Source: an uncultured virus (IMG/VR IMGVR_UViG_3300035698_035306) (lineage: Duplodnaviria > Heunggongvirae > Uroviricota > Caudoviricetes). From it: DNA of 64,000 nt. The position numbers and the translations under genes are program-made. The stretch lies in IMG/VR virus record IMGVR_UViG_3300035698_035306; one strand, given 5' to 3'. Positions within the stretch are counted from its first letter, which is position 1, and every line of letters starts with the position of its first letter. This document shows, piece by piece, positions 1 to 64,000 of the stretch. Below the pieces are notes generated by a model. That model saw only the letters and a list, made by a program, of their open reading frames with translations. It did not search any database and had not been told where the DNA came from.

Positions 1-384
1 AATGTATTGAGAATGAAGTTCATCAGCAATCTTTTGAGCTTCTTTCCATTTCTTTCTACATACCTGTATTGTCTCATGCTTAGGTTCTGTTATCTTGACT
101 GTGTCTGGGCCACTCAATACAATCTTATTCAAAAACCATAAGAATCTGTTATAACTAAAGAGAGAAGCTTTAAGTGCTACCTTGTTTATAGCTCTTTTTA
201 ATCTTCTTCTATCGCAAATACCTAAATCTGATATTTTACTTCTTAATAAATCTGTATCTTCAATGTTTACATCTCCTTTAAGTTTAAAGTTTGTATTTTC
301 TTTTAAGAAGCTATTGATAATGTCTAATGCTTCTACTGTTCCATTTGTTAATTCGTTTGAATTATGTCCTATTAATTTTTTCAT
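1..384 (-). CDS. hypothetical protein, runs off the window (MKKLIGHNSNELTNGTVEALD...)
   Basis: Translated by hand; open from ATG 384 to the window edge. Confidence 0.7.
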   Translation of the reverse strand, partial: MKKLIGHNSNELTNGTVEALDIINSFLKENTNFKLKGDVNIEDTDLLRSKISDLGICDRRRLKRAINKVALKASLFSYNRFLWFLNKIVLSGPDTVKITEPKHETIQVCRKKWKEAQKIADELHSQYI

Positions 385-475
385 GATATTTCTTGTTTTT
401 GTTTTTAAAATTTTTGTTCTGTTTTGATTTGTACATATTTAGCAGGAATAACTGCTTTTTGAAATTCATGTAAAA

Positions 476-511
476 TTAAGGCGCTCGTAATCTAATCTAA
501 GTGTTTTCCAT
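476..511 (-). promoter_or_regulatory. amber-containing micro-ORF MENT*IRLRAP*
   Basis: ATG GAA AAC ACT TAG ATT AGA TTA CGA GCG CCT TAA, directly after the Pth2-like stop. Confidence 0.5.
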
Positions 512-512
512 T

Positions 513-854
513 TTATTTTTTATTTTTTAACATTAAGGGTAAATTGCTTGTCATTTTTTTAGAAATATCCCCAGGTTCTAGAGCGATTGAAGTAATTTCA
601 TTCCCTATATCAGGTTCTCTAAATACTGAAACTTTTACCCCTTTAGTTTCGGCAGTTGAGATTAATTTTTCTAAATGTTCTTGATTTGTTGCAGACAAAT
701 TTGCGATGTATTCTGAATTGTAATACCAGTCTGCGGTGACTTCTGGAAAGTCGAATGTGAATTTGATGGCTGAGTGAATTGCTTGCACACTTTGATAGCC
801 TGCTGCCATATCAGCTCTTGTAATTACGTAAAGTTTGTGATTAATCTAAGTCAT
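513..854 (-). CDS. peptidyl-tRNA hydrolase type 2 (Pth2)-like protein with in-frame TAG at codon 3
   Basis: MT*INHKLYVITRADMAAGYQSVQAIH...FREPDIGNEITSIALEP; the Pth2-type N-terminal strand KLYVITRAD lies upstream of the ORF-track start at 809. Confidence 0.7.
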
Positions 855-915
855 AATAGTATTTGTTTTTAATTATAGTTAAATATAAGATTTTGTTTCG
901 CAACTAGAAAGTTTA

Positions 916-1356
916 TTATCTTTTTAATTTTGTTAGTGCACTTATTAAATCATCGATTGCATCCATAGAAAATATAAAATGTCCTTTCTTAGATTTATCC
1001 CTTTGTATCTCTACTGAGCTAGCACTTCTAATTACATCAAAATCACCTTTAGATTTATCTTTAACAATTACAGTATTACCTTCGTTTACATTTCCTTCAA
1101 GTATTTTACCACCATTCTTACTAACTAATCTATTAAGATTTTGTTTTTGTTTAGTAGTAGCTACTTCAAACCAGATGTCGCCATTCTTTTTCTTTGTAAT
1201 ACCAAATGTAGGATGAACTGCATAATTACTACCATGACTTGTAATATAGTCTAGTGCACTGATAGTCTCATCTTTGTCACCAAAATTTACTTTTACGTAT
1301 TCTTTCTTAGCTTCATCTAAATTATGAAATTCTTCAAAGGTTTTAATATTGTCCAT
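916..1356 (-). CDS. putative internal head protein (capsid-targeting-like N-terminus MDNIKTFEEFHNLDE)
   Basis: Shared N-terminal motif; TATATA upstream. Confidence 0.6.
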   Translation of the reverse strand: MDNIKTFEEFHNLDEAKKEYVKVNFGDKDETISALDYITSHGSNYAVHPTFGITKKKNGDIWFEVATTKQKQNLNRLVSKNGGKILEGNVNEGNTVIVKDKSKGDFDVIRSASSVEIQRDKSKKGHFIFSMDAIDDLISALTKLKR

Positions 1357-1392
1357 CGATATGCTTTTGTTTTTATTATATATCGACAATAG

Positions 1393-1464
1393 TGGCCTGT
1401 ATCGGATTCGAACCGATAACCACTGGTTTTAGAGACCAGCGTTCTACCATTGAACTAACAAGCC
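1393..1464 (-). tRNA. amber suppressor tRNA (anticodon CTA), Trp-like body
   Basis: Cloverleaf with CTGGT-CTCTAAA-ACCAG; D and anticodon arms nearly identical to tRNA-Trp at 30988. Confidence 0.9.
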
Positions 1465-1476
1465 AAAAAGCTCTAA

Positions 1477-2607
1477 TTACTTAGAGCAAATTTCATATAA
1501 GTGTTTGTCATTATAATCCATTAAGAAGCCTGTAACTGATTCTACTTTCTTATCTTTCAATGAGAAATATAAACCTGTGAAACCTTTAACATCATATAAT
1601 TCACATGCTTTGAAAACTTCCATAGCATATCTTTTGTTCTCTTCTTTGGTAATGTTCTTTGGTAATCTATCTTTAAGAACTTCCCATACTGATTCAAGTT
1701 TTATCTTGAATGCATTGAATGTAGTTCTGGCTTTAAGTATCTCAACTCTTCTTTCAGGAAACGATGCAATGAACTCGTCAACTTCGTTTGTCTTTATAAT
1801 AGTCATGATTTTGTACTCAGCCATTGATGACTTTAAGTGATGAGCTGCAACGTAAGCAGGGTTCTTGATTTTGTTTCTTTCTTTACCATCCCATACTACA
1901 TAACCTTCTTCAGAATACTTCATGTTCTCAAAAGTCTTTCTTAAAGTCGCATAGTCTGCTTTCAAAGGAAATGATTTAACTACAGTTACACCAAGATTTT
2001 TAGATGTAGCTACAATATGTCCATAATCCATTTCATCCATTGACTCTAATTCTCTTACACCTAATAAGGTTACGTCAGATGTTCCGTGAGGACATACAAC
2101 GATATTCCAAGGTGTAGTTAATTCAAATGCATAAGTATGACCTGGTATGATAAGTTCATTCTCACCTGTAAGTGAGAACTCTCCTACTTTACCTCTAATT
2201 GTCTTTAAGAATAATTCAGCAAAAGTAATTGCACCACCATTAACATCACCTTCAGCTTCTGCAGTACCTGTAGTACCAGCATACCATCTTTTAACAACCC
2301 AATCGTAGTATAATTGTATTAAAGTCCCATCAACTTTCTCAAATACTCTAGCTTTGTTCCAGTCTAACTTTGCAGCATGACCTTCTTCAGCATTAAAGAA
2401 CTTTCTGAATGCTAACGACATAACTTTCCATGTCTTATTTTCTAAGATAAGACCTCTGCAATCTCTAACTTCTTCATGTGAAAAATTAGACTCAATTTGG
2501 TCGTACTTGATAAGTACTTTGTGACCGTAATGTCTATGCTTTAATTTGAAGTCTGCAAGAGTTTTTTCTAAACCATGCTCATGTAAGTATTTTTGTATTG
2601 CTAACAT
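1477..2607 (-). CDS. T4 Rnl1-like RNA ligase
   Basis: CRGLIL, FRKFFN, EKVDGTL (motif I), FEL, EGYVV, KIKN nucleotidyltransferase motifs. Confidence 0.88.
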   Translation of the reverse strand: MLAIQKYLHEHGLEKTLADFKLKHRHYGHKVLIKYDQIESNFSHEEVRDCRGLILENKTWKVMSLAFRKFFNAEEGHAAKLDWNKARVFEKVDGTLIQLYYDWVVKRWYAGTTGTAEAEGDVNGGAITFAELFLKTIRGKVGEFSLTGENELIIPGHTYAFELTTPWNIVVCPHGTSDVTLLGVRELESMDEMDYGHIVATSKNLGVTVVKSFPLKADYATLRKTFENMKYSEEGYVVWDGKERNKIKNPAYVAAHHLKSSMAEYKIMTIIKTNEVDEFIASFPERRVEILKARTTFNAFKIKLESVWEVLKDRLPKNITKEENKRYAMEVFKACELYDVKGFTGLYFSLKDKKVESVTGFLMDYNDKHLYEICSK

Positions 2608-2670
2608 TTTTATTTGTTTTTAAATTACTATACTAAAGTATCAAAAATATTTGACACTCCAAAGTATTTG

Positions 2671-3306
2671 TTACTTTAATTCTGTAGTATCTAATAGAGT
2701 AACACCTTTATTCATTAACTCAAAGTTGTTTGCAGTTAAGTCTTCTGCTATTCCTCTACAAGCATCCAATATAACAAATGTATTAAAACCTGCTTCTACA
2801 GAATCTAGAGCTGTAAATTTGACACATACATCAGTAGCTAATCCACAGATGAAAGTTGCTTCAATACCTCGCTTATTTAAAAACTCTGCTAAACCAGTTG
2901 ATGTCTTCTTGTCATTTTCTAAGAAACCTGAGTAACTATCTACATTAGGATTTTCACCTTTCTTAAAAATAAAAAGCTTGTCAATGTTTAAATCCAATTC
3001 TGGGTGGAACTCTGAACCGTGGTCATCTTGCATACAATGGTCAGGCCATAATTTCTGTACTGAACCATTTGGTAATTTATGGTCTGTAAATAATTTCTCT
3101 GCACATTCATCTTTATCATCAAAATGAGTTGATGCAAAAGAAACGTGAACTTTAGGATGGTTATCTTTAGTTAGAATAACACAATCAAATTTGCTTTTAT
3201 CTATACTGTTGATAATAGGGATTATTGCCGAAGCATTTGGGACTGCAAGTGAACCATCGATAAAATCGAGCTGTGGGTCTACTATAATAAGTGCTTTTTT
3301 ATTCAT
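2671..3306 (-). CDS. pncA: nicotinamidase
   Basis: LIIVDPQLDF-GSLAV, H-SF, LWPDHC, DSYSGF, GLATDVCV. Confidence 0.95.
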   Translation of the reverse strand: MNKKALIIVDPQLDFIDGSLAVPNASAIIPIINSIDKSKFDCVILTKDNHPKVHVSFASTHFDDKDECAEKLFTDHKLPNGSVQKLWPDHCMQDDHGSEFHPELDLNIDKLFIFKKGENPNVDSYSGFLENDKKTSTGLAEFLNKRGIEATFICGLATDVCVKFTALDSVEAGFNTFVILDACRGIAEDLTANNFELMNKGVTLLDTTELK

Positions 3307-3307
3307 T

Positions 3308-4183
3308 TTAAATAATTTTAGTTCTAGGTGTATTATAAGGATTGTCTCGTTTAAACTGTGATGCTTTCACTCGGTCAGAGACAATTTTCTTCGTGTTTTT
3401 TGGATATCTTCCAGTAGTTAAGAACATGTTGATTAACTCATCAACTTCACTATAACCACTTCGAGTATCTTTGTGTTCAAGTTTCCAATCTGGTAGGATT
3501 TGGTCTAAATCAGTATTTGTAATACCAAGACCATCAGTTGCATTACATCTAACACATGCAATGAGTGCTTGTTGTTTATCTGTAAGCTCATCAGCATAAC
3601 CTGTATAAAGCTCATTGTTAATAAGCCAGTCAGTCATTTCATAAACTTCAGTCTTCCATAAACTTTGAATTGGGCCAAAATCTCCAACATCACCATGTAA
3701 TGTCCAGAAACCTAATTTATATTCAGTCCAATTATCAGTTGATAAAACTAAACCAGACATCTTACTTGCTAAATTATAAAGATACATCATTCTCATTCGA
3801 GCTTTAATGTTACCCATTCTAATTTTGTATGGTCGAGAATTAAAATCATCATCTTCAATGTCACCTTCATTGTCATCCATTGAACGAAGTAAGAAAAATT
3901 CTTCATCTAATTTAACTTCTGCAAAATCGTGGCAAAATTCTTGGCCGACCATTCTTGCTCTTTCAGTTTCTTCAGGTGAATTTGACGTAATACTAATATA
4001 ACGGCCGATTAATTTAACTCCTAATTCGTCACAGACTGGTCTGACGAGAGCTGCTACAATTGCACTATCTATGCCACCTGAGATACCAAGTACAAGACTT
4101 TTAAGAGGACTACCTGTAAGATAGTCTCTTAAGTCTTTTCGTATATTTTCTACTGCAGGTTCGTAATTTTTAATTAAATCCAT
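3308..4183 (-). CDS. nadE: NH3-dependent NAD+ synthetase
   Basis: LGISGGIDS PP-loop, GNIKARMRM, STDN-TE-LGFWTLHGD, LWKTEV. Confidence 0.93.
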   Translation of the reverse strand: MDLIKNYEPAVENIRKDLRDYLTGSPLKSLVLGISGGIDSAIVAALVRPVCDELGVKLIGRYISITSNSPEETERARMVGQEFCHDFAEVKLDEEFFLLRSMDDNEGDIEDDDFNSRPYKIRMGNIKARMRMMYLYNLASKMSGLVLSTDNWTEYKLGFWTLHGDVGDFGPIQSLWKTEVYEMTDWLINNELYTGYADELTDKQQALIACVRCNATDGLGITNTDLDQILPDWKLEHKDTRSGYSEVDELINMFLTTGRYPKNTKKIVSDRVKASQFKRDNPYNTPRTKII

Positions 4184-4219
4184 GTCTTTATGTTTTAATG
4201 TTTAGTCAAATATAACAAA

Positions 4220-4783
4220 TTATTTTGACACGCCAAAGTTTTCGAGAACAATTTTGATAAAATCTGAAATAACAGTCTCATGACCAAATGCAAAATCATA
4301 TTCACTTGCACCTACATCTGTAACGTCTAACCATTTAACTTCTGTTACTTCGTTTACGCCACAGTTGATATTAGATACTTCAGGTAAATCACCATCTACA
4401 TCTACACAACAGCCATATCTTAATGTGATATTTTCTCTGTTAGAAGTGTGAGGATTATCACTTACATACCAAGGTTGTCTAAGTCTTTCATACACAAGCT
4501 TTTCTCCATTTAAGAAAGTGTCCATGTTTAAGTTTGTTTCTTCATTAATTTCTCTGAAGATTGCACCTGTACCATTTTCATTCCAATCGATGTAACCACA
4601 AGGAACACACCATTTGAAAGGTTGGTCCATATCTTTACCTCTACGTTCTACAAGAACATAAACGTTACCCTTGTTTCGTACGATTACTACACCGAGTACT
4701 GCTACTGAACGAGAGAAATGTATCTTTCGTTCTCCAATATTTTCTTTTGTTATAAGTTCGTTTTCTTTGTTTGAAAATTCCAT
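4220..4783 (-). CDS. Nudix hydrolase (ADP-ribose pyrophosphatase-like)
   Basis: PCGYIDWNE...AIFREINEETNL Nudix box; AFGH C-terminal motif. Confidence 0.88.
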   Translation of the reverse strand: MEFSNKENELITKENIGERKIHFSRSVAVLGVVIVRNKGNVYVLVERRGKDMDQPFKWCVPCGYIDWNENGTGAIFREINEETNLNMDTFLNGEKLVYERLRQPWYVSDNPHTSNRENITLRYGCCVDVDGDLPEVSNINCGVNEVTEVKWLDVTDVGASEYDFAFGHETVISDFIKIVLENFGVSK

Positions 4784-5322
4784 TCTGCTGTATTTTTATA
4801 AAGTTCGTAAATTGCTGCGATAGCTTGTTTTGTTATTTTGCGTGTTCCTATACCTGCGAAATTAGTAGGTAACAATGGCATATTATCGATTACTGAGAAC
4901 ATGCTTACAGTATCGTTGTATCTGAACCACAGATTATGGTTGATGTCATATAAATATACTGGTTTCTTGCAGTCTATTGCCATCTGAACAGCCCATCCAG
5001 TACCACCATCTACCTGTGTAAAGTTATTTTTGATAGTTCCTATTGCAAATATATTATCTGAATATTTTATCTGTGCCCAATTTCGGCATAATAAATTCAT
5101 GTAATTTTTAGGATTACGCTTCAATTTTTTATTTGCAAGCATTACTTTCTCAAAGCCCTCATCTTTATCAGCTTGAGAAATTTCAATATTACCATGTGGT
5201 GTTTTCTGCATCCAATAGTAATGATTGACAGTTGCACCTAAACGTTCTGCAACCTTTCCCCAAGTGTAATCGGAACCAATTGCTCCTCCTGAATGGCAAG
5301 TATAATTTTTTAATAAACTCAT
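4750..5322 (-). CDS. SLOG-superfamily nucleotide-binding protein
   Basis: HSGGAIGSD, GGTGWA and AGIGTR motifs; located in the NAD operon. Confidence 0.65.
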   Translation of the reverse strand: MSLLKNYTCHSGGAIGSDYTWGKVAERLGATVNHYYWMQKTPHGNIEISQADKDEGFEKVMLANKKLKRNPKNYMNLLCRNWAQIKYSDNIFAIGTIKNNFTQVDGGTGWAVQMAIDCKKPVYLYDINHNLWFRYNDTVSMFSVIDNMPLLPTNFAGIGTRKITKQAIAAIYELYKNTAEWNFQTKKTNL

Positions 5323-5323
5323 T

Positions 5324-6496
5324 TTATAAAGGTTTGTAGTCTATCATACGTTTAACTATGTCAATAGTTTCAGCGTTTCCAGTATGCTTTCCAGGTATGT
5401 CAGAAAGTTTAATTACATTCTCTTTATTAATCTTAAATAGTTTAATTACCATGTTAAGTGCTTTAACTCCAGGGAAATCATTCGTGTAGTTTGTTCCTAT
5501 ACCAAATGAACAGCCAATTCGACCATCGACGTAGTCTTGAATTTCTAATGCTGTAGTTGGATTTAAACCATCAGAGAAAACAATTGTCTTTGATTTTGGG
5601 TCAATTCCAAGTGATTCGTAGTGTGCAATTATCTTATCAGTAAATACTTTTGCATCTCCTGAGTCGTGGCGTACACCATCAAACAACTTAGCGTATTTCA
5701 TATCGAAGTCATTTAAGAATGTGTCTAGACCAAATGTGTCTGTCAATGCTATACCTAAATTTCCTTTATATGTTTCAACCCAAAGTTCTAATGCATGTTT
5801 ATTAGCGTGAGCATAACCAAGTACAGCAGCTACTCCTGATACCCATTCGTGAGCGAATGTTCCAATTGCTTTTGTATTATGATTGATTGCCATTTCAACG
5901 TTTGAAGAACCAATGAATGATTTTCCACCGTAGTTTTTAGCTATTCCAACTACTCTATCGTGGTTGGTGTATGAATAACGTCTACGTGTACCGAAGTCAA
6001 CGTTGGCAAGGTTATGCATATTAAAGTTTGAGAATTTCTTTTGGTCAAGGCCTTCTATGTAACCGATAGATTCTTTTGGCTCAATACCGTTTATCTTAAA
6101 GAATATCTCAGATATCTCAGACATCAGAATAACTTCCCAAAGTATAGTTCTGTACCAGTAACCTTGTATAATTATCTTTAATTCACCTTCATCTTCTTCA
6201 ATGATTATAACTTCAGAAGGATTAAATTTATATCCTGCTAGAAAATCGAAGAACATATTAGGTAAGAATGGGCATTTCACTTGGAATGCTTCTCGCTCCT
6301 CTCTTGACAGTGTAATTTCCCCAAATGTGTCAATACGTTTTCTTAATTCGTCAGCAACTCCAGACATGTCACGTGTCTTATCTCTTAAAACAAACTCATA
6401 TCTAACCTTTGCATCAGGGAAGTGTTGCATTACTGCCCACATCATAGTGAATTTATAAAGGTCGTTGTCTAAGATACTTCTCTTTTTTAAGTTCAT
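5324..6496 (-). CDS. pncB: nicotinate phosphoribosyltransferase
   Basis: DNDLYKFTM, DFGTRRR, GTFAHEW, GVRHDSGD, FSDGL, FGIGT, KLSD-PGK. Confidence 0.96.
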   Translation of the reverse strand: MNLKKRSILDNDLYKFTMMWAVMQHFPDAKVRYEFVLRDKTRDMSGVADELRKRIDTFGEITLSREEREAFQVKCPFLPNMFFDFLAGYKFNPSEVIIIEEDEGELKIIIQGYWYRTILWEVILMSEISEIFFKINGIEPKESIGYIEGLDQKKFSNFNMHNLANVDFGTRRRYSYTNHDRVVGIAKNYGGKSFIGSSNVEMAINHNTKAIGTFAHEWVSGVAAVLGYAHANKHALELWVETYKGNLGIALTDTFGLDTFLNDFDMKYAKLFDGVRHDSGDAKVFTDKIIAHYESLGIDPKSKTIVFSDGLNPTTALEIQDYVDGRIGCSFGIGTNYTNDFPGVKALNMVIKLFKINKENVIKLSDIPGKHTGNAETIDIVKRMIDYKPL

Positions 6497-6500
6497 AATA

Positions 6501-6695
6501 CTATATTTTAGTAAGATTTTTTAATTGTTCAATGATAATTGGTAAATTCTTTAAAGCTCTTTCTTCAGATTCTCTTAAATGTGTTTCTGTATTTGGGTTT
6601 GGAACTCTACCTTTAATTTGAAAGTAAGTTGAGATAGGTTGCAGCTTATTTCTAATGTCTGCTACGATATCTTCTATTTCTTGTTTCTTGCTCAT
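6501..6695 (-). CDS. hypothetical protein
   Basis: ORF at the head of the NAD operon, behind a TACTTTAG promoter. Confidence 0.6.
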   Translation of the reverse strand: MSKKQEIEDIVADIRNKLQPISTYFQIKGRVPNPNTETHLRESEERALKNLPIIIEQLKNLTKI

Positions 6696-6723
6696 TGTTT
6701 AATTTTATAATACTAAAGTACAT

Positions 6724-6751
6724 AAAAAAACCGAAACTCCAAAGTTTCGGT
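6724..6751 (-). terminator. intrinsic terminator overlapping a promoter
   Basis: ACCGAAACT-hairpin-AGTTTCGGT followed by a T-run on the minus strand. Confidence 0.7.
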
Positions 6752-6779
6752 CAGATAAAACGTATTTTATCCTAGTTAA

Positions 6780-7013
6780 TTAAGAACATAAAAGCTGGTT
6801 ATTCCCATCGTTGTGGCTGCTATTGCTTTCTACTGGTCTGGTTAAACCTATCCCCTTTTGTGTTAAGAAAATTAAGTTACCACCTTTAGATAAAAATCCT
6901 TCATTAATAGCCGATTCAACTACATCTGAACCAAATTGAGAATAAACATTCTGAACAGTATTATTACCATTCTTTGTTAAACTTTGTATACTTACTGCTA
7001 ATGTGTAATCCAT
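6780..7013 (-). CDS. hypothetical protein (possible winged-helix)
   Basis: ORF from MDYTL; TATATA upstream. Confidence 0.55.
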   Translation of the reverse strand: MDYTLAVSIQSLTKNGNNTVQNVYSQFGSDVVESAINEGFLSKGGNLIFLTQKGIGLTRPVESNSSHNDGNNQLLCS

Positions 7014-7152
7014 GTGTATTGTTTTATTTTTATTATATATCGCCCAAAAAAGCAGCTGGGTTACTGAACTCCGATTGAGTTTCAAAATAAACCAGCTGCT
7101 TCTGTATATTAGTTAATAGGTTTGCTGAATGATTAAAAATGATTCTGTAAGC

Positions 7153-8820
7153 CTATTTCAGTTTCTTCTCAAGCTTGTTGAACTTGTCTAAAGCTTCCTT
7201 GTCTTTCTCATTATTCCACTTAAGGAAATAATCTACTAAAGTAGCAACATCTTTTACTGAATGTGTTTTTTCTTTAATAACCGTGAATACATCGTTAGCT
7301 TCGATACCAATTTCATCATCTTTCATTTCAAGACGAATCATCTGTGCATATTTCTTTTCTAATTTCTCAAGTTCTTTAACTACACCAGATAACCATTTTG
7401 AATCTTTAACAATCGGTTCATTCTTAGCATGAGGAATTGTCAAATAATAAGGTACTCTACTGGCTTCATTACAAAACTCTTCAAAGTTCATAAAATTTTC
7501 CATATTCTACTTTGCAAAATATTTTACTTTTCCACCTTCTCTTTTAGTCTCAATTTGCTTAGTATCATTCAAATACCTTAAGATGTTTTCATAGTTCTTA
7601 TAATGCATTGGGTCTTTATAGTTCTTAAGAACCCCCTTCTGTGTATTAATAAATCTATGTACGTCTGATTGTATAATACCAGGATTAGATTTTAAGTGTG
7701 CAACTAATGAGTCTGCAGCCTTTTGATTCTCTTGCCCAAGTTTGGGTGTTTTTGAAGATTCATTACAAAACTCTTCAAAGTTCATAAAATTTTCCATGTT
7801 GTATATCTTTATATTTTATTCGCAGTTAGCTATTTCACCATCTTTTACAGCTGACTTTAATTCTGCATCTGAAAAATCAATTTCAGTATCATCGAATTGA
7901 ATTGAACTTACGAATTGATGTGTTCCGCCTTTTTTACCTTTATATGTTAATGCACCCATCCAAGAGTTCATACCTAAATCAGCTACACAATAATCAGTAC
8001 CTGTCTTTAAATCTTTAACATTCTTTATGATACTACCTAATGATAAGTCATTGTCGTCAAGGTTATCTTCGTCAAATTCTTGCTTTTCTACTACAGTGCT
8101 TTCACTTACAGTACTTAAAGCCTTTTTGATACCTGCTTCAAATGCTTTAACTCTCATAACACCATTAAATTCCATTTCATCACGGAATATTCTATGTGAG
8201 CCATGACTTAAAACGTATTTAGTTGGACCATCACCTTCATCAGTAATAGCATCAAAATCTAAATCATAAATTTCACCATTTGCAGATACTTTAGTTTTAT
8301 AACCAATTGTCCATTTTCTACCGTTACGTTGCATAGCATCCATACCGTCATTTGTAATTGCATTACCATTTGTTTTTTCAAACTCAATGTCAAAACCAGC
8401 TTTAATAATCATCTTTGAAAGATTACCAACAAATCTGTTGTCTAATTTCTTTCCTTTAGAACCATGTAGCTTCTCTGCAATTGCTATAGGTATAATAGCT
8501 GCATCAAACATCTTCTGAATTTCTTCTACAGTAGCACCTAATTCTAATGCCTTCTTACCAAAGTCATCAAATGGTCCACGGTATTCTTTCCATTTATCAT
8601 CATATTTAAGTTCAGCTGCCTTAAGTTTTAAACCACTGACAAATCTTGCAATCGCCTTATCTTTATCTTTTAATTTGTTTGCAACATCTTCACCATCTTT
8701 ACCAGCTGTTACTAAATCAAGCATGCGTTGCCAGTCTTTAGTTGATATTTGACCAGGTTTGGCCTTTTTCTCATTTAAAGACTCTTGGAAATCTTCAAAT
8801 AACATTACATATTTTTCCAT
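7153..8820 (-). CDS. three putative internal head proteins (7153-7503, 7507-7797, 7816-8820)
   Basis: N-termini MENFMNFEEFCNE (twice, identical) and MEKYVMLFEDFQESLNE. Confidence 0.65.
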
Positions 8821-8941
8821 GTTTATGAATTATTTTTTACTTATTATATATTGATGGAATTTGAGGAGAGTTGTGAAGTCGAAATGATGCCACAAATAAA
8901 AAGGAACTGTAGAAGGTGGGACAATCTACAATTCCTATATA

Positions 8942-9463
8942 TTACTTAGCTAACATATCAGCTGCACAACTTGCAGCCCATGCTTCTGGTTTAGTTCTAC
9001 ACTTAAAGCCAAGTGATTTAATGTAACCGACTCCTGCGTCATGAGCTACATTACTTTGATGCCTGTCATTAGGGTTTAAATCAAGGTCAACAGTTATAAT
9101 TCTCTTACCAACTGCAGGTAGAATTTCAAGTGCAGTGTCTGCTGAATCTTGAACCTCTTTCCACATTCTTGGGAAAAGTGTATCTTTCCAGAACTTATCG
9201 TTCTTTGTGTTTGCTTTCGCTTTATCGTAATCTTCTTTCTTAGCTCTGATTTTCTTTTCAGAATATCTTTGAAAGATAATATGGCCGCCGTTTCCAGGAT
9301 GCACAAAGCAAATTACGGTTACGAATTTAGTATGTCTGCGATGATTTAAGCTATCACTACCTACATAAATGTCAACTTCAGGGTTTTCCCGAATGTAATC
9401 TTTTACGTATTGTTGAACATCGTCAATAATACGTCCACCGAATTGTTTAAATTGTTTCATCAT
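8942..9463 (-). CDS. RNase H-like YkuK/DUF458 family protein
   Basis: IYVGSDS, R-W-EV, DLDLN, KPEAWAASCAAD; start MMKQF with GGAGG RBS (ORF-track extension overlaps a tRNA). Confidence 0.8.
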   Translation of the reverse strand: MMKQFKQFGGRIIDDVQQYVKDYIRENPEVDIYVGSDSLNHRRHTKFVTVICFVHPGNGGHIIFQRYSEKKIRAKKEDYDKAKANTKNDKFWKDTLFPRMWKEVQDSADTALEILPAVGKRIITVDLDLNPNDRHQSNVAHDAGVGYIKSLGFKCRTKPEAWAASCAADMLAK

Positions 9464-9481
9464 TATTCCTCCATCTTTTTG

Positions 9482-9565
9482 TGACCATAGAGAGACTCGA
9501 ACTCTCAAGCTTTTTAGAGCGGCAGATTCTTAGTCTGCTGTGTTTGCCAATTTCACCATACGGCC
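9482..9565 (-). tRNA. tRNA-Leu(AAG)
   Basis: GCAGA-CTAAGAA-TCTGC, long variable arm. Confidence 0.85.
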
Positions 9566-9584
9566 ATGGTTGTTTATTTATTTG

Positions 9585-9660
9585 TACCCCTGGTCGGATT
9601 CGAACCGACACAATCTCCTGGGTCTAAACCAGGCGCCTTTACCATTTTAACCACAGGGGT
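9585..9660 (-). tRNA. tRNA-Leu(TAG)
   Basis: Cloverleaf, loop TTTAGAC. Confidence 0.9.
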
Positions 9661-9685
9661 AGTTATTGTATTGCATCTATTGTTG

Positions 9686-9759
9686 TATTCCTAGTGAGAT
9701 TCGAACTCACACTGAACGGGGCTTAAACCCGATGCCTCTGCCAGTTGGGCTACAGGAAC
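9686..9759 (-). tRNA. tRNA-Leu(TAA)
   Basis: Loop TTTAAGC. Confidence 0.88.
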
Positions 9760-9764
9760 ATGTT

Positions 9765-10079
9765 CTATTTATATCTTTCAAGAACTCTTGCTCTTTTTTC
9801 AGGAGACATTTTACAAAGAACGTTTTCTCCTGGTGGTCGTGAACTTCTTTCACCACCATAAGTAATTAAAAATTCGTATTCACCATTTTCTTCAAAATGT
9901 TTAGATTTAATCTTCTGCCAATATTCGTGACTTAATAAATGCACTTCAATTGTTTTGTGATATTCATTATAGGTTAGATTATATCTTTCACCTACAATAA
10001 CAAACTCAACAAGCTTCATATTATAACCTTGTTCTTCTATTTGCTTTAATACATTAGTTATTATATTTGTTGTTTCCAT
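9765..10079 (-). CDS. hypothetical protein within tRNA operon
   Basis: ORF track. Confidence 0.6.
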   Translation of the reverse strand: METTNIITNVLKQIEEQGYNMKLVEFVIVGERYNLTYNEYHKTIEVHLLSHEYWQKIKSKHFEENGEYEFLITYGGERSSRPPGENVLCKMSPEKRARVLERYK

Positions 10080-10222
10080 TATCTTTAGTATTTAGCTACC
10101 AGAGTAGCAATTTATATTACTTTTCAGTGATTTTAGCTACCAGGGTAGCTATGTTTATAATAGACCATATATGAGTCATTTCTGTAATATTTCAGTGAAA
10201 TTGCTCATATATGAGTCATTTG

Positions 10223-10308
10223 TAGCCCGAATCGGAATCGAACCGACACGTCCATTACTGAACACTGGATTTTAAGTCCAGCGCGTCTACCAGTTTCACC
10301 ACCGGGCC
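10223..10308 (-). tRNA. tRNA-Leu(TAA)
   Basis: Loop CTTAAAA, long variable arm. Confidence 0.92.
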
Positions 10309-10321
10309 GTCTTTATTATTG

Positions 10322-10396
10322 AGCAGTATAACAGATTCGAACTGTCACCTTCTGGGTGGAAGCCAGATATGCTTTGCCGTTAAACACCAATACTGC
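10322..10396 (-). tRNA. tRNA-Gly(TCC)
   Basis: Loop CTTCCAC. Confidence 0.88.
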
Positions 10397-10439
10397 AGTT
10401 GTCAAGGACAAAATGTCTTATAGAATGTCCTTGATACTG

Positions 10440-10512
10440 AGCGAAATGTGGGAATCGAACCCCGTCCTCTGGTTGGAAACCAGATGCTTTCAGCCATTAA
10501 GCTACATCTCGC
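10440..10512 (-). tRNA. tRNA-Gly(TCC)
   Basis: Loop TTTCCAA. Confidence 0.88.
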
Positions 10513-10584
10513 ATGGAGTTGCTAACTTCTAACAAATGAATAAATTCACTTTAAAGATGGGGAGTTAAAAGCCAACAACAGTTG

Positions 10585-10657
10585 AGCAGAATACCAGATT
10601 CGAACTGGCGTTTCCAGATTGGCAACCTGGTGCACTAACCAACTATGCTAATTCTGC
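10585..10657 (-). tRNA. tRNA-Gly(GCC)
   Basis: Loop TTGCCAA. Confidence 0.9.
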
Positions 10658-10662
10658 GTTTG

Positions 10663-10734
10663 CTCCTCGACAAGGGGTCGAACCTTGGACCTACTGGTTA
10701 ACAGCCAGTTGCTCTACCACTGAGCTATCGAGGA
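10663..10734 (-). tRNA. tRNA-Asn(GTT)
   Basis: Loop CTGTTAA. Confidence 0.93.
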
Positions 10735-10738
10735 ATGT

Positions 10739-10918
10739 TTACATTAACATGAACTTAAGCTTTAATTTAGCTTTGTCATATTTACTTTTAGTTTTTTCAA
10801 ACTCTTCATTTGATACATTGTTCTTATAATTCGAACTCTGTACTCTTTTCTTTAAAAATTCAACATATAATTTATGTTCTTCCAAAGAATTACGTTCCAC
10901 CTTTTTCTTTGTTTTCAT
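10739..10918 (-). CDS. small basic protein, 59 aa (MKTKKKVERNSLEEHKLYVEFLKKR...)
   Basis: Translated by hand; fills the gap between two tRNA-Asn genes. Confidence 0.6.
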   Translation of the reverse strand: MKTKKKVERNSLEEHKLYVEFLKKRVQSSNYKNNVSNEEFEKTKSKYDKAKLKLKFMLM

Positions 10919-10992
10919 GAGGGCCGGGAGAATTTCGAAATCTCGACATCTAGGTTAACGGCCTAGTGCTCTGCCTCTGAGCTACCAACCCA
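10919..10992 (-). tRNA. tRNA-Asn(GTT)
   Basis: Loop CCGTTAA. Confidence 0.82.
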
Positions 10993-10996
10993 TGTG

Positions 10997-11069
10997 AGCT
11001 TACGAACGGGGTCGAACCGATGACCGGCTCATTACAAGTGAGCTGCTCTACCAACTGAGCTACGCAAGC
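10997..11069 (-). tRNA. tRNA-Thr(TGT)
   Basis: Loop CTTGTAA. Confidence 0.92.
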
Positions 11070-11160
11070 ATTTTAAAAAGTGTAATAAGATGCACAAAAT
11101 ACATTAAATCCTGTCAGGTTTAATATAAATGAATCCCGTTGTGCATCATAATACACCTTG

Positions 11161-11233
11161 AGCTGTGAATGAGATTTGAACTCATGACCTTTTCCGTACC
11201 AGGGAAACGCTCTTCCAACTGAGCTATCAAAGC
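11161..11233 (-). tRNA. tRNA-Thr(GGT)
   Basis: Loop CTGGTAC. Confidence 0.9.
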
Positions 11234-11237
11234 AAGT

Positions 11238-11361
11238 ATACTACTAAAAGTTGTTTGTGACTGTGTTCAAGACAGTTGCCTAACCACTTGGCTATCTACG
11301 CTATTAGCGTGGAATTGGATTCGAACCAATGTTACTAGATTTTAGTTATTCTAAGTAGTAT
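11238..11361 (-). ncRNA. Y-RNA-like ncRNA: ACUUAGAA stem enclosing a circularly permuted tRNA (T arm, looped acceptor stem, D arm, anticodon arm)
   Basis: ATACTACTTAGAATAACTAAAA...ATTGGTTCGAATCCAAT TCCACGC-TAATA-GCGTAGA TAGCCAAGTGGTTAGGC ACTGT-CTTGAAC-ACAGT...TTTTAGTAGTAT. Confidence 0.75.
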
Positions 11362-11364
11362 TTG

Positions 11365-11436
11365 CCGGCAACGGGAGATTCGAACTCCAAACTTCGGCGT
11401 GACAGGCCGATATGTTACCATTACACTACGCTGCCG
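11365..11436 (-). tRNA. tRNA-Asp(GTC)
   Basis: Loop CTGTCAC. Confidence 0.9.
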
Positions 11437-11453
11437 TTGTAGTATATTATTAG

Positions 11454-11537
11454 AGCAGATAGTTGGATTCGAACCAACGTGGAATTACTTCAGCGGATTT
11501 GCAATCCGCCGCCTTCGACCTCTCGACCATATCTGCA
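11454..11537 (-). tRNA. tRNA-Cys(GCA) with long variable arm
   Basis: Loop TTGCAAA, U73. Confidence 0.85.
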
Positions 11538-11624
11538 TTTTAATAAAGCTGTCGGTTATCTTTTTTAAAAACTCAGCAGGAACCTTGTTTATAAAAAATC
11601 CTGATGATAACCTTTCAGCGTTAG

Positions 11625-11696
11625 TGGAGCTTACGGTAATCGAAACCGTGTCTTCTGGGTGCAAGCCAAATGTAATAGCCACTATACGAAAGCCCC
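11625..11696 (-). tRNA. tRNA-Ala(TGC)
   Basis: GGGGCTT acceptor with G3.U70, loop CTTGCAC. Confidence 0.9.
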
Positions 11697-11741
11697 GTTT
11701 TAGTTTTTTGATTGTCCAATAGAAACTAATAAACTATTTGG

Positions 11742-11810
11742 CGGTACCGAAGGGTATCGAACCCTCTCATCCAGCAGAGACAGTGCCGGCGCTTACCATC
11801 AGCCGATACC
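11742..11810 (-). tRNA. tRNA-Asp(GTC), atypical
   Basis: CCGGCA-CTGTCTC-TGCTGG; short D region. Confidence 0.65.
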
Positions 11811-11816
11811 AAATAG

Positions 11817-11898
11817 AGGAGGATAACGGAATCGAACCGTCTGCACGAATGCAGGCCTAGCGTTCAAAACTAGTTAAGCACCTGGCTTGCTATCCTCC
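11817..11898 (-). tRNA. tRNA-Ser(TGA)
   Basis: Loop TTTGAAC, long variable arm. Confidence 0.8.
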
Positions 11899-11911
11899 AT
11901 GGATAGTTTTG

Positions 11912-11996
11912 AGGAGAATACTGGAATTGAACCAGTGCAACGATTAAGTTGGACTCGGTTTAGCAAACCGGCACATTACCACTCTGTCAATTCTCC
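11912..11996 (-). tRNA. tRNA-Ser(GCT)
   Basis: Loop TTGCTAA, long variable arm. Confidence 0.88.
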
Positions 11997-12055
11997 ATAG
12001 ATACAATACGTCAAAGAACTATTTGTTCTAATTTTTTTTGCTTAGGTTTATTCCT

Positions 12056-12093
12056 AAAAAAAGTCTGGTTAAAAATTAATTTAGCCAGACTTT
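12056..12093 (-). terminator. attenuator terminator 1
   Basis: AAAGTCTGGCTAAA-loop-TTTAACCAGACT+T7. Confidence 0.85.
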
Positions 12094-12116
12094 AAAAATA
12101 TTGTTGAATTACTTCA

Positions 12117-12236
12117 TCATATTCGAATATCTGGCTTCACGTTCCCTGCATCAGCATTACAATCACTGCCTAAGGCTAGCGATAACGTCGATGTCAACGT
12201 GTTTAAGAGATTTGATATGTTAGTAATTGTCTTCAT
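12117..12236 (-). promoter_or_regulatory. leader peptide 1 MKTITNISNLLNTLTSTLSLALGSDCNADAGNVKPDIRI
   Basis: Codons 8-32 encode only S,N,L,T,A,G,D,C, the tRNAs downstream; AGCCAGA antiterminator. Confidence 0.85.
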
Positions 12237-12336
12237 TTGTTTGTTGTTTATATATTGTTGTTTGTTTGATGTTCTATACTAAAGTATCACAAAGTTTCGC
12301 AATAATTAAGTTTATTTCTGTTTTAATTACGTTTTT

Positions 12337-12594
12337 TTATTTAACGTATTGTTTAGCAGCACGATTAGCATCAGACAGTCTATCCCATGCGGTATGCAGT
12401 GCTCTTTCGAGTTCTCCTAAACCTATATATGAGATTTTAGATGAACTGTTTATTAAATCTTTGTGCATTTGTTCTGTTTCGGCTAGATATTTCTTCAGGA
12501 AATTAAGATGCTTTTCTACTTCCTTGTTACTTTTAATAAATTTCTTATCATCACCTTCATTTACAAACTCGTCAAATGTTTTAATATTTTCCAT
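12337..12594 (-). CDS. putative internal head protein (MENIKTFDEFVNE)
   Basis: N-terminal motif; TATATA upstream. Confidence 0.65.
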   Translation of the reverse strand: MENIKTFDEFVNEGDDKKFIKSNKEVEKHLNFLKKYLAETEQMHKDLINSSSKISYIGLGELERALHTAWDRLSDANRAAKQYVK

Positions 12595-12631
12595 AATCTA
12601 ATTACTTTTTATAACTAGATTATATATTGTG

Positions 12632-12704
12632 TTGGCCCTACCGGAATCGAACCGATGACCTTTTCGTTATGAGCGAACTGCTCTACCAACTGAGCTAAGG
12701 GCCA
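12632..12704 (-). tRNA. tRNA-Ile2(CAT), probable lysidine AUA reader
   Basis: GGCCCT acceptor, loop CTCATAA, elongator-type body. Confidence 0.75.
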
Positions 12705-12772
12705 ATGTCGCAATGTACTCCCCACATTAAAAGTTTATCTAAAGAGCTTTCCTTTAAATCTGGCATTGCGTG

Positions 12773-12844
12773 TAGCCCCAAGGAGAATCGAACTCCTATT
12801 TACAGGTTGAAAACCTGGCGTCCTAACCGTTAGACGATGGGGCC
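12773..12844 (-). tRNA. tRNA-Glu(TTC)
   Basis: Loop TTTTCAA. Confidence 0.9.
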
Positions 12845-12905
12845 ATGTATATTAACTAAGAAGGTTGGTTAAACCTTGAACCATAATGTCATAGTTAATA
12901 AATGG

Positions 12906-12979
12906 TTGGTCTGGAGGGGCTCGAACCCTCGACCCGATGATTAAGAGTCACCTACTCTGCCAACTGAGCTACAGACCAA
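12906..12979 (-). tRNA. tRNA-Lys(CTT)
   Basis: Loop CTCTTAA. Confidence 0.88.
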
Positions 12980-12989
12980 TGTATTATAG

Positions 12990-13062
12990 TAACCCATACG
13001 AGATTCGAACTCGTGACTTCAGATTGAAGGTCTGACGGCTTAACCAGCTTGCCGAATGGGCT
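12990..13062 (-). tRNA. tRNA-Glu(TTC)
   Basis: Loop CCTTCAA. Confidence 0.85.
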
Positions 13063-13067
13063 ATTTG

Positions 13068-13135
13068 TAACCATACAAGGAATCGAACCTCAATTTCTGC
13101 TGCAGACAGCGTCCTAACATTGGACGATATGATTA
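13068..13135 (-). ncRNA. Glu-like tRNA mimic with shortened anticodon arm
   Basis: Intact D and T arms; GCTGTCTGCAGC in place of a 7-nt anticodon loop. Confidence 0.55.
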
Positions 13136-13140
13136 AATAG

Positions 13141-13208
13141 AATTTCACTAATAGTTAACGTGTCAAATTAAAAGTTTGGTGTTTGTTTTTAGTTTTCTAA
13201 GTGAAATT
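13141..13208 (-). ncRNA. ACUUAGAA-stem ncRNA
   Basis: AATTTCACTTAGAAAACTAA...TTAGTGAAATT. Confidence 0.7.
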
Positions 13209-13212
13209 ATAG

Positions 13213-13299
13213 TAACCCCGCTGGGACTCGAACCCAGGACTCCTCGGTTAAAAGCCGAGTGCTCTACACCTTTCGGATATCCAACTGAGCTACGGAGTT
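13213..13299 (-). tRNA. tRNA-Lys(TTT) with a hairpin inserted in the D loop
   Basis: Loop CTTTTAA; D loop contains ATATCC-GAAA-GGTGT. Confidence 0.85.
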
Positions 13300-13337
13300 A
13301 TTATTAGTTATCAATATTTTAAAGAACTTGTTTTAGT

Positions 13338-13410
13338 AGCGCATACGAGAATCGAACTCGTGTTCCCACCGTGAAAGGGTGATGTCCTTAAACCACTAGA
13401 CGAATGCGCC
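13338..13410 (-). tRNA. tRNA-Glu(TTC)
   Basis: Loop CTTTCAC. Confidence 0.88.
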
Positions 13411-13416
13411 ATTTAG

Positions 13417-13489
13417 TTACTCATCTCAGGTTCGAACTGAGGACTCCCTGGTTAAAAGCCAGGTGCTCTACCAACTGAGCTAATGAGTA
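13417..13489 (-). tRNA. tRNA-Lys(TTT)
   Basis: Loop CTTTTAA. Confidence 0.9.
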
Positions 13490-13536
13490 ATCTATTTTAA
13501 AATCAAAATTTTAATGAACATGTAAGGTATAAACCT

Positions 13537-13572
13537 AAAAAAAGCCTGAAGAGTAATTCTTCAGGCTTGTTA
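13537..13572 (-). terminator. attenuator terminator 2
   Basis: TAACAAGCCTGAAGA-ATTAC-TCTTCAGGC+T7. Confidence 0.88.
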
Positions 13573-13593
13573 AATATTGTTTGACGCTAGATG

Positions 13594-13683
13594 TTAATCT
13601 GCGTGTTTATCTAACAAGCCTGCAGGTTCCTTCTCCTTTTTTATAGAAGTTGTTATTGCTGATATGTTAGTTAAGTTTCTCAT
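13594..13683 (-). promoter_or_regulatory. leader peptide 2 MRNLTNISAITTSIKKEKEPAGLLDKHAD
   Basis: ATA AAA AAG GAG AAG GAA control codons; CAGGCTTGTTA antiterminator. Confidence 0.88.
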
Positions 13684-13780
13684 TGTGTTTATTATTATCG
13701 TTGTTTATATATTGTTGTTTGTTTGATTGTTCTATACTAAAGTAAGCATTTGTTTCGCAATACCAAAGTTTATTTCTGAT

Positions 13781-14629
13781 TTAAATCAGTTTTTTTAATT
13801 TGTCTTTTAATTTATCAACCTCTAGCTTTAATCTAGCTGCAGATGCTTTTTTACCATCTCGTAAATCTTTCCACCTTTGTATAGATGTTTTCTCAGATTC
13901 GATACGTTTTTTATTATAAGCTGATTCGTCGTAGTTATAATTCTTATCTGCACCTCTTGATACAATGACGTCCCATTCAGGGTAATCTAACCAACCTGAG
14001 AATTTATCAGGATTCTCGTTTTTCTTTTTAATCAATAAAGCTCTTATATCAGGATTCTTCATCTTCCTGTCTTCTGAGTACTCATCCTTTAATACCTTTA
14101 TGCGAGATTCTAATCTTATTATGTCTTGCTGAATCTTATCGCCTTTACTTAGTTTCTTAAGTCTAGCTTTTAAAACTGCCTGTACCGTACTATTACCAGT
14201 CTTAGGTAAAGATGTACTTGTTAGATATCTATAATGAGGTCTCTGTACTAACCCCATTGCAATTATCACTTGTGTTTGTATCTGATAGGTCTTACCATCT
14301 CTTTTTACACTTGCTGACATAGAAAGTGAACCTTTAGTATTTTTTCTAAAATCTACTTCAACTAATTTATCAGAAGATTGAGTATATTTCTCAATTGACT
14401 TTATTAAATCCAACGTCGCAACTAATCTAGTTTGCTGTTCATCAAATTTAGACCAAGATGAAGCTTCTCCTTTTAAAGCTTTTTCTTCAATCCAAGCTCT
14501 TGTTTTCGCGATAACATCAAGAATTACTGGTTCAGCTTCTAATAATATTTTACTTAAAAGAGGATTGCCTTTAAACTGGTTCTTCTCATTTAAAAACTCG
14601 CTATATGATTCTGCTATGAATTTTGTCAT
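13781..14629 (-). CDS. putative internal head protein (MTKFIAESYSEFLNE)
   Basis: N-terminal motif. Confidence 0.6.
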   Translation of the reverse strand: MTKFIAESYSEFLNEKNQFKGNPLLSKILLEAEPVILDVIAKTRAWIEEKALKGEASSWSKFDEQQTRLVATLDLIKSIEKYTQSSDKLVEVDFRKNTKGSLSMSASVKRDGKTYQIQTQVIIAMGLVQRPHYRYLTSTSLPKTGNSTVQAVLKARLKKLSKGDKIQQDIIRLESRIKVLKDEYSEDRKMKNPDIRALLIKKKNENPDKFSGWLDYPEWDVIVSRGADKNYNYDESAYNKKRIESEKTSIQRWKDLRDGKKASAARLKLEVDKLKDKLKKLI

Positions 14630-14773
14630 TTCTGCTGGAAAATAATTTTAAATATATATTGAAATATCTGGCCAGCCTAGCCCTCTCTAGAGTAGGCTTA
14701 CCGCTGGGAAGCTTAGATTTATTGTATTGGGGTTTGTCGCCTTTGTTTCAAAAATAGTCAAAAAAACTTTGAA

Positions 14774-15184
14774 TTAATCCCAATGTTTTCCATATAATCT
14801 GTCTATCTCTTTCTCTTGGAACTTGTTAACTTCTTCGTTTTTTATGATACGATTCTCTAAACCATTTATGAATAGAATAAGCTCCTTTTTTTCCTTTTCT
14901 TCTTTTTCCAAAAGTTTACTTAAATCTGAATCAAGTTCATTTTTCCAATCTGATGCTCGGTTATATCGTTTATCTGACCGTTGCATAAGTACTTCTATTT
15001 CAGCTTTCCTTTCCTTCTGTTCTATTTTGATATCCTTTGTATTATCAAAAATACTTTGGTAAGCTAAAGATGCACTTATTAAAATACCTCCGAAGAAGAT
15101 TAATATTGCGGCATACTCTTTTACGCGATGTACCCATTTGTCAATTCCTTTAAAACTCTTTTCGGTTTTATTATCATCCTCCAT
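14774..15184 (-). CDS. single-pass membrane coiled-coil protein
   Basis: TM segment AAILIFFGGILISASLAY followed by coiled coil. Confidence 0.65.
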   Translation of the reverse strand: MEDDNKTEKSFKGIDKWVHRVKEYAAILIFFGGILISASLAYQSIFDNTKDIKIEQKERKAEIEVLMQRSDKRYNRASDWKNELDSDLSKLLEKEEKEKKELILFINGLENRIIKNEEVNKFQEKEIDRLYGKHWD

Positions 15185-15209
15185 TTTTAGTTAGTACTTA
15201 TTTTAATTG

Positions 15210-15282
15210 TAACTCTGGTGAGACTCGAACTCACAACCTCCCGGTTCGTAGCCGGGTGCGCTATCCATTTGCGCCACAGAGC
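15210..15282 (-). tRNA. tRNA-Arg(ACG)
   Basis: Loop CTACGAA. Confidence 0.92.
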
Positions 15283-15302
15283 TGTATGTAGTATATATAA
15301 AA

Positions 15303-15613
15303 AATAGACGAGGTAATTAGGCTCCTGTTACGTTTTTCAACGTCAACAACATTTGTCTATTCTCCTCAACCCGACTATTATAGACCGTTGCTAAATCTAA
15401 GTCTGTTTGAGTTTCACTCCGGTAGTGAAAACGATTGATTATGGGTCTTTCGGGGTTACTGGTTTGTAAGGTGGTACTATTAACCCTTTTTCCTTTTGTC
15501 TTCCAGTTACCTGGTTTTGGTAACCTTACCTAACAGCTTTAACTATCAATCTCCTACCTGCACTTTAGTGGCCAAATTTCCTCTCCGTAGAGCGTTGTTG
15601 TCACTCGTCTATT
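15303..15613 (-). ncRNA. rnpB: RNase P RNA (compact)
   Basis: P1 AATAGACGAG/CTCGTCTATT; CR-I GAGGAAATTTGGC; P2 CAACAAC/GTTGTTG; CR-IV TAGACAAATG; CR-V AACAGGAGCCTAATTA. Confidence 0.8.
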
Positions 15614-16077
15614 TCTATTCCTCTATCCAATCTGTGTAAAATTCTTAAGGTTCTACCATTTGGATGGATATACTTATTATTATTTAAAAATTCTTTATTA
15701 TCTAATTGTAAAAATTCATTTGCATATGTTCCGATTGCACCACTTCTTGAAATACCAGCTGCACAATGTACAATTAACAAATTACATTTTTCTTTATCAA
15801 TACTTTCTAAGAACTTAATTAATTTCTTACCTTGCTCAAATGAAAAACCCTTAGCAGTATATGTTGCGGTTTCCAATTCAGCTTTCTCAATATCATCAAA
15901 ATCGAAATTCAAAACATTCACATGGTCTTCTTTAAACCAATGTTGGTAACCTTGTTCAAATGTTTCCACTACAGAAATTAAAGCTAACTTTGTTTTCTCT
16001 TCAATGTTACCATCATTAAGATTATGTTTCTTCATTGTTTCATCGAACTGCCTCTGTGGTACTATTAAAATCTTCAT
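15601..16077 (-). CDS. tyrosine/dual-specificity phosphatase-like protein
   Basis: F-DD acid loop and VHCAAGISRS P-loop. Confidence 0.85.
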   Translation of the reverse strand: MKILIVPQRQFDETMKKHNLNDGNIEEKTKLALISVVETFEQGYQHWFKEDHVNVLNFDFDDIEKAELETATYTAKGFSFEQGKKLIKFLESIDKEKCNLLIVHCAAGISRSGAIGTYANEFLQLDNKEFLNNNKYIHPNGRTLRILHRLDRGIEIDE

Positions 16078-16263
16078 CTATTCAAAGTTAATTTGTTTAT
16101 TCTCTCGTCTGTTGTAGGTCTTCTTAGACTTATGTGTCGCATGCATAGATATAAATCCATTACCGAACTCTAATTCTGCCTCTCTACTGCCTCTTCTGTT
16201 TGCTTTGATATAATCAATATCTGTCAGTGTAGGTTTCTTTATGTTCTTTTTGCGCTTTGCCAT
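16078..16263 (-). CDS. small basic protein, possible ArfA-like ribosome rescue factor
   Basis: KANRRGSREAELE...HKSKKTYNRR, loosely resembling the ArfA KGKGSY tail. Confidence 0.4.
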   Translation of the reverse strand: MAKRKKNIKKPTLTDIDYIKANRRGSREAELEFGNGFISMHATHKSKKTYNRRENKQINFE

Positions 16264-16331
16264 TATTTCTATTTATTATTAATTACAAGATAAAAGTAAC
16301 AAAAAATATTCAGAAGCCAAAGTATTAACCT

Positions 16332-16359
16332 AAAAAAAGCGGTCCGAAGACCGCTTTTT
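16332..16359 (-). terminator. intrinsic terminator after the TROVE-like gene
   Basis: AAAAGCGGTC-TTCG-GACCGCTTTTTTT. Confidence 0.85.
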
Positions 16360-16376
16360 GTATATAGTTATAATGA

Positions 16377-18305
16377 TTAAGCTATTACAGAGTAACGCTT
16401 GTCATCGTAAATACTCCAAAGTTCATCTTCTGGGTTTACACTTCCTGTCTTAATTCCGCGAAGAATTTGAGAAAGTACACCTTCACTGAAGCCGCTTACT
16501 AATAGAATATTTGGTATACCTTTAATTTGCTGTGCAAATGAATCAGGTAGTCTTTGAATACCCCAGAACACCATAAGTGGGTTCCATCCGATACTGTATG
16601 CAAGTTCAAGGGCCTCCTTTGGAGACTTACCTGTATTGTTTTCCATATCAGTAATGTAAAGTAATGCGTTTGGTAAATCTTCAACATGCATCTTATTGTC
16701 TTTCACTAATTTTACAAAGTGTTGGATTGAAGCGAACATATTTGTTGAACTAATATCACCTGGGTTTGAACGAGTTATGCTTTCAAAGTTCTCAGTAAAA
16801 GTTTTCTTTTCACTTAATATGTTATAAGCATTCACCTTCTTAGTATAAGCGTTAGCTGCAACATAAGAGTTTGGTGCTTCATTTACATATTTAGACTTAC
16901 CAATAATTTTGAAGTCTGAACTGAACCAGCCGAAAGTATTTCTAAATTCTTGAACTGGGTTTCTTGTACTGAACACAATTGCTAATGATGCTGCTACTTG
17001 CCAGCATGTTAAATGACTAAATTTATTATCAGCTACGCTTGAGTTACCCCAATAGCTTCTGGTAATACTTGAACTCATTGAACCACTACCATCAATGATT
17101 GGGAATACGTTCGCAACAAGGTCCATCTTTTCAATCATAGATTGGTAAGTGTTGTTAACCATTTGCTTAGTAGTATTTCCTTTAAGCATACTTGACATTA
17201 AATCTACAGTCTGTACTCCTGTTGACTTAACTTTGAATTGCTTCATTAATTTCTCCTTAGCTTCTACGTCATCGTTAGATGCAGCTTCTCTAAGTTGGTC
17301 GGCAATATTTTCTTGACCATTTTCCCATTCAATGAAGTAATTACCAAGTTCTCCCCATTTCTCTTTCGCAACTAACTTGTCATCATCTTTGAAACATACT
17401 GTCTTAGACACCATGAATCTTTGACCAGTTGTAAGTTTGTTAAGGAACTCAATGAAGTCAGACTTAGCCATAGTTAAAACTGACTTAGAACTGATAGCTT
17501 GTTCAGCTGTATCTTGTAGTTTTCTAAAGTTCTTGTATTGTTCAACAGACCAATCCATTCTCTTACAGAATCCTAAAATCCAAGTGTTAACTAATTTTTG
17601 CTTGTCAAGTGTAATAGTTTGCTTATCTCTTGGGTAAGAAACTACATCACCAGTCTTCACTGTAATCTTTTCTGTACCATTTTTAACAAGTACGCCATTA
17701 AGCTTTACCCAAGCTTTACCTTCAGGTAATGTCCATTTGAAAGAATCAACATCTTTTCTTGACTTAATCACTTTCTTAGTAGTTCTAGACTTGCCAGACA
17801 TGTACTTAGGTAAGTGCTTCGCAATAAGGTTTACATTCTTTCCTGCTAGAATTTGACTAGCTAAGTAGTCATATACTACAGCTTCATTAGGAAACAGAAC
17901 TTCTGTCTTAATAAGCTTACCAGTATTTCTATCAGTAGTGTTTTGATAAAACATAAGGTTGTCAAGAACTGTAAATTCTACGATAGCTCTAATGTTTCTT
18001 GCAAAACTTTCTGGCATTTTAGTACTCCACCATCTTAAGATACTTCTAAAAGTCTCTCTTTCTTGGGCACCACCCGTTGGTGATTTAATACCAAGTTCAT
18101 CAAGTAAGTTGTGTTGTCTACTGATGTCTCCAACGTGTAGCATCACTCTTTCAAGCATGTTTACCATTTCATTCTTATTACATTCCACAAATGACTTGTT
18201 AAGCATTGCGTGAATATCTCTATCATTACCACCTTTGGTGGTTCTAAGAGCTTGTAACACAGTTAATGTTACTGGAAATTCTTTTCTGTTTGTTTCGTTT
18301 TTCAT
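16377..18305 (-). CDS. DUF2828/TROVE(Ro60)-like helical + vWA domain protein
   Basis: GGAQERETFR (DUF2828-type GGxGERxxFR), AKHLPK, vWA MIDAS IDGSGSM, STN, ITDME, FW, VSGFS. Confidence 0.72.
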   Translation of the reverse strand: MKNETNRKEFPVTLTVLQALRTTKGGNDRDIHAMLNKSFVECNKNEMVNMLERVMLHVGDISRQHNLLDELGIKSPTGGAQERETFRSILRWWSTKMPESFARNIRAIVEFTVLDNLMFYQNTTDRNTGKLIKTEVLFPNEAVVYDYLASQILAGKNVNLIAKHLPKYMSGKSRTTKKVIKSRKDVDSFKWTLPEGKAWVKLNGVLVKNGTEKITVKTGDVVSYPRDKQTITLDKQKLVNTWILGFCKRMDWSVEQYKNFRKLQDTAEQAISSKSVLTMAKSDFIEFLNKLTTGQRFMVSKTVCFKDDDKLVAKEKWGELGNYFIEWENGQENIADQLREAASNDDVEAKEKLMKQFKVKSTGVQTVDLMSSMLKGNTTKQMVNNTYQSMIEKMDLVANVFPIIDGSGSMSSSITRSYWGNSSVADNKFSHLTCWQVAASLAIVFSTRNPVQEFRNTFGWFSSDFKIIGKSKYVNEAPNSYVAANAYTKKVNAYNILSEKKTFTENFESITRSNPGDISSTNMFASIQHFVKLVKDNKMHVEDLPNALLYITDMENNTGKSPKEALELAYSIGWNPLMVFWGIQRLPDSFAQQIKGIPNILLVSGFSEGVLSQILRGIKTGSVNPEDELWSIYDDKRYSVIA

Positions 18306-18320
18306 TGTCTTTAAATTTTA

Positions 18321-18429
18321 ATCTAACTAAAAAATTTTAATGCCGGGATTGAACCAGCGACCTTTTTGTGATTAGCAAAATGCTCTACCAACTGAGCGAA
18401 TTAAATTGTTTAGTTGTTCTAAGTTAGAT
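18321..18429 (-). ncRNA. Y-RNA-like ncRNA: ACUUAGAA stem extending a tRNA-like cloverleaf
   Basis: ATCTAACTTAGAACAACTAAA..GCTCAGTTGGTAGAGC..TTTTG-CTAATCA-CAAAA..GCTGGTTCAATCCCGGC..TTTAGTTAGAT. Confidence 0.75.
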
Positions 18430-18433
18430 ATTA

Positions 18434-18570
18434 GGTGGCGAGGGGTGGATTCTAACCACCGATATCAATCGTATGAAAATTGTGCATTAACTTTAAACTA
18501 ATGTTTATGTTTTCTAAGTGGTATACTTGTAAAACCACTATAAGTGTTTGTTTTACTGTGCTACCTCGCC
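18434..18570 (-). ncRNA. tRNA-like RNA (CAT loop) with the ACUUAGAA module inserted in the D loop
   Basis: GGCGAGG/CCTCGCC acceptor, GGTGG-TTAGAAT-CCACC T arm, insert TAGTGG..CCACTTAGAAAAC. Confidence 0.7.
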
Positions 18571-18634
18571 ATAATTAAAAATGAATTTCTATGCACCTTA
18601 CTGGTCTATGAACATTCTAACGGTCCCGTATATC

Positions 18635-19093
18635 TTAAAGTGTCTTCTGAAGTTCCTTAAGTTGCGCTTTCGCTTCAACTAGTTTTTCATCAGCTGACTT
18701 GTTTGCTTCAATGAAGCCTTCAAGTTCTTTCACTTTGTTTTTGTTGTTTCTGTACTCAGAAGTACTTCTTCTATATCTTAAAGCTGCTCTAAGGAAGATA
18801 TACATATCTAAGTGCGTGTACTTTACATTTTCATCAAGTTCTGTCTTAATAACAAATGATGTTGATGTGTCTCCTAAGAAGTCATCATTACAGGCAGTAT
18901 TAATTACTCTTGCAAGTTCAAGCATTTTAAGCTTAACTGACTTCTCTGAATATAATGAAGCTTTCATAAGGTCTGCCCATGTTGCTACATCACCTGAAGT
19001 AAATTTTCCCATTGTTACACCAACGCCGTGTTCCTTGAACTTTACGGTTACTTCTTTTTCTTTTTCTATTGTAATTGTGTTAAAATCGTACAT
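18635..19093 (-). CDS. hypothetical protein
   Basis: ORF track; in the Val/Ile-TROVE operon. Confidence 0.7.
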   Translation of the reverse strand: MYDFNTITIEKEKEVTVKFKEHGVGVTMGKFTSGDVATWADLMKASLYSEKSVKLKMLELARVINTACNDDFLGDTSTSFVIKTELDENVKYTHLDMYIFLRAALRYRRSTSEYRNNKNKVKELEGFIEANKSADEKLVEAKAQLKELQKTL

Positions 19094-19124
19094 AGTTTTT
19101 CTTTCTTTTTAAAGTTTTTAATTG

Positions 19125-19198
19125 TAGGAATACCTGGGCTCGAACCAGGGGCCTTCTCGGTATCAGCGAGATGCTCTAACCAACTGAGCTATACTCCT
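19125..19198 (-). tRNA. tRNA-Ile(GAT)
   Basis: Loop CTGATAC. Confidence 0.92.
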
Positions 19199-19207
19199 AA
19201 GTGTATA

Positions 19208-19411
19208 TTACACTTTCTTCATTTTCATTACCTGCACCGGCTTAGTACCATCAAATGCTACTTTGTAAACAAAGCCTTTGAAATTCACAGGTAAATCATC
19301 TGCTGTGTAACAATCGTTCCATACTGGACTGTTATTGATATTCTTGCCGAAGTTCTTATCTTCTACTTTAGAATATACTGATTCTGTTGTTAATTTTGCG
19401 TTCTTTCCCAT
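19208..19411 (-). CDS. hypothetical protein
   Basis: ORF track. Confidence 0.6.
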   Translation of the reverse strand: MGKNAKLTTESVYSKVEDKNFGKNINNSPVWNDCYTADDLPVNFKGFVYKVAFDGTKPVQVMKMKKV

Positions 19412-19436
19412 CTTTAATCTTTTTAAATTTGTTTGT

Positions 19437-19508
19437 AGTTCCTATCGGGATTGAACCGATGACCTCTTGCATGTAAGGCAAGCGCTACTTCCACTGAGCT
19501 AAGGAACT
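19437..19508 (-). tRNA. tRNA-Val(TAC)
   Basis: Loop CTTACAT. Confidence 0.92.
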
Positions 19509-19616
19509 ATGAATATCATGGCACAACCCGATGCAATTCATTTTGTAAGTACATTTCTGTACTGCGCACATATAGTAGTGATTCTTAAGTCTTCCTATAT
19601 GACATCTTCATGATAG

Positions 19617-19691
19617 TAGTCTCTAACGGATTCGAACCGTTGACTTCCTCGGTGTAAACGAGGTGCTCTGAACCAACTGAGCTAAGAGACT
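19617..19691 (-). tRNA. tRNA-Val(TAC)
   Basis: Loop TTTACAC. Confidence 0.92.
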
Positions 19692-19711
19692 ATTTGTAAT
19701 TGTATAAACCT

Positions 19712-19748
19712 AAAAAAATCCAATCGGCTATTTGCTGACTGGATTTTA
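19712..19748 (-). terminator. attenuator terminator 3
   Basis: AAAATCCAGTCAGC-AAATA-GCCGATTGGA+T7. Confidence 0.85.
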
Positions 19749-19797
19749 AAATTTCTTTGGGTTCTATATGTTGATAAAAAACTTTCTTAAATCCAAT

Positions 19798-19884
19798 CTA
19801 TGCGCAAATAATACTTTCCACTACGATGACAGCTACTGTTTCAGTAGAGCGTATAGGGACGATATTTTTTAAATTGCGTTGCAT
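19798..19884 (-). promoter_or_regulatory. leader peptide 3 MQRNLKNIVPIRSTETVAVIVVESIICA
   Basis: V/I-rich; GATTGGATTT antiterminator overlapping the stop codon. Confidence 0.85.
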
Positions 19885-19938
19885 TGAATTTGTCTGTTTT
19901 TTAGTGGACAACTTATATATCCGTGATAAAATAATAAA

Positions 19939-19993
19939 ATCTAACTAAAATGTTTTTTCCAATAAAAAGTATTTTTAGTGTTCTAAGTTAGAT
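19939..19993 (-). ncRNA. minimal ACUUAGAA-stem ncRNA
   Basis: ATCTAACTTAGAACACTAAAA...TTTTAGTTAGAT. Confidence 0.7.
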
Positions 19994-20040
19994 AGCTGAA
20001 TATCAAAATACCTTTCACAGTATATGATATTAAAATTAAA

Positions 20041-21010
20041 AACTTGAGACTACAGTTTTTATAGTATTGCTTTCGATGCCTGTACCAGTTCGATGCGACT
20101 CTCACTGTTGGGGACTTGTCCACTTTCCTGAAGGAAAGATACAATACCGACGCTTCCTTTTTTTAAGTGCTGGCTGTTGCACTGTCATAATGAGCGTACT
20201 CAACGTTTCTTCTCGGGTTAGACTTTTACATCTATGCATCGTCGCTAAACGATTACCTCTGTGTCTACATTAAACATTTCCACCTTGCGAGTTTCCATGT
20301 TCTTCATTGTACCGAAGTACTGAAGATTTAAGCGACTTTTACTCTCATTACCGAATGAGTCTTTGCATATAATTTTAAAGTAATGCCCGTTTGACGGGGC
20401 GACCTCTTGATTAATAGTCAAGTGCTCTTCTCTGAGCTAAATACAAAGTATTTCCATTGTTGAGCGCTCATTCAGAGCATCGTTTCCTTTTGAGAAACAA
20501 TATACACAACTCAACGTGCATTTCGGCTTGCGGCCTACTGTACGATATTTCACGTTTTCAGGTTTACTTTGGAGAAAAAACCTTTCTGCGTTTATAATTC
20601 TATATAGCCTTATGCTTGCGGCATCAGACAGTATAAATACTCCTTGTCAATTCGAATTTCGTTAAGTTGGCATAGTTAGTAATATAGTCGCCAAACTAAA
20701 TTAGAAATGCTCCTTACCTCAAGAGAGGGGCTTACATTTCATATCCTTACCAAAGGACTACTAACTCTTAACTTACATCTTTTCTCCAACTTTTGAGATT
20801 GAAGCTTACCGTTTGGTTCGGTAAATGATGAAGCTTGCTTGAATAAACCATTTCTGGCAGAGGGCTATGGAGCTCCTCTCTTTTACATCTTGCGATGTAT
20901 TATTAATTTCCAAATGACGAATCATTCAACGTAAAGAACAAGTCTAAACGTCTGGTCCGAAGACTAAGACTTTTACTCCGAAGAGTAAAACCGATTCAAG
21001 CATCGGTAAA
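20041..21010 (-). ncRNA. large structured ncRNA (~1 kb), GOLLD-like, with an embedded tRNA-like domain (~20380-20445)
   Basis: No credible ORF; higher GC; many UUCG/GCAA tetraloop hairpins on the minus strand; own promoter and boxA; lies among tRNA genes. Confidence 0.65.
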
Positions 21011-21112
21011 ATTTTTCTAATATTTTAAAGAACGTGTGTTATAATTTTCTAAGATAAAAGTACAACATTTTTTCGCAATAAAAAAGTTTATTTTGAAAAA
21101 GTTAAAAATTTA

Positions 21113-21201
21113 ATTCTACTAAATTTAAAATTTATGATACGCCAGCTGGCCACCGTAGTGGACAGAGCGTTTTTTAATTTTTTAGTGATTCTAAGTAGAA
21201 T
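21113..21201 (-). ncRNA. ACUUAGAA-stem ncRNA with a GC-rich apical domain
   Basis: ATTCTACTTAGAATCACTAAA...TTTAGTAGAAT. Confidence 0.7.
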
Positions 21202-21207
21202 ACTTTG

Positions 21208-21280
21208 TAGCGGGACTCGGACTCGAACCGAGGACCTCCAGGTTATGAGCCTGGCGAGCTGCCGCTGCTACCACCCCGCA
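21208..21280 (-). tRNA. tRNA-fMet(CAT)
   Basis: Initiator-type GTAGCAG..AGCTCG D arm, unpaired 1:72, loop CTCATAA. Confidence 0.85.
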
Positions 21281-21295
21281 ATATATTTTTATTTG

Positions 21296-21369
21296 TAGCG
21301 AGGGACGGACTTGAACCGCCGACCTCCAGGTTATGAGCCTGGCGAGCTACCAACTGCTACCACCTCGCA
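21296..21369 (-). tRNA. tRNA-fMet(CAT)
   Basis: Near-duplicate of the previous gene. Confidence 0.85.
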
Positions 21370-21555
21370 ATATATTTTGCGTAAAAATAATGTCGCTAGA
21401 ATCTAAATTCTACTACGTTTCGTTTAATACGTGTCGCTGATTATTTTTATTTTAATTTCAATAAGTAAAGAACTTCATTTGTGTCATTCTAGCTATATAT
21501 AGATGAATGTTTCAACTAAATACAGTTTATTCTGATTTAACAGAAAGTTTTATTA

Positions 21556-21744
21556 GTGCGCAATGATGGATTCGAACCACCGGCTTTTAGAAACGTTGTC
21601 GTCACGTTGTCTCCACAGTTACAATTAGTGCACATATTGATATCTGAGTCACCAGTTCGTAAGTTATACAGGGTAAGTACCATAGAAGATACATACAGCA
21701 TATAAGCAAACTTACCAGTCGCTATACCACTTAGCTAATCGCGC
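21556..21744 (-). ncRNA. tRNA-like RNA with a long insert replacing the anticodon arm
   Basis: GCGCGAT/ATTGCGC acceptor, GCTAAGTGGTATAGC D arm, GGTGGTTCGAATCCATC T arm. Confidence 0.65.
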
Positions 21745-21748
21745 ATTT

Positions 21749-21820
21749 GGTTATCCTGAGAGGACTTTAACCTCTGACCTGTCTTTCGACTGCTCTTGCG
21801 CAATTCTGAGCTACAGGATA
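21749..21820 (-). ncRNA. tRNA mimic with a GTC-GAAA-GAC mini-hairpin instead of the anticodon arm
   Basis: TATCCTG/CAGGATA acceptor; D and T arms present. Confidence 0.65.
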
Positions 21821-21906
21821 ATGTTTTTTCAATAATTTAAAGAACTATGTTATAAATTTCTAAGATAAAAGTACAACATTTAATCGCAATAAAAAAGTTT
21901 ATTTTG

Positions 21907-22043
21907 TGTTAAGTGAAAGAATCGAACTTTCATCACCGGGTTCACCTTGCTGGTTAATACCTATCTCAACTATTATTTAGATATGGACTCGAACCATAAA
22001 GCTAGCACCCAACTTGTAACCAGACATTTATAAACTAAATAAT
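21907..22043 (-). ncRNA. two degenerate tRNA-like RNAs (T arm + acceptor stem)
   Basis: GAAAGTTCGATTCTTTC and TATGGTTCGAGTCCATA T arms. Confidence 0.45.
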
Positions 22044-22047
22044 TTTG

Positions 22048-22312
22048 TAGTCGCTCGTAGTGTCGATCTACGATTCACTTACATTAAGAACCTTGCGAGT
22101 ATCTAAACGTGTAAGCTACACAATTAATAAACCATACTATCTAATACCTATCGCCAGAGCATATTTAGAGTTCTGCTCCTTTGAAACGGTAATCGAAACG
22201 ATACCTTTGCAAAGTCTAGGAACTACCTATATCTATACAGTTTAATTAATAACCACTATCACTATATTTCATTCTGACCTCTAAGCCGAAATGCTTTCCA
22301 GTTAAGCAACCA
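22048..22312 (-). ncRNA. ~265 nt RNA with tRNA-like termini (tmRNA-like architecture, non-canonical)
   Basis: GGTTGCT/AGCGACT acceptor; CGTAG-ATCGACA-CTACG T arm; boxA upstream. Confidence 0.5.
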
Positions 22313-22346
22313 TGTTTTTTCAATAATTTAAAGAACTTATTATTTG

Positions 22347-22418
22347 CGGAGAAGATTGGACTCGAACCAACGACGCACGGTGTTCAAACCGCTGCTCTAC
22401 CAACTGAGCTACCTCTCC
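22347..22418 (-). tRNA. atypical tRNA with a 6-nt anticodon loop (TTGAAC)
   Basis: Canonical D and T arms; GCGGT/ACCGT stem. Confidence 0.6.
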
Positions 22419-22768
22419 TGTCCCCTTAACATCTCATTAATTGTCAAAGCGTCGACTCAAATCTAATTAATCGCTGCAGCTACGAGCATTGGGGCATTTT
22501 TTCTAGGCAGTATGGTTAACTTTTACAATTTCGTGACACTAAGTCGAAACCGAAATGTTACCTATTATTCTGAATTGGCATGTATCGTTTTATACTCGAC
22601 CGTGGTACGCAATTAGCGCCTCACTAATATTGCCTTAAAGCAATCAACATCTACTAAATGTTATCAGAATTTCAATATTTTAAAGAACTTGTTGTTTTAA
22701 TGTTCGATACTAAAGTACCAAATATAATTGACAACCCAAAGTTTATTTGTAAAAAAACTTTATAAAAA

Positions 22769-23113
22769 CTAAAATTGTATATCAACCATACTGTTACCAC
22801 GTCTTGTTGTAGTTTCAATAATCTTATACCTTTTTGGTTTTGCCATCCACTGTTTCTTGTTTTTGGTAGCAAGTTTCCAAGAAGGATATTTGATATTCAT
22901 GTAAGTTTCACCTGGTGTCCCATCAGCATATCTTGCGATACTACCTTTGAACATTTCATGACCGCCATACCATTCGTTCCTTGAGTTGCAACCTTTGTTC
23001 CAACCACAGTAAGAGCAACCTCCATGTTTTTCTTTGTGAATTTTGTTATAGACTGATTTGTTTGTAGTCCATTCCCATTCATTTGATTTTGATACTCTAA
23101 TTAAATTTTTCAT
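22769..23113 (-). CDS. hypothetical Cys-containing basic protein
   Basis: TTNKSVY...CSYC...SWK; paralog-like to the next ORF. Confidence 0.7.
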   Translation of the reverse strand: MKNLIRVSKSNEWEWTTNKSVYNKIHKEKHGGCSYCGWNKGCNSRNEWYGGHEMFKGSIARYADGTPGETYMNIKYPSWKLATKNKKQWMAKPKRYKIIETTTRRGNSMVDIQF

Positions 23114-23159
23114 TTGCTTGTAAGTTATTTTAGTACTTACAAGGCGTCATATCTTTTTT

Positions 23160-23354
23160 TCATAATTTATATTGTTTTTTTCTAAATTCTTTCCAATTCC
23201 TTTTAACATTACGAGTGCCGTTACAATTATTCATTTTACATTGTCTTTGAGTATTGCTTCTTGGGCAGCCGTAGCAATCCCAATAATAATCAAAGTCATA
23301 GTTAAGAATTTTGTAAATTCTCTTGTCTGTTGTGTTTCTCGTTGTTTCTTTCAT
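23160..23354 (-). CDS. hypothetical Cys-containing basic protein
   Basis: TTDKRIYK...CYGC...RNWKEFRKKQYK. Confidence 0.65.
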   Translation of the reverse strand: MKETTRNTTDKRIYKILNYDFDYYWDCYGCPRSNTQRQCKMNNCNGTRNVKRNWKEFRKKQYKL

Positions 23355-23458
23355 GTTGTAGTTTATTTTTTAAGATAAACTAAATGAAAGATGTCGAGTA
23401 TTTTTTAAGGTTCATATATAAAAGTATTAATTAATTCCGCAACTAAAAAGTTGTTTGA

Positions 23459-23540
23459 GACCCAGGTGAGATTCGAACTCACATTTGAAAGCTTCCAATT
23501 ACCACCTTACTGTTTAGAAGACAGCGGGGACTACAAGGCC
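23459..23540 (-). tRNA. tRNA-Arg(TCT), atypical
   Basis: CTGT-CTTCTAA-ACAG; reduced D arm, long variable region. Confidence 0.6.
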
Positions 23541-23554
23541 ATTTTATTACGGGT

Positions 23555-23746
23555 TTATAATTCGTCCCAGATAGCTTGAATTTTCTTTCCGAGTTTGAAT
23601 TTCTTGACGTTATCTAAACACCAATTAATATAACCAGGATTTGTTTCCATTACTTCTAAGATAGTTTTACCTTTTTCTGGACCCCAATCAAATATTTGGT
23701 CTTCTTTTGTAAAACTCAATTGTCGCCAATCTTTATATTTTCCCAT
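23555..23746 (-). CDS. small protein (DUF3820/exodeoxyribonuclease X C-terminal-like)
   Basis: FDWGPEKGKTILEV...PGYINW. Confidence 0.55.
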   Translation of the reverse strand: MGKYKDWRQLSFTKEDQIFDWGPEKGKTILEVMETNPGYINWCLDNVKKFKLGKKIQAIWDEL

Positions 23747-23820
23747 AATACTTATTTATTTTTCTAATGTAAATCTATATATTTATTTCGCAATAAAAAA
23801 GAAATGCATTATTCAAATTG

Positions 23821-23895
23821 TCGGGGTAGCAGGATTCGAACCTGCGACCTCCTGCTCCCAAAGCAGGCGCGATGACCGGACTACGCTATACCCCG
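23821..23895 (-). tRNA. tRNA-Pro(TGG)
   Basis: Loop TTTGGGA. Confidence 0.93.
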
Positions 23896-23921
23896 ATTGT
23901 ATTATATATTCAAAGAACAGT

Positions 23922-23999
23922 TGATGGGTCAGAAGGACTTGCACCTTCACTAACTAGTATACCACCTCAACGGCAGTCGCGGCTTCTATGCCTGTCCCA
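23922..23999 (-). ncRNA. degenerate tRNA-like RNA
   Basis: TGGGACA/TGACCCA acceptor, GAAGG-TGCAAGT-CCTTC T arm. Confidence 0.4.
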
Positions 24000-24007
24000 A
24001 TGTTTTG

Positions 24008-24081
24008 TCGAATAGGTGAGATTCGAACTCACGAACCGATACGTCCAAGGTACCGTTGTATAGCCTCTGCATAACTACTCG
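24008..24081 (-). tRNA. tRNA-Pro(TGG)
   Basis: Loop CTTGGAC. Confidence 0.75.
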
Positions 24082-24088
24082 AAATTTG

Positions 24089-24164
24089 TCTGAGAGGTGA
24101 GATTCGAACTCACGAACACTTGCTTCCAAAGCAAGTCCGTATAACCAACTGCAGGAACTCCCAG
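24089..24164 (-). tRNA. tRNA-Pro(TGG)
   Basis: Loop TTTGGAA. Confidence 0.8.
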
Positions 24165-24344
24165 ATATTATTTAGTTTTTAATTTATCAACTTCGTTTCT
24201 CAATTCTACTATTTTTTGAAATAACGAAATTCTTAATTTTCTATTTTTACAAGCCTTAAATTCACTTATCATTTTCTTCAATGATTTTAGTTTTTGAATT
24301 AATATGAGATTTTTTCTTGTAAGCATATTAAATTGTTTATTTTG

Positions 24345-24416
24345 TGATTCTACCAGGACTCGAACCTGGACAAAGAGTTTAGAAGACTCTTGTGCTATCC
24401 ATTACACTATAGAACC
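24345..24416 (-). tRNA. tRNA-Arg(TCT)
   Basis: Loop CTTCTAA. Confidence 0.92.
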
Positions 24417-24543
24417 ATATACAACGTTTAGTCTGATAACCTTGCGAAGAGTTGTTGTATTTGCACGAATGCATACTACTTTTTCTAATAAGGCATGGTA
24501 ACATTATTAGATATGGAAGTCTTTACACATTGCTCCCGTTTTA

Positions 24544-24617
24544 GTGACGCAGACTGGAATCGAACCAGTGACACATGGATTTTCAGTCCATTGCTCTACC
24601 TTCTGAGCTACTGCGCC
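24544..24617 (-). tRNA. tRNA-Phe(GAA)
   Basis: Loop CTGAAAA. Confidence 0.92.
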
Positions 24618-24656
24618 ATCTAAATAATATTTATCAATACGTGAAAGAACAATTGT

Positions 24657-24738
24657 GGTACCGGGTAGAATCGAACTACCGACCTCTGGCGTTTCAAACC
24701 AGCACTCTATGCATATAGCTCCACTGAGTTACGGCACC
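24657..24738 (-). tRNA. tRNA-Phe(GAA) with enlarged D loop
   Basis: Loop TTGAAAC. Confidence 0.82.
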
Positions 24739-25404
24739 ATGATTTTCAATATCCCTTTTAAACCATATTTCTAATTTATGGCCTTTATCTCTTACTGCTT
24801 GCCATTTTAAATAATCTTTTTCTTGTACTCTTCCTTTTACTTCTAAATAATAAAAAGTACCATCATTTTCAAAAATCTTAAAATCTATTAAATACGAATG
24901 ATTCTTATTATCTAATCCAATATATGTAAATTTGTCATTTGTATATTCCCAATCTTTAATCTTTTTATTTTCTTTCCAATCATCTAAAATCAAACATGTA
25001 TTTAATTCATATGAACCTTGTACTTTTATATTTTTATATTTAATCCACTTTGTATAACCGCCTGTCTGTTTAATTCTACCTGATTTTATACCATTCTTTC
25101 TTGTTGTACTTATATTTTCTCTATGCTTAGCTGATAATTTATTATTTTTATTTCTATAACTTATATGACATGAGCCTGAACAGAATTTTTGTTTATTTCT
25201 TTTAGATGATTTTACATTAAATTCATCTTTACAATTCTTACAAATAAGAGTAACAAATTTTGTTGAAATTCCCATTCTTGTTAATCTTACTTTTGCTTTA
25301 AATTCTTTTGTTCGTATACCTCTACTATTAGCACACTTTAATGAACAAAATCTTCCACTTCCATAAGAACCATCATGTTCAATATTACACCTTTCACAAA
25401 TCAT
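24694..25404 (-). CDS. putative homing endonuclease: Zn-binding repeats + TnsA-like PD-(D/E)XK domain
   Basis: CxxC...FCSxxC twice; GSYE...YLIDF...LEVKG; very AT-rich; reads into tRNA-Phe. Confidence 0.75.
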   Translation of the reverse strand: MICERCNIEHDGSYGSGRFCSLKCANSRGIRTKEFKAKVRLTRMGISTKFVTLICKNCKDEFNVKSSKRNKQKFCSGSCHISYRNKNNKLSAKHRENISTTRKNGIKSGRIKQTGGYTKWIKYKNIKVQGSYELNTCLILDDWKENKKIKDWEYTNDKFTYIGLDNKNHSYLIDFKIFENDGTFYYLEVKGRVQEKDYLKWQAVRDKGHKLEIWFKRDIENHGAVTQWSYMHRVLV

Positions 25405-25470
25405 ATATATATGTTTTATTTATATATCGAACTTTTGCTTTTAGGGCTACGTATTTTAGTTTAACCACAT

Positions 25471-25506
25471 AAAAAAAGTCCAACTTCATAAATGAGGTTG
25501 GACTTC
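25471..25506 (-). terminator. attenuator terminator 4
   Basis: AAGTCCAACCTCAT-TT-ATGAAGTTGGAC+T7. Confidence 0.85.
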
Positions 25507-25530
25507 GTATTTAAAATTATTTATAACTTT

Positions 25531-25608
25531 CTAATACCCTATACTAACCTCCTGAGTGACTCTTGGTCTCGGAAAAAATCTAAATGATATGTTAGTAGTT
25601 GTGTTCAT
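25531..25608 (-). promoter_or_regulatory. leader peptide 4 MNTTTNISFRFFPRPRVTQEVSIGY
   Basis: TTT AGA TTT TTT CCG AGA CCA AGA control codons; GAGGTT antiterminator. Confidence 0.9.
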
Positions 25609-25695
25609 GTTAATGTTTATTATATATTGTCTATTATTAATTGTTCTATACTAAAGTAAGACAAAGTTTCGCTATTTGAAAGTATTTTTCTGTTT

Positions 25696-26148
25696 TTATT
25701 TGATATATTTTGAATCCACTGCAGGGATTGCAAACCAGCCAGTCTTTAGACCTGTATCAAATGTTAATCCATCTTCTATCATTTTTGCTGCGTCAATAGA
25801 TAATACTTTAATTTCTGTATCACCATCTTGTTCTATAGTAGATTTTTCTGCGTTCTTCGCAGTATCAGTTAAGAATACGTTTTCTTCATCTTGAGGAACT
25901 AAACCTTCTTTCTTTACAGCTTCTGCATCTTCTAATTTAATAGCATGATATAATACTGCAGGTACTTCTTCTGCTTCTTGTCCAGTTTTGGCTGCTTCAT
26001 CCATATCATCTTTGGCTTTCTTAGCTGCCATCGCGATTAATGCTGCATTCTCATCAGTTTCTTCGTCTTCTTTCTTTGCATCTTTTTTACATTCAGCTTC
26101 GTTTAAAACGAATTGTTCGAACGTCATTACATATCTCTTGTCATCCAT
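25696..26148 (-). CDS. Tpt1/KptA-like (ADP-ribosyltransferase fold) protein with capsid-targeting-like N-terminus
   Basis: LYHA...EGLVP...VFLT...VLSIDA...IP; N-terminus MTFEQFVLNE. Confidence 0.55.
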   Translation of the reverse strand: MDDKRYVMTFEQFVLNEAECKKDAKKEDEETDENAALIAMAAKKAKDDMDEAAKTGQEAEEVPAVLYHAIKLEDAEAVKKEGLVPQDEENVFLTDTAKNAEKSTIEQDGDTEIKVLSIDAAKMIEDGLTFDTGLKTGWFAIPAVDSKYIK

Positions 26149-26186
26149 TTTCGTAAGTTATTATTTTGATTATATATCAGAATAAC

Positions 26187-27161
26187 TTAAGTTAGTTCCA
26201 GGATTAACTTTACAGCCTTATCGAATCTCTCATCCCAGTTGCCAGATATGGTTTTGTAGTCAATACCTGCATCTTCTAGTTCTCTTATATGATAATCCTT
26301 TAATTTGTTTCTATCTTCTTCAGTCAGTCTAGAACCATCTTGAATGTGAGGTACATCGTTATCTAAGAATAAGTACAAATCATAGTTGTTATAATCATCT
26401 ACAAATTGAGGATATTTAAGTTCTTTATTAAATAGGAATTTCGAATAAGACTTCGTTATATTGATGTCAGTATCTACAATCATAATCTTATTAGAATAAT
26501 TATCATTGAAAAATACTCTCAGTGCATGTGCTTTTGCAATCTTTTCTAAGTCTTCATACTTAACATCATAAACGCCGTCTGTTAATTCTCGGCCCATTTC
26601 ACCGACATAATAGCCTGCGAAATGTTCTGTAAGTCTCTTAGCTAAAGTGGTTTTACCAGTCGATTCTGTCCCGACTACACAAATCTTCTTGTAATAATAT
26701 TTCTGAACTGGGTCAGGTATTTTATCCCAATTAATATACGGATTTTCTCTAATCATTGTAGCTGATACTGGAAGAGTAGTTCTTTCGATATCATAGTTAA
26801 TACATTCAATGCCCATAAAATCTGCAAGATACTGTCCGTATTCTTCAGATGATATGATAACATCTAAGTCGAAGTTGTAACTTAATATCTTATCAGCCCA
26901 TTTTTTTGTAGCTTCTTCATCAGGAACTGATGATGATGTTAGATTATTTTTATTGTAAGACATATAATTAATATGTACTTTAACATCATTTCCAAATACA
27001 TCATCTAGAAATTCAATTCTTGTCAGAGCATTTATATGTTCATCTTGTTCTGCACACAATAATAGAATTACTTGGTCACATTGTGTTTTTGCAAATTCAA
27101 CCATTGCAATATGCCCATTATGTAATGGCATAAATTTACCTAATACTAGTCCTCTTTTCAT
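26187..27161 (-). CDS. nadR: NadR-type NMN adenylyltransferase / nicotinamide riboside kinase
   Basis: GKFMPLHNGH, SATMIR, GTESTGKTT, DTD, QDGSR. Confidence 0.92.
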   Translation of the reverse strand: MKRGLVLGKFMPLHNGHIAMVEFAKTQCDQVILLLCAEQDEHINALTRIEFLDDVFGNDVKVHINYMSYNKNNLTSSSVPDEEATKKWADKILSYNFDLDVIISSEEYGQYLADFMGIECINYDIERTTLPVSATMIRENPYINWDKIPDPVQKYYYKKICVVGTESTGKTTLAKRLTEHFAGYYVGEMGRELTDGVYDVKYEDLEKIAKAHALRVFFNDNYSNKIMIVDTDINITKSYSKFLFNKELKYPQFVDDYNNYDLYLFLDNDVPHIQDGSRLTEEDRNKLKDYHIRELEDAGIDYKTISGNWDERFDKAVKLILELT

Positions 27162-27783
27162 TTTTCAAAAATTTAATCCATGTTATTAATCCTGATGTAG
27201 CTAACATTGAGAATAAGAAATATTCTACTGACATAAATAAAATACCCTTTAATATGTAGAGTACAATACAAACGATGTCAACTGATATCCATAAAACCCA
27301 AGTTTCAATTTTCTTTTGAGCCATTAAAACAACTGCTATTATACTTGCAGTAGTTGTAAATGCATCGAAATATGGGTAAGCAGCTGGCTGACTGAAGAAC
27401 TGTGGTAGCATCTCATGTATGTGTGACATATAACTTCCTATAAATATCGTCCCAGCTGTGACTAAAAATAGCACTAGAGTAATTTGATTCTTATCTAATC
27501 TACTTATAGTTTTCTTTGCATCTTTTTTACTCCAATTTATCCAACCGTATATTCCTATAATTATAAACCAGACTTGTAGAAACATGTCGGAATACAAATT
27601 TACTTGATAAAATAGAATTAAGAATGCAGCTGCATTAATAATACCAATTGGCCAAGTCAGAACATTAGCCCTGACACTGTACCAAACACATATCAGACCA
27701 GTAATAGTTCCGATAAGTTCTATTAAGCTGACCTGATATCCAAGTACTTCAAATAATACGTTATGAATACTTATAATGTCCAT
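27136..27783 (-). CDS. pnuC: PnuC nicotinamide riboside transporter
   Basis: WPIGI, YGWINW, DAFTT, KKIETWVLWISVD; multiple TM segments. Confidence 0.92.
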   Translation of the reverse strand: MDIISIHNVLFEVLGYQVSLIELIGTITGLICVWYSVRANVLTWPIGIINAAAFLILFYQVNLYSDMFLQVWFIIIGIYGWINWSKKDAKKTISRLDKNQITLVLFLVTAGTIFIGSYMSHIHEMLPQFFSQPAAYPYFDAFTTTASIIAVVLMAQKKIETWVLWISVDIVCIVLYILKGILFMSVEYFLFSMLATSGLITWIKFLKNEKRTSIR

Positions 27784-29789
27784 TTAAGTGATATGTAAAA
27801 GTTTGTTGGAGCTTGAACGAAATATCTTGCATCTCCATATACGTTTAAGTGACCATGAGAATAATATTTCTGATTAGTCAAATTATTTCCTCTTACTGTT
27901 ATGTCAAATTGGTGAAATTTATAACCAACAGCTGCATTGATTGTATAAAATTCTGGAAGTTCTAAATCATTACCAAAATCTAAATAAGACTTACTTTGAT
28001 ATCTTGCATTGAAACATAGATATAAATTCTTATATTTGTAATAGAAGTCTTGATTAACAATTATTGCTGGAGTTAGAATAGGTTCAAATTGTACACCATC
28101 TTCTGTAATACGATTCATCGAGAATGATGAGTTATTACGTACTCCAAATCTTTTAGTTAAATCATATTGAACATCTAATTCAATACCACTCTTAGTACTT
28201 TCAGCTACGTTACTATGTAATGCAATTCCATTTGGGCCGAATTGACCATTAAGTGCTATTTCATTCTCAAATTGCATATGATATAAGTTAGCAAATATAT
28301 GACCTTTCTTTGCAAAGTATCTATAACCAAGTTCGTGGTCGAGTACTTCTTCTGGTACGATGTTACTATAGATACCGTTACCTAAGCTATCACTCATTAA
28401 GTTATCTTCACCATAGAATATATCAGTACGTGATGGTTCTCGTGATGTAGTTCCTATACTGTAGTAGAAAGTATTCTTACCCATTTTGTATTGTAAACCT
28501 GCATGTGGTGTAATAAAGTCCCATTGCATTTTGTCCATTGTAGCATCACCTTCATATGAAAATTCAGCATGTCTATAACTAACATCTGCAAAAAATACTA
28601 AGCCTTTAATATCATAAGTTGCTTTAGCGAATCCACTGTATTCATTTTTAGTTCCAGTATTAGTATACAGTTCACCGATTTTAGCTTCTGAACCTAAGTG
28701 AGTTCTTTGAAACGTATTACCATGTATTCCTGTATAGAATTTAAAAGCTTTATTAGTATATGAATAATTTACAAAAGCTCCAACAAAGTTATGTACTAAG
28801 TTATAATTATAGACTGCACTGTCGATAGCACCTTCTGGTAATTCTAAGAAAGCATTCAAATCAAAATCATAATTTCCTTGAAGGTGATTATAATAGACTG
28901 TGCTTGAAAGTTTTGACTTATCAGATATAAAGTATGTATGTTGTAACTTAACTAAGCTCTGTAAGAAATTATCTTTCTCATTTTCGAAATTTGTATTATA
29001 TCGCGGGTTAGCTTTAAGTGAATCCATTGGACTTCCTAGCCATACCATATCATTTTTCTGATGTCCTATAAAACCTGTAAGCTTTAAAAGGTGTTTGTTC
29101 TTTACATATCCAGTACTGAATAGAACAGAACGTGAGTCATTTCCTGAATGTTCTTTATAACCATCAGTATGTATGTTTGAACCTCTTATATAGAACCCAA
29201 AGTTCTTTCTTTTACCGCTGTAATATTCTACATACTCTCGATGTGTATTATAAGAACCGTAGTCAATTCCAACTTGTAATGATGTATCTCCAAATAAGAG
29301 CGGGGATTGAAAGTTAATACTTCCTCCGTAACTTGCAACACCATTTGAAGATGTTCCAATACCTCTTTGTATTTGAATAGAACTTACTGAATTTATAAAA
29401 TCTGGATAGTTATTAAAGTAGACTCCCTGGTCTTCACCTTCATTAAGCGGAACGCCATCCCATGTCATGTTAATTCTGGTCTGGTCTATACCTCTTAAAC
29501 GGAAGTATGAATAACCTACCATATTCCCAGCATCTGAATAACTGTTTACACTTGGAGTTTGATTTAAAAGGAATGCAGGTTCCTGACCAACACTCTTTTC
29601 GTTTAACTCTTTAGCGTCAATATTCTTGTACGTGATTGGAGTACTCTTATTAGCTCGATAGAATGTTATTACGCATTCTTCTAATAACACGGCATCTGTT
29701 GAATCAGGAACCGCAGTAGTGTCTGTTTGCGCGAAACTCAACGTCGCTGCAAATAATAGACTAAATAATAGTAATGTGAATTTCTTCAT
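27771..29789 (-). CDS. TonB-dependent outer-membrane receptor
   Basis: Signal peptide; plug RLRGIDQTRIN...SIQIQRG...GGSINF; beta-barrel with NNLTNQKY and C-terminal W-T-L. Confidence 0.92.
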   Translation of the reverse strand: MKKFTLLLFSLLFAATLSFAQTDTTAVPDSTDAVLLEECVITFYRANKSTPITYKNIDAKELNEKSVGQEPAFLLNQTPSVNSYSDAGNMVGYSYFRLRGIDQTRINMTWDGVPLNEGEDQGVYFNNYPDFINSVSSIQIQRGIGTSSNGVASYGGSINFQSPLLFGDTSLQVGIDYGSYNTHREYVEYYSGKRKNFGFYIRGSNIHTDGYKEHSGNDSRSVLFSTGYVKNKHLLKLTGFIGHQKNDMVWLGSPMDSLKANPRYNTNFENEKDNFLQSLVKLQHTYFISDKSKLSSTVYYNHLQGNYDFDLNAFLELPEGAIDSAVYNYNLVHNFVGAFVNYSYTNKAFKFYTGIHGNTFQRTHLGSEAKIGELYTNTGTKNEYSGFAKATYDIKGLVFFADVSYRHAEFSYEGDATMDKMQWDFITPHAGLQYKMGKNTFYYSIGTTSREPSRTDIFYGEDNLMSDSLGNGIYSNIVPEEVLDHELGYRYFAKKGHIFANLYHMQFENEIALNGQFGPNGIALHSNVAESTKSGIELDVQYDLTKRFGVRNNSSFSMNRITEDGVQFEPILTPAIIVNQDFYYKYKNLYLCFNARYQSKSYLDFGNDLELPEFYTINAAVGYKFHQFDITVRGNNLTNQKYYSHGHLNVYGDARYFVQAPTNFYISLKWTL

Positions 29790-29860
29790 GCTTGATTTAT
29801 TTTAATTGTTTAAATGATTAGATGTAAACTTAAATATAAATCTCGCAACAAGAAAGGATT

Positions 29861-30937
29861 TTATGAATTTATCTGCCCAGAATCTGTAAACTCTTTATAA
29901 GACTCAGGGATTAATTTATTTTCATATGCACGAATTGGTCTTTCCGATGATTTTTCACAATCGTCTTCACAATAAGTGTCAAAAGCTTCTTGATTCATAA
30001 CCTTTGAACCATCTCTTGATTTGTCAAGTGATTCTTTAGTAATCTTACCCATTGATTTTAATTGTGTTAGAGCTTTATCGTAATCCCATTCGTAAACTAC
30101 TAATGAAATAATAAATTCTTTAAGGTGTGACATTGTAAAACCATCTGAATCTTTCACAAGTTTCTTAATATCTAAATCAAGTTTCTTAATGTCATCTTCA
30201 TTAATTTTAGCTTCGAAGTATAATTTTCTATCTTCTGCAGTTGGGTCAGTAACCTCATATTTCTGGTCAAATCTTGAAGGTCTGTTAACTATGTTTTCTT
30301 CAAGTCTTTCAGGATAGTTAGTTGTTGCTAAGTAACAAATATTGTTCATTTGTTTAATACCATCAAGTAAGTTTAAGATAACTGATTTATTCATTGAGTC
30401 TTGCATAAGACCATCTAAGTCTTCCATGATAACAAGTATCTTTCTATCAGGTTCTACTTCTCTTAAATTGTAAATAAGCTTCTCAAACATGTCAGCATAC
30501 TTAGGGAAATAAAGAACTACAACATTCTGCTCTTCTACTAATTGACTAACAAGTTTGTTTATAATAAAGGTCTTACCGTTACCAGGTCTTCCATACATAA
30601 GAATACCTCTCTTATGATTATAACCGTGACTTAAATAATGTTCACCTTTACCGTAAAAGTCTACAATATTTTCTACAATTTCTTGGTATGTTGGATTTGA
30701 TAATTCAATGATGTCATCTATATTAAGAAGGATTTTCTTAACGTAATAGCCTTGTTGATTAGCTTCTACAGTATAGACACCAGCTGTAAGTGTATTCTTA
30801 GTGAATGATGTTGGCATAAATGAGTTGGTACCAACTTTGGCCCATTGGACAAAATTTCTTGCTTCTTCTTCTAATTCTTGTCCACTCTTTTTAGTAGAGA
30901 TAGTTTCTCCGTATTCTTCGAATAATTTAAACTTCAT
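29861..30937 (-). CDS. AAA+ ATPase
   Basis: GRPGNGKT, MEDLD, LLDG, ATTNYPE, RPSRFD. Confidence 0.92.
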   Translation of the reverse strand: MKFKLFEEYGETISTKKSGQELEEEARNFVQWAKVGTNSFMPTSFTKNTLTAGVYTVEANQQGYYVKKILLNIDDIIELSNPTYQEIVENIVDFYGKGEHYLSHGYNHKRGILMYGRPGNGKTFIINKLVSQLVEEQNVVVLYFPKYADMFEKLIYNLREVEPDRKILVIMEDLDGLMQDSMNKSVILNLLDGIKQMNNICYLATTNYPERLEENIVNRPSRFDQKYEVTDPTAEDRKLYFEAKINEDDIKKLDLDIKKLVKDSDGFTMSHLKEFIISLVVYEWDYDKALTQLKSMGKITKESLDKSRDGSKVMNQEAFDTYCEDDCEKSSERPIRAYENKLIPESYKEFTDSGQINS

Positions 30938-30987
30938 GCCGTATACTTATTTTTATTATATATCAGCTTTATTTAGTTAACTCTTTG

Positions 30988-31061
30988 CACGCCTGGTAGG
31001 AATCGAACCTACAACCACTGGTTTTGGAGACCAGCATTCTACCTAATTGAACTACAGACGT
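30988..31061 (-). tRNA. tRNA-Trp(CCA)
   Basis: Loop CTCCAAA. Confidence 0.92.
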
Positions 31062-31079
31062 GTATAGTTTATATGTTAG

Positions 31080-31149
31080 CACGCCTGGCAGGAATCGAAC
31101 CCGCTTACCGAGGGGTTGGAATCCTGGTTGCTGCCGTTGCATCAGACGT
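31080..31149 (-). tRNA. tRNA-Trp(CCA), atypical
   Basis: Loop TTCCAAC. Confidence 0.65.
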
Positions 31150-31153
31150 ATGT

Positions 31154-31223
31154 TGGGACCTTAATAGGAATTGAACCTACGTTAAACCATCATTGCAGTG
31201 CGCATATCTGCTAATAAAGTCCA
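31154..31223 (-). ncRNA. degenerate tRNA-like RNA
   Basis: GGACTTT/AAGGTCC acceptor, TAGGTTCAATTCCTA T arm. Confidence 0.4.
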
Positions 31224-31226
31224 TTT

Positions 31227-31301
31227 GGGTGAAGGACGAGAATCGAACTCGCGACGACCAGAACCACAATCTGGCGCTCTACCTACTGAGCTACCTCCAC
31301 C
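31227..31301 (-). tRNA. tRNA-His(GTG)
   Basis: Loop TTGTGGT. Confidence 0.92.
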
Positions 31302-31308
31302 ATGTTAA

Positions 31309-31500
31309 TTATTCAAGTTCACTATCAATGAACTTCTTTACATCTTGTTTTTCTGAACGCTTTTCACTTCTGTATTCGCGTTTCAAATCTTCAAGATGTG
31401 CCTTTCTGTGACGGGTACTTTCAAAACTAAGATTTTTCATGTCACGTTTCTTATCTTTAATAGCTTCTCTTTTCTGTCTGTAATACTTATCGTTTTTCAT
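31309..31500 (-). CDS. small basic coiled-coil protein (MKNDKYY...)
   Basis: ORF between the two His tRNAs. Confidence 0.6.
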   Translation of the reverse strand: MKNDKYYRQKREAIKDKKRDMKNLSFESTRHRKAHLEDLKREYRSEKRSEKQDVKKFIDSELE

Positions 31501-31516
31501 TACAATTTTTATTTTG

Positions 31517-31603
31517 GGTGAAGGACGAGATTCGAACTCGCGACCTCTCGGTTCACAGCCGAGTGCTCTAAGCTTTCGCAAACCAACTGAGCTACAATCA
31601 CCA
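31517..31603 (-). tRNA. tRNA-His(GTG) with a GC-GAAA-GC hairpin in the D loop
   Basis: Loop CTGTGAA. Confidence 0.85.
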
Positions 31604-31615
31604 TGTTAGTTATTA

Positions 31616-31729
31616 GGTGGGGCAGGCACGATTTAACATGCTATCTTCAAATTTACGGTTTGTTGCTTAGTTTTTAAGTTTTCTAAGTGAAGTATATGAC
31701 GTCACTAATTTTTATTTAGCTTCTGCCCC
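31616..31729 (-). ncRNA. tRNA-like RNA (GTA loop) with the ACUUAGAA module in the D loop
   Basis: GGGGCAG/CTGCCCC acceptor; insert TTAGTGA..TCACTTAGAAAACT. Confidence 0.7.
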
Positions 31730-31734
31730 ATATG

Positions 31735-31817
31735 TGTGCCAGATTGGATTCGAACCAATGTACTCCGAAGAGACCGGATTTACAGTCCGGCGCCTTTAAC
31801 CGCTCAGCCACTGACAC
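31735..31817 (-). tRNA. tRNA-Tyr(GTA)
   Basis: Loop CTGTAAA, long variable arm. Confidence 0.93.
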
Positions 31818-31828
31818 ATATTTAATTG

Positions 31829-31897
31829 TGGGACGAGTAGGAATCGAACCTACCTGCTAGAGGGTTACAACCTCGGCTATCGCCTTGAGACCGTCCC
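31829..31897 (-). tRNA. tRNA-Tyr(GTA), atypical short form
   Basis: GAGG-TTGTAAC-CCTC. Confidence 0.6.
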
Positions 31898-31931
31898 AAT
31901 TAAATTTTTATTGCAAGAAAAGAAAGAACAT

Positions 31932-31973
31932 AAAAAAAGCCTAAAGAACATTTTGAGAATGTAGCTTTAGGCT
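31932..31973 (-). terminator. attenuator terminator 5
   Basis: AGCCTAAAG..ACATT-CTCAA-AATGT..CTTTAGGC+T7. Confidence 0.85.
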
Positions 31974-32010
31974 GTTATATTTGAAAGGAGGTGCTGTGAT
32001 TTATCTACCG

Positions 32011-32088
32011 TCAATTTAACATTATACTACACTCTTGGTTTTGATACCAATAATGATGAAGTGCGTTATGTATGTTTAAATTGTTCAT
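32011..32088 (-). promoter_or_regulatory. leader peptide 5 MNNLNIHNALHHYWYQNQECSIMLN
   Basis: CAT CAT TAT TGG TAT control codons; AGAGTGTAGT antiterminator. Confidence 0.9.
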
Positions 32089-32178
32089 TGTTTCTATTTG
32101 TTAAGATATTATATATCTATGTTTGTTTGTTATTCTATACTAAAGTAAGATAAAGTTTCGCAATTTGAAAGCTTTTTC

Positions 32179-32802
32179 TTAGAATCTTTTATTTTTCTTT
32201 CTATTTTTCTTATAATTTCTTCTTTCTCTACTACTATTTAAGATGTCTCTACGTTCATCATTTCTTACAAGATGTTCTCGGTTATATAATTCCGCTTTGA
32301 CCTGCTTACGTGTAACGTGAGTACCTTCTATGTACAAATCTTTATCTACTGTATGATACTCGTCATACTCGTAGTAATAATAAGAACGTGCTGAGCGTTG
32401 TAAGAATGCTAATAATCTTTTCGTATCAATCTTCTTTAAGACTTCAGGTATTTCTACCTTGCTCATATCTTGTTTTGTTCTTTGCCAAGCTTTAACGTTT
32501 TCGTAATACTTAAATCCAGTTGATACATCGCATGTACCGTCTTTATTTACTTTTCTTACAATTCCGCCAACTTGTTTAAAGCTACCATTTACTTTAACTC
32601 TAATGCTACAAGTTTCATCTATCTCAAATACATGAGGTTCGTATGTACTATAACATCGTGATGGGTGTTGTTTACGTTTAAGTGCAACATCTTTCTGTTG
32701 TCTTAATGACCAAAGTTTTTCCCAATGTTCGATTGATAAATGTTTCTCTGAGATATCTCTCTCATTATATAATTTTTCTAATGCTTCTGTTTCTATACTC
32801 AT
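32179..32802 (-). CDS. hypothetical protein with a basic C-terminal tail
   Basis: ORF track. Confidence 0.7.
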   Translation of the reverse strand: MSIETEALEKLYNERDISEKHLSIEHWEKLWSLRQQKDVALKRKQHPSRCYSTYEPHVFEIDETCSIRVKVNGSFKQVGGIVRKVNKDGTCDVSTGFKYYENVKAWQRTKQDMSKVEIPEVLKKIDTKRLLAFLQRSARSYYYYEYDEYHTVDKDLYIEGTHVTRKQVKAELYNREHLVRNDERRDILNSSRERRNYKKNRKKNKRF

Positions 32803-32968
32803 AATATTGCTTAATTTTTAATTTAACATTACTTGGCTAATATACCAAATGTTTTTGACTTACCAAAGTGTTTCTGTAAAAATCTATGCAACAATCATGA
32901 CGTTATTCCTTTTTAATTATTTTTATATTACTAATGTACTAATTTATCTCGCAATAAAAAAGTATTTG

Positions 32969-33038
32969 TCGCGTACATCAGGTTCGAACTGATTTATCGC
33001 AGGATATGAGCCCGTGACCTTTTCCTCTAAGCTACGCA
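32969..33038 (-). tRNA. tRNA-Met(CAT), elongator, atypical
   Basis: Loop CTCATAT. Confidence 0.65.
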
Positions 33039-33046
33039 ATATTTAG

Positions 33047-33119
33047 AAGCTCTACACAGAATCGAACTGTGGTCTTCTGGTTCAAAACCAGGTGTAATTA
33101 CCGTTATACGATAGAGCAA
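33047..33119 (-). tRNA. tRNA-Gln(TTG)
   Basis: Loop TTTTGAA. Confidence 0.85.
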
Positions 33120-33123
33120 TATG

Positions 33124-33194
33124 TTGTCTTACAAGGATTCGAACCTTGAACGCCTGGACCAAAACCAGATGTGTTACCATTACACCATAAGACA
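33124..33194 (-). tRNA. tRNA-Gln(TTG)
   Basis: Loop TTTTGGT. Confidence 0.9.
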
Positions 33195-33204
33195 ATGTTT
33201 TTTG

Positions 33205-33276
33205 TTGCTCTGCCAAGATTCGAACTTGGGCTACCTGATTCAAAGTCAGGTGTGTTAACCTCTACACTACAGAGCA
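33205..33276 (-). tRNA. tRNA-Gln(TTG)
   Basis: Loop CTTTGAA. Confidence 0.9.
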
Positions 33277-33293
33277 GTTTTTCGATTAAACCT

Positions 33294-33325
33294 AAAAAAA
33301 GGCTTAAGAAGTAAATCTTAAGCCA
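33294..33325 (-). terminator. attenuator terminator 6
   Basis: GGCTTAAGA-TTTACT-TCTTAAGCC+T7. Confidence 0.88.
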
Positions 33326-33352
33326 TCGTTTATGTAAAATATTTTATATCAA

Positions 33353-33424
33353 CTATGAACCTAAGAATTTCCCAACAGTTTGCTGTTGTTGCATTTGCAT
33401 AGTATATTGATAAGTTCTAGTCAT
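33353..33424 (-). promoter_or_regulatory. leader peptide 6 MTRTYQYTMQMQQQQTVGKFLGS
   Basis: ATG CAA ATG CAA CAA CAG CAA control codons; TCTTAGGTT antiterminator. Confidence 0.9.
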
Positions 33425-33444
33425 TGTTTCTATTTGTTTGAGTA

Positions 33445-33500
33445 TTATATATTGTTGTTTGTTTGATTGTTCTATACTAAAGTAAGATAAAGTTTCGCAA
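33445..33500 (-). promoter_or_regulatory. tandem promoter cassette TTGCGA-N-TACTTTAGTATAG followed by ATATA(T)A; also at ~12250-12303, 13706-13760, 25620-25672, 32110-32163
   Basis: Near-identical sequence upstream of five of the six leaders. Confidence 0.75.
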
Positions 33501-33755
33501 TTACAAAGCTTTTTCTTCTTCTATTTCACATAGAGTATGTAAAGCGCTTTCTAGGCTTACAACTACATCGTAAAGTTTTTTATTGGGTTTTATACTATAA
33601 TTCTTAATTAAATCTGTATAGACAGTATTTAACTTTTTATTCTTTGAACCGGCTATTAAATGCGGCTGTGGTTTTAAATTAAAATCAAATGTCTTCTTCT
33701 GCTTCATTTCTAACTTAGGTACCCAATCTGTGCTACCCGATACGTTATCATCCAT
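33501..33755 (-). CDS. hypothetical protein
   Basis: ORF track. Confidence 0.55.
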   Translation of the reverse strand: MDDNVSGSTDWVPKLEMKQKKTFDFNLKPQPHLIAGSKNKKLNTVYTDLIKNYSIKPNKKLYDVVVSLESALHTLCEIEEEKAL

Positions 33756-33776
33756 AAGTTTTTATCTTTTTATTAT

Positions 33777-34151
33777 TTATCCATGTTTTAGTTTTACCAT
33801 TGTCACATGTTTACATCTACCTTTAAATGTGAAACCTTTACATGAGCAGCTCCATTTACTATTCACTCTTACAACATCATATGCTTCACCTGTTCTGCTG
33901 CTCTCAACTGTCTCATACATATCTGGTAAATTAGTAGCAACCATTTCTGGTGTCCAAGTTCCTGCTAAATATGCGTCAATTTCTTCAGTAGTGCAACCTC
34001 TTCCAGGTGCAGGTTTCGGAACTTCCTTTTCCCAGTTTGCATAAACTTCTTCAAGCGTAATATCCATTGGTACCTCATGATAACCTGGAACTACGAATCG
34101 TTTTCCGTTTAATGTGCAAAGTCCTGGTGGCAAAAAGCTTTTGAATTTCAT
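33777..34151 (-). CDS. SWIM zinc-finger protein
   Basis: WSCSCKGF...CKH. Confidence 0.8.
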   Translation of the reverse strand: MKFKSFLPPGLCTLNGKRFVVPGYHEVPMDITLEEVYANWEKEVPKPAPGRGCTTEEIDAYLAGTWTPEMVATNLPDMYETVESSRTGEAYDVVRVNSKWSCSCKGFTFKGRCKHVTMVKLKHG

Positions 34152-34217
34152 ATGTCTATGTGTTAATTACAAGACTAAAGTAACAATATTTCCTCAGAAG
34201 CCAAAGCAATTCTCAGT

Positions 34218-35315
34218 TTATTTTGGCAAATATTTATGTGCTGTTTTTGGGTCAAGTATAAGTAGTTGTCTAATCGCAGTTGAACTAACGTGTGAATAAT
34301 CTATATCACATGGTAAATAAACAACTTTGTAGTCACTTTTCATATCAGTCATAAATCTCCCTTGATTTATCTCATAATCTAAATCTGCACCGTTTCTTAA
34401 ACCCTTAACTACTGTAACATCACAATGTTCACTCTCATAATCTGAGATAAAATCAGTTAACAATCCTTTGATATATACAACTTCATTATATCTAGTAGCT
34501 TGCATATTATTTAAAGATTCTAATGCTTGTTTAGTTGCATCAGCTTTATTTGGATTATGGCCAACTGCAATAATAACTTTATCAAAAATCTCTTCAGCTT
34601 GTTTCAAAATAGCTAAATGACCTTTATGGAAAGGATTAAATGAACCTGGGTAAACCACAACTCTAACTTTCCTACATTTTATAAAATCAATTAACTCATG
34701 TATATAATGATTGTCTGTTGGTCTAATCAGTATGAGCTTGTTTAGGACAGCTATTCTACCCTCTACATATTGAGCATAAGGAACATGTTGATACTCCTTA
34801 AAAATCTGGTTTTCATATTCTACAAGCTGTTCGATTGTAGCATCATAGATAGAACCTATATCAAATTTTCTAAAGATTCTAGATAATTCTGTAGTAGTTT
34901 CATCATTAATATTTGACTCATGAATTATCTTAGTTACATTTGATGTAATTTCAGTATGTAAGAATCCAGTTGTCTCATCAAAATAAAATGCAGACTTCTT
35001 TTCATTATCACTTTTCTTAGGGTCATATATGACGTCATGATAAAATGCAGCTAGTATTAATATAGCTACTTGTTCTTCAGTGAATGACATTACTTCTGTA
35101 ATGTTTTCAATTGACTTTATAATATAGTCAAGATGGTCGAGTGTGTGAAATACTCGATGAGGTTCCTGCCATCTTTTAATTACATCATTTGCTAATTCCT
35201 CAGCATGACGAATCTCTTGCCAGCAATGTATATGTAATAAATCTTTGAGCTGGTCTCTATAAACATCAACGGTGTTGTGTATTGAACCAGCAGCTTTAAT
35301 TGTATAACTTTTCAT
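34218..35315 (-). CDS. HD phosphohydrolase fused to a CoaD-like adenylyltransferase
   Basis: HRVFHTLDH, YHDVIYD...NE; YPGSFNPFHKGH, KGLRN--D-DYE, SSTAIR. Confidence 0.82.
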   Translation of the reverse strand: MKSYTIKAAGSIHNTVDVYRDQLKDLLHIHCWQEIRHAEELANDVIKRWQEPHRVFHTLDHLDYIIKSIENITEVMSFTEEQVAILILAAFYHDVIYDPKKSDNEKKSAFYFDETTGFLHTEITSNVTKIIHESNINDETTTELSRIFRKFDIGSIYDATIEQLVEYENQIFKEYQHVPYAQYVEGRIAVLNKLILIRPTDNHYIHELIDFIKCRKVRVVVYPGSFNPFHKGHLAILKQAEEIFDKVIIAVGHNPNKADATKQALESLNNMQATRYNEVVYIKGLLTDFISDYESEHCDVTVVKGLRNGADLDYEINQGRFMTDMKSDYKVVYLPCDIDYSHVSSTAIRQLLILDPKTAHKYLPK

Positions 35316-35797
35316 TAGATTATCTCGTAATTTTTAGCTTTCTTAATTATAGTAGCTAGAGCATTGAATGATTTTTCAAATTCTCTATTGTTATTTACAT
35401 CTAAGATTGTAATAGTTTCATCAATAACTTTTCTTACTAACCAAATTGTAGCAGGTTTAGTCCAACTGTAATTTTCGTAAGTCTTAATTATCTTACCATC
35501 TTTAATTTTTTTCTTCAAATTATTAATAGTACCTTGAAATGCTTTAACTTTCTTTTCTTCTTTCTCTTGTAACAGTTCAGCAACAACGTGCTCACCTGAA
35601 AGTTCAGCTGTAGCAGTGTAAATGACTAAGTTATGATTATGTCTACCTTTAGAATTTAAAGTGCTTACTGCTGCACCTTTCTGGGCCCATACGTTTTTAT
35701 TATACCCACCTACAAATTCACCAGAGTCAGTATTCTTTACTCTGTAAAATTCTTTTTTGTCAATTTTATTTCCTGTTGTTTCTTTATCGTTGTCCAT
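35315..35797 (-). CDS. hypothetical protein
   Basis: ORF track; TACTTTAG promoter upstream. Confidence 0.65.
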   Translation of the reverse strand: MDNDKETTGNKIDKKEFYRVKNTDSGEFVGGYNKNVWAQKGAAVSTLNSKGRHNHNLVIYTATAELSGEHVVAELLQEKEEKKVKAFQGTINNLKKKIKDGKIIKTYENYSWTKPATIWLVRKVIDETITILDVNNNREFEKSFNALATIIKKAKNYEII

Positions 35798-35908
35798 TAT
35801 ATTATTTTAATTACAATACTAAAGTACCAAATATCCATCAGAACCCAAAGTTTTTTTAAATGTTTACTAAAATTTGACTGATATATAATAAAAATAAGAA
35901 TAGTGTAA

Positions 35909-37216
35909 ATGAAAAAATACGTAAAAAATCTAAACGAATTTCTTAGCGAAGACTTAAATAAACACGACGTCGGTGATGTTCCTTTAAATGAAGCATTCCA
36001 AAGTGGTATATTATCTACTCTAGCTAAGCAGAGAGCAGTATTACAACAAATTCAAGCATTGTCTGGAAAAGGAATTGACCTTTTTAATATCCAAGATGCA
36101 ATGATAACTAGAGTACAAGGTAAAGAAGCTTGGAAATACAAACAAGATAATTTTATTAAATTCTGGTTCCAAGGCGATAAGTTCGCTATGACTACTGTAG
36201 GTAATAAAAGAATTGATAGATGGTTAAGTCCAACAAGAAGTAAATGGGCCAGAGAAGGTGCAAACGAATTTCAAAACTGGACAGGTAAAGATTTAAAGAA
36301 TCTTTCACATGCTTTAGTTATTGACTTAAATCAATTACCTAAAAAGAATGCAGTTAAGATTGCAAGAAAAGCTGCAAGTGCTGGAATGGTTGCTAGTAAT
36401 AGTGAAATTAAGAAAGCAAATCTCGAAAGATATCGTAAGACATTAGCAGACCAACAATTCTCTGATGGTAGTGAATTAGACCTTATCGTTAATGCAACGA
36501 AACATGTACAAAAACTTGTTGATACATTTTCTCCATTAGCTGTTGTTACAAATCCACCGTCAGACAGCTTCTATTATAGTTACGTAAAAGACTATGCTAA
36601 GAAATTATTAGAGTATATTAAAGCAATTGAAGAATCTTCATATGATATTGACAAAGTAATTAATAATGAATGGGGTAGAGCTATTCCAATTAAAGGTGAA
36701 CTTAAGAAAATTCTTCAAAGTGTTAAAGATTACAACTCACAATATATGAACCGTGAAAATGGTGCAGATAAAATCCTTAAATTAATCTCAGCAGAAGGGC
36801 GTTGGAGTGATTTTAAAACTTGGTTAATTGCAAACACTAAACCAGAATTTGCACAAGTTATTGAAGGTGTAGAAGATTTAAACGCTTGGGCTAATAAAAA
36901 TGTACCAAACATTATATCATCACTTAAATTTACATCAATTGTAGAACTTGAGATGTTTGCTGATATCATGTATAATATTGGTAGAGACTTTAGTGACCTT
37001 AATAGATTCTTATATGGACTTAACTTCATGCATGATAGATGGGTAGAAGCTGGAAGAACAGAAGCTACTGTAGAAGATGTAGTTGGTGAAACAACAGAAG
37101 AATATCCAATCGAAAGAGAGTTAACTAACTATAATGGAACTAAGAAGCTTATGTCTTCAACAGATATCCTTAAAAGAAAACTACAAGCACTTCAGAAGAT
37201 TACATACACATCGTAA
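35909..37216 (+). CDS. putative internal head protein (MKKYVKNLNEFLSE...LNEAFQS)
   Basis: N-terminal motif; ATATATAA upstream; EAFQS shared with the 44213 ORF. Confidence 0.65.
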   Translation: MKKYVKNLNEFLSEDLNKHDVGDVPLNEAFQSGILSTLAKQRAVLQQIQALSGKGIDLFNIQDAMITRVQGKEAWKYKQDNFIKFWFQGDKFAMTTVGNKRIDRWLSPTRSKWAREGANEFQNWTGKDLKNLSHALVIDLNQLPKKNAVKIARKAASAGMVASNSEIKKANLERYRKTLADQQFSDGSELDLIVNATKHVQKLVDTFSPLAVVTNPPSDSFYYSYVKDYAKKLLEYIKAIEESSYDIDKVINNEWGRAIPIKGELKKILQSVKDYNSQYMNRENGADKILKLISAEGRWSDFKTWLIANTKPEFAQVIEGVEDLNAWANKNVPNIISSLKFTSIVELEMFADIMYNIGRDFSDLNRFLYGLNFMHDRWVEAGRTEATVEDVVGETTEEYPIERELTNYNGTKKLMSSTDILKRKLQALQKITYTS

Positions 37217-37236
37217 TAATAAAAAGTACAGACCAT

Positions 37237-37263
37237 AAAAAAGGAGAGCAATTGCTCTCCTTT
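37237..37263. terminator. bidirectional terminator
   Basis: AAAAAAGGAGAGC-AATT-GCTCTCCTTT between convergent genes. Confidence 0.85.
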
Positions 37264-37278
37264 AGTGGGATTAAATCC

Positions 37279-37599
37279 CTATTTAATAAAAGGATTGTTC
37301 TGTTCTATAAGTGTCGTAAAATTCCTTTCTGTACTCTCACAGAGAGCCTGGAAATTTTCAACGTCACTAGATTCTAAATCGAACCATTCATTTCGCACGC
37401 GTTTTGTTGCAAAATGCCGATGAAGAAAACTCTCCACCTTTCTACCATGTTTGCTTTCGAAAACTTTTAATATTGTTAGCTCTCCCGGGTTTGACGTCGC
37501 TAATTCCTTTAATCGTTTTTCTGGTGCTCGTTTGGTATAACCGATTTTATAATTTATCTCTCCATTGAAATAACATTCAATTAAATAAATTCGATTCAT
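37279..37599 (-). CDS. T5orf172/MUG113-type GIY-YIG protein
   Basis: IYLI...YKIGYT...RLKEL...E--LH...EWF. Confidence 0.85.
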   Translation of the reverse strand: MNRIYLIECYFNGEINYKIGYTKRAPEKRLKELATSNPGELTILKVFESKHGRKVESFLHRHFATKRVRNEWFDLESSDVENFQALCESTERNFTTLIEQNNPFIK

Positions 37600-37728
37600 T
37601 GTTTATTGCTTTTAATATATATCTTCCTTTCAAGCTATAATCTTCACTAGTTGCGATATAAACATATATTATAGTATGTCATTAAACCCTAAAAAACCGG
37701 ACGATGAGCCCGGTTGTAATTAGTATTT

Positions 37729-38527
37729 TTATGAGAATTGATTGTATAGCCAATCTGCTGCGTCAATTGTATCGTAGTCTTCTCCAGATTTCTTGTTAAT
37801 CCAATCTAATGTCCCGTCATTGTTGTTAATGAAGTCCATCAGCATATCCATAGATTCTGATTCGTCATAGTCTTTCAATCTCATTGATTTAATTTCTTTC
37901 TTCAATGTTTTCATTGACCAGATACCCTTTTTACTAACTTTAATAGGATTTCCTTTTTTATCGAACTGACCTTCATGTTCAGTAGGGTCAACATTCGATA
38001 ATTGATATAAACCAAAATCTTTCGTCATAAGAGTTTCAGGCTTTGGCATACCATCTATAAATATCTTCAAACCATAATCAAAATCATATTCTAAAAATTG
38101 AATTAACTTAAATTTCTTCCAACTTGACCATGTGTCTTTTTTAAGCCAATATGATTTGCCCTTTTTTAATTGTTTTCTTGCTTCAACTTTATCCATTGCA
38201 AGGGAAAGAAATGGCTTTACTTTAGCTTCATTTAAACTTTCTTGAAAGTCTTCAAATAACATAACATGTTCTTTCATATTACTTAATTTTTTTAGTATTT
38301 ATTACAACTGTAGCTACAGGGAAATTACTCTTGTCAATAGCTTTTCCTATAGTATCATATAATGCAGCAAGTTCGTCTTCAGACGCAAATTTATGGCCAT
38401 TCTTTATTGTAATTCCAATTCTACCTTGCTTTGTTGTAAAACTAACATCATAGTCGTTCTTAGCTTCATTTACTTCAGCAGCTGATTCATCTGCATGAAA
38501 TTCTTCAAAGGTTTTAATATTTTCCAT
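37729..38527 (-). CDS. two putative internal head proteins (37729-38277, 38279-38527)
   Basis: MKEHVMLFEDFQESLNE; MENIKTFEEF...VNE. Confidence 0.65.
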
Positions 38528-38574
38528 TATTCTAGAGTTTTTATTTGTTTATATATCCCTAGAATGAAATGAAT

Positions 38575-39546
38575 TTAACCTTCGCCCACATCTTTCTGTT
38601 TGTAACCTTTAATTTGTAGGTTCCCATCAGAGTCTTTTAAAATGAACTTCTTTAATCTACTTATCATGAAGTCTACTTTGTCTTCCTCCCAAGGAATTTC
38701 AATATACTTAGGATTCTGTAAGTAACGTACAAATCTAGCAGATATTTCGTGGTAGTGTTTAAAGATGATAATATCACAGTCTATATAGACGACGTGGCCA
38801 GAGAACTCGTTATGGATATTTCTCATCATCATTGTAGTATGTTGATTTATCTTCTTAGCTACAAGCTCTCTAGACCTTAAGTAAGCTTTATCACTTCCTA
38901 ATACTCCATAAGCCATGTTCAACCAAATCTTAATAAAGGAATTAAGTTTCTGTAAATATTCAAAACCACTTTCGTGTGCCATTCGTTTTACTTCTTTGCG
39001 TGCATACATCATCATGTGATAAATCTTACCAAATTGAGGTAAGTTAAATTCAGGTTCTTCTTTATCAATAATATATTTTAATGAATTTGGGTATAATGAA
39101 TTAAATTCAATTCGAGTAGTGTTTGTCAACCAAATATCTTTGAAGCTCTCATTCAGTTTAATATAAGCACCCATCGAACTATTATCATCACCATAAGGTG
39201 GGTAGAACCCAGGAACTTTAACGCCTGGAGGAGCTAAATCAAAATCGTATGAATTGTTTTCTAAGATATTAAAGACCATTGTAAGTAAGTCCCAAACTGC
39301 TAATGGCATACGTGGTGCACCATTCTTATGAGTAGCCTCGTCAAGATAAAACCAATTTTGGTATTTGTCAAGCAAAGTATTTAAAATCGTAGGGTAATGT
39401 AACTCCTTTAAGTTATTATCTAAATCTTCTAGTTTGAGTTCTGAAACAATCTGAATAGCTGTTTCTTCTAATTTGTGAGTATACACATCACGTGATACAT
39501 CTTCGTGTGACAACGGGTGTTGTCCACTTAAGTTTACTGTTATCAT
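38575..39546 (-). CDS. short, degenerate family B DNA polymerase palm domain protein
   Basis: EFNSLYPN (motif A), KIWLNMAYG (motif B), YIDCD (motif C), IKG. Confidence 0.75.
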   Translation of the reverse strand: MITVNLSGQHPLSHEDVSRDVYTHKLEETAIQIVSELKLEDLDNNLKELHYPTILNTLLDKYQNWFYLDEATHKNGAPRMPLAVWDLLTMVFNILENNSYDFDLAPPGVKVPGFYPPYGDDNSSMGAYIKLNESFKDIWLTNTTRIEFNSLYPNSLKYIIDKEEPEFNLPQFGKIYHMMMYARKEVKRMAHESGFEYLQKLNSFIKIWLNMAYGVLGSDKAYLRSRELVAKKINQHTTMMMRNIHNEFSGHVVYIDCDIIIFKHYHEISARFVRYLQNPKYIEIPWEEDKVDFMISRLKKFILKDSDGNLQIKGYKQKDVGEG

Positions 39547-39629
39547 TTGAAATTATCTTTTTTAAGGTGTTGAAGTTATCTCCACCATTGTTAATACTTA
39601 AGTGTATTACATGATAATTTCAAATTGTT

Positions 39630-40336
39630 TCAGAATTTAGTTTGAGATTGAGGTGGAATTGTCGGTATATTAGTACTCTGGCCATCTTCTGCAGCTGCTT
39701 GTAAAGCTTTTGTTTTTTCCGCAAATCTTCTCCACTTTCTACTAATTCTACCCCAGATATAAAACATTGCAAAGTAAGCACTCCATAATATTGTTAATCC
39801 ACCTAACTGAGCAACATACCACATAGGTTCTGTCGCGTTTCCGTATAAAGCCATCAGCGCTGTTACAATTATGTAGACTCCAGTTGCTTTATACATATTT
39901 TTTAAAAAGTTTCTGCTTCTTTGGTTCATGCTGTTTCAAATTGTTTAGTAAATGAGTACCTTGCTTTGCCTTCTGCAATGCCTTCTAATATACATTCATT
40001 CTTACATGTAATATTATCTAAAAATAATTGACCATGTGAACGTTTAGTTTCTCCTAAGTGTTCATACTCAGTGTAGTATAAAACCATTACATACCAACCA
40101 TAATGCCAATGATGATGTACTGTGTCAATAGTAACTGTTCGTTTTTCCTCGTTATCAAATAACTTTGCACCTTCCCACTCATGTCCATATTGTCTGCCAC
40201 CATCTGGAAATAAATCTTCAAACAATGGATAAATTACTTCACCTGCAAGTTCATTCCTTGCTTTCCGAGCAGCTCGTATTCTCATGTATAAGTCGTGGTT
40301 GAAATTGGAACTGATAATATCTTTATCTTCTAACAT
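39630..40336 (-). CDS. two hypothetical proteins (39630-39929 membrane protein; 39926-40336)
   Basis: ORF track. Confidence 0.6.
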
Positions 40337-40439
40337 ATGATATGATTTAATGTAAGTCTAAAGTAACAAGAATAATTCAGGACCCAAAGTAAAACCCCAA
40401 AAAGCTCACCGAAGTGAGCTGTATGTTATTGAGAGCTAA

Positions 40440-43400
40440 TTACTTAGCCTTTATTTCTCTTATTGCTTTCGACATTTCTTTCTCCATTGCTACTTTGATA
40501 GCTGGTGATAAGAAGCTTCCTGCCTTGTCTAGTTCTTTCTGGGCATCAATTCTAAACTTTGCAATCAGTTTAATTAGTCCTGCTGCTGCTTTATCTGGGT
40601 CGCCGTGTTCATAGTCTTTATAACTTGGGCCTATATATTTCCTTAAATCAATGCTCTCATTGAGGTCATGAAATTCTTCGAATGTTTTTATATTTTCCAT
40701 AGCTTATAAGAATTTTCCAATTTTACTCTTACTCTCTAACTTTGCAATTTGTTCCCAAATTTTAACTTCTTCTTTCCACGCGCCATCTTCATCTTCAGCA
40801 TCTTTTAAATATTCAACAAGATTTGATAGATGGTCATTTACTCCATAATACGCGTCTTTGATTCCTGTTATGATTTCAGGATATGTATCATTCAAAGAAA
40901 GTATCTGTTCTTTATCAATACCTTCATTTACAAACTCATTAAAGTTCTTTACTATATTTCCCATGTTGGCTAATTTTATTTTATATATTCTTTTACTTTA
41001 CCTTTTAATACAAGTGTAGGTACTTTTTTCCAGTCCTTAATATCATTACTCATTACTGCTGAACCACCTTCTTTGTCATTGACAGCTAATGTTATATGAG
41101 GAATTTTATTTAATGTAGGATAACCTTCCACTTGAACAGCTATCGCTTTATCTGAGACACCTAACTTAATTACTTTAATATCTACTGTCTTGTTGATATC
41201 GTCTGCTCTATCAACTGCTTCTACTCCCTTAGCGAATGCTATCGTCATATGGTGAGCAATGGTCTTCCATTCTTCTGGAATTTTATCACCAAAAGCTGCT
41301 AACAACTTGCTTCTGCTTTTATCATCTAAGACAACTGCAGAATAATATATTTTCTTTGACTCATTTAAAAAGTCTGAATAGTTTTCGTGTATCATATTAT
41401 CTATGCCATTTATTAGCAGGACCATTATTAAAATTGTTAATCTCTTTCTCTTTCTCCCACTTCATAATAGTCTTTAAATCTTTTGGTAACTTCTTTAATG
41501 TTTCCATTGTACCATAACTAACACCTGGGATAGGACCATCTGACCATTTTGCAATCTCCTTTGTATCAAGATTTACATACATGTCATGGTATATCTCATT
41601 TTTAAATTTAGCAATAGAAGGTTTAAATTCAAATCTCCAGAAGATAATAATAGTATTGTCAAAATTCTTAGATGCTTTAATCTGAACAGTTTTATTTTTC
41701 TCAAAATAACTATTCAACCATTTACCTACAGCTTCAGTATCACTTTCATTAGGAATATCACTCTGAACTTTTTTCTTCTTAACTTTATCAGCTACATCTT
41801 TAACTGAATCTATGGAAGTAATAAATGCTTCCCATGATTTATACATCTTTGTAAATGTAGCCTTCTTAATATCAGTTGGTTTAATATCGGCTTTACCTTG
41901 CATGTTCAGTGCACGTTTATCAGTAATTGTATTTGTAATTATTTCTAACTTTCTTTTCTTTCCGCTTCCTTGCCATACGAAACGCATTTCTCTCCACTTG
42001 TCGGTTTTAGTATTCTTGTATACACAATAAACTAACTCATCGAAATAAAGGCCTTTAGCTTTTAAAGGTGTTGAAAAGAAAAAACCTTGATTCAGGCCTT
42101 TTAAACCCTTTATAAATTTGACATTTCCTTCAATTTCAGCTTTGATTTTTCGAAGGTCTAATTTTCCAACTTTAGGAATATCAAATTTCTTAGCTTCGTT
42201 AATACTAAGAAAATCGCTATATGCTTGTAGTTTAAATTCGTTCATTATTTTGATTTTTTTGCAAGTTCATCATGTACGTTCTCAAGTGTCTTTAAGAAAA
42301 TCTTCTCAGCTTTCTCAATATCTTTAACATAACCTACACTTTCTTTTTTATCAATTTCTGGGTCACTTCCCAGCATATATTTAATCTGTTGTAATTGTGC
42401 ACTGAATTTTTTCATGAATCCTTCTATCTTAATCATATCATTTTCGATAGTAACTTCTTCATTCAGGTCATGAAATTCTTCAAATGTTTTAATGTTATCC
42501 ATTATAATCCGTTTTCTTTAAGCCAGTTACTTACTGCCTGTATTGTTCTATTAAATATTACATTTCTATTATAATCTAATCCAAAAGCTTTAAAGTATTC
42601 TTTTGCATCATCATACGCATTGAAAGGTTCATCATTATTATTCTTATCTTCAATTCCTTTGATTACCTGTAAAGAGATATAAGCTGCTTCAGGACTATGC
42701 GAATTAAAGCTGTCATTGAAAAAACCATATAAAGAACCTCCTGCCAAATCTGAAAGTACTGGGCTCTTCTTTTTAATAGTGTTTGAATTAAATCTATCTT
42801 TACCAAAACTCAAATAAAATTGCATTAACAAAGCTTTATTGTCATCATACTTTATAAGCTTGTATTTCTTCAGTTCTTTGACTGTAGCTTTAATTTCCTT
42901 TGGTATCTTCAATTTCTTACCCGTTTCTGCTTCAGAATCTGCGATAGCTTTATCTATATCTGCATCAGTATACATCGATTCATTTATAAATTCATCAAAG
43001 TTTTCGAATATCTTATTCATTGAGATTAATTATTTCTTCTGAGAATTGAAAGCTTTCCATTGCCATTATAGAATTGAATGCTGTAGAAGCTTCGACGTTT
43101 CTTTTAAGAATTTCTTCTAAAGCTTTCTTATCATCTATACCGGTCATATCCATTATAGCTTTTAATACGTTTTTGTTTCCAGGCTTCTTGTACCACTTTT
43201 CTAATAAATCCATTATTGCTTCCGCAACCTTAGATTCATTCATAGACTCTGCAGCCATTATATTATCAAAAGCTTCGAACTCATCTTCACTGTCTTTAAG
43301 AATTTTTAATAAAGTCTTACCAGTAACTCCTGTTAATTCTTCAATTGCCTTTAAAGCTTTCTTATCACCAGGCTTCTTATACCATGTTTCTAAAAAGTCC

Positions 43401-46400
43401 ATTATTGCCTCAGCAACTTTAGATTCGTTCGTAGAACTGTTATCTGATTCCTTTACTTTAGCTTTCTTATGAAGGCCTTTTATAATTTCACCAACTTTCT
43501 TAAGTGGAGTTAATGTTCCTGCAGTAGTATCATCTTTATGTTCTTTCTGATACTTCATAGTCTGTTCTGCATCTGCTTCGTCTTTCTGTTCACCGAAACC
43601 GCCAGACATTTCAATTGCTGCTTGGCTTTTAATAGTTTTCCAATCTTTATTATTAGCTAACACCCAGATTGGACCATGAGGTTTATCATCATCATCTACA
43701 AATTTCTCACTAAATGTGAATTTATATAATACTCTTTTATCATCTTTGCCTTCATTGCAAAAATCTGTATAACTTTCGTGTATTTTATTCATCTGAATAT
43801 TTTATTTTACTTGTTTAACTAATGATTTAAGTCTCTTACTTAGAAGTTCATCAATACTCATTAACATATCGTCATCCTTATCTAAAGGTTTATTATCTTT
43901 CCATTCCTGGTATGCATTTACCATCTCATCCATTTCTTTAATGAATTTACCTAACTTACTCTTAGTATAATCTGCACCATAATATGATTCAGGGTTAACA
44001 TCTTCTCTATTTGTAACATCAGTAAATGGATTAACTACTCCAATTCCCTCATACTCGAATGATAAAGCTTCTTCAACTTTATGAAATTCTTCAAACGTTT
44101 TTATATTGTCCATTAGTTTTCTTTATTTTAATTTCTAGAAGCCTGCACAGTAGCGACAAAGCACAGACTTTAATAATGGTCGAAACCATAACGGTCCTTA
44201 ATCCGTATATCTTTATTCAGTTAAATCACTTACCTTCATATTAATGTGAATTGTAAGTTCGTTTCCTTTACCTGTTACAGAAGCTGCTCCTAAAATATCG
44301 TTCAGTTCTGCTACAATTACTTTCATTGATTTCTTAACTAATTTTTTACCTTTTGCACTATAACTTGCATTTACTGTAAAGCCTGCTTTCTTAGATGAAC
44401 CACCATAAGGTCTAACTTCCGTATAAGATGATAATGAATGTCGCTTTCTGTAGTCATATATTTCTAAAGCTTCTTCTTGTCTACCTAAGATTTTCTCAAT
44501 CACAGTTTTTAAAGCTTCTGTATATGGTTTTGCTGCAGCCCATCGTTTGTCAGAATCACTGAACATGTAAGACGCACCTAAATCTCTGGATTTATTATCC
44601 TTGATATATTTAACGATACCTTTAACTGTATCAACTCTACCAATTTTCTTCATGAATTTCTTAATTTCACCGGCATACTTCTTCTTAGTCTTCATTCCAC
44701 TTGCATCATAAAAAGAAATATCATATGATGGGAACCAATTTGATGTACTTGAACCATAAAGCATAGTACAATTTACCTGTGTGAATTTCTTCTTAGGGTC
44801 TGATATACAAGCACTTACGATACCTTCATGGTAGCCATTATCATTTGAATCATAATATCCACTCATTAATGAATTGTTGTTTTTATTAAAATCTAATCTA
44901 ATGTAGATATCATCACCACCATCAACACCAATTTTAATATCACCTGCTTTGAAATTTAACTTACTACCATTAAGTTCAAGTTTATTAACTTCATCTGTAA
45001 GTGTTTTTGCCATTGCAGCTATTTGTTTTCTGAATGAATTTGAATCAATTCTATCACCAGAACTTTCTGCAGCAATTGATTTGTATAATGTTAAAATACC
45101 AACATCACCTAATTTCATGCCTTTGTATAATTCAAGCTTCTCACCTTGTGTTAATGTAATAGCAGTCGGTACATAAGTTTTAGCTCCAGAAACTTTGCTT
45201 CTACTGCTTGCAGCATCATCATTAAATGCTCCGTATCTGAAAGTGTATGCTACCATACCGCCGACATTCATTTTAGCTAATAAACCAGCTAAGTCTTTTC
45301 GTTTAACACCTTTAACATTGTTAGCAATTACTTTAAATGGCTTCTTCTCATCATAATCACCTTTCTGAACTATAGCAACGATATTATCATTGATAGTGAA
45401 AATTGTAATTGTTTCAGAAGTAGCTCCTGTGTTGTTAGACATCCAACTACCGTTCTTATCAAAGTCTGCGATATCTTTCATTTTGTAGTTACCAATATAT
45501 TCACCTGCATTTCCAGTATTAGTCCACAGCTGGTGTTTCATTCCTCTATCTGTAATAGTATTCAGTGCGATGTTAGCACCATCTTTATCGGCTAACTTCT
45601 GTAACATTTGCTTTCCTTTATTATCAGACTTGCCAAAAATATCTTGTAACATCGAAGATTGAAAAGCTTCGAGTATTAAATTGTCTTGAAATGAATTAAA
45701 GCTTTCGAATATTTGATTCATATTTGTTCTTTATTTTAGTTATTGATTTATATATTGGGAATTATTTAAACAGCTTTAATATTTTGCAAATACTTGTACT
45801 AATTTTTGTCTTAATTCTTCATCAGTAATCGGCTGGTCGACAATCCAAGTACTTCCCTTTGAAACACTTTTTACCATCCAGAAACCTTTCTTATGGAACT
45901 TCAACATTGCAAATTCCTTATCAGGAGTACTAAACTGAAAATCAGGTGTCTTACTTTTACTTCCTCGTGAACCAGTACTTGCATGTACCTTACCACCAAG
46001 CTTCTTCAGCTTCTTCATATTATCATGTAAAACCATTAATGCTTTACTATCTAATACATCATTGATAGCTCCTGTTGCTGGCCATGCAATCTTAAGTTTC
46101 TTCATCTTACCTGGCATTTCACCTGCTTCAATCTTCTCAATAGTTTGATTATATTTTCCAATTGTTGTAGAGATTCTACCACCTACTTTAAAGAAGCTCA
46201 TGTTTTTACCACCACCTCGTTTATAACTAATTACCAAAGTAACTGAATAATTATCTTTACCATAACTACTCTTACTAATCTCAGCTACTTCACCTTGCAG
46301 TACTGCAGGATTCTTAGATTTAGAAGTAACATCATTTGTAGTAATTCTAATATTGTCACCCTTCTTGATTTCTTTCTTAATCTTATCAGGCTGAATTTCT

Positions 46401-49400
46401 TGACCTTCATTCAAGCTTTCTAAATCTTCTAAACTTTCTAAAAGTTCATTGTTCTTGAATTGTTCTAATGTTAAAATATATTTTTGTGTCTCCATTTAGT
46501 TTCCAGTTCTTTTTCTGATTTTCATTAATGCTGACTGTAAATCCTTTGAAATACCTTTTGCATCCATGTTAGTTAACTCATCAGCAGCATCTTTATAGAA
46601 TGTAACTGCCCATCCAAGAAGATTTTCCCACATGTCATTATCAGCATATTTCATAATCTCAATTGCATCGTCAGATTCATCTCTTGATTTTTCATTTGTC
46701 TTACCTTCTGTAACCTTTTCATTAGCTCTTGTTTGCATCAAGATATCAGCTACAGAATCTGAAGGTTCAGTATCTCCGTTTGGAATATAATGACGAAGAA
46801 TACCACCATCTGGGTCTACACCAATTTCAAATTCATCAAAGTCATTTTTATGATAATCATTTTCGCTTTTTAATTTCGACTTAATATAAATCACTGCACC
46901 ATCCCAATCATCAGGATAATCTGGCTTCTTCATTTTAATAGATGAAAAGTTCTTAGAACGTTTTAACGCCTTGAACATCTTATCTAATAATGCATTGTCT
47001 TTACTTGATTTCTCATTTATTACAGATTCATCAAATTTCCGTGCAACTAATAAATCGCTAAGGTTATCAAACCATTCACCTTTATCTTTCTTCTCACCTT
47101 CATCTTTTACGAAATACTTACCGTTTTTCTTCTGAACATATAACGTATCATAATGCCACTTGTTGTCTTCATACTCTTCAAAACCTACACTTCCTAATGT
47201 AGCTTCATCTTCAGTAGACATTTTATCAAACTTCTTAGCTTCATTGATACCATGAAATTCCTCAAATGTTTTTACTACTTTTTCCATATTCTATTTATTA
47301 TATTTTTTCTTTAAATCTTTATCATGTTTCAACCAAGCCTCAACTTTCTTTGTCAACTTAGTATCTTTATTCTTCTTTGCAAATGACTTCAACTTTGTTA
47401 TATTACTCATGTTTAAACCATATCCGAATTTACCAAGCATTCCTGCTTTACCACCACCGTGCCATCTATTACCGAAATAATATTCATCTGGCCAGTTAGC
47501 TTCAATATGACTTGTAATCTCCTCATCAAATGGCTTATAACTTATAGCGTCACCGTATGTTAATTCAGCTCCTTTAGCTTCGTTTAGATTTTCAAACAAT
47601 CCATTTATAATTGTATCAACCTTCTTCTTAGCTTTCTTATCTGATGTATAGTCATCTAAGCCGCTTAACAAAGCTTGATAAATTTTACTTCTTGTTCCTG
47701 CTTTAAATTGTTTTGCCTCAATCTTAACATCTCTGCCATCAGATAATGTCAATTCAATATAACTGGGATTCACATACTCAGAATATGTAGCATATCCTTT
47801 TGCAATAGAATTATCTAATCTTGTGAATGTCTTACCAGTAACTTGAACTTCTAATCCTTCTGATAAAAATTCTTTAAAACTTTCGTGTATTATCATATCA
47901 ATTCGCTTTTCTTTGTTTTATTTATTCTTGAAAAAATCAACTAAATATGATTTTAACTTGCTAATCTTATTTGCTGGCACATAATAATAATCATGATACA
48001 CTCCCATCTGAGTACTATTTTCCTCATCATACTTCTTACCTAAATTATCTTTTATATAACCACTGACAGTATCATACTCTGGCTTATCTAAACTTAACCA
48101 AGTTTCATTGAATGTGATATTATCAGTTAATCTCCAAACATCATATTGTACTGCACTGAATTGATTACTATCTGCTCTTCCAACAAATCCATTTCCATAA
48201 TCTAATAACTGACCTATTCTAAGCGCATCTGCTCTTATAATATAGTTCTTTCTTAAATACCACGGAAAATCTAACCAAGCACCCTTAGCGAACTTCAACT
48301 TATTTGTTGCAATCTTCTTAACCAATTCCAATGTCAATAAACTCTTATCACTCTTATATGCTTTTTTGAATTTAACACCCTTCTGAGGGTTAAATGATGT
48401 GTTCATGTAAAATACAGGAGCTTCATCTACTTGAGTTATCGCAACTAATGCAAACAAAGCTTGGTCTGCTTCAGGTATTCCATCAAAACTAAAATTACCA
48501 CCTGTCTCTGTAACTGAAACAGTAGCACCTTCCTTATTTGTATAAGTCAACTGACCAACTTTACTATCATAACCCAATGGTGTATACCCCTTAGAATTAA
48601 GTTCCTTCTTGTATTCCGTCATACCAGTATTATACTTAACCTTTTTGGCTTCATTTAATAAATATTTATTAAATTTTTCGAAATTTTCATATATTTTCAT
48701 ATTCCTCGTATTCTTTTTAGTACATCCGTCTCGCGGGTAGGGCCGGGACAGTTTTTTCGTTTTCGCAACCTGCTGGAGCAGCTGGTACTAAGCCTTCTTA
48801 TATTCCTTGTAAAAGGCAGAACTCTTAGCATCTTGCCACTTCGGTATATCTTCATACGCACTCACAATAGCTGTATAATAACCACTGTTCGTATCAATTC
48901 CATAATCTCCTGGATTGTCATAGTAATCTACAACATACTCATAAAATTCTTTAAAACCTAATTTCTCACCACTCAAATTCTTCAATTCTTTAGCCGCCGT
49001 CTTCGCATCAATCAATTCCTCAACATGGTCACTTGGATGCTTCTTCTCATTTACAAAGTCTTTATAACTTTCTGCAATTAATTTTGTCATATTATTTCTT
49101 TATTTTGTCTAATTTAATTATATCTAATACCTTCTTGTAAGGCGTAAAATACTTCTGCTCACTTCCAGTATGATTGTTTATAATCTTAATCTTCCACCCA
49201 AAATCACCAGTAGTTTTCTCAACCTCAACATGGTCATTCTTTCCATCAAACAATGTCCACTTTCCAATATTCTCCTTCACCCATTGCTCCAACTCCTTAA
49301 TCTTCGTCTTCGCATGAAAATAATATTGCTCATTGTGATTCAACTGTAATACAGTCAAAGGCTTAGAAGCCTCATTTATATGCTCCACCTCAATACTCTC

Positions 49401-50221
49401 ATCAATCTTAATATCTCTAAAATACTTATGATAAATCTCCTCAGCCATATGGTCAACTCTCTTACCTTCTTCCTCACCATCCTTTACAATAGCTATTATC
49501 ACCGCAGGAGTTTGAGCAAATACTTCCTCAATCTCTACCTTTATAATATCCATTCCCTTAAAATTCTTCTCACTTATTCCCTTCTCCTGCATGATTATAT
49601 CCATCACACTATTAGCAATTCTACCCTTAGTAGACGCAACATGATTAAATACATCTTCTATCGATGTGAACTTCTTAGTATCAAAAAATCCTTCATTCGT
49701 AAATTCACTATAACTCTCTGCTATCAATTTCATATCTAAATCTTATTTTAAGGATTTGGTTGGTTATTCTTTATCTCATCCGCTACCATAGAATCAATAA
49801 ACCTCTTCAATAACGTTATCGTCTTAGGTCCATATATTACTTCATCACCTGTACTGTACGCTTCAATCTGACCTGCAATATCTTTCAAACCATACTGAAT
49901 CAAATTCTCTGCATTACCACCACCTTTTTCTACCTGCTTTATAGCCTTATCAACATATGTACTCAAATCTGCAGCCTCATTAAGGTTTTCCATCAACGCT
50001 TCCATCGCATCATCCTCATCAGTCTTCATTAATATCTTATCTACCTCTTTAGCATCATGCTCAACAAATTTAGCAATCTCCTTAGCAGCCTTGGCTTTCC
50101 TTGAACTACTATCACTACTATAATACTTATCAATACCATCCTGTATAGCATCTGCAATCCCAGACTCATTCATAGATTCATTCAAACCATGAAACTCTTC
50201 AAACGTTTTTATAATTTCCAT
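40440..50221 (-). CDS. tandem array of 16 genes with capsid-targeting-like N-termini (putative internal head proteins)
   Basis: ORFs at 40440, 40704, 40976, 41397, 42245, 42502, 43013, 43802, 44213, 45776, 46496, 47291, 47918, 48788, 49092 and 49748 all begin with variants of M..(KT/ES)(F/Y)(E/S)(E/D)F..(L/V/I)NE. Confidence 0.75.
40976..41395 (-). CDS. 2H phosphoesterase with capsid-targeting-like N-terminus
   Basis: Two HxT motifs (HHMTIAF, PHITLA); YSAVVL. Confidence 0.8.
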   Translation of the reverse strand: MIHENYSDFLNESKKIYYSAVVLDDKSRSKLLAAFGDKIPEEWKTIAHHMTIAFAKGVEAVDRADDINKTVDIKVIKLGVSDKAIAVQVEGYPTLNKIPHITLAVNDKEGGSAVMSNDIKDWKKVPTLVLKGKVKEYIK

Positions 50222-50622
50222 TCTTTTACTTTATTTTTTATTGGTTTATATATCATCCTACGTATGCTACATTAATCTATACCCGGGAACCTGAAAAAGT
50301 TTATTATGGCGACATCCCCCATATATGACGTTATCAATAAATGATAACATCAAAGTAATGCAACAGCACTCTTAGGCTAATTTTTCGGGAAACGGGTTTT
50401 CTAACAACCAGTGACATCTCTCCATATAACTCTAATTATGAGAAAACGCAACGAGGGTAAATAGCAGCTCAGGACAGTGTGCCTCGGGTAGCAGCAGCGG
50501 TGAAAAACGAAGTAATAGTGAGATATAATATCATGATGTATGATGTATGGTAGTAATATATGTACTATTTACGCTGAGGGCCCGCGACCTGGCGTTCTAA
50601 CAAATAATATCATGGATGATGA

Positions 50623-50752
50623 GGTGACAAGGTGTCATACGTCTCTTTTGGGGGTTCGCCTGTGGTTATGGAGAGTGGTGGTGACAAGGTGTCATGGTTG
50701 TGTTTAGGGTTTTTGTAGTTGTTTACAAATGGAAATGGTGACAATGTGTCAT
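50623..50752. repeat. three GGTGACAAnGTGTCAT palindromic boxes at 57-bp spacing
   Basis: Copies at 50623, 50680 and 50737; inverted relative at 55028. Confidence 0.8.
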
Positions 50753-50993
50753 GGTAGGAGGGGACGTTACAATGCCAAGACTTAAGGCACATGAGTGTTA
50801 ACCTATTGGTCTTGGCTATTGAGGTGTAATTAATATAAAATGCACTCACCATATAAAGACGACTGAGCGGCTGTAGGACCACTTATATGGTATGCGAGTG
50901 ACTAACTAGTTCATCGCCGATTTTCCTTCTGGTGCTAGGTGATGTCGTTTCACCTCACTTATCGAATGAGTGTTCAATAAGAATTTGTATTGT

Positions 50994-51785
50994 TTAGTCT
51001 ACTTCGAAGGTCATGTCGCCGTCTTCGTCCATATCGGCCATGGCTACGTCTTTGGCGGTAACCTTTTTGGCTTTTGGAGTGGGTTTAACGGGTGTGTCAT
51101 TTTTGGCTTCTTCAATTTTGGTAGTGTCTGCTATGATGGCTTCTTCTATATCAGCTACTATGCGTTCTTTGGCTTTGCTGATATCGTATTCACCTTCTAC
51201 TAGTTTGATTCTGAATTTGGCTATTACGGTTGAGCCGTTCATTTCTTGAACTCTCATTGGGCGCATACGTTCTTCTTTTGCATGTGCTGTGATAGCTTCA
51301 GCTAATAGGGTAAGGTCAGATGCTTTGAAAATTACTCTTGTGCGTTTGCCGTTACCGAGGTTTTTTCTGAATATGACACGATATGATTTTTCTGTTGACA
51401 TTGATTTAATTTTAGTTTGTTATTGAGTAGTAAATATAAGCATTATTTTCGCAACTCCAAAGAGAAACTCCAATTAAATGGAGTTATCTGCTTTTGGGGG
51501 TGGTTGATATTAGATGCCTAATTCAGCAAGTTCTTTAGCGTTTGACTTTCTCCATTGAGCTTCTGCGTCTTTAACGTCTTGCATAGATGAAGCGATAGTG
51601 AATTGAGGTTTGGTAGCCATTAAAGCTTTGATTCTTTTTGCTTTGTTGATACGTGCAGTGTCTTTAGCGACGTTTGCTTCGATTTTAGCTATTTGTTGTG
51701 CAAGGGTTTCAACTTTCTGTGTTGACTTCATGTTGAATTTGATTTTGTTGAATGCACCTTCGTCTGTTTTTGGATATTTACTCAT
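50994..51785 (-). CDS. two hypothetical early proteins (50994-51401, 51510-51785)
   Basis: ORF track; own promoters. Confidence 0.65.
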
Positions 51786-52060
51786 GATATATGTTTTTAT
51801 ATGTTTAAAATTAATTACAAGTTAAAAGTAACACATTATTGTCAGAAGCCAAAGTATTAATAGAGTTATTTTGCGTTTTTATTCGTTTTATTCTTAGACT
51901 GTTTAAGATACAGTGTATTGCGGGAGACATATTAATCAACGTAAATAAAGAGCGAACTGACCAGACGGCAGGTATACCATTTAACTCACTGACCAACGCG
52001 GGTGTGTAGGCCATACGTGTTTAGTATTGCCTATTTTTATTGCGTTTTCTCTGAGCTATA

Positions 52061-52098
52061 CTTTGGGTTCTGCCCGATATTTGGTACTTTAGTATTAT
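52061..52098 (+). promoter_or_regulatory. early promoter family CTTTGGGTTCTGAGGAATTATTGTTACTTTAGTA(T/C)TAT; also at ~52687, 52853, 55468, 56581, 57314, 61978
   Basis: Repeated upstream of plus-strand genes; resembles the Bacteroidota -33 TTTG / -7 TAnnTTTG consensus. Confidence 0.75.
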
Positions 52099-52117
52099 AA
52101 CTTTAAAACTATACATC

Positions 52118-53356
52118 ATGGCTAAGCAATTTCATATCAGCAACACATTACTTTCATCACTATCTAGCTTAAACGTTAAATCTATCTTAGTAACAACCAA
52201 GTGTAAAGCTGGTTTTCTATCCAATCATATTGTTGAACTATCTGGTGCTGGTGTAGAAGTACAGATAAACAATATTTTCACCCAGTATATTGGTCAAGTG
52301 ATAAAAGGTCTTGATTTAATAACTGAAGTTGATGGTAAGCTTCACTCATTTAGTGTTGTTAACTTCTATCCAAACGGGAAAGTTGCTTCTATGTGTGGCG
52401 ACCTTCTTAAAACTCTTGAAGATAGAAGCATCAGACATGCTTTTAAGAACTCTGATGACATATTAAACTATAAACTACATGACCTTCCATTCAACCTTCC
52501 TAAGGTAGAAGCTACTTATAACAAATAAGCCGTTCAATCGGTGCACCGCTCGACATTGTAACTCACTGACAGTATCGAGCGGAGTAGGATTTGCTCCCGT
52601 GTGCACGCATTAACGCATGCATAGGTGTACATGCACATGCCACCTAGCCCCGCCCCCGCACGGAGCACCGTTTAGCCTGTCTATTGCTTTGGCTCCTGAA
52701 GAATTTTTGTTACTTTAGTACTATACATTAATAACAGCCCGCAATGCGCTCTGCATCGGCCGTCCCTTCACTCTTCGTGCAGGTAAGAGTAATCCACACC
52801 TGCTTATACCCCTGGAGTATTTCCGTTTTTATTTCGTTTTTCTCAGATTATACTTTGGCTTCTGAGGAATTATGCTTACTTTAGTACTATACATTTAACC
52901 ATAACACATTATATCATGACAGACATACAAAATTTCAGCGACCTTTATCCTTCATTAGTTCAACCTACACGTAGAGAGGAATTACTTTCTATGGTATCTG
53001 ATGTTTATAAAGATGCTCACGGCATTCGTCCAAGAGGTTTTAACTGGGATGCTTATAGTGATGATGAGCTTGATACTTTCGTTGATGAGTGTATCACTAC
53101 TGCTAATGAGAATGCAGATGCTGAAGCTATATGGGCTGAAGAACAAGTCATAGTATTTAAACAGCTTGTTGAAGATACTATCGCTCACGGTGCTGGTGAC
53201 CGTGCTACCGCACTACGTTGGTTATTTGAAGGTAGTGAATTAGATGCTTACGATATCGAGCACTTCGTTTGGCAACAAAATATACTATACACGGACTACG
53301 GCCGTTCTTTGAAAGAAGAATTAATCGGCCTTACGGCGTCTTTAAGAGCGGCTTAA
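52118..53356 (+). CDS. two hypothetical proteins (52118-52528, 52916-53356)
   Basis: ORF track; the second has the phage-type motif SDVYKDAHGIRPR. Confidence 0.7.
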
Positions 53357-53447
53357 TACCAGGCTCACACCGATTATTATCAGACTTTACTTTGGGTTGT
53401 CGACCCATTTTCTTATATTTACCTTATACAAATTTAAAATATACAAT

Positions 53448-54326
53448 ATGAACGCAATGAACGCAGTACTTACAGCATCCCTTCCATACAACAGAACCAA
53501 AATCCAAGAGAAACTTAACAAGCTTCACGTGGAACAAGTTGGCCTAACAGTATCTACATCTTATGATGATAAGAAACTGAAAGAGACCCAAGTATCAAAC
53601 AAGTATTACACGTTTGACTTCCCTACCTTTGCTCAAAACATCATGCCAGAAGTAGAAAATTACTTCACCCCTTCGAATTACCTATTACGTATGGTTGGTG
53701 GTCGTCAAGAACTTCGCCTTATCGGAGAAGAAATGAAAATCAACGGTGATACATTCTACCGTATGCTTTCTATCCTAAACTCAACTGATAAATCACGTGC
53801 ACTTCAAATGAATATGGGTCTTTTAAGACTTGTATGTACCAACGGAATGGTAGCAGGAGTACCAGGTGAATCAGTACAGATTAAAGGTAAGCATTACAAA
53901 GCTTCACTACCTGAAAAGATTGAAAACTTCACAGACGGCCTAGCCCGATTCAAATCAATCACTGAACAACAAAAAGGACTTATCTCAGACCTGCTTGGTA
54001 AACAAGTATCTTATAAAGCTCTTGCAAATGCACTAGTGAGAAATGAAGCCGATGAGGTTGTTGCCTCTAAAGTAAAGAAGCTTTCAAGACTTGCTGGTAA
54101 GTTACTAGCATCCGATACGGACAGACTACAGACGGTTACTGATGAACAACGTATGATTCTTATGCAACCTGAACACGTACTATACAATAAGAAGTCAGCT
54201 GACATGGAAATAGATGCTTACCGTCTTCTTAACTGTTATACCGAGATTTTCCGCTCAAATGATTCTGGTAAAATCGCAAGAGAAACTAATCGTATCCTTG
54301 GCCTTATCAACACTGTAACTGCATAA
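53448..54326 (+). CDS. DUF932/DUF945-family protein
   Basis: NSTDKS...GLLRLVCTNG...H. Confidence 0.75.
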   Translation: MNAMNAVLTASLPYNRTKIQEKLNKLHVEQVGLTVSTSYDDKKLKETQVSNKYYTFDFPTFAQNIMPEVENYFTPSNYLLRMVGGRQELRLIGEEMKINGDTFYRMLSILNSTDKSRALQMNMGLLRLVCTNGMVAGVPGESVQIKGKHYKASLPEKIENFTDGLARFKSITEQQKGLISDLLGKQVSYKALANALVRNEADEVVASKVKKLSRLAGKLLASDTDRLQTVTDEQRMILMQPEHVLYNKKSADMEIDAYRLLNCYTEIFRSNDSGKIARETNRILGLINTVTA

Positions 54327-54347
54327 TCACATTTAAAATATAAAACA

Positions 54348-55022
54348 ATGAAAATTTTCAAAACATTATTACTAATCCTATTAGCATCGATAACCATCCA
54401 TGCCCAAAACACAATAGAACAAATAGTCTATTCAAACCTAGACTCAGTCGATAACTTCCAAACCGAATCCTATGGTATAGCATCATCAGACCCCCAAAAC
54501 CCCGACTATACTCTCTACTTCACAGACTCATGTATGCTAGACGTTCAATCGCAGAACTACGTATACCACCTCACCGAACTCACTTACTCACCAATCAACG
54601 GCGGTGACGATGTCATAGTTCAACTATCAGGTGCACCAGACGCAACACATTACTTCGGCACTTTCATACCACTACTAGATTCTGTCCCATATATTCTAAC
54701 AAGATATACCATCAACGGCTATGACGAGCCCTGCCATAATGATAACTACCACGAAAGCATCCTCATCGGCAACATAGAACCTATCATCACCTCAACAAAC
54801 AACTTATCAACACAACTTCCCTCAATCTACCCGAACCCCTGTACCAACACACTCACCATCTCAAATATATTAGAACCTACCCTATACAACTCATCAGGCC
54901 AACTAATAATACCACCCTCATCAACACTCAACAATATCACAACCATCAACACCGAATATCTAACACCAGGACTATACATCATACACTCACCTAACAGCAC
55001 CCACAAAATTATCAAACTATAA
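54348..55022 (+). CDS. secreted protein with a T9SS type A sorting domain
   Basis: Signal peptide ...HAQ; IYPNP...LTIS...YNSSGQ...LTPGLYII...KIIKL. Confidence 0.8.
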   Translation: MKIFKTLLLILLASITIHAQNTIEQIVYSNLDSVDNFQTESYGIASSDPQNPDYTLYFTDSCMLDVQSQNYVYHLTELTYSPINGGDDVIVQLSGAPDATHYFGTFIPLLDSVPYILTRYTINGYDEPCHNDNYHESILIGNIEPIITSTNNLSTQLPSIYPNPCTNTLTISNILEPTLYNSSGQLIIPPSSTLNNITTINTEYLTPGLYIIHSPNSTHKIIKL

Positions 55023-55522
55023 CCACCATGACATAATGTCACCTCATCCGTGAACCAATTCACATTTGGAAACAATCCCGAGAACTATCAAGTTTTCAGG
55101 GTTTTTCTGGGGCTATCGGGGAAGTACGCCCGCTATGCCATATTGTCATACAACCTACCAGAACTTGGCATACACACCACCTTGACAAAATATCTCCGAC
55201 CCCCTATCAGATAACCCGTAACCACAGAATGCCATAATGACACCGCCTGAGCATAAGGCCCTGGCTGCAAATGACCAGTCACTGAACAGATTGCGTTTAA
55301 ATTGTCCCTCGGGTACCATTGCGGAGGGAACCTCTTACGCGTGCACGTGTGCGGTATGAATCTTTTCGTTATTCTCAGATAACTTATAGATACCTCAGGA
55401 ACGCCTCTCTTATGTATTGGAGGTGGGTTGCGAGGATTGTGTATAAAAGTGGATAGTTGTTAATATACTTTGGGTTCTGAGGAATTATTGTTATATTAGT
55501 ATTGAATTTAAAGATTAGAATT

Positions 55523-58500
55523 ATGAAGACTATTTATAAGATGATGACTATGCTTTTGGCTATAGGGTTGGGAGGTATGTTATATTGGAGTGATGATTGG
55601 ACGAGTATGGAGCCTATAATAGTACCTGATTGGTATAGATATGGATTGGGGTTGGTTGGTGTTATTGTGATAGTGTTGACGGTAGTTGTATATGGGAGGG
55701 AGAGGAGATAGATGAGGAGGTTGAATGAGTGGATATATTGTAGGAGTTATATGGGTAGCATGGGTTATAGAGATATAGTAAGGAAGATTAGGGTTAGGAA
55801 GGTTGTTGTGCGTGTTATTGGTATTGTTGTGTTGGTTGTTGTGGTTGTGTCTATTGGAATTTAGGGATATTTTGTTGTGCGAGCTGCTGCTGATTACAAG
55901 ATAATACAGCAGGACCATACGATGAATCGGCGCCCAGAATAGAGTAAGAATTGTTTAATTAAAAGAAGATGAAGAATAAGATAGTGATAGAAGAGAGTGA
56001 TTGGTGTACTTCAAAGTATAGGACTAAGGAGTGGGAACAATCTGTGTCAATAATAAAATGGGAGCATGATTTTGAGACAAAGAAATATACAATAGAATTT
56101 AAAGAGATATAAGATGGGTTACAAGTGGAAGTTTATAATTGGAGTTATTATATATGTACTGACTGATGTTGGTATATGTTTTCATATGTACGGTAATGGT
56201 ATTGCAAAGGAGTTGGATATGATGGATTTTCCTATCATGTGTGGCTTTGTGAGTTTGATATGGTTTGTCTTATTTGGGCTTATATGGTTATTGATTACGG
56301 AAGAGTCTGATAAGAATGAATTATTACATGGTTAAAAGAATTGATATGGGAATTATAGAATGGAATAGTATAGAAACGGATGAGTTGCCTTTATTGTTTA
56401 GGGATGTTATCTTTTGGCATAAGGAGAATGGCAAGATTATGATGGGGAAGACTACTATACAAGGAGTTATGGTGAATGGGAATGTATTTTCATGTTCTCA
56501 TTGGGTCTATGCACCAGAAGTACCTATCGTTTAGTTGCGGCAGAAAAGCTGCTTGGGCCCTCAGGAAAGTTGCGAATATACTTTGGGTTCTGAGGAAATA
56601 TTGTTACTTTAGTATTATACATTTAAAACAATTGAAATTATGATAGCATCAAGAGGAATGTCAATCGATCATATTGACAGAGAAAGATTTCGCACAAATA
56701 GAGTGGTTGCACCATTAGTTAAGAAGAGTCAATCAGTTGACGTTATAAACAAGAGTAAGAATCTCAAGATGAGAGTTACTAAGTGTAATTATAGAGGCCA
56801 CAATTATTGTGAAGCTACAGCAAATGGTAATACGTATTTGTTGAAGTATGGTGAGAATGGAAGTTGGAACGTACAAAATCAAATATAGAATTATGCAAGA
56901 ATTATTACCCGCAGTTATAATATTCGTGATTGGTTTAATCATGGCTATGCCTATTATCAAGGCTATTATTTATAAGAAAAGACATACTGACAAGAAAGGT
57001 TGGAATATGTGTGATACTTGTGGTAAAGCTGAACCGACAATGTATTGGGAAAATGTTGGTATGTTTAAAACTATTTGGCATTGTGATGAACATGCAGGTT
57101 TTAATGATAATTATGAGTGTGTACAGTATAGGTATTTTGAACGTAATGGTTTCGGAGTTATACAGAAGTATGATAAGAATAAGAGGGGTAAATGGAAGTG
57201 GAGTGATTTTGCTATTAGTAATAAGCCTGCTTTACAATTGAAGTTTTACAATGAAGAATATGCGCCTTTAAATGATGATAACATATCTGAATATTTAAGA
57301 AAATCATAATATACTTTGGGTTCTGAGGAATTATTGTTACTTTAGTACTATACAATTAATCAATATGGAAATAGACACAAATTACGGCGAGTACTTTATA
57401 AAAGAAACAGCCACAGGAATATCAGCAGAGAACATGTCATCAGGAGTATTATTATTCATTGATGGTAGATGGATGCCAAATCCAGACCATACAATGGACG
57501 TACAGACTACTATTGAAGCAGTAGAAGCTGAGTATGAATTTCAACATGATTTAAAAGCTTAGTATTATGACAGAAAAGAAAATGTTAGTTAAATATATCA
57601 AGACGTTGCATCCAGTTGGAAGTGAAATATATGTTACATCTGCATACAATCCATTTATAGTGAGAAAAGACAGTGTATTTGAGGCACATGTTTGGAAGTA
57701 TGATGACTATAATGATGAGATGAGACCACATGATAGAGAGAATTATGTGATTGATTTCTTAGTTCATAACCCCGGTAATGACACAAGGAGATATCATTTA
57801 GCAGGTTCTACATTAAGATGGGTACGTGAATTTGATGAGCGTCAAGCAGTAATAAAAAAACATGAAGATGTAGTTATCAAGAAAGATGTTGAATTGTTAT
57901 CTGCAAAGATAAGGAATAAATTGAGTCCTTATTGGAATTTGGTCGCATTGATTGAGGATTTTTCAACAGAAAAAGACCCTCTTAAGAAGGGAATGATAGC
58001 AGGTTTTATGGTTAAAGAGTCAAGGAACCTTAAGAAGGGCCAAGATATTTTATTAGAATTAGTAGACAAAATTGATAGGTAATATGATACAAACAACATT
58101 TAGTCAAGAGAAAAGCCCATTAAAAATACTACGTGACAGTAGAGGTAAAAGTATAGAAGTAGGTTTAAGAATTGCATATAATCGTTCTGGAGATATCGCA
58201 ATTGGTAAGATAGTAGGAGTTAAGAAGAATGAATGGAAAACTATTCGACCAGGTAGTGGTAATTCAAGTTGGTGGAATTTAAAGTTTGAGATGCTTGTTG
58301 AGCATGAAGATGGTACAATGTCTACTATTAAAAACCCAAATAGTTTCGTAATAATATAATTATGTCATCAGAGAATAAGAAAAAGAAGTTAAAGAATAGT
58401 CATTTCGTACCAAGTTGGTTAAAGAATAAGAAGACTAAATTGAAGAGATGTGGGTTTTATAATGCATCTCAAAGACAGGCTGAAAAGAAATTAGCTAAGG

Positions 58501-59386
58501 AAGATATACACGAGTAAGATAGTTAAACAAAAGAATATTAATTATGGCAGGCATAAAGAATTTAGAGACTTATAAAGTACAAGCATTGAAGACAAAGTGT
58601 AAGGTTATTGAGGCGACTATTAAGAAGACGTACATCACATATCCACATGAGCCAATGACTGAAGAAATGATTAAGGAAGAATGGTTCGGTAGATATATGA
58701 ATCAGTCACATGCATATAAAGATGGCAGTCATATTGGTAACGCAGATGAGTTGGTTGACTTAAAATTCTTGAAAGAGGGTGAAGAAGTTATCGATGAGAA
58801 GACTGAGTTATTGGATTGCATTCAAAACTTTTTGGGTTTCTTTGATACACCCATTGCAAAGATGAAGATGGAAAGTAAAGATTGTGAATTGGTAAGACAA
58901 ATAGGTCGTGATTTAATGACTAAATATGGGCGTAATTATAGAGGAGTTTAATATGGTAACATACGAAGATTTATTTTTCTACATAGCGATAACAGTAGCA
59001 GTTGTAGTATTCATTAATGTAGGTGTAAAAATAGGATTATTTAGAGATGCATGGAGTTGCGTCAAACATGATATATTTAGAATTAAAAGGTAATGGCAGA
59101 TATACGATTTGATTGGAAGAAGTTCAGAGATGATAAGCCTGAGATAGGTAGTCGTATTGTAGTACAGTATCTGAATTGGTATAATGGGTACATAGTACTT
59201 TGTTCTTATGTTGGTGTAAAAGATGGTAAACATCAATTGATTAATCTTAGTAAAACTGATTTGAGAGCAATAGACAATCATACTATCTCAACATATAGAA
59301 CATATGAAATTCCGAACATAGAAGAATATGATGGATATGACCCTCATTCTTTTGAGTGGGATTATTTTAATATAATTGAAAAATAA
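55523..59386 (+). CDS. cluster of small hypothetical early genes (55523, 56114, 56316, 56640, 56893, 57365, 57567, 58084, 58544, 59093), several membrane proteins
   Basis: Tightly packed plus-strand ORFs behind early promoters. Confidence 0.6.
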
Positions 59387-59631
59387 TGGATAAGGCTTGG
59401 TGGGTATACATTGTAAAGTGTGCAGATGGTAGTTTATATACAGGGATATCACCTGATGTAGATAAGAGAATCAGTAAACATAACAAAGGAAAAGGTGCTA
59501 AATATACTAAGACGAGGTTACCAGTTGTATTGAAGTATTCAAAAGAGTATGAGAATAGGAGTGTTGCAAGTAAAGAAGAATATAGAATCAAACAGTTATC
59601 AAGAAAACAGAAAGAATTATTAATAAAGTAG
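59386..59631 (+). CDS. GIY-YIG nuclease (YhbQ/UPF0213-like)
   Basis: WVYIVKCADGSLYTG...R...HNKGKGAKYT...E--IK. Confidence 0.92.
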   Translation: MDKAWWVYIVKCADGSLYTGISPDVDKRISKHNKGKGAKYTKTRLPVVLKYSKEYENRSVASKEEYRIKQLSRKQKELLIK

Positions 59632-59637
59632 AATAAA

Positions 59638-60222
59638 ATGGAGAAAGAGAACAGGACAATGGTACGAAGTTACCAAGATTTAAGAACAGTAGTAGGTATG
59701 ATTGGTATATTTTTACCATTCGCGTTATTAATTGGCAATTGGGGATTCGAACCTTCTATTAGTCAATATTACTACACTGTCATGAGGAATTTATTCGTTG
59801 GTGCACTTGTTGCCGTTAGTACATTTATGTTCTTCTATGTTGGATATGATAAGACAGATAATTGGCTATCAGGTATAGTCGGTGTATTTGCATTAGGAGT
59901 ACCATTCTTTCCGTGTGAGGGTTGGACAAGACCTTATCATTTGGCGAGCGCATTAATTTTATTTTCAATGTTAGGTGTATTTTCACTATTTAGATTTACT
60001 AAAGGTGACCCGAACATGACAACAAGAAAGAAACAAAGGAATGTTATTTATAAGATATGTGGATATACAATATTTGGCTCAATAACAGCTCTTATTATCT
60101 ACTTTTTATCAGGTTTAGATATACCTACATTAATATTTTGGTTAGAAGTTGCAATGTTAGAAGCATTTGGCATAGCATGGTTGACTAAAGGTGGTATAAT
60201 ACTAAAAGATAAAGTTAAGTAA
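59638..60222 (+). CDS. DUF998-like multi-pass membrane protein
   Basis: SISQYYYT, H--SA--LF, E--ML-AFG--WL-KG. Confidence 0.7.
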   Translation: MEKENRTMVRSYQDLRTVVGMIGIFLPFALLIGNWGFEPSISQYYYTVMRNLFVGALVAVSTFMFFYVGYDKTDNWLSGIVGVFALGVPFFPCEGWTRPYHLASALILFSMLGVFSLFRFTKGDPNMTTRKKQRNVIYKICGYTIFGSITALIIYFLSGLDIPTLIFWLEVAMLEAFGIAWLTKGGIILKDKVK

Positions 60223-60223
60223 T

Positions 60224-61350
60224 ATGAGACAAGAACAGTATGAAAGGATAAAAGAAAAGTACACTGATAAACTTGATTATGCACATATGCTTATGTGTGG
60301 TTTGAAAAGAAAGCTTGCTGACTATGAACGTAAGCCGTATACGAAAGCAGTATTAGCTGAGATTGATTATCATATACAAGAGTTCATTAAGCTGTCTGAG
60401 CTGAACGTGAACGTCATAGTAACTGAAGTAGATAGGTCACTCATTATAATGGGTGCAACATTAGAAGATGAATTAATTTGGCATACAATACAACAATGAA
60501 AGAGAATTTAGAAGAAAGAATTAACCGAAGAGTTAAAGAAGAAGGTCTGTACCGTAAGAAGATGGCATCACTGCCTGCAATGATAATTGGTGGCTTAGCA
60601 ATTTTAAGCTTAATCATAGGTATGTTTATATCAGATACTGACGTATTACCTGCGTGGGGTACATTCGTATACATTGGATTTATGTTTCTGATGGTGTTAT
60701 CTATATTGTGGCCAGGTATCCCGTTTGCAGACTATATGTTAAAACGTAAGAAAAAGAGAATACAAGACCAGGTTGGTAATTATGGTGGTAGAACTGCCGA
60801 ACAAGTATTAAAGAAGTCAGACAGGATTACATTTGGAATTGACTCAAATTAAATAAGATGGAAAACAGTAAAGAAAATATTTTAGTATGGCCTCATGTGA
60901 GATACATATGTTCAATTAAGAACTATAATCCTCATGTACAGTATAAGAAATTTATAGGTGAGAGTGATTATCTAACAACAGGTGGAGTTTATCAGTTCCG
61001 CTATATGTCATATTCACCAGATAAAGATACACCTCGAGTAGATGTATTGGTGACGACATCAGATGGATTTGCAGATAAGAATCCAATGATAAGGTATACA
61101 AAAAAGAACAAGAAAGATTGGGAAAATCAATAAGATTATGCAGAACGCTAAAGAAGTAAAGAAAGAAGTTAATAGAAGCTTAGGAGCATTAGTAAACTCA
61201 GGCTTAGTATCACGTAAGGAACATGCTGAATTACAAGAACGAGCTGACAAGTTAAATTTCAATTGTGTATTAGCAAGAGATATTAAAACTTGTTCTATTA
61301 ACATGTATACTTCTACAGGCTGTTCAGGTTGTGGTCACAGAAGAGATTAA
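60224..61350 (+). CDS. four small hypothetical proteins (60224, 60496, 60858, 61138)
   Basis: ORF track. Confidence 0.6.
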
Positions 61351-61351
61351 T

Positions 61352-61774
61352 ATGGATTTATATTTCGCATATGGCTCAAATTTAGATGAGCAGAGAATGA
61401 TAGACAGATTTGTTATCTATGACAAGATGATACCTGCAGTGTTGAATGATTATGAATTGAGATTTAATAAAGTGTCTGTTAAACAAGGCGCAGTAGCAAA
61501 TGTCATTCATAATAACGGACATGTAGTTGAAGGTGTCTTATATGAAGTGGCCAATATTGAAGCACTTGATAAATATGAGGGCTACCCAAAACACTATGAC
61601 CGAGTGAAGATGTTAGTATCAGGAAGAGAAGCTTGGGTATACGTTGCGCAGCCACAGTATATAGAAGAAGGCTTGAAACCAAAACAAGAGTATGTTAATA
61701 GATTATTGGCAGGTAGAAGATACTTATCAAAGTCGTATTACAATGAGCTTAAGAACATTAAATGTATAAACTAA
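61352..61774 (+). CDS. gamma-glutamylcyclotransferase (GGCT/AIG2-like)
   Basis: YFAYGSNL, VEGVLY, LDKYEG. Confidence 0.9.
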   Translation: MDLYFAYGSNLDEQRMIDRFVIYDKMIPAVLNDYELRFNKVSVKQGAVANVIHNNGHVVEGVLYEVANIEALDKYEGYPKHYDRVKMLVSGREAWVYVAQPQYIEEGLKPKQEYVNRLLAGRRYLSKSYYNELKNIKCIN

Positions 61775-62032
61775 AACAATTAAAATATGAGTCAGTATAG
61801 ACCAACAGAGTATCATGCAGGATTAAGATGGGATATGGAACAAGCAGGTAAAGTTATTATAACACCAGGCACACCATACCCAACAGTAGAATATCACGCA
61901 AGGGAAAGGCTTGAAAGTCACTATCAAGAAAAAAAGAAAGAAAGAAGACGTAAAGGCTGGGATTAACTCAGCTTTTACTTTGGGGTCTGAGCTATTATTA
62001 GTATTTTAGTCCTATAATTAAACAAAAACATT

Positions 62033-63841
62033 ATGAATTTAAGAGAACTATTAACAAAGATACATGAAGGTGAAGTAACTGTCGAGATGGACGGTCATAG
62101 ATGTAACCCATTCATTGATAGATTTCAAAAAGAAGTTGAGTCAGTTGAAAAACACAGAGCAGAATATCAAGCACTTGTAGATAAAGGTGTTAAAAAGACT
62201 AAAGGTGACCATCCTGTTGACCCTGCAAATATGGTTAAAATGTATGATTATGATTTTGAAGTAAGAACAGGCAACTATATAAGAAGTATGGAGATATACT
62301 GTTTCGATTGTGGTTCAAGAATGTACCCAATTTATATGGAAGAAGATAAGACTATTCGCTTTATCAACAGTGGTACTTTTTGGAATATTGCAGATGCATC
62401 TGGTAAGAAATATGACTTTGTTGCAACAGTTAAAGATGTACCTAAATGTTCAGCAAAAGAATTAAGAGATACAGGCGTATTAAGAACTGAAATTGAGTGC
62501 CCAAGTGGACATTTAATATTTAAGAACTTCTTCAGAGATAAGTATTTCTATGAAGATGATGATAAAGTTGAGTATGGCGGTTCAGATATTTGTTGTGTTG
62601 GTGGTCGTTATGATTTAATGAAGAACTTAGCAGAAAGGAATATTGGATATGGACAGATGGGTAATACATCCGTAAATGTCTATTCAAATGACAAAAATGA
62701 AGTTATCATTGGAAGTGAAGGTTGTTTCTTAGATAATGATGCCTATTATAAGTCACACCCAGAAAAATTAAAAGAAGATAGAAATTGGGATAAAGAGACT
62801 GAACAGTATAGAGCATTCGAGACTGCAACTAAAGACATGGAGCTTAAAGGAGATATCTGTTTAGACGTATGGAGATGGCAATGTGCTGATGTAGTTGTAT
62901 TAGCTACTAAGAATGAAAAATGGAAAGAAGAGATGGATGAAGGAACTGATGTTGTTGAATTACATCTTAAGCCAGGTACTTATGTCATAGAACACTATTA
63001 TGATTTCCCTGCAAATGGGGATTATCTACACTCAAAAATTTACAAGAAATAATGGCCGCATTTGAACTATTAGTTGACATGTTTGGTAGTCGAAAGGGTA
63101 CGATATGTAAGACTGATAATGATTATCTATATCTGCCTACATCAAGTGTTAAATATACACAAGGAAAGAAAGTCATATGGTGGAAGGTCAGAGTACCTGT
63201 TGACGTTGTTGACGATTTTAATGAATATTTTAAGAAGATATGATAGACAAAGATGAAATGATTGATGAAGTAAGAACATTGATAAAAGACGTAGAAAGTA
63301 TGTCTGAAGATGTAACTTGGTTCAATGCAGGAGAAGACATGCAGAGTATAGGTGATAAAGTTGACAGCTTTCTTATCTTACATGCAGCCAAACTGAGAGC
63401 TTTAATAGAAGAATAACTTTATAGTTGCGGACTTAATTTATATATTTGAATATGGCATACAGACGAGAAGAGAACCCAGGAACATGGGAAAAGATACAAC
63501 TTTGGTGGAAAGAACGTAAGCGAATAAAAGCTGAGAAGAAATTAGCTAAAGCAGCTGATATTTTAAAAGCTGAGAAGAAATTAGCTGAGTTAAAGAAAGC
63601 TGAAGATGAAGCATGGGAAAGAGGGTTTGAAATGAGAATGGAAAGACGAAGAAAATATCCTGAACTATATGCTCCGCCACCACCAAGACCAACTGTACCA
63701 CAAGCATCAGATGATGATGATTTCTTAATATCTGCAGCAATAGGAGCTGTTACTGATAGTGCTCTATTAGGTGGACTATTAGGTGGTAACATGGCAGGTG
63801 GACTATTAGGTGATGTATTAGATGGAGATTTATTTGATTAA
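62033..63841 (+). CDS. hypothetical proteins (62033-63052, 63052-63243, 63452-63841 with a Gly-zipper-like tail)
   Basis: ORF track. Confidence 0.65.
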
Positions 63842-64000
63842 ATATTATGGAAGAAATAACAATAAAATTCAGATTACGATTGAACAGTGAAAAAAGGGGT
63901 AAGTATAAGAAAGGTGATGAAGATGATTTCTACATCAAGCTTTTAGATGAACAGTGTGGCTTATGTAGGTTTCCTATTGATAAACATTGGGACATAGTTG

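Follow-up and report, generated by a model that had tools for sequence, protein, structure and literature searches.

The window analysed here is a 64,000-nt stretch of DNA from an uncultured virus of the Caudoviricetes, and all features of the locus described below lie on its minus strand. Reading along this strand, a T4-type RNA ligase gene (1477-2607; PF09511, E 1.1e-12) is directly followed by a predicted amber suppressor tRNA with the anticodon CUA (1392-1464), an ORF of 146 amino acids (916-1356), a Pth2-fold gene (513-854), a leader micro-ORF (476-511) and a further gene that runs off the start of the window (1-384). A terminator-like hairpin at the ligase stop and the gap to the tRNA (1470-1487) was taken from a consensus scan, which returned two such sites against 0.8 expected. 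The 146-residue ORF comes from the ORF list and belongs to no Pfam or PHROG family, its sole match being a sub-threshold one to BRCT_2. Positions 1-3000 gave the tRNA as the sole Rfam match, with no theta ribozyme adjoining it, and a megablast search of a phage collection with the first 4.2 kb returned no match.

ARAGORN and Rfam (74.7 bits) both recognize a cloverleaf with a CUA anticodon next to the ligase gene, as an earlier note on this DNA had described, and a suppressor function is predicted from these features. The closest paralog of this tRNA is the window's own tRNA-Trp(CCA) (30987-31061), which is 79% identical and has the same anticodon arm except for the change from CCA to CTA. Judged by its sequence, the tRNA(CUA) of the window is clearly of Trp-like origin. 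In the homologous suppressor tRNA of locus L065, the stems carry compensatory changes. Typing of 90 suppressor tRNAs from related loci by similarity was set aside, as the best matches were weak and scattered and at least 75% identity was reached in 19 of the 90. The E. coli tRNA-Trp, when given a CUA anticodon, inserts mainly Gln.

The Pth2-fold gene has 113 codons if its UAG is read, and runs on the minus strand from ATG (854-852), ACT, TAG (848-846) and ATT to TAA (515-513). Residues 7-106 of the read-through product match positions 2-113 of the 115 in the Pfam profile PTH2 (PF01981), with 26.7 bits against a curated cut-off of 23. A profile built from 18 family members matches the solved Pth2 chains 24bt, 2zv3, 1rzw, 1wn2, 1q7s, and 1xty with E values between 3e-10 and 1e-2. 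The AlphaFold model of the read-through product has a pLDDT of 94.1, and its comparison by Foldseek with 2zv3, 1q7s, 3erj, 1wn2, and 1xty gives TM scores of 0.72-0.79 with a probability of 1.00. As modelled, the phage protein has the Pth2 fold.

Strand 1 of the model comprises residues 8-13 and lies upstream of Met16, which corresponds to the ATG at 809. This agrees with the earlier claim that the gene gains its first strand only by read-through of the TAG. Met16 is not conserved among the homologs, and the protein database entry for the window's own gene is a 98-residue form that starts at an internal ATG. Residues R13, Q24, H27, W43, L53, F78, E80, D82, and T88 are invariant in the phage family. 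A lysine of the G-K-G-K loop has a catalytic role in Pth2; in the HMMER alignment with M. jannaschii Pth2, Tyr20 of the phage protein occupies the position of the second lysine of this loop, beside a two-residue deletion. PTH2 genes of jumbo phages are covered by Iyer et al. 2021, passages of which on PTH2 mention neither an in-frame stop nor linkage to tRNA(CUA), and whose main text does not contain the word 'suppressor'.

The in-frame TAG at codon 3 (846-848; gate 1), read directly from the sequence and followed by ATT, is conserved in homologs. The comparison set comprises 111 distinct homologs of the Pth2-like gene, taken from contigs of viral and metagenomic origin, with 29-53% identity, and includes one locus (L091) that is identical to the window. 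In 79 of the 111, many of them from kindred loci so that these and the tRNA counts below are not independent events, an ATG is followed by 1-8 codons, a stop, and at most 12 further codons, none of them an ATG, before strand 1 begins. Sense codons at this position, which the earlier note had named as telling against its reading, were absent from all long-form genes examined. Of 84 genes, 79 have an in-frame ATG 1-8 codons 5' of their gate TAG, as compared with 15.8% of 7,231 control TAGs. The gate stop is followed by the base A in 64 genes, by G in 13, by C in 2, and never by T. Database homologs show Q at codon 3 where the DNA of the relatives has TAG; this Q probably stems from gene calling under another code (code 15) and is thus uninformative on the inserted residue, and it was dropped both as a sense codon and as evidence for Gln.

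The gate stop is TAG in 77 genes and TAA in the other two, and both TAA-gated loci (L070 and L104) have a tRNA(UUA) and lack tRNA(CUA). The type of stop at the gate therefore covaries with the anticodon of the neighboring suppressor. The TAA/tRNA(UUA) variants speak for the tRNA, and against RF1, as the factor on which the gate depends; the earlier proposal that RF1 limitation serves as the input fares poorly against them. Among the 54 gated loci with at least 2 kb on both flanks, 42 have a same-strand tRNA(CUA), and in 12 no tRNA(CTA) is seen within 2.5-3 kb; all 49 tRNA(CTA) found in these well-flanked loci are on the strand of the gene. Across the related loci, 85 of 231 tRNAs carry the anticodon CTA.

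The Pth2-fold gene family is also tied to tRNA(CTA) where it is ungated. In a short ungated clade, this tRNA is present in 15 of 18 loci, and in 9 of these 15 it lies at most 72 nt from the gene.

The leader micro-ORF (476-511) begins one base past the stop of the Pth2-like gene and encodes MENT-UAG-IRLRAP-stop in 11 codons, with the UAG at codon 5. By direct reading, its codons are ATG (511-509) GAA AAC ACT TAG (499-497) ATT AGA TTA CGA GCG CCT TAA (478-476), which places gate 2 at 497-499, the R-A-P codons at 479-487, and the terminal TAA at 476-478. This agrees with the description in the earlier note, including the ACT TAG ATT context shared by the two gates. The 10-mer ACTTAGATTA has exact copies in the window only at 493-502 and 842-851, and with one mismatch allowed it shows no enrichment, at 11 matches where 12.7 are expected.

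The strict pattern that describes such leaders, M-x(0-7)-UAG-x(1-7)-R-[G/P/A]-P-stop, has a single match in the window and is present in 31 of the 111 loci, always on the gene strand; shuffled loci gave one match in 20 replicates (~0.05 per replicate). About one third of the gated loci with enough sequence (22/69) have a leader within 700 nt 3' of the gene. The 31 leader peptides are 8-14 residues long and end in RGP (17), RPP (13), or, as in the window, RAP (1). Six sense codons separate the UAG from the terminal stop in 26 of them. As terminal stop, 30 use TAA, one uses TGA, and none uses TAG. Arginine is written with five different codons and proline with four, which shows that selection acts on the leader peptide. 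Within the window, no short ORF ends in R-[G/A/P]-P-stop without a UAG, and the 5-kb loci of the cultured phages Myrna, Catera, and pT24 (a Tenacibaculum phage) have no leader of the same type.

A gene follows the leader on the same strand at a distance of 42-257 nt. In the window this downstream gene (1-384) has 136 codons, of which the last 8 lie beyond the window start; its full length, with the C-terminus ..EKGDYYK, was obtained from L091, a metagenome contig that shares 1621 nt with the window at 100% identity and may be from the same source. The downstream genes gave nothing in Pfam, PHROGs, or the ESM Atlas, and homologs of the window's downstream gene follow the same leader in loci L015, L054, L061, L069, L103, and L110.

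RNAfold predicts a helix that would sequester the start of this gene. Its 5' arm (461-481) runs from the last Pro codon of the leader through the stop to 15 nt beyond it, and its 3' arm (368-392) contains the downstream ATG (384-382). Taken alone, the minimum-free-energy fold of the window is weak (z = -1.74, with 13 of 200 shuffles as stable). Across 29 distinct loci, the two arms show locus-specific complementarity: matched duplexes have a mean energy of -11.97 kcal/mol versus -6.58 (sd 3.06) for mismatched ones, and none of 20,000 permutations equals the matched value. In 16 of the 29 loci the own partner gives the best duplex, and in 27 the duplex covers the downstream AUG.

Outside the two gates, TAG behaves as an ordinary stop. 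Of the window's 81 stop-to-stop ORFs with at least 100 codons, 10 end in TAG and 63 in TAA, and in the gated loci TAG ends 97 of 735 long ORFs. The TAGs at 6501 and 7153, cited in the earlier note, close coding-looking ORFs. No other ORF of at least 45 codons in the window has the gate architecture, which is confined to the Pth2-like gene. Same-frame ORF pairs with a TAG between them were considered as interrupted genes, and the five best were rejected; they read as adjacent genes, and four have a new ATG 0-2 codons past the TAG. Coding coverage rises from a baseline of 0.79 to 0.86 with TAG as sense and to 0.87 with TGA as sense. In five gated relatives (248-429 kb), the capsid (Gp23), terminase, and sheath matches contain no internal stop; the open frames span 553-589 amino acids for the capsid (four of the five records), 624-670 for the terminase (three records), and 434 and 908 for the sheath (two records). 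The earlier statement that TAG is a normal stop thus stands, and its extension to a genome that is not recoded reaches as far as 64 kb whose genes are all auxiliary (NAD salvage, RNA ligase, tRNAs) and none structural, together with the late genes of these five relatives.

We favor the interpretation, to which we assign a probability of about two-thirds, that the locus is a switch operated by the suppressor tRNA: the phage would keep to the standard code in all else, and tRNA(CUA) would serve two dedicated targets that lie a few hundred bases further along the strand. The ordinary use of UAG elsewhere, the two position-conserved sites, and the intact genes of the relatives make the tRNA look like a regulator with few targets. 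Once expressed and charged, the tRNA would act at both gates. At gate 1, a ribosome would stop after two residues in the absence of the suppressor, and the 113-residue protein including strand 1 would be produced in its presence. At gate 2, termination at the UAG would leave the helix closed. If the UAG were read, the ribosome would advance six codons and pause on R-x-P-stop, where, by covering the helix's 5' arm, it would free the downstream AUG, so that read-through would activate rather than repress the downstream gene. The idea in the earlier note that the RAP ending arrests ribosomes fits this scheme, since R-[G/P/A]-P-stop is conserved and lies on a helix predicted to hide a start. Overall, its interpretation is supported, and at the level of sequence the gate, the tRNA, and the leader are confirmed as real and conserved.

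The gate might instead be a site of re-initiation, with ATG-x-TAG serving as a two- or three-codon mini-ORF and the protein starting after the TAG (at ATT in the window), so that no suppressor would be needed. The codons ATT, ATC, ATA, ATG, and CTG are usable as start codons, most of them weak ones, and one of them follows the stop in 56 of 83 tallied genes. In the mycobacteriophages Myrna and Catera, which have the arrangement GTG/ATG-TAG-GTG, the second GTG is preceded at 7 nt by a Shine-Dalgarno-like run; this GTG is the annotated gene start, and its good spacing suggests that these two phages may initiate after the TAG. Re-initiation should, however, be indifferent to the type of stop, yet TAG is used in 77 of 79 gates in AT-rich genomes dominated by TAA, and the two TAA gates pair with tRNA(TTA). 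In 17 genes the codon after the stop is GTA, GTT, or AAC, and we know of no evidence for the use of these as start codons. Ungated members of the family are still linked to tRNA(CTA), and the leader reaches its conserved R-x-P-stop only by read-through. We consider re-initiation unlikely as the explanation of the locus.

A phage of the 'code 15' type could present a similar picture if the window were an early, standard-compatible region and TAG were read as sense late in infection, in which case the gates would be ordinary codons. The window holds auxiliary genes only, leaving late genes out of view; suppressor tRNAs are reported for recoded phages in passages of PMC10879173 and PMC9523058; and a TAG occurs after strand 1 in 14 of the 111 family members, falling within the conserved body in 7, although several appear to be the gene's own stop. 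Against these 14 stand the 77 genes whose gate at codons 2-9 is a fixed TAG. Recoding would be expected to leave in-frame TAGs in many genes, and the window, itself without late genes, has one gated gene and the leader. The termination of long ORFs by TAG, the gain in coverage, which is no larger than for TGA, and the uninterrupted capsid, terminase, and sheath frames of the relatives all speak against recoding, which we regard as quite unlikely; even in a recoded phage, positioned gates and an arrest leader would sense the code switch. An artefact or decay, with the TAG due to faulty sequencing or to nonsense mutation of a gene that is being lost and the micro-ORF present by chance, is scarcely credible. 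This view could draw on the single genome, the very short ORF, and the lack of enrichment of the 10-mer at one mismatch. The identical contig L091 counters it, though possibly from the same source as the window, and the conservation of the gate in 79 diverged genes and of the leader in 31 loci, far above the shuffled expectation, refutes it.

Borges et al. (2022) are said to have set out a model of phage stop-codon recoding with suppressor tRNAs. Phage-encoded tRNA(CUA) that reads UAG in phage genes, in hosts with the standard code, is described in passages of PMC10879173 and PMC9523058. The recoded phages ('code 15', with TAG as Gln; crAss-like, Lak, and others) share with our phage a phage-encoded tRNA(CUA) that would read UAG. 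In contrast to them, UAG here remains a stop for the other genes and is in frame only at two conserved sites.

The leader resembles ApdA, ApdP, ApcA, and SecM (RAGP) in that an Arg-(Ala/Gly)-Pro core ends a small upstream ORF, as described in parts of PMC12992588, PMC10951233, and PMC7897499. According to passages of PMC12992588, the RAPP and RGPP cores arrest robustly even when the N-terminal context is short and varied. The A site holds Pro-tRNA in this arrest, and the relevant passages of PMC10951233 and PMC12992588 are silent on termination there. In the leader a stop codon replaces the proline at the fourth position, and any arrest would therefore occur at termination. By analogy, the leader would work like an arrest peptide, yet it lies outside the RAPP/RGPP family as defined. 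It also differs from the ApdA/SecM type in its length of 8-14 residues, in having neither a secretion signal nor a Sec/YidC gene, and in its occurrence in phages. Its input would be read-through of an internal UAG, in contrast to the pulling force on the nascent chain that acts on arrest peptides.

In ermC and MifM, ribosome pausing on a short leader controls a helix over the start of the next gene. The proposed switch is likewise comparable to ermC attenuation, SecM-secA, and MifM-yidC2 in that a paused ribosome would melt a helix hiding the next start; antibiotic or export activity decides in those systems, whereas here suppression of a stop codon would decide whether the pause site is reached. 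An early stop also senses termination capacity in prfB (RF2), which is autoregulated through an in-frame UGA and a +1 frameshift; the output here would be read-through by a dedicated tRNA rather than a frameshift. The two-codon minigenes of lambda bar, which are linked to demand for peptidyl-tRNA hydrolase (Pth), share with gate 1 an early in-frame stop. In the synthetic 'Uaa transcriptional switch', as described in passages of PMC6412442, a TAG was engineered into the tna/trp leader peptide, and downstream expression needs a suppressor tRNA to pass the UAG, as would be the case in the phage leader. That device is engineered and works through Rho-dependent transcription termination, whereas the phage element is natural and apparently acts on a start codon.

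Taken together, the suppressor tRNAs of standard-code jumbo phages could be trans-acting regulators of translation rather than tools of decoding, each with a small amber-gate regulon, a class of R-x-P-stop leaders, and feedback through Pth2, a joint reading that we put forward tentatively, at somewhat below even odds. The leaders would then form a new class of termination arrest, in which a UAG followed by R-x-P-stop turns read-through into the unmasking of a start codon, and the Pth2-fold protein may act on the suppressor or on arrested peptidyl-tRNA(Pro), closing a feedback loop. We found no description of the amber-gate and leader module in the literature. It appears to be a natural counterpart of the engineered switches with a TAG in the leader, and it may extend the RAPP/RGPP arrest cores to phages and possibly to arrest at the termination stage. 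For annotation, it means that gene callers routinely misplace the start of this Pth2-like family, the mycobacteriophage entries beginning after the TAG; these mycobacteriophage versions provide a cultured system for experiments. Why phages that use the standard code should carry suppressor tRNAs has been a puzzle, to which the module offers conserved targets and a switch logic. As the design is kept in dozens of distant phages, the tRNA most likely switches a small number of genes and does not serve to rewrite the code.

The module lies near the start of an AT-rich (31-40% GC), phage-like window in which genes run on the minus strand up to ~55 kb and ARAGORN finds 43 tRNA genes. All the parts described in the earlier note are present where it placed them: a CTA-anticodon tRNA, a Pth2-like gene with TAG at codon 3 and a MENTqIRLRAP micro-ORF (q, UAG). 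On the minus strand, a T4-type RNA ligase gene (1477-2607; PF09511, E 1.1e-12) is followed by a terminator-like hairpin, the tRNA(CTA) (1392-1464; Rfam tRNA, 74.7 bits), a 146-codon ORF with no assigned function (916-1356) and the Pth2-like gene, which by sequence reading begins ATG(854) ACT TAG(848-846) ATT and is open to TAA(515-513). A single base separates this stop codon from the ATG of the leader micro-ORF (511-476), read as ATG GAA AAC ACT TAG ATT AGA TTA CGA GCG CCT TAA. The downstream gene starts at 384 and extends beyond position 1; its full length of 136 codons is taken from L091, a homologous locus with 100% identity to the window over 1621 nt.

The ORF at 916-1356(-) has small paralogs at ~47264(-), near 48700(-) and, in two copies, near 7480-7797(-), which share an N-terminal pattern, M-(E/D)-x-x-x-x-F-E-(E/K)-F-..-EAKK. 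The window also carries an NAD salvage set (2671-6496 and 26187-27161(-)) composed of an isochorismatase-like ORF, NAD synthetase, Nudix hydrolase, nicotinamide phosphoribosyltransferase and NMN adenylyltransferase. Beyond the window start, L091 continues with further ORFs (2722-4105 of that locus) that by motif inspection are HD-type phosphohydrolase-like, P-loop kinase-like and nucleotidyltransferase-like, and for which tRNA-repair roles are a guess.

The read-through product matches Pfam PTH2 with 26.7 bits (threshold 23) over residues 7-106, covering profile positions 2-113 of 115, and a profile built from the family matches solved Pth2 chains. The AlphaFold model gives TM scores of 0.72-0.79 against archaeal and human Pth2 structures and places strand 1 at residues 8-13 (pLDDT 94.1). 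Initiation at Met16 (ATG 809) would cost this strand, which lies upstream, and Met16 is not kept among the homologs, in support of the earlier claim that strand 1 requires read-through of the TAG. The gene is thus predicted to encode a Pth2-fold protein that needs read-through. In the HMMER alignment with M. jannaschii Pth2, Tyr20 falls at the second lysine of the G-K-G-K loop, a catalytic residue, so the phage enzyme may differ from canonical Pth2.

From viral and metagenome contigs, 126 usable rows of relatives were gathered, representing 111 distinct genes with 29-53% identity; the exception is L091, which is identical to the window. Conservation of the in-frame TAG, proposed in the earlier note as a check, is borne out: 79 of the 111 genes have an ATG, 1-8 codons, a stop (TAG in 77, TAA in 2) and at most 12 codons to strand 1, with no intervening ATG. 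An in-frame ATG lies 1-8 codons 5' of the TAG in 79 of the 84 genes with a TAG there, compared with 15.8% of 7,231 control TAGs. The gate stop is followed by A in 64 genes and by G in 13, by C in 2 and by T in none; in E. coli, amber suppression is favoured before a purine.

Translation might instead start after the stop. The next codon is ATT in 48 genes; because it is GTA, GTT or AAC in 17, such a start cannot, judging from these codons, be the general rule. The cultured mycobacteriophages Myrna (gp84) and Catera (gp153) have GTG/ATG-TAG-GTG, with a tRNA(CTA) 130-250 nt downstream, and are ambiguous cases, since their annotated start, the GTG after the TAG, has good Shine-Dalgarno spacing. 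In Tenacibaculum phage pT24, which reads ATG-AAA-TAG-ATA, the annotated start is further downstream. Another, unlikely possibility is that TAG is generally a sense codon. TAG ends 10 of the 81 long ORFs in the window, confirming its earlier description as a normal stop, and no window ORF of at least 45 codons besides the Pth2-like gene has the gate architecture. Across 57 gated loci, coding coverage rises from a baseline of 0.79 to 0.86 with TAG as sense, a gain no greater than with TGA as sense (0.87). The genes inside the window are auxiliary only, and the code status thus comes from these together with late genes of relatives. No internal stop interrupts the capsid, terminase or sheath matches of five gated relatives (248-429 kb), whose Gp23 capsid genes mark them as T4-like; open frames were seen for the capsid (553-589 aa) in four of the five, for the terminase in three and for the sheath in two.

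The loop that follows helix 1 holds a further recurrent gate site: four Pth2-like genes of the short, ungated clade (L007, L121, L123 and L075, the last on the same contig as L006) have an in-frame TAG there, in contexts such as ..YPDqWKNE.., ..KGPqVTWNNG.. and ..QNHqGSEWKNN... Two long-clade genes (L020 and L052) have a TAG in the same loop plus the N-terminal gate.

The gate stop co-varies with the neighbouring suppressor tRNA: both TAA-gated loci (L070, L104) carry tRNA(TTA) in place of tRNA(CTA). Among loci with at least 2 kb on both flanks, a same-strand tRNA(CTA) is found in 42 of 54 gated loci, and a tRNA(CTA) in 15 of 18 loci of the ungated clade, within 72 nt of the gene in nine of these 15. 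The family is thus linked to suppressor tRNAs also in the absence of the gate. Of the 231 tRNAs in the homologous loci, 85 have the anticodon CTA. The window tRNA(CTA) resembles the phage's own tRNA-Trp, with an identical anticodon arm except for CCA -> CTA. Eight loci (L025, L026, L031, L034, L044, L050, L122 and L104) have paired suppressor tRNAs of differing sequence close together, the closest ~80 nt apart. ARAGORN also reports tRNA-like genes with a two-base 'anticodon (ga)' at 22346-22418(-) in the window and at 3610-3679 in L002, the latter just downstream of the Pth2-like gene.

A search of the sequence 3' of the Pth2-like genes for ATG, 1-6 codons, TAG and a purine gave a density of 1.7/kb, threefold that elsewhere (0.51/kb). 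Of 26 entries of at most 16 codons, 20 have R-[G/P/A]-P-stop as their exact ending, and another three come close to it. The strict pattern occurs in 31 of 111 loci, always on the gene strand and in the window only at 476-511, while 20 shuffles of all loci gave 1 match in total; the micro-ORF singled out in the earlier note for its internal TAG and RAP-stop is therefore a conserved leader. It lies at most 700 nt downstream in 22 of the 69 gated genes with enough sequence. The 31 leaders end in RGP (17), RPP (13) or RAP (the window), 26 have six sense codons between UAG and stop, and none terminates in TAG; besides that of the window, examples are MKKTqIKYRGP, MKqIKNRGP, MKETqINIRPP and MTqIIRPP. 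Arginine and proline of R-x-P are encoded by five and four different codons, respectively, which argues that selection acts on the peptide. In one subfamily (MK-x-HW-q-I..; L028, L033, L036, L042, L092, L103, L105, L107, L111, L112 and L113), His-Trp directly precedes the UAG, suggesting that the sequence context 5' of the gate is conserved.

The 3' end of the leader forms part of a predicted helix that would hide the start codon of the next gene. The window minimum-energy fold pairs 481-461, which runs from the final proline codon through the stop to 15 bases beyond it, with 392-368, which includes the ATG at 384. This fold alone is weak (z = -1.74; equalled by 13 of 200 shuffled sequences), and the same design is seen again across loci. 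In an automated analysis of 29 distinct loci, leader ends paired with their own downstream start regions at a mean of -11.97 kcal/mol, compared with -6.58 kcal/mol (sd 3.06) for mismatched duplexes, a matched mean reached by 0 of 20,000 permutations. The own partner ranked first in 16 of the 29 loci and third or better in 23, and the duplex covered the AUG in 27; a preliminary test on 20 loci, three with manually set starts, had the same outcome. The downstream genes belong to at least three unrelated families, for which Pfam, PHROG and Atlas searches gave no lead.

We propose that the suppressor tRNA acts as a gate on production of the Pth2-fold protein. A ribosome reading the leader UAG would continue for six codons and pause at R-x-P-stop, opening the helix and freeing the AUG of the next gene; one terminating at the UAG would halt ~15 bases before the helix. 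Since the leader ATG in the window comes just one base after the Pth2-like stop, the leader may receive ribosomes that have already passed the first gate, making the response steeper. RAPP/RGPP is a ribosome arrest core (PMC12992588), from which the leaders differ in that a stop codon replaces the final proline. PTH2 has been described in jumbo phages by Iyer et al. (PMC7824862), whose main text contains 'suppressor' 0 times and whose PTH2 passages mention neither a gate nor a tRNA link. Our literature search found no published description of a module of suppressor tRNA, gated PTH2 and arrest leader; the nearest known design is a synthetic device with TAG inserted into the tna/trp leader (PMC6412442).

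Five same-frame TAG-joined ORF pairs in the window, chosen for being in frame and thus not an enrichment, were considered as interrupted genes. This was rejected, as they read as adjacent genes, four of the five with a new ATG 0-2 codons after the TAG (TAG-ended genes 46496-47917, 15601-16272, 7033-7815 and 59380-60222); the pair at 47918-49099 is less clear. Because the next ATG lies in the same frame so close to the TAG, an active amber suppressor, if present, would yield in-frame fusion proteins from these pairs.

Follow-up and report, generated by a model that had tools for sequence, protein, structure and literature searches.

Introduction

Why should a phage place a promoter, a short open reading frame and a terminator ahead of its tRNA genes? 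In an uncultured salt-lake phage, six minus-strand cassettes, each made up of a promoter, an ORF of 23-39 codons and an intrinsic terminator, lie upstream of six tRNA blocks, and these blocks hold 38 of the 43 tRNAs that ARAGORN calls in the window (the whole 64-kb stretch of DNA that we analysed). We propose that the cassettes are likely to be six paralogous ribosome-mediated (leader-peptide) transcription attenuators, each gating one phage tRNA block, and that the phage probably makes each tRNA set only when the cognate leader codons are read slowly by ribosomes. Judged from the sequence, ribosome-mediated attenuation of the classical kind, with tRNA genes as its target, has good in silico support. 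The sequence-only reading that preceded this analysis knew of no description of tRNA arrays controlled in this way, and we likewise found no published description of tRNA arrays under leader-peptide attenuation in the literature searched.

Results and Discussion

Anatomy of the six cassettes

The six-fold layout noted earlier holds, with a leader ORF, a hairpin followed by a T7 run, and tRNAs at each site. The leaders are numbered L1 to L6, and their peptides are given up to the stop codon.

12272..12302, minus strand: L1 promoter cassette (TTGCGAAAC ... CTTTAGTATAGAA)
12117..12236, minus strand: L1 leader ORF, 39 aa, MKTITNISNLLNTLTSTLSLALGSDCNADAGNVKPDIRI, with a 25-residue run solely from S, N, L, T, A, G, D and C
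12056..12090, minus strand: L1 intrinsic terminator, hairpin 12063-12090 plus T7
13730..13760, minus strand: L2 promoter cassette
13594..13683, minus strand: L2 leader ORF, 29 aa, MRNLTNISAITTSIKKEKEPAGLLDKHAD, sensor run SIKKEKE (TCT ATA AAA AAG GAG AAG GAA)
13537..13568, minus strand: L2 intrinsic terminator
19798..19884, minus strand: L3 leader ORF, 28 aa, MQRNLKNIVPIRSTETVAVIVVESIICA, putative promoter unlike the other five
19712..19743, minus strand: L3 intrinsic terminator
25644..25674, minus strand: L4 promoter cassette (TAGCGAAAC variant)
25531..25608, minus strand: L4 leader ORF, 25 aa, MNTTTNISFRFFPRPRVTQEVSIGY, sensor run FRFFPRPR (TTT AGA TTT TTT CCG AGA CCA AGA)
25471..25503, minus strand: L4 intrinsic terminator
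32133..32163, minus strand: L5 promoter cassette
32011..32088, minus strand: L5 leader ORF, 25 aa, MNNLNIHNALHHYWYQNQECSIMLN, sensor run HHYWY
31932..31972, minus strand: L5 intrinsic terminator
33470..33500, minus strand: L6 promoter cassette
33353..33424, minus strand: L6 leader ORF, 23 aa, MTRTYQYTMQMQQQQTVGKFLGS, sensor run QMQMQQQQ
33294..33324, minus strand: L6 intrinsic terminator

A common promoter cassette, TTGCGAAAC or TAGCGAAAC with CTTTAGTATAGAA, does precede five of the leaders (L1, L2, L4, L5 and L6), as had been claimed, and the region upstream of L3 differs from these. The core promoter is not specific to leaders, since it also drives a lipoprotein ORF and a tmRNA on another contig. 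In the five cassettes that share it, the leader ATG is, by reading, the first ATG past the -10 box. The motif said to link L1, L2 and L4, ACTAACATATCA, occurs exactly in all three (4 matches with at most one mismatch, against 0.88 expected), and the paralogous peptides have a conserved, NLTNIS-like N-terminal part. Strong terminators are scarce, with six of the 11 in the 64 kb belonging to the leader cassettes. The leaders carry no Shine-Dalgarno sequence; because the Shine-Dalgarno core is found in 0 of the 52 long ORFs of the window, whose positions -13 to -10 are A-rich, the leaders nevertheless look like real phage genes.

Leader codons and the tRNAs that follow

The tRNA blocks downstream of L1 to L6, numbered accordingly, and the tRNA-like elements within them are as follows.

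9481..11996, minus strand: block 1, 15 tRNAs: Ser(GCT), Ala, Cys, Asp, Thr x2, Asn x2, Gly x3, Leu x4
12631..13489, minus strand: block 2, 7 tRNAs: Lys(TTT), Glu x3, Ser(AGA), Lys(CTT), CAT (Met or Ile2)
18333..19691, minus strand: block 3: Val(TAC) x2, Ile(GAT), a 152-aa ORF, then Ile(AAT)
23820..25404, minus strand: block 4: HNH endonuclease ORF (25404-24694), a GAA tRNA-like element, then Phe(GAA), Arg(TCT), Pro(TGG) x3
24656-24738, minus strand: block 4 tRNA-like element, GAA anticodon, D-loop insert
30987..31897, minus strand: block 5: Tyr x2, a GTG tRNA-like element, His(GTG), Trp(CCA)
31517-31601, minus strand: block 5 tRNA-like element, GTG anticodon, D-loop insert
32970..33276, minus strand: block 6: Gln(TTG) x3 and, below threshold, a CAU tRNA-like element (32970-33037)

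The biased codons of each leader fit its own block, as proposed from the letters alone: among all 720 permutations of leaders and blocks the true pairing ranks first whether amino acids or codons are compared, with summed Z of 21.9 and 22.5, respectively, against 17.7 and 17.2 for the next best. The longest runs of consecutive residues drawn from the downstream set are 25, 7, 4, 8, 5 and 4 for L1 to L6 (p = 0/200000, 4.5e-3, 5.9e-3, 0/200000, 6e-5 and 1.5e-5, respectively). Taken over its full length, L2 shows weak enrichment (binomial p of 0.3 for amino acids and 0.1 for codons). Codon by codon the match is incomplete, with 24 of 38 codons fitting in L1, and the Ser codons TCA and TCG are without a cognate phage tRNA. 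Five of the 43 tRNAs have no leader (CTA at 1392, Arg-ACG at 15209, two CAT at 21207-21369 and an odd tRNA at 22346).

The earlier claim that the matched sets comprise all 20 amino acids, with Ile alone appearing twice, was overstated. No Met tRNA is called behind L6, where the CAU element scores 18.4 bits, below the Rfam cut-off of 29 bits; since the support for Met is this one element, the six cassettes jointly and securely cover at least 19 amino acids. Nor is Ile the sole repeat, because Ser is likewise represented in two cassettes, both by codons and by tRNAs (GCT in block 1, AGA in block 2).

Alternative pairing at the terminators

Each leader contains a segment complementary to the 5' arm of its terminator, as had been noted, and in 6 of 6 cases this segment occupies the final codons or overlaps the stop codon. 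The predicted duplexes range from -11.4 to -23.3 kcal/mol, and 0 to 0.06 of 300 shuffles are equally good.

12128..12137, minus strand: L1 antiterminator strand (AAGCCAGAT), -13.7 kcal/mol, 0.027 of shuffles (n=300) equally good
13607..13626, minus strand: L2 antiterminator strand (CCTGCAGGCTTGTTAGATAA), -23.3 kcal/mol, 0/300 shuffles equally good, z -8.3
19783..19804, minus strand: L3 antiterminator strand, over the stop codon, -14.8 kcal/mol, 0.007 of shuffles equally good
25532..25552, minus strand: L4 antiterminator strand (GGAGGTT...), -11.4 kcal/mol, 0.06 of shuffles equally good
32012..32036, minus strand: L5 antiterminator strand (AGAGTGTAG...), -14.8 kcal/mol, 0.003 of shuffles equally good
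33350..33367, minus strand: L6 antiterminator strand, over the stop codon, -11.5 kcal/mol, 0.04 of shuffles equally good

The gene-end terminators of the same window serve as a natural control: z is at or below -2.0 for 6 of 6 leader terminators and for 1 of 4 gene-end terminators. Every testable sequence-level feature of trp/his/pheST-type attenuation, the type to which the sequence-only reading had assigned the cassettes, is present at all six sites, namely a promoter followed by a short ORF that opens at the first ATG, a cognate sensor run, an intrinsic terminator and an antiterminator strand at the ORF end.

These features suggest the following course of events. Transcription would start at a strong phage promoter, and a ribosome would load at the first AUG of an A-rich 5' UTR that lacks a Shine-Dalgarno sequence and translate the leader of 23-39 codons, the middle of which consists of consecutive codons for just those amino acids that the downstream tRNAs serve. 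If decoding is fast, the ribosome at the ORF end would cover the antiterminator strand, the terminator hairpin with its U7 would form, and the tRNA block would be left untranscribed. If the cognate charged tRNAs are scarce, the ribosome would stall in the sensor run, the antiterminator strand would pair with the 5' arm of the terminator, and RNA polymerase would continue into the tRNA genes. Because its products relieve the stall, each cassette may act as a negative-feedback homeostat for one tRNA subset. Both translation of the leaders and stalling-dependent read-through are steps that we infer.

To model these states, we folded each transcript cut before the 3' arm of the terminator, with ribosomes masked at successive positions. 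The 5' arm is predicted to be 45-100% sequestered with the A site in or before the sensor run, and sequestration reaches lows of 7-27% after the ribosome clears the run, so that in 6 of 6 leaders modelled ribosomes free the arm only past the sensor run. The terminator is favoured at equilibrium in most modelled states, and therefore the switch must be kinetic. In L2, a ribosome stalled on the last sensor codons (E, K, E) is predicted to prevent the antiterminator, not to permit it. Folding of the leaders gave no clear 1:2 anti-antiterminator hairpin.

Some details do not fit a simple trp scheme, because the arm is predicted to be 45-97% sequestered even with no ribosome, and the L2 antiterminator strand is free again in the model with a ribosome on the stop codon. 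Both would suit a different translation-dependent logic, in which leader translation does no more than guard the transcript against Rho or nucleases, or in which fast translation opens the terminator (positive feedback). We regard such a logic as most improbable, given that all six leaders have the antiterminator strand at the 3' end of their ORF and that the modelled sequestration drops directly after the sensor run, which is the geometry of stall-induced read-through.

What the leaders may sense

The trigger of the proposed attenuators may be host tRNA loss in infection, anticodon nucleases, starvation or the AT-rich codon demand of the phage. Classical attenuators respond to charged tRNA through ribosome stalling in this manner. 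Stalling reports charged tRNA, and a missing tRNA is thus indistinguishable from an uncharged one; the same hardware could signal amino-acid starvation instead of tRNA abundance, with the boost in tRNA as a starvation response. The match of L1, which is better for amino acids (29/38) than for codons (24/38), points the same way. Extra tRNA, however, cannot cure a lack of amino acids, so the feedback would not close. Several leaders moreover have codons that suit particular isoacceptors: L4 uses AGA three times, which fits Arg(TCT), and in L1 the Leu codons CTC and CTA, both rare (2% and 7% of Leu codons, respectively), fit Leu(AAG) and Leu(TAG). The genes around the tRNA blocks include an Rnl1-type RNA ligase, Tpt1 and PTH2 (tRNA/translation repair), and they too speak against starvation as the signal, which we consider unlikely.

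Cassettes of the same kind in an unrelated phage

The searches found no relative of the window phage that could show covariation among true homologues; contigs from four DNA runs match the window letter for letter and therefore provide no natural variants for testing. Window DNA was absent from the RNA runs searched. Covariation of leader codons with downstream tRNAs is found instead in Cellulophaga phage phi4:1 (KC821632), a cultured and sequence-unrelated phage with two cassettes of the same kind. Its leader MKIQRLHLQELEQPIISGGTGV lies upstream of Pro, Glu, Gln, His, Leu, Leu and Arg tRNAs, and its leader MQLTKTGITVIDKTKGARAYLGDTVIG upstream of Ala, Lys, Ile, Gly, Met, Asp, Thr, Val, Arg, Met and Tyr tRNAs. 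Both cassettes have a terminator and an antiterminator, and for leader A the predicted sequestration of the arm falls from 81-91% to 3% right past the run. No published account of the phi4:1 cassettes was found in the literature searched; one of them is annotated as hypothetical protein gp075. In crAss001, no such cassette lies upstream of the first tRNA.

These observations also bear on a rival view, that each cassette is a small-peptide gene in its own right that ends in its own terminator, or a transcriptional insulator, and that the tRNAs are transcribed from other signals such as GTTCTTTNANNTATTG. The window has 7 copies of this motif where 0.31 would be expected, and copies are found 8-25 nt upstream of several tRNAs; one stands after the L1 terminator and before the first tRNA, another before tRNA-Phe. 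The motif also precedes a tmRNA on another contig (L001). If it is a promoter, some tRNAs escape the gate. Peptide genes would likewise accord with the conserved N-terminal part of the leaders. Yet most of the tRNAs, among them all those of blocks 3, 5 and 6, are not preceded by the motif, and separate peptide genes would leave unexplained why the variable part of each peptide uses the amino acids that the downstream tRNAs carry, why the ORF end is complementary to the terminator arm, and why the same pattern recurs in phi4:1. We therefore think this explanation very unlikely and favour leader-peptide attenuation.

Comparison with known attenuators

Multivalent leader-peptide attenuators are known from the amino-acid operons of enterobacteria (thrL, ilvL of ilvGMEDA, leuL, hisL, pheL and trpL). 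The window leaders resemble them in having a promoter, a short ORF that contains consecutive regulatory codons, an antiterminator and a terminator as alternative structures, and an intrinsic terminator before the regulated genes; in both, the strand that competes with the terminator lies at the ORF end, and one leader can sense several amino acids. They differ in that the regulated genes are tRNAs, not enzymes, so that the product itself would relieve the stall, in the number of amino acids per leader (up to 8), in having neither a Shine-Dalgarno sequence nor a clear 1:2 hairpin, and in forming six paralogous copies in a phage genome. No Rfam leader family matches at gathering score, all 46 hits being tRNAs. 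T-box riboswitches (RF00230) also tie transcription antitermination to a specific tRNA state, but in these a specifier codon and the T-box sequence make direct contact with uncharged tRNA and no ORF is needed, whereas the window has translated-looking ORFs and no T-box hit.

The phi4:1 cassettes are like those of the window in layout, in the match between leader and tRNA amino acids and in a Bacteroidota-type host. They share no sequence similarity with them, have a TTTG/TAnnTTTG-type promoter, and comprise two clear cassettes with large mixed tRNA sets, in contrast to six with nearly non-overlapping sets. In bacteria, the pheM leader attenuator controls pheST (phenylalanyl-tRNA synthetase). 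It differs from the window cassettes in its protein-coding synthetase target, its place on a bacterial chromosome, its single amino acid and its single copy, but it has in common with them the leader-peptide control of a component of the translation apparatus through the codons of that component's own amino acid.

Six leaders between promoters and tRNA genes

Inspection of the minus strand ahead of the tRNA blocks revealed six leaders (L1-L6), whose ORFs were located by script; they encode 23-39 aa (n = 6) and are placed between promoter and tRNA genes.

12236-12117, minus strand: L1 leader, peptide MKTITNISNLLNTLTSTLSLALGSDCNADAGNVKPDIRI
13683-13594, minus strand: L2 leader, peptide MRNLTNISAITTSIKKEKEPAGLLDKHAD
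19884-19798, minus strand: L3 leader, peptide MQRNLKNIVPIRSTETVAVIVVESIICA
25608-25531, minus strand: L4 leader, peptide MNTTTNISFRFFPRPRVTQEVSIGY
32088-32011, minus strand: L5 leader, peptide MNNLNIHNALHHYWYQNQECSIMLN
33424-33353, minus strand: L6 leader, peptide MTRTYQYTMQMQQQQTVGKFLGS

A hairpin with a seven-T run follows 25-55 nt after each leader ORF (6/6), the hairpin energies being -9.8 to -13.5 kcal/mol, each with T7, at all six sites; by one uniform criterion the 64 kb contain 11 terminators, six of which are these leader terminators. Five cassettes have in common about 85 nt that comprise promoter and CA-rich 5' UTR, and in these five the first ATG past the -10 box opens the ORF; the region upstream of L3 differs. 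The layout described in the sequence-only reading, namely six minus-strand cassettes of promoter, 23-39 aa ORF, terminator and tRNA cluster, is confirmed, with the promoter shared by five and different in L3. Its observations that five leaders share one promoter cassette and that ACTAACATATCA is identical in L1, L2 and L4 were likewise borne out. Since the N-termini are also alike (NLTNIS-like), the six leaders look, from their sequences, like paralogues whose middle part has been retuned.

Correspondence between leader codons and downstream tRNAs

ARAGORN detects 43 tRNA genes in the window, every one on the minus strand, and Rfam adds five tRNA-like hits. The six blocks downstream of the leaders hold 38 of the 43 tRNAs, and five have no leader.

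Block 1, minus strand, after L1: Ser(GCT), Ala, Cys, Asp, two Thr, two Asn, three Gly, four Leu
Block 2, minus strand, after L2: two Lys, three Glu, Ser(AGA), CAT
Block 3, minus strand, after L3: two Val, two Ile
Block 4, minus strand, after L4: HNH ORF, then Phe, Arg(TCT), three Pro
Block 5, minus strand, after L5: two Tyr, His, Trp
Block 6, minus strand, after L6: three Gln

To express the agreement between each leader and its block, we took as background the amino-acid and codon frequencies in 23 of the window's long ORFs, 7373 residues in all. The actual pairing ranks first of 720 permutations by summed Z at both levels (amino acids, 21.9 against 17.7 for the runner-up; codons, 22.5 against 17.2). 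The longest unbroken runs of residues belonging to the leader's own block, which we call sensor runs, comprise 25, 7, 4, 8, 5 and 4 residues in L1 to L6, with simulated P values of 0/200000, 4.5e-3, 5.9e-3, 0/200000, 6e-5 and 1.5e-5, the match being weakest in L2 and L3. In some cases the codons chosen also fit the anticodons: AGA occurs three times in L4, matching Arg(TCT), and L1 contains CTC and CTA, which are rare among Leu codons (2% and 7%) and match Leu(AAG) and Leu(TAG). Whole-leader enrichment is weak for L2 (P = 0.3 for amino acids and 0.1 for codons), the block-1 tRNAs decode only 24 of the 38 L1 codons under simple wobble rules, and no phage tRNA is cognate to the Ser codons TCA and TCG. 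Overall, the match between leader codons and following tRNAs, the central claim of the sequence-only reading, is real and far beyond chance.

Two subsidiary claims need correction. That the cassettes cover all 20 amino acids is overstated, because a called Met tRNA is absent after L6; a CAU-anticodon element behind L6 (32970-33037) scores 18.4 bits, under the Rfam cut-off of 29. Nor is Ile the only amino acid to appear twice, as Ser is also found in two cassettes. The CAT tRNA of block 2, a candidate AUA-reading Ile tRNA, is identical to Ile(GAT) at 54/75 positions, to Val at 53/74, and to the other two CAT tRNAs at 48/74 and 48/75.

A predicted switch between alternative structures

As had been proposed, a complement of the terminator 5' arm is present at all six sites; it lies in the last codons of the leader or over its stop codon. 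Duplexes between this antiterminator strand and the arm have energies of -13.7, -23.3, -14.8, -11.4, -14.8 and -11.5 kcal/mol for L1 to L6, and the fractions of 300 shuffles that are as good are 0.027, 0, 0.007, 0.06, 0.003 and 0.04. A natural control is provided by the same window, where upstream complementarity has z <= -2.0 in 6/6 leader terminators versus 1/4 gene-end terminators.

For modelling, a ribosome covering -15 to +12 nt relative to the A site was placed on a transcript that ends before the terminator 3' arm. The 5' arm is sequestered 45-100% as long as the ribosome has not moved beyond the sensor run, and sequestration drops to lows of 7-27% after the ribosome passes the run; in the model, the antiterminator geometry is that of stall-induced read-through. 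The alternative pairing thus holds in silico with an imperfection in L2, whose antiterminator strand is predicted to be free again with the ribosome at the stop codon and to be blocked by stalls at the last three sensor codons. When the cut transcript carries no ribosome, the arm is sequestered 45-97%. No convincing 1:2 helix, the pause or anti-antiterminator hairpin by which an untranslated leader would terminate, was seen. In most states folding at equilibrium favours the terminator; the choice between structures must accordingly be kinetic, and equilibrium terminator probability is an uninformative measure of the switch.

We hold with good confidence that ribosome-mediated attenuation is the best explanation of the six cassettes. 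With more reserve, we lean towards regarding the whole as a six-channel, self-referential tRNA homeostat. Each channel would gauge the speed at which ribosomes decode the codons of its own tRNAs and would re-supply just those tRNAs once they are lost, for which host shut-off, anticodon nucleases and the phage's AT-rich codon demand are candidate causes. It would be the most elaborate case of a widespread, unpublished class of attenuator-controlled tRNA operons in Bacteroidota phages.

The main caveat to the attenuation reading comes from the motif GTTCTTTNANNTATTG, of which the window contains 7 copies against 0.31 expected.

12004-12019, minus strand: GTTCTTTNANNTATTG copy
13312-13327, minus strand: GTTCTTTNANNTATTG copy
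21018-21033, minus strand: GTTCTTTNANNTATTG copy
21830-21845, minus strand: GTTCTTTNANNTATTG copy
22321-22336, minus strand: GTTCTTTNANNTATTG copy
22673-22688, minus strand: GTTCTTTNANNTATTG copy
24635-24650, minus strand: GTTCTTTNANNTATTG copy

For most copies, a tRNA or tRNA-like gene follows 8-25 nt downstream, and one copy is situated past the L1 terminator and ahead of the first tRNA. The motif could be an internal or second type of promoter, or a processing signal.

Gene content and host type

The window is AT-rich (GC content 31-40%), and its tRNA genes are accompanied by several sets of other genes.

513-809, 1477-2607, 15601-16077, 16377-18305 and 25696-26148, all minus strand: tRNA/RNA-repair and translation genes around the tRNA blocks
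2671-6496 and 26187-29789, minus strand: phage-encoded NAD salvage set and TonB receptor

The first set comprises a PTH2 peptidyl-tRNA hydrolase, an Rnl1-type RNA ligase, a dual-specificity-phosphatase-like ORF, a phrog_850 'RNA-binding protein' and a Tpt1 RNA 2'-phosphotransferase. Near the tRNAs, NAD salvage is represented by NAPRTase, NAD synthase, NadR-like and PnuC genes; isochorismatase/nicotinamidase-like and NUDIX genes also belong to this set. Further genes among the tRNAs encode a TonB-dependent receptor (672 aa) and endonucleases of the HNH and T5orf172 types. Structural phage genes were not recognised within the window, and we infer the label 'phage' from gene content.

None of 52 long ORFs has a Shine-Dalgarno core, the region from -13 to -10 before start codons is A-rich, and a type IX secretion C-terminal sorting domain (Por_Secre_tail, 33.7 bits, cut-off 27) is found in the ORF at 54348-55022 (plus strand). 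Together, these features point to a host of Bacteroidota type with Shine-Dalgarno-independent initiation. Salt-lake metagenome runs contain DNA of the window, and a search for RNA runs containing it found none; contigs from four DNA runs represent a uniform population, and their leaders have no informative differences.

Relatives and the Cellulophaga phage phi4:1

Queries of 24 kb (megablast) and 4.4 kb (blastn) matched GenBank phages over tRNA-length stretches only. A tblastn search with a 502-aa ORF returned no match, and matches to the RNA ligase had at most 33% identity. In IMG/VR, the leader promoter pattern had 0 matches, the 5'-UTR pattern had one match, by chance and without tRNA, and protein scans found no relative; genome contigs searched with the TonB receptor and NAPRTase likewise yielded none. 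In metagenome contigs, the promoter pattern occurs at 9 loci, 7 of them identical to the window and 2 (L001 and L003) from another region. At L001 2501-3298 (the same as L003 on the opposite strand, from the same samples), the core promoter precedes an ORF with a lipoprotein-type signal sequence, MKKLFLALTIVAMFAFASC, which is followed by a tmRNA gene with the tag GETTNKVAGETVMAMAV; a sequence resembling GTTCTTTNANNTATTG lies upstream of the tmRNA at about 2875-2890.

The cultured Cellulophaga phage phi4:1 (KC821632), with 24 tRNA hits, has two clear cassettes, with one repeated TTTG/TAnnTTTG promoter in front.

KC821632: leader MKIQRLHLQELEQPIISGGTGV, terminator, Pro, Glu, Gln, His, Leu, Leu, Arg
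KC821632, inside annotated gp075: leader MQLTKTGITVIDKTKGARAYLGDTVIG, terminator, Ala, Lys, Ile, Gly, Met, Asp, Thr, Val, Arg, Met, Tyr
KC821632 87989-88108 (2490-2609 of the stretch L013): gp075, annotated as hypothetical protein, read here as tRNA-operon leader

Their antiterminator strands at the ORF ends have energies of -14.3 and -16.3 kcal/mol (fraction of shuffles as good, 0.033 and 0.007), and in the model for leader A, arm sequestration falls from 81-91% to 3% directly past the run. The annotated TTG start of gp075 lies within the promoter -7 box, and translation more likely begins at the GTG at L013:2526. In phi4:1 one more small CDS, gp076, precedes Ser/Trp/Phe, and no clear leader/tRNA match was obtained for it. 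Tenacibaculum phage PTm1 is without tRNA and hence no case, Cellulophaga phage phi46:3 is also without tRNA, and in the two stretches of crAss001 examined there is a 4-codon ORF and no terminator between promoter and first tRNA. The covariation of leaders and tRNAs expected among related phages finds a counterpart in the two phi4:1 cassettes; no relative of the phage itself was found among GenBank phages, IMG/VR, metagenome contigs and genome contigs.

Side features of the tRNAs

Default ARAGORN missed two tRNA-like genes that Rfam scores at 57.6 and 52.3 bits.

24656-24738, minus strand: tRNA-like gene, anticodon GAA (Phe) by reading
31517-31601, minus strand: tRNA-like gene, anticodon GTG (His) by reading
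22346-22418, minus strand: tRNA with 6-nt anticodon loop, ARAGORN anticodon 'ga', Phe-like look
1392-1464, minus strand: tRNA with CTA anticodon, amber-suppressor type, named tRNA-Pyl by ARAGORN

Both tRNA-like genes have a D-loop insertion of about 10 nt and overlap ends or starts of small or HNH-type ORFs (25404-24694; 31581-31309). About 280 nt upstream of the tRNA at 22346-22418 is a promoter-like copy, CTTTAGTATCGAA (22703-22715; region to about 22750); as no ORF lies between the two, this may be a structured leader or non-coding RNA. Three leaders (L3, L4 and L6) end in a TAG stop. When TAG is read as Gln, few ORFs between 48 and 64 kb become longer, which gives no sign of recoding in the window. 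A wobble A is present in the minus-strand tRNAs Leu(AAG) (9481-9565), Ser(AGA) (13212-13299) and Ile(AAT) (18333-18407); to our knowledge, A34 is unusual in bacteria and typical only of Arg(ACG).

Implications and comparison with known attenuators

Genes for tRNAs are usually regarded as constitutive or growth-rate controlled, and phage tRNAs are usually seen as supplements to codon usage or as decoys for anticodon nucleases. If the attenuation reading is true, a switch that controls the same tRNAs that decode its sensor codons would constitute direct feedback on decoding capacity, divided into six nearly non-overlapping amino-acid channels. This would give a reason for phage tRNA genes being sorted by amino acid, and a rule by which the tRNAs that a phage handles as one unit could be predicted from sequence. 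It would also tie tRNA arrays to host defences that target tRNA, and extend classical attenuation to Bacteroidota-type translation without Shine-Dalgarno sequences and to non-coding products. The cultured system of phi4:1 and Cellulophaga baltica puts this class of attenuator within direct test.

The Rfam leader families (Trp_leader, His_leader, Thr_leader, Leu_leader and others) have no gathering-score match in the window, where all 46 Rfam hits are tRNA; the T-box riboswitch (RF00230), with its specifier loop and T-box motif, also has no hit. The sequence-only reading knew of no account of tRNA arrays under such control, and our full-text literature search, whose scope left aside subscription papers, including the older ones on the phage T5 tRNA region, likewise found no description of leader-peptide attenuation of tRNA genes. 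In architecture the cassettes correspond to the enterobacterial leader-peptide attenuators, chiefly the multivalent leaders of thr and ilv, and to the pheM-pheST attenuator. The window differs from these in that the targets are tRNA genes, whose product would relieve the stall directly, in that one leader (L1) would sense eight amino acids, and in that initiation lacks Shine-Dalgarno sequences and six channels run in parallel in one phage. The mechanism proposed for the cassettes, attenuation, is a known one, and the new aspect, of which the window is an unusually complete instance, is that its target is tRNA genes.

What the first reader, a model, noticed from the sequence alone, without database searches (positions are those of the whole stretch)
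12056..12236. Attenuator 1: an eight-amino-acid sensor ahead of 17 tRNAs
Codons 8-32 (SNLLNTLTSTLSLALGSDCNADAGN) are 25 consecutive codons drawn only from the 8 amino acids of the downstream tRNAs (Ser x2, Asp x2, Ala, Cys, Thr x2, Asn x2, Gly x3, Leu x4). Several synonymous codons are sampled (CTC, TTA, TTG, CTA; TCA, TCG, AGT). AGCCAGA near the ORF end pairs with TCTGGCT in the terminator. Classical multivalent attenuators (thr, ilv) sense two or three amino acids.
Basis: partly seen in the sequence, partly recalled or inferred. Interest (0 to 1): 0.85.

Follow-up and report, generated by a model that had tools for sequence, protein, structure and literature searches.

The report
Codon-matched attenuators gating phage tRNA clusters
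A phage from a salt-lake metagenome puts a tiny test gene, written in the codons of the tRNAs that follow it, plus a switchable transcription stop in front of each of six tRNA gene clusters, so it probably makes each set of tRNAs only when ribosomes read those codons slowly.

Summary
The 39-codon ORF (12236..12117, minus strand) has 25 consecutive codons drawn only from the eight amino acids of the 17 tRNA genes that follow. The chance of such a run is 2.4e-8.

It is one of six modules of the same design in the window: promoter-like box, short ORF, hairpin plus T7, then a tRNA cluster. Each ORF carries a run of codons for its own cluster:
- QQQQ before Gln x3
- HHYWY before Tyr/His/Trp
- FRFFPRPR before Phe/Arg/Pro
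- VIVV before Val/Ile
- KKEKE before Lys/Glu

The true leader-to-cluster assignment is the single best of 720 permutations. Each ORF's 3' end can pair with the terminator's 5' arm (Fisher p 3.6e-5 against shuffles). A ribosome-position scan places the switch just after the codon run in five of six modules.

Five related phage contigs (46-58% identity in a marker protein) have differently sorted tRNA clusters, and their leaders track those clusters.

This scan has noted similar attenuators on other DNA. Five literature searches found no published case. There is no RNA or experimental evidence.

The parts
12272..12320 (-). Promoter-like box of module M_1. Near-identical copies sit at five modules and also before ordinary genes.
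   Evidence: The exact 15-mer lies at 12272-12286. The same box stands before a lipoprotein-like gene in L001.
12117..12236 (-). Leader ORF of M_1: 39 codons plus TGA, peptide MKTITNISNLLNTLTSTLSLALGSDCNADAGNVKPDIRI. It has an A-rich 5' UTR rich in CAA and no Shine-Dalgarno sequence.
12141..12215 (-). Codons 8-32: 25 consecutive codons for the eight amino acids of the downstream tRNAs. They sample 12 of the 13 downstream anticodon types; the 13th, Thr(ggt), is sampled at codon 5.
   Evidence: (P 2.4e-8).
12128..12137 (-). 5' strand of the antiterminator (AAGCCAGATA, codons 34-37). It pairs with 12091-12082.
   Evidence: -13.7 kcal/mol, p 0.016 against 500 shuffles.
12056..12090 (-). Intrinsic terminator: hairpin at 12090-12063 (-13.4 kcal/mol) followed by T7 at 12062-12056.
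9481..11996 (-). The 17 gated tRNA genes: Ser x2, Asp x2, Ala, Cys, Thr x2, Asn x2, Gly x3, Leu x4. A 104-codon ORF at 9765-10079 sits inside the array.
13537..13744 (-). Module M_KE. Leader 13683..13594 (MRNLTNISAITTSIKKEKEPAGLLDKHAD), hairpin 13566-13544 plus T7. It precedes Lys, Glu, Ser, Glu, Lys, Glu, Met.
   Evidence: (p 0.008).
19712..19884 (-). Module M_VI. Leader 19884..19798 (MQRNLKNIVPIRSTETVAVIVVESIICA), hairpin 19743-19719 plus T7, then 20 nt to Val x2 and Ile. It lacks the shared promoter box and lies just downstream of the GOLLD-like RNA.
   Evidence: (p 0.004).
25471..25658 (-). Module M_FRP. Leader 25608..25531 (MNTTTNISFRFFPRPRVTQEVSIGY), hairpin 25503-25478 plus T7. A 236-codon HNH-like ORF follows, then Phe, Arg(tct) and Pro x3.
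   Evidence: The antiterminator on its own is weak (p 0.34).
31932..32147 (-). Module M_YHW. Leader 32088..32011 (MNNLNIHNALHHYWYQNQECSIMLN), hairpin 31972-31939 plus T7. It precedes Tyr x2, His and Trp.
   Evidence: This module has the weakest antiterminator (p 0.16; no switch; 12 of 200 shuffles reach it).
33294..33484 (-). Module M_Gln. Leader 33424..33353 (MTRTYQYTMQMQQQQTVGKFLGS), hairpin 33324-33301 plus T7, then 17 nt to Gln x3.
   Evidence: (p 0.03).

Best explanation
The ORF at 12236..12117 is the leader peptide of a ribosome-mediated transcription attenuator that gates the 17 tRNA genes behind it. It is one of six such attenuators in this phage's tRNA island.

Proposed mechanism:
1. 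Transcription starts at the conserved box about 50 nt upstream, and a ribosome begins translating the leader.
2. If aminoacyl-tRNA for any codon in the 25-codon run is scarce, the ribosome stalls inside the run. The segment AAGCCAGAU (codons 34-37) stays free and pairs with the terminator's 5' arm as that arm emerges. The terminator cannot form, and RNA polymerase runs on into the tRNA genes.
3. If decoding is fast, the ribosome reaches codons 32-40 or the double TGA and covers that segment. The hairpin plus T7 forms, and transcription stops 59 nt before the first tRNA.

The outcome would be demand-driven negative feedback on tRNA supply, kept separate for each of six tRNA groups that together cover 19 of the 20 amino acids.

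Shown here: the anatomy, the codon statistics, the alternative pairings, the repetition within the genome and the co-variation in relatives.

Inferred: that the ORF is translated, that the terminator works, the direction of the response, and that the natural trigger is tRNA scarcity (for example from tRNA-cleaving host defence or host shut-off) rather than amino-acid starvation.
For: (1) Codon match.
- M_1 has a run of 25 own-set codons, P 2.4e-8. The other five modules give P 1.1e-5, 6.9e-5, 2.6e-7, 6.0e-3 and 3.2e-3.
- In the 6x6 leader-by-cluster matrix, only the true assignment reaches the observed score: 1 of 720 permutations.
- The codons fit the anticodons: AGA x3 with Arg(tct), TTT x3 with Phe(gaa), CAT/TAT/TGG with His/Tyr/Trp, AAA and AAG with Lys(ttt) and Lys(ctt).
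- M_1 samples 13 of 13 downstream anticodon types. Random 38-codon strings do so in 175 of 200,000 draws.

(2) Terminators. All six are hairpins of -10.7 to -20.2 kcal/mol, each followed by exactly T7. The hairpin starts 26-28 nt after the stop codon in four modules, and 38 and 54 nt after it in the other two.

(3) Antiterminators. Leader 3' ends pair with the terminator 5' arms with p 0.03, 0.16, 0.34, 0.004, 0.008 and 0.016 against 500 dinucleotide shuffles each; Fisher 3.6e-5. For the position-aware switch score, 1, 12, 9, 0, 16 and 5 of 200 shuffles reach the observed value; Fisher 2.0e-5.

(4) Ribosome scan, folding only the RNA downstream of the ribosome. In M_1 the 5' arm is sequestered at 98% for A-site codons 2-30, 81% at codon 31, and 13-22% from codon 32 to the stop. 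The drop falls within one to three codons of the end of the own-codon run in M_Gln, M_FRP, M_VI and M_1, and inside the run in M_KE.

(5) No room for a separate promoter. Only 17 nt (M_Gln) and 20 nt (M_VI) separate the T-run from the first tRNA, so those tRNAs can be made only by read-through.

(6) Relatives. Five contigs with 46-58% identity in the 642-aa marker carry the same module, including the shared N-terminal MKTxINIS-type motif, and their leaders track their own clusters:
- MTTIINIFEFNVIED.. before Asp/Glu/Ile/Phe
- MKNTNKNMTRVAKATTKGG.. before Thr/Lys/Asn/Arg/Val/Ala/Met/Gly (all 8 present, run of 18-23, P 7e-6 to 1e-7)
- MKTLINISLSSLYLLQSLRQSC..LPLHQYW.. before Pro/Gln/(Tyr)/Trp/Ser/His/Leu/Cys/Arg
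- MKTQINITTSYSLRSLCTSLRL.. before Ser/Thr/Leu/Arg/Cys (run of 11, P 2e-6)
The true assignment is the best of 24 permutations. All 7 relatives' modules tested have antiterminator duplexes with p 0.002-0.018.
Against: - No RNA data. No RNA run holds this DNA, so translation, termination and read-through are all unobserved.
- Thermodynamics alone do not decide the switch. When 4 U of the tail are included, the full terminator is in the minimum-energy fold in every ribosome state tried for M_1, M_YHW and M_KE. The switch must therefore be kinetic, as in classical attenuators.
- The untranslated state is ambiguous. Without the tail, the no-ribosome state of M_1 favours the antiterminator (terminator 6%). 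A classical 1:2 anti-antiterminator is not established.
- Two modules have weak antiterminators on their own: M_YHW (p 0.16) and M_FRP (p 0.34). M_YHW shows no switch.
- Two whole-peptide counts are not significant: M_KE (8 of 28, P 0.45) and the relatives' DEIF leader (9 of 24, P 0.15, run P 0.07).
- M_1 has a 59-nt spacer containing the repeated motif GTTCTTTNNNNTATTG. It occurs 8 times on the minus strand, mostly 8-18 nt before tRNAs. If this is a promoter, the tRNAs would also be expressed independently of the attenuator.
- The conserved TAGGTTTA after the T-runs could overlap a promoter element.
- M_1's codon choice is very atypical for this phage (log-likelihood at or below the observed value in 6 of 100,000 synonymous redraws). 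That fits deliberately slow codons or RNA-structure constraints, but it is also what an untranslated frame would show.
- Not every relative has the module. None was found in the held stretches of L010, L012, L013 or the distant L019.
- Five of the window's 43 tRNAs lie outside any module (Met x2, the odd tRNA at 22418, Arg(acg) and the cta suppressor). Ile(aat) at 18407 lies downstream of the M_VI cluster but is not counted in it.
Confidence: 0.82

Rival explanations
1. The switch is real but senses general translation capacity (ribosome availability or overall elongation speed) rather than specific tRNAs. On this reading the codon runs are an evolutionary by-product or only a fine-tuning feature.
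For: In the scans, a ribosome anywhere in codons 2-30 of M_1, or no ribosome at all, leaves the antiterminator free. Any failure to translate would therefore give read-through. The conserved N-terminal motif is unrelated to the downstream tRNAs.
Against: It does not explain why each of six leaders, and the four leader types in relatives, is enriched for exactly its own cluster's amino acids (1 of 720 and 1 of 24 permutations). It also does not explain why leaders changed composition when the clusters were sorted differently.
Confidence: 0.1
2. The short ORFs are translated and codon-matched, but they act through something other than intrinsic termination. For example, ribosome stalling could control RNase processing or stability of the precursor, or Rho access, with the hairpins plus T7 serving as ordinary constitutive terminators or processing signals.
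For: The same type of T7-AGG terminator also ends ordinary genes (16325-16338 and 37683-37696). At equilibrium the terminator is favoured in all states. A repeated motif of unknown role precedes many tRNAs.
Against: Complementarity between leader 3' ends and the terminator 5' arms is significant in the window and in 7 of 7 relatives' modules. A constitutive terminator 17-20 nt before tRNA genes with no room for a promoter would silence them.
Confidence: 0.05
3. It is an ordinary small phage gene (or a chance open frame) followed by the terminator of the upstream operon, and the resemblance to the tRNA set is coincidence or low-complexity composition.
For: Phages have many small ORFs. The peptide resembles a weak signal or lipoprotein-like sequence (..LALGSDC..). 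Its codon usage is atypical. It has no homologue in PHROGs.
Against: The run probability is 2.4e-8. The same design appears five more times in the window and in five related contigs, each matched to its own tRNAs.
Confidence: 0.02

Closest known systems
Leader-peptide transcription attenuators of amino-acid operons: trpL, hisL, pheL, leuL, and the multivalent thrL (Thr/Ile) and ilvL (Leu/Val/Ile). Named from my own knowledge. The search listing shows PMC1183508 on this mechanism; I saw only its abstract line.
   Same: Promoter, short ORF with clustered regulatory codons, intrinsic terminator, a competing antiterminator whose upstream strand is covered by a ribosome that finishes the ORF, and kinetic competition in which the terminator is the more stable fold.
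   Different: The regulated genes are tRNA genes, not biosynthetic enzymes. The element is in a phage. Six parallel units split 19 amino acids between them. One leader reads eight amino acids and 13 anticodon types, where the classical ones read one to three. No clear 1:2 anti-antiterminator was found. No Shine-Dalgarno sequence is present.
T-box riboswitches (named from my own knowledge)
   Same: A terminator/antiterminator decision that depends on the state of a specific tRNA and feeds back on the translation supply chain.
   Different: T-boxes bind uncharged tRNA directly, need no translation, and control aminoacyl-tRNA synthetase, transporter and biosynthesis genes. No T-box match was found here.
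Ribosome-stalling leaders of resistance genes (erm, cat, vmlR, msrD, bmrCD type). Search listing: PMC9226507, PMC10314930, PMC4191407; titles and abstract lines only.
   Same: A stalled ribosome on a short upstream ORF remodels downstream RNA and relieves attenuation.
   Different: In those systems the stall is caused by a drug and the nascent peptide, not by codon supply. They show no codon-to-product correspondence.
Earlier notes of this scan on other phage genomes (e1-2978539, e1-5359011, e1-5368003, e1-5830176, e1-6003387, e1-5684675, e1-5824790, e1-5379356)
   Same: A short ORF plus terminator switch placed in front of phage tRNA clusters, some of them codon-matched.
   Different: Those are AI notes on other DNA and were not checked here. 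As summarised there, they describe one or two modules per genome. This window has six amino-acid-partitioned modules plus co-variation in relatives.

Membership tests
Ribosome-mediated (leader-peptide) transcription attenuator | Short ORF in the transcribed leader, between the promoter and the regulated genes | tested here: met
   ORFs of 23-39 codons lie about 35-50 nt after a conserved promoter-like box in five modules; M_VI has a different upstream region. The promoter and translation themselves are inferred.
Ribosome-mediated (leader-peptide) transcription attenuator | Clustered regulatory codons that correspond to the product of the regulated genes | tested here: met
   Run P values range from 6e-3 to 2.4e-8 in the six modules. 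The true assignment is 1 of 720 permutations. Relatives give 1 of 24.
Ribosome-mediated (leader-peptide) transcription attenuator | Intrinsic terminator between the leader ORF and the first regulated gene | tested here: met
   Six of six modules have a hairpin of -10.7 to -20.2 kcal/mol followed by T7.
Ribosome-mediated (leader-peptide) transcription attenuator | Alternative antiterminator pairing that includes the terminator's 5' arm | tested here: met
   Fisher p 3.6e-5 over six modules. Four are individually at or below 0.03 and two are weak, at 0.16 and 0.34. Seven of seven relatives' modules give p at or below 0.018.
Ribosome-mediated (leader-peptide) transcription antiterminator switch position | A ribosome stalled at the regulatory codons leaves the antiterminator free, and a ribosome at the end of the ORF blocks it | tested here: met
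   The in-silico scan shows this in five of six modules and not in M_YHW. Against shuffles, Fisher p 2.0e-5.
Ribosome-mediated (leader-peptide) transcription attenuator | 1:2 anti-antiterminator or pause hairpin that gives termination when the leader is not translated | tested here: inconclusive
   The minimum-energy fold of 12260-12040 has a long intra-ORF hairpin plus the terminator (z -4.36). The ensemble without the U tail favours the antiterminator, and with the U tail it favours the terminator.
Ribosome-mediated (leader-peptide) transcription attenuator | Read-through rises when the cognate charged tRNA is limiting | not testable with these tools
   No RNA run holds this DNA. The host is unknown.
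Classical amino-acid operon attenuators (trp/his/thr/ilv) | The regulated genes encode amino-acid biosynthesis enzymes | tested here: not met
   The downstream genes are tRNAs. This works like the class but is not a member of those families.
T-box riboswitch | Match to the T-box leader model (specifier loop and T-box sequence) | tested here: not met
   No T-box match was listed in 9000-14000 at E up to 1 or in the whole window at E up to 0.05.

The most novel reading that the evidence does not exclude
A family of uncultured phages runs a modular, demand-driven controller of tRNA supply. Their complete tRNA set is sorted by amino acid into clusters, and each cluster sits behind its own codon-matched leader-peptide attenuator. 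In this phage there are six, reading 19 of the 20 amino acids. Any shortfall in decoding particular codons would then switch on exactly the matching phage tRNA genes. Such shortfalls could come from host anticodon nucleases, host shut-off or codon-usage mismatch. The RNA ligase and Tpt1 genes sit in the same island. This would be the first attenuation system whose regulated product is the sensed molecule itself, and a natural multi-channel sensor of the tRNA pool.
Probability: 0.6. Interest if true: 0.93.

Novelty: new variant of a known kind. Interest (0 to 1): 0.9.

Why it matters
tRNA genes in bacteria and phages are generally thought to be controlled at promoters and by processing. Leader-peptide attenuation is the textbook control for amino-acid operons.

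Here that logic is applied to tRNA genes, and the sensed quantity (decoding speed at given codons) is directly supplied by the regulated genes. That gives the shortest possible feedback loop.

It would explain why large phage tRNA arrays are sorted by amino acid. It suggests how phages balance the cost of carrying more than 40 tRNA genes. It also links tRNA arrays to defence and counter-defence around tRNA cleavage.

The modules are compact (about 200 nt), come in many specificities, and could serve as ready-made codon-specific reporters of tRNA availability.

The comparative series, in which different tRNA groupings go with different leaders, makes the hypothesis directly testable.

Tried and rejected
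Relatives by single proteins. Searches of viral contigs with the 85-aa, 282-aa and 358-aa proteins and the RNA ligase found none. tblastn of the 642-aa protein against phage records found none. Megablast of 11000-14000 gave only a 54-nt tRNA-Ser match.

Promoter-box pattern. It gave 0 hits in viral contigs. In metagenome contigs it gave 9 loci that are identical copies of the same phage, so they carry no covariation information.

Genome contigs. One 2.2-kb contig holding only the marker gene.

Sequencing runs. No RNA holder is listed. Laying contigs of four DNA runs showed the same phage with 0 differences in the long pieces. The only changes near M_1 are a 3-nt deletion at 12252 (one contig) and a 1-nt insertion behind 12269 (one contig), both in the 5' UTR, so there is no informative variation.

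Whole genome. None is held. This scan has no earlier notes on this genome or on look-alikes.

Equilibrium folding as a discriminator. Rejected, because the answer flips depending on whether the A:U extension of the terminator is included.

Synonymous sampling of every anticodon as independent evidence. Not significant given the peptide (11.8% of redraws).

Unusual stop codons of leaders. The window's leaders use TAG x3, TGA x2 and TAA x1, against TAA in 35 of 37 genes. I considered this a possible slow-release feature. Six of the eight relatives' leaders listed end in TAA, so it is not general.

Sigma-70 consensus scan. It did not call the conserved box. I leave the promoter type open.

A leader for the Met x2 group (21369-21207) and for Arg(acg) at 15283. 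None was recognised.

Identities of low-scoring tRNA-like genes (13068-13134, 31516-31601, 24655-24738, 23459-23554). These stayed ambiguous and were left out of the amino-acid sets.
Full report
**What is at the coordinates**

On the minus strand, a 39-codon ORF runs from 12236 to 12117 and encodes MKTITNISNLLNTLTSTLSLALGSDCNADAGNVKPDIRI. It stops at TGA, and a second TGA follows directly.

Twenty-six nt after the stop lies a hairpin at 12090-12063 (-13.4 kcal/mol), followed by T7 at 12062-12056. Fifty-nine nt further on, the first of 17 tRNA genes begins. The array runs from 11996 to 9481.

ARAGORN at default settings of the 17. At a lowered threshold it adds Asp(gtc) at 11739-11810 and Ser(tga) at 11816-11898. 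The same run also produced obviously false intron-bearing calls, which I ignored.

Codons 8-32 are 25 consecutive codons for these eight amino acids. AGCCAGA (12136-12130) is complementary to TCTGGCT (12089-12083) in the terminator's 5' arm.

**Is it more than chance?**

- In 37 long ORFs of the window (10,431 codons), the eight amino acids make up 45.6% of codons. P(run of at least 25 in 38 codons) is 2.4e-8.
- 29 of 38 codons are in the set, against 17.3 expected (P 1.1e-4).
- The leader samples all 13 anticodon types of the 17 tRNAs. Twelve fall inside the run, and Thr(ggt) is sampled by ACT at codon 5. Random 38-codon strings drawn from phage codon usage do this in 175 of 200,000 draws.
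- Given the peptide, synonymous redraws cover all 13 types in 11,793 of 100,000 cases, so that detail adds nothing on its own.
- The actual codon choice is far rarer than phage usage predicts. CTC is 2% of Leu codons, TCG 3% of Ser, GGG 3% of Gly, GCC 4% of Ala and ACG 5% of Thr. The log-likelihood is at or below the observed value in 6 of 100,000 redraws.

**The decisive point: it is not alone**

Reading the regions upstream of the other tRNA groups showed six modules of one design on the minus strand.

| Module | Leader (ATG..stop) | Own-codon motif | Downstream tRNAs |
|---|---|---|---|
| M_Gln | 33424..33353 | ..QMQQQQ.. | Gln x3 |
| M_YHW | 32088..32011 | ..HHYWY.. | Tyr x2, His, Trp |
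| M_FRP | 25608..25531 | ..FRFFPRPR.. | Phe, Arg(tct), Pro x3, behind an HNH-like ORF |
| M_VI | 19884..19798 | ..VAVIVVESII.. | Val x2, Ile |
| M_KE | 13683..13594 | ..KKEKE.. | Lys, Glu, Ser, Glu, Lys, Glu, Met |
| M_1 | 12236..12117 | the finding | 17 tRNAs |

- Five modules share a nearly identical promoter-like box and an A-rich 5' UTR rich in CAA, with no Shine-Dalgarno sequence. The same box precedes ordinary genes (2626, 35812, and a lipoprotein-like gene in L001), so it is a general promoter of this phage.
- Three leaders share the opening ..TNIS.
- All six end in a hairpin of -10.7 to -20.2 kcal/mol plus exactly T7.
- The probabilities of the own-codon runs are 1.1e-5, 6.9e-5, 2.6e-7, 6.0e-3, 3.2e-3 and 2.4e-8.
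- In a 6x6 matrix of leaders against cluster sets, the true assignment is the only one of 720 permutations that reaches the observed score.
- On whole-peptide counts, M_KE is not significant (8 of 28, P 0.45), because Lys and Glu are common. Its signal is the run of five.
- Together the six sets cover 19 amino acids. Met is the exception.
- 37 of the 43 default ARAGORN tRNAs lie in the clusters counted for the six modules. Ile(aat) at 18407 also lies downstream of the M_VI cluster but was not counted in it. The other five lie outside any module: the cta suppressor at 1392, Arg(acg) at 15283, the odd tRNA at 22418, and Met x2.

**RNA switch**

For each module I took the best duplex between the leader (ATG up to 3 nt before the hairpin) and the terminator's 5' arm, and compared it with 500 dinucleotide shuffles.

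| Module | Duplex energy (kcal/mol) | p against shuffles |
|---|---|---|
| M_Gln | -9.6 | 0.030 |
| M_YHW | -8.5 | 0.16 |
| M_FRP | -8.5 | 0.34 |
| M_VI | -12.7 | 0.004 |
| M_KE | -14.9 | 0.008 |
| M_1 | -13.7 | 0.016 |

The Fisher combined p is 3.6e-5. The upstream strand always lies just after the own-codon run, between codon 19 and a few nt past the stop codon. Its sequence differs from module to module in step with the terminator stem.

I then treated the ribosome as a barrier covering -15 to +12 around the first A-site nucleotide. I folded only the RNA downstream of it, up to the terminator loop, which is the state just before the 3' arm is made.

- In M_1 the 5' arm is paired at 98% for A-site codons 2-30, 81% at codon 31, and 13-22% from codon 32 to the stop.
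- The same step occurs after codon 16 in M_Gln (97-99% falling to 28% or less) and after codon 16 in M_FRP, its last own codon (64% falling to 11-18%).
- In M_VI it occurs at codons 26-28 (99% falling to 1%). In M_KE it occurs within KKEKE (72% falling to 0%).
- M_YHW shows no step for the outer stem.
- A position-aware score is reached by 1, 12, 9, 0, 16 and 5 of 200 shuffles; Fisher 2.0e-5.

Caveats on the folding:
- At equilibrium the result depends on the A:U extension of the terminator. Without the U tail, M_1's terminator probability is 0-54% for codons 2-30 and 99% from codon 31.
- With four U's included, the full terminator is in the minimum-energy fold in every state tried.
- As in classical attenuators, the switch must therefore be kinetic. 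The untranslated state is not settled.

**Must the terminators be conditional?**

The T-run is only 17 nt (M_Gln) and 20 nt (M_VI) from the first tRNA. That is too short for a separate promoter, so those tRNAs can be made only by read-through.

M_1 has 59 nt of spacer, and it contains GTTCTTTGACGTATTG. This is one of 8 minus-strand copies of a motif that mostly sits 8-18 nt before tRNAs (9 matches at up to one mismatch, against 1.1 expected). Its role is unknown. If it is a promoter, it weakens M_1's control.

**Relatives**

Single-protein and pattern searches found only identical copies of this phage.

The 642-aa protein at 16377-18305 has 99 homologues at 100-32% identity. A profile of 32 of them retrieved 14 viral contigs, eight of which show 46-59% identity (L010-L017).

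An automatic scan looked for a hairpin of -7 kcal/mol or stronger, followed by at least T6, with a tRNA within 1.2 kb and an ORF of 10-60 codons ending nearby. It found modules in L011, L014, L015, L016 and L017. None was found in L010 (which holds a single tRNA), L012 or L013. A relaxed look also found none in L012, L013 or the distant L019.

The relatives' clusters are sorted differently, and the leaders follow them.

| Leader | Downstream cluster | Statistics |
|---|---|---|
| MTTIINIFEFNVIED.. | Asp, Glu, Ile, Phe | Weak: 9 of 24, P 0.15 |
| MKNTNKNMTRVAKATTKGG.. | Thr, Lys x2, Asn, Arg, Val, Ala, Met, Gly x2 | All eight present; runs of 18 and 23; P 7e-6 and 1e-7 |
| MKTLINISLSSLYLLQSLRQSC..LPLHQYW.. 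| Pro, Gln, (Tyr), Trp, Ser, His, Ser, Leu, Leu, Cys, Arg | 25-28 of 43-44; P 1e-6 to 2e-5 |
| MKTQINITTSYSLRSLCTSLRL.. | Ser, Thr, Leu, Arg, Cys.. | Run of 11; P 2e-6 |

The true assignment is the best of 24 permutations.

All 7 relatives' modules tested have a leader-3'-end to terminator-5'-arm duplex with p 0.002-0.018. The leader-to-hairpin gap is 22-30 nt, as in the window.

Ser, Leu and Cys travel with Asp/Ala/Thr/Asn/Gly in this phage. In the relatives they travel with Pro/Gln/Trp/His/Arg, and the leaders differ accordingly. This is a natural swap experiment.

**Mechanism and comparison**

The best explanation is ribosome-mediated attenuation. Slow decoding of the run keeps the ribosome upstream, the antiterminator forms, and the tRNA genes are transcribed. 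Fast decoding brings the ribosome over the antiterminator strand, and the terminator forms. The result is negative feedback on tRNA supply, cluster by cluster.

It works like trpL, hisL, thrL and ilvL. It is not a member of those families, because the regulated genes are tRNAs. It is not a T-box either (no match).

The island also carries an Rnl1-like RNA ligase, a Tpt1-family protein and NAD-salvage genes. That is compatible with a role against tRNA damage, but this link is inference.

**Novelty**

Five full-text searches listed no paper describing leader-peptide control of tRNA genes. I saw only listings and abstract lines, and read no paper. This scan's own notebook holds 33 notes of similar attenuators before phage tRNA clusters in other genomes. 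They are AI notes and were not checked here. None concerns this genome.

**Verdict**

This is a new variant of a known kind of control, shown here in unusually complete form, with six channels and co-variation across relatives. It has not been tested experimentally.

Noticed in passing
window 20041-20515 (-): Match to GOLLD RNA (RF02032) at 129 bits, E 1e-33, below the gathering score of 150, with a tRNA-like match inside it (20377-20446). It lies directly upstream of module M_VI, which lacks the shared promoter box.
   Followed up: no
window 12004-12019, 13312-13327, 21018-21033, 21830-21845, 22321-22336, 22673-22688, 24635-24650, 31914-31929 (all -): Repeated motif GTTCTTTNNNNTATTG. There are 9 matches at up to one mismatch, 8 of them on the minus strand, against 1.1 expected by chance. 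Most lie 8-18 nt upstream of a tRNA or an unannotated RNA. It could be a processing signal, a second promoter or a cassette flank.
   Followed up: partly
window 1392-1464 (-); also L010 14027: A high-scoring tRNA with anticodon CTA, an amber suppressor type (74.7 bits). Genes in the window end in TAA in 35 of 37 cases, yet three of the six leaders end in TAG. Reading through TAG would carry ribosomes into the terminator in M_FRP (14 more codons) and M_VI (35 more codons).
   Followed up: partly
window 22420-22717 (-) and 15290-15620 (-): Two stretches of about 300 nt with no ORF, comparatively rich in G+C, placed in front of tRNAs. The first follows a copy of the promoter box at 22703-22717. 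The second precedes Arg(acg). No Rfam match at E up to 0.05. They are candidate unknown structured RNAs.
   Followed up: no
window 21556-21744 (-), about 18420-18575 (-), 22346-22418 (-), 13212-13299 (-): Unusual tRNA-like genes. Two have acceptor and T arms separated by insertions of about 110-150 nt, which may be introns. One has a 6-nt anticodon loop, and one may have an 8-nt loop.
   Followed up: partly
window 1477-6496 and 25696-29789 (-): Auxiliary genes interleaved with the tRNA clusters: an Rnl1-like RNA ligase, a Tpt1/KptA-family protein, NAMPT-like, NAD synthetase, Nudix, NadR-like (adenylyltransferase plus kinase), a PnuC transporter, and a TonB-dependent receptor with plug domain.
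   Followed up: no
window leaders and L011, L014-L017 leaders: A conserved N-terminal peptide motif (MKTITNIS, MRNLTNIS, MNTTTNIS here; MKTLINIS, MKTQINIT, MTTIINIF in relatives). It is unrelated to the downstream tRNAs. It may reflect common descent of the modules or a functional start sequence.
   Followed up: partly
window 16325-16338, 37683-37696 (-) and all six modules: This phage's terminators share the tail T7-AGG-TTTA, including those that end ordinary genes. The meaning of the conserved bases after the T-run is unknown.
   Followed up: no

Follow-up and report, generated by a model that had tools for sequence, protein, structure and literature searches.

Within the window, by which we mean the whole 64,000-nucleotide stretch of DNA from an uncultured tailed phage (Caudoviricetes) analysed here, the minus strand carries between positions 13767 and 13535 a compact leader unit, the KE unit, made up of a promoter-like motif, a 29-codon open reading frame (ORF), a strong terminator and an overlapping antiterminator, with tRNA genes directly after it. 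Its features are the following:

13737..13767, minus strand: promoter-like motif TTTG-N19-TACTTTAG, found by pattern match, a putative promoter
13594..13683, minus strand: leader ORF of 29 codons plus TAA, encoding MRNLTNISAITTSIKKEKEPAGLLDKHAD, presumably translated
13627..13644, minus strand: proposed sensor run, codons 14-19 (ATA AAA AAG GAG AAG GAA), the longest run of codons for the unit's own tRNAs
13608..13625, minus strand: antiterminator arm A, core 13623-13613 (CAGGCTTGTTA), inside the ORF and 3 nt past the sensor run
13559..13576, minus strand: antiterminator arm B, core 13573-13563 (TAACAAGCCTG), overlapping the 5' arm of the terminator
13535..13568, minus strand: intrinsic terminator, stem 13568-13542 (11 pairs, 5 of them G-C, loop of 5) followed by seven T (13541-13535)

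The promoter-like motif is part of a longer block (GCGAAAC-N9-TACTTTAGTATAGAA) common to five of the six leader units found in the window, and the promoter pattern itself has 26 matches in the window where 6.6 would be expected, a count reached in none of 100 shuffles; many of the other matches are near-identical sequences on both strands. The short ORF has a start codon and an in-frame stop upstream of the terminator, from whose stem the stop codon is separated by 26 nt, and the whole element spans 149 nt, counted from the ATG to a point just beyond the T tract. The region preceding the ORF is A-rich and contains no Shine-Dalgarno sequence. The codon content of the ORF at 13683-13594 is as described in the first-pass annotation: its isoleucine codons (codons 7, 10 and 14) are ATA in all three cases, and the last of them opens the run completed by AAA AAG GAG AAG GAA, which contains both Lys codons and both Glu codons in addition to AUA.

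The intrinsic terminator, a hairpin of −16.0 kcal/mol, lies between this ORF and the tRNA genes, and a terminator scan placed it first, by length of stem, among the terminator-like sites between 9000 and 26000. The 11-bp perfect antiterminator noticed earlier is also present. The 11-nt cores of arms A and B are perfectly complementary and are embedded in an 18-nt inverted repeat with 89% complementarity, and their duplex attains −23.3 kcal/mol, whereas shuffles average −7.5 (sd 1.9) and none of 1000 is as good. Since the A:B helix and the 5' arm of the terminator share at least 7 nt, the two structures are mutually exclusive. The full-length leader is predicted to fold as the terminator (−35.4 kcal/mol, z −4.97, 0/200 shuffles as good), and the leader cut before the 3' arm of the terminator is predicted to fold as the antiterminator (−30.3 kcal/mol, z −5.15, 0/200). 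A protector hairpin of the 1:2 type finds no comparable support: when the 5' part of the leader was paired with arm A, 117 of 1000 shuffles did as well for the KE unit and 162 to 520 of 1000 for the five other units, which is chance level in all six. A four-segment design of the trp kind was therefore dropped in favor of one with three segments only. The 13 public sequencing runs listed for this DNA are all DNA runs. Long pieces from four DNA runs covering 13480-33450 contained no other letters, and hence supply no natural variation that could be used to examine these pairings.

The genes that follow the KE terminator comprise three Lys tRNAs, three Glu tRNAs and one Ile2-like tRNA with a CAT anticodon, together with a degenerate gene and a terminal ORF:

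13416..13489, minus strand: tRNA-Lys(TTT), by tRNA prediction and Rfam
13336..13410, minus strand: tRNA-Glu(TTC), by tRNA prediction and Rfam
13212..13299, minus strand: second tRNA-Lys(TTT), its D-loop extended by an insertion of 14 nt that forms a hairpin, with a weak Rfam tRNA score (29.8 bits)
13064..13137, minus strand: degenerate Glu-like tRNA, anticodon loop 4 nt short, missed by ARAGORN and Rfam
12989..13062, minus strand: tRNA-Glu(TTC), by tRNA prediction and Rfam
12903..12978, minus strand: tRNA-Lys(CTT), by tRNA prediction and Rfam
12772..12844, minus strand: tRNA-Glu(TTC), by tRNA prediction and Rfam
12631..12704, minus strand: CAT tRNA, read from tRNA similarity as tRNA-Ile2 (lysidine type, reading AUA)
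12337..12594, minus strand: 85-aa ORF at the end of the KE unit, from ORF calling, with no match in the family search

The set of Lys(TTT) x2, Lys(CTT), Glu(TTC) x3 and CAT tRNAs listed in the first-pass annotation is thus borne out by the tRNA calls and by alignment. The second Lys(TTT) gene is labelled Ser(AGA) by ARAGORN, a mislabel given that it aligns over its whole length to a Lys(TTT) tRNA and has an identical anticodon loop. The Glu-like gene at 13137-13064, absent from the earlier gene list, is probably a pseudogene. The presence of both Lys codons in the sensor run fits that of both Lys(TTT) and Lys(CTT) tRNAs in the operon.

The identity of the CAT tRNA had been argued from the ATA codons of the leader, which were taken to support an Ile2 assignment. 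The assignment stands, mainly on different grounds. All eight of the best E. coli matches listed for the gene at 12704-12631 are annotated as tRNA-Ile, and the example of these that was examined agrees with it in its CAT anticodon and in the first seven bases of the acceptor stem; for each of the two remaining CAT tRNAs in the window, all six E. coli rows listed are tRNA-Met. The gene thus combines a CAT anticodon with a body closer to tRNA-Ile(CAT) than to tRNA-Met. It also has C4 and C5, in keeping with the acceptor-stem determinants C4-G69 and C5-G68 of E. coli tRNA-Ile2. Judged mainly by tRNA similarity, its reading as a lysidine-type tRNA-Ile2 therefore holds. The ATA codons are in themselves a weak argument. 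ATA makes up 275 of the 857 Ile codons (32%) in 48 phage ORFs and is found in five of the six leaders of the window (that of KE and four others), and one of the three ATA codons of the KE leader falls within an N-terminal motif common to other leaders; the KE leader alone hence says little about Ile2, and the notion of ATA as a specific sensor of AUA decoding was set aside for the same reasons. When the window and its relatives are taken together, Ile codons are ATA in five of five cases in the leaders of operons with an Ile2-like tRNA and in three of 12 in those with tRNAs of the Ile(GAT) type, a contrast with a hypergeometric value of 56/6188 (about 0.009) that, coming from a post hoc hand count, is no more than suggestive of ATA enrichment before Ile2-like tRNA operons. 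One relative, L157, likewise has an Ile2-like CAT tRNA behind a leader with ATA at both of its Ile codons.

The KE unit is one of six units of this kind, which jointly cover tRNAs for 19 amino acids, with Met as the only exception. The five others are:

33294..33507, minus strand: unit Gln, leader 33424-33353 (MTRTYQYTMQMQQQQTVGKFLGS), terminator 33324-33294, followed by Gln(TTG) x3
31932..32170, minus strand: unit Tyr/His/Trp (YHW), leader 32088-32011 (MNNLNIHNALHHYWYQNQECSIMLN), terminator 31973-31932, followed by Tyr x2, His and Trp
25471..25681, minus strand: unit Phe/Arg/Pro (FRP), leader 25608-25531 (MNTTTNISFRFFPRPRVTQEVSIGY), terminator 25506-25471, followed by an HNH-endonuclease ORF and then Ser(GCT), Phe, Arg(TCT) and Pro x3
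19709..19884, minus strand: unit Val/Ile/Arg (VI), leader 19884-19798 (MQRNLKNIVPIRSTETVAVIVVESIICA), terminator 19747-19709, without the shared promoter block, followed by Val x2, Ile(GAT), Ile(AAT) and Arg(ACG)
12056..12309, minus strand: unit Ser/Ala/Cys/Asp/Thr/Asn/Gly/Leu (SX), leader of 39 codons at 12236-12117, terminator 12093-12056, then 16-17 tRNAs whose amino acids are precisely these eight

The codons of the six leaders follow the tRNAs of their own operons. Codons for own-operon tRNAs make up 71 of 163, while permuted assignments average 29.0, and the true assignment of leaders to operons is the best of the 720 permutations, being the only one to reach 71 (the next best attains 63). 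The longest runs of cognate codons point in the same direction: when compared to 100,000 simulated leaders, the run of six in KE has a P of about 0.001, and those of Gln (4, P <1e-5), YHW (5, P 3e-5), FRP (8, P <1e-5), VI (4, P 0.0085) and SX (25, P <1e-5) are significantly long as well. In two units the match extends to the level of the codon, with three AGA codons in the leader of the operon bearing Arg(TCT) (FRP) and two of the rare CGC codons in the leader of that bearing Arg(ACG) (VI). Over the entire KE leader, enrichment is not significant (9/28 codons against a background of 0.199, P 0.09; 8/28, P 0.34, under ARAGORN's own labels). Lys and Glu are common in the phage, and the case for KE consequently rests on its six-codon run, the position of this run and the family context. 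In all six units, the segment that pairs best with the 5' arm of the terminator sits just 3' of the cognate run; the antiterminators of two paralogues are themselves at chance level (209/1000 shuffles as good in YHW and 485/1000 in FRP).

These data bear on a more conventional account, according to which the hairpin would be a constitutive terminator or an RNA-processing site behind an untranslated ORF, and expression of the tRNAs would depend on leaky read-through or on a promoter that escaped recognition. Such an account draws on the missing Shine-Dalgarno sequence, the leader being only presumably translated, and on the commonness of hairpins of this type, since a strict terminator scan returned 13 sites where 8.6 were expected and picked up, among the four leader terminators in its range, that of KE only. 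It leaves unaccounted for the recurrence, six times over, of a promoter and, some 200 nt later, a strong terminator, separated by nothing but a short ORF (29 codons in KE), as well as the fact that the contents of these ORFs track the downstream tRNAs both in the window and in relatives. The KE antiterminator is also far beyond chance, and the promoter pattern has no match in the 45 nt that separate the KE terminator from the first tRNA. On balance, we regard this account as quite improbable. A second possibility is that the products of the short ORFs are functional micropeptides that form a paralogous family, conserved at the N-terminus, and whose composition would be unrelated to regulation. 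An N-terminal TNIS motif is indeed identical in three of the six leaders and looser in YHW (LNI) and VI (KNI), and relatives have similar starts. Past the first eight or so residues, however, all that the peptides have in common is that each mirrors the tRNA set of its own operon, and the shared N-terminus is near-identical in DNA, so that it bears no sign of selection on the protein. This makes a micropeptide function very unlikely.

The window also contains leaderless tRNA genes, namely those for two initiator-like tRNA-Met and a CTA suppressor. TAA is the stop codon in 44 of 48 phage ORFs but in only one of the six leaders, the other five having TAG or TGA. A T4 Rnl1-type RNA ligase, belonging to a family involved in tRNA repair, is encoded in the window as well.

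Related phages provide a further view of the correspondence between leaders and tRNAs. Eight additional units were found in five records, and in them the tRNAs are regrouped with respect to the window and the leader codons are regrouped alike. Own-operon matches in L157 (20/27, 14/24 and 20/35) stand against 2-6 off the diagonal, and those of G001 (25/40 and 13/33) against 4 and 10. The leader found in G004 lacks Thr and Ala codons, and the Thr and Ala tRNAs of this phage are placed elsewhere in its genome. Leaderless tRNA groups occur too, in L162, L163, L165, L166, L159 and the cultured relative Tenacibaculum phage pT24, whose few tRNAs follow a plain promoter with no leader in between. Searches for close relatives yielded little. 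The shared promoter block had no match in IMG/VR, the 642-aa Ro-like protein of the window had none in phage records or IMG/VR, and a blastn search of the region against 50,697 phage records gave matches at tRNA genes only. A motif after the terminator was located at 32 loci, none of them with tRNAs, and these were discarded as chance matches. Synteny of the upstream 282-aa gene revealed tRNAs at two of 66 metagenome loci (the window's own contig and L054) and at eight of 60 viral loci.

Across the 14 units seen in total, in-frame cognate codons are present in the leader ORF in every case. This location of the signal argues against direct, ribosome-free binding of tRNA by the leader RNA, as in a T-box or another riboswitch. 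T-box leaders also place a terminator and an antiterminator before translation-related genes. Yet an element of 149 nt is too short for a T-box, and all 46 Rfam matches in the window correspond to tRNA (RF00005), with no leader family or T-box reaching the gathering score anywhere in it. We thus find this alternative scarcely credible.

The combined evidence makes it probable, in our view, that the KE region is a leader-peptide transcription attenuator gating a phage tRNA operon and thereby adjusting tRNA supply to demand. The earlier proposal of an attenuator that senses Lys, Glu and AUA decoding and gates the Lys, Glu and CAT tRNAs is supported, at the level of sequence, by the anatomy of the unit, by its five paralogues and by the eight units of related phages. 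Transcription would start at the promoter-like motif around 13767-13737, and a ribosome would translate the 29-codon leader as RNA polymerase advances. Under fast decoding of codons 14-19 (AUA, AAA, AAG, GAG, AAG, GAA), this ribosome would cross arm A and reach the stop codon, which falls within the loop closed by the A:B helix and where its presence would keep arm B from pairing with arm A. Arm B would then join the 3' arm of the terminator, and transcription would end at the T tract (13541-13535). If, on the other hand, charged tRNA-Lys, tRNA-Glu or AUA-reading tRNA-Ile2 were scarce, the ribosome would stall within the run, just 5' of arm A, the A:B helix would form to the exclusion of the terminator, and polymerase would read through into the three Lys, three Glu and one Ile2-like tRNA genes. 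The newly made tRNAs would lift the stall, so that each set would be made on demand and under negative feedback. Mismatch in codon usage with the host, decay of host tRNAs during infection and cleavage by defence nucleases are all candidate triggers. The geometry of the switch is tight: no more than 3 nt separate the last sensor codon from the core of arm A, and stalling on codons 18-19 may leave part of this arm covered by the ribosome. Moreover, without 1:2 pairing an untranslated leader would default to read-through, unlike that of trp, and the switch would hence need tight coupling between ribosome and polymerase.

The same attenuator might instead sense amino-acid starvation, or the general speed of translation, through the supply of charged tRNA, much as the trp and his leaders do; tRNA synthesis would then be tuned to the translational state and would not serve to replace lost tRNAs. 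The anatomy of the unit is that of the classical attenuators, which respond to tRNA charging, and from sequence a lack of tRNA and a lack of charging are inseparable. Additional tRNA is, however, no cure for amino-acid starvation, and a codon-specific pairing of leaders and tRNAs would gain nothing from such a design. The pairing is in fact strict down to synonymous Arg codons and covaries in relatives, and we accordingly deem a starvation sensor unlikely.

Several known systems offer points of comparison for the proposed demand-driven attenuator. Among the multivalent attenuators of enterobacteria, the thr leader contains Thr and Ile codons and that of ilvGMEDA contains codons for Ile, Leu and Val. 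They resemble KE in having a short leader, translated in them and presumably so in KE, whose regulatory codons for several amino acids stand in a row, together with an intrinsic terminator and an exclusive antiterminator over its 5' arm, and in them, as proposed for KE, ribosome stalling leads to read-through. They differ in controlling biosynthetic enzymes, whereas the product of the KE operon is tRNA and would feed back directly on the decoding step that is sensed. The KE unit also departs from them in having no supported protector (1:2) hairpin and no match to an Rfam leader family, and in residing in a phage, as one of six units that divide among them nearly the whole tRNA complement. In trpL of E. 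coli, the position of the ribosome on the leader ORF selects between two folds, one of them a terminator, as envisaged here; trpL has four segments and terminates by default if its leader is left untranslated, whereas KE supports three segments with the antiterminator as the fold expected by default when no ribosome is present, and its sensor would read three codon families instead of one. Attenuation that responds to tRNA status and acts on parts of the translation machinery is likewise known from the pheST (pheM) attenuator and from T-box leaders, which bind uncharged tRNA directly and need no ribosome. Those systems control genes for aminoacyl-tRNA synthetases, and in KE it is the tRNA genes that would be controlled. 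Full-text literature searches did not bring up a published account of leader-peptide attenuation of tRNA genes.

Defence nucleases that target tRNA supply one setting in which such a switch could be of use. The first-pass annotation had referred to Lys and Glu tRNAs as known targets of PrrC/RloC-type nucleases. The excerpted text of PMC12409363 bears this out for tRNA-Lys(UUU), a target of both PrrC and the PARIS effector AriB, and offers no support for tRNA-Glu. According to the same excerpt, the tRNA-Lys of phage T5 counters AriB by replacing the cleaved host tRNA (PMC12409363). In that setting a phage carries its own Lys and other tRNAs, as does the phage of the window; the work on T5, PARIS and PrrC, as far as the excerpt goes, concerns the tRNAs themselves and describes no sensor that would switch phage tRNA genes (PMC12409363). 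For the KE unit, the link to PrrC/RloC is background, not evidence. A bolder and tentative extension, which we consider possible but rather doubtful, is that the tRNA complement for 19 amino acids (all but Met) forms six independent, demand-driven modules and acts as a counter-defence circuit. Its leaders would report codon by codon on the usable host tRNAs, and loss of a tRNA, through a nuclease of the PrrC, PARIS or retron type or through host shut-off, would turn on only the module carrying the replacement. This extension would fit the presence, in the Lys/Glu/Ile2 module, of a Lys(TTT) copy whose D-loop has an unusual insertion, and also the combination of TAG/TGA leader stops with a CTA suppressor tRNA, which could override TAG-terminated leaders late in infection.

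The reasons for which phages carry tRNA genes, and the time at which these are used, are a matter of debate, with codon-usage matching, compensation for decay of the host pool and evasion of defences that cut tRNA among the explanations put forward. If the proposed mechanism is correct, this phage would measure tRNA supply in real time, turning on each set of tRNAs only under slow decoding of the codons that the set itself reads, and leader-peptide attenuation would extend to tRNA genes. From the codons of a leader one could then also predict what an ambiguous tRNA of its operon is, as with the reading of the CAT tRNA as Ile2 here, and the six units of the window would stand as six natural controls for specificity.

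The leader ORF, the terminator with its competing helix and the tRNA genes of the Lys/Glu/CAT unit (KE unit) are real features of this phage genome.

13683-13594, minus strand: leader ORF encoding MRNLTNISAITTSIKKEKEPAGLLDKHAD
13608-13625, minus strand: arm A, one half of the antiterminator
13559-13576, minus strand: arm B, the other half
13568-13542, minus strand: terminator, followed by T7
behind the terminator, minus strand: first copy of Lys(TTT)
13212-13299, minus strand: second Lys(TTT), with a 14-nt D-loop insertion (ARAGORN label Ser(AGA))
downstream of the leader, minus strand: three Glu(TTC), Lys(CTT), the CAT tRNA and a degenerate Glu-like tRNA

All three Ile codons of the leader are ATA and codons 14-19 read ATA AAA AAG GAG AAG GAA, as the first-pass annotation had proposed, and the downstream set that it listed (Lys(TTT) x2, Lys(CTT), Glu(TTC) x3 and a CAT tRNA) is present in full. 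The perfect 11-bp antiterminator that it described is exact over both 11-nt arms, which widen to an 18-nt repeat, 89% complementary, overlapping the 5' arm of the terminator. In a terminator scan of 9000-26000 this terminator is the first-listed site and has the longest stem. At full length the KE RNA folds into the terminator form (−35.4 kcal/mol, z −4.97) and, when truncated ahead of the 3' arm, into the antiterminator (−30.3 kcal/mol, z −5.15), with 0/200 shuffles as good in either case; the duplex of both arms (A:B) has −23.3 kcal/mol, against −7.5 ± 1.9 in shuffled leaders (0/1000 as good).

Six such units occur in the window, five of them found by a search for a shared promoter block and similar N-termini and the sixth (VI) by inspection of the DNA that precedes the Val tRNAs.

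Leader units of the window: leader; tRNAs that follow; longest cognate run (consecutive leader codons read by tRNAs of the leader's own operon) and its P; shuffle count for pairing with the terminator 5' arm
Gln: MTRTYQYTMQMQQQQTVGKFLGS; Gln ×3; 4, P <1e-5; 19/1000
YHW: MNNLNIHNALHHYWYQNQECSIMLN; Tyr ×2, His, Trp; 5, P 3e-5; 209/1000
FRP: MNTTTNISFRFFPRPRVTQEVSIGY; Ser, Phe, Arg(TCT), Pro ×3; 8, P <1e-5; 485/1000
VI: MQRNLKNIVPIRSTETVAVIVVESIICA; Val ×2, Ile(GAT), Ile(AAT), Arg(ACG); 4, P 0.0085; 1/1000
KE: KE leader; Lys, Glu, CAT; 6, P 0.001; 22/1000
SX: MKTITNISNLLNTLTSTLSLALGSDCNADAGNVKPDIRI; Ser, Ala, Cys, Asp, Thr, Asn, Gly, Leu; 25, P <1e-5; 9/1000

Under simple wobble rules and ARAGORN relaxed tRNA calls, 71 of the 163 codons in the six leaders are read by own-operon tRNAs, against a mean of 29.0 across all 720 leader-operon assignments; only the true assignment reaches 71 (next best 63), and unrevised ARAGORN labels give 70 in the same test (mean 28.8, next best 62). 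By overall fraction the KE leader is the weakest (9/28, background 0.199, P 0.09); Lys makes up 10.2% and Glu 7.4% of phage codons. By longest cognate run all six leaders stand out. The match extends to synonymous codons, three AGA in one leader being paired with Arg(TCT) and two CGC, a rare codon (14/11,974 phage codons), with Arg(ACG). No leader was found ahead of the window's two initiator-like tRNAs or its CTA suppressor. Truncated folds yield the antiterminator in all six units, its segment lying directly 3' of the cognate run in each; going by the shuffle counts, four of the six have individual support. A strict terminator scan lists, among the four leader terminators within its range, the KE terminator alone; the remaining ones rest on minimum-free-energy folds, with energies between −12 and −15 kcal/mol. 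None of the six units gives support for a trp-like protector hairpin.

This layout is consistent with ribosome-mediated attenuation. Since the 27-nt loop closed by A:B would contain a small hairpin as well as the stop codon, a ribosome at the ORF end would block A:B pairing while the terminator is transcribed; a ribosome stalled on codons 14-17 would leave arm A free, and one on codons 18-19 may mask its first bases. This geometry follows from assumed ribosome footprint sizes. Of the six leaders (ending at 33353, 32011, 25531, 19798, 13594 and 12117), three stop at TAG, two at TGA and one at TAA, against TAA x44, TGA x3 and TAG x1 in 48 long ORFs of the phage, and in some units the stop codon takes part in the antiterminator pairing. 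The genome also encodes an amber suppressor, a CTA tRNA (1392-1464, minus strand) that is the top-scoring tRNA of the window (74.7 bits), is nearest to the phage's own Trp tRNA (79%) and adjoins an Rnl1-type RNA ligase gene; suppression of the leader TAG stops would bring ribosomes into or over the terminators.

The 282-aa gene upstream of the KE unit has distant relatives (30-40% identity), which lie near tRNAs in 2/66 metagenome and 8/60 viral loci. The same layout recurs in eight further units across five records of related phages: three in L157, two in G001, and one long leader each in G003, G004 and L054. The grouping of tRNAs in L157 differs from that in the window and the leader codons track the regrouping, with own-operon matches of 20/27, 14/24 and 20/35 against 2-6 for other operons; for G001 the figures are 25/40 and 13/33, compared with 4 and 10. 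The G004 leader lacks Thr and Ala codons; the tRNAs for both amino acids are encoded elsewhere in that genome. No leader was found before the tRNA groups of L159, L162, L163, L165, L166 or pT24. At L162 1322-1570 (record G004), a Gly/Ala-rich 57-codon ORF, followed by a long hairpin and a T tract, stands ahead of paired tRNA genes for Ala(TGC) and Gly(GCC); it could be a further leader, or could encode a small membrane protein.

The CAT tRNA of the KE unit had been proposed to be a lysidine-type, AUA-reading Ile2, partly on the ATA codons of its leader. That argument is weak, because ATA makes up 32% of the Ile codons in the phage, one of the three falls in an N-terminal motif common to other leaders, and ATA is also present in four other leaders of the window. 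The Ile2 call is nonetheless supported independently of the leader by tRNA similarity: the eight best E. coli matches listed are all annotated tRNA-Ile, and one of them, examined in detail, shares the CAT anticodon and the first seven acceptor-stem bases of the window's gene. A CAT tRNA of L157 is 78% identical to the Ile2-like tRNA of the window, and both Ile codons of the leader ahead of that gene are ATA. The other two CAT tRNAs of the window have tRNA-Met as their E. coli match, with four loci in each genome, and are read as initiator type; both lie at 21207-21369 (minus strand), outside any leader unit, and no clear elongator tRNA-Met was found in the window.

Full-text searches of the more recent literature outside subscription journals found no paper that describes leader-peptide control of tRNA genes; PMC3082878, in the passage concerned, mentions a tRNA operon in another context only. 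Of the earlier claim that Lys and Glu tRNAs are nuclease targets, the Lys part holds for PrrC: passages of PMC12409363 describe cleavage of tRNA-Lys(UUU) by PrrC and PARIS AriB, and rescue of infection by phage T5 tRNAs, but do not mention tRNA-Glu. The paper also reports that a D-loop base influences cleavage of tRNA-Lys by AriB, so the insertion in the Lys(TTT) gene at 13212-13299 might help the tRNA to escape nucleases; alternatively, this gene copy may no longer be functional. The insertion can form a small hairpin of its own, and outside it the gene aligns with the neighbouring Lys(TTT).

The minus strand carries all 43 tRNA genes called by ARAGORN in the window; the 46 Rfam matches there all belong to the tRNA family. 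The gene neighbourhood points to a large phage, with genes for a T4 Rnl1-type RNA ligase, NAD salvage (NAPRTase, NAD synthase, NadR-like, PnuC), a TonB-dependent receptor, a Ro-like RNA-binding protein and an HNH endonuclease. We infer a Bacteroidota host: Tenacibaculum phage pT24 is the sole named relative of the gene immediately upstream of the KE unit, and TTTG-N17-21-TANNTTWG, which has the form of the Bacteroidota promoter consensus, occurs 26 times against 6.6 expected, often in near-identical sequences. Window DNA was found in sequencing runs labelled salt lake metagenome. In a stretch of about 2.8 kb (19950-22720, minus strand) without convincing ORFs, promoter-like blocks recur around 21090 and 21900. 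The stretch also contains tRNA-like modules, matched by Rfam as tRNA at 21751-21820 and at 20377-20446, and one tRNA (22346-22418, minus strand) whose anticodon loop has 6 nt; because the Ro-like gene (phrog_850, 16377-18305) is nearby, the modules could be Y-RNA-like partners. Between the FRP leader terminator and the FRP tRNAs, an HNH-endonuclease-like ORF (24694-25404, minus strand), whose 3' end overlaps Ser(GCT) (24656-24738, minus strand), looks like a mobile insertion.

The NAD toolkit (1477-6496, 26187-29789 and 34218-35315), comprising also an NMN adenylyltransferase/kinase (the NadR-like gene), the PnuC transporter, the TonB-dependent receptor, which carries a signal peptide, as well as a second cytidylyltransferase-like gene, may oppose NAD-depleting defences. 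For the tRNA operons the function is a predicted one, and the attenuator interpretation is supported in silico by internal and comparative evidence that is unusually strong.
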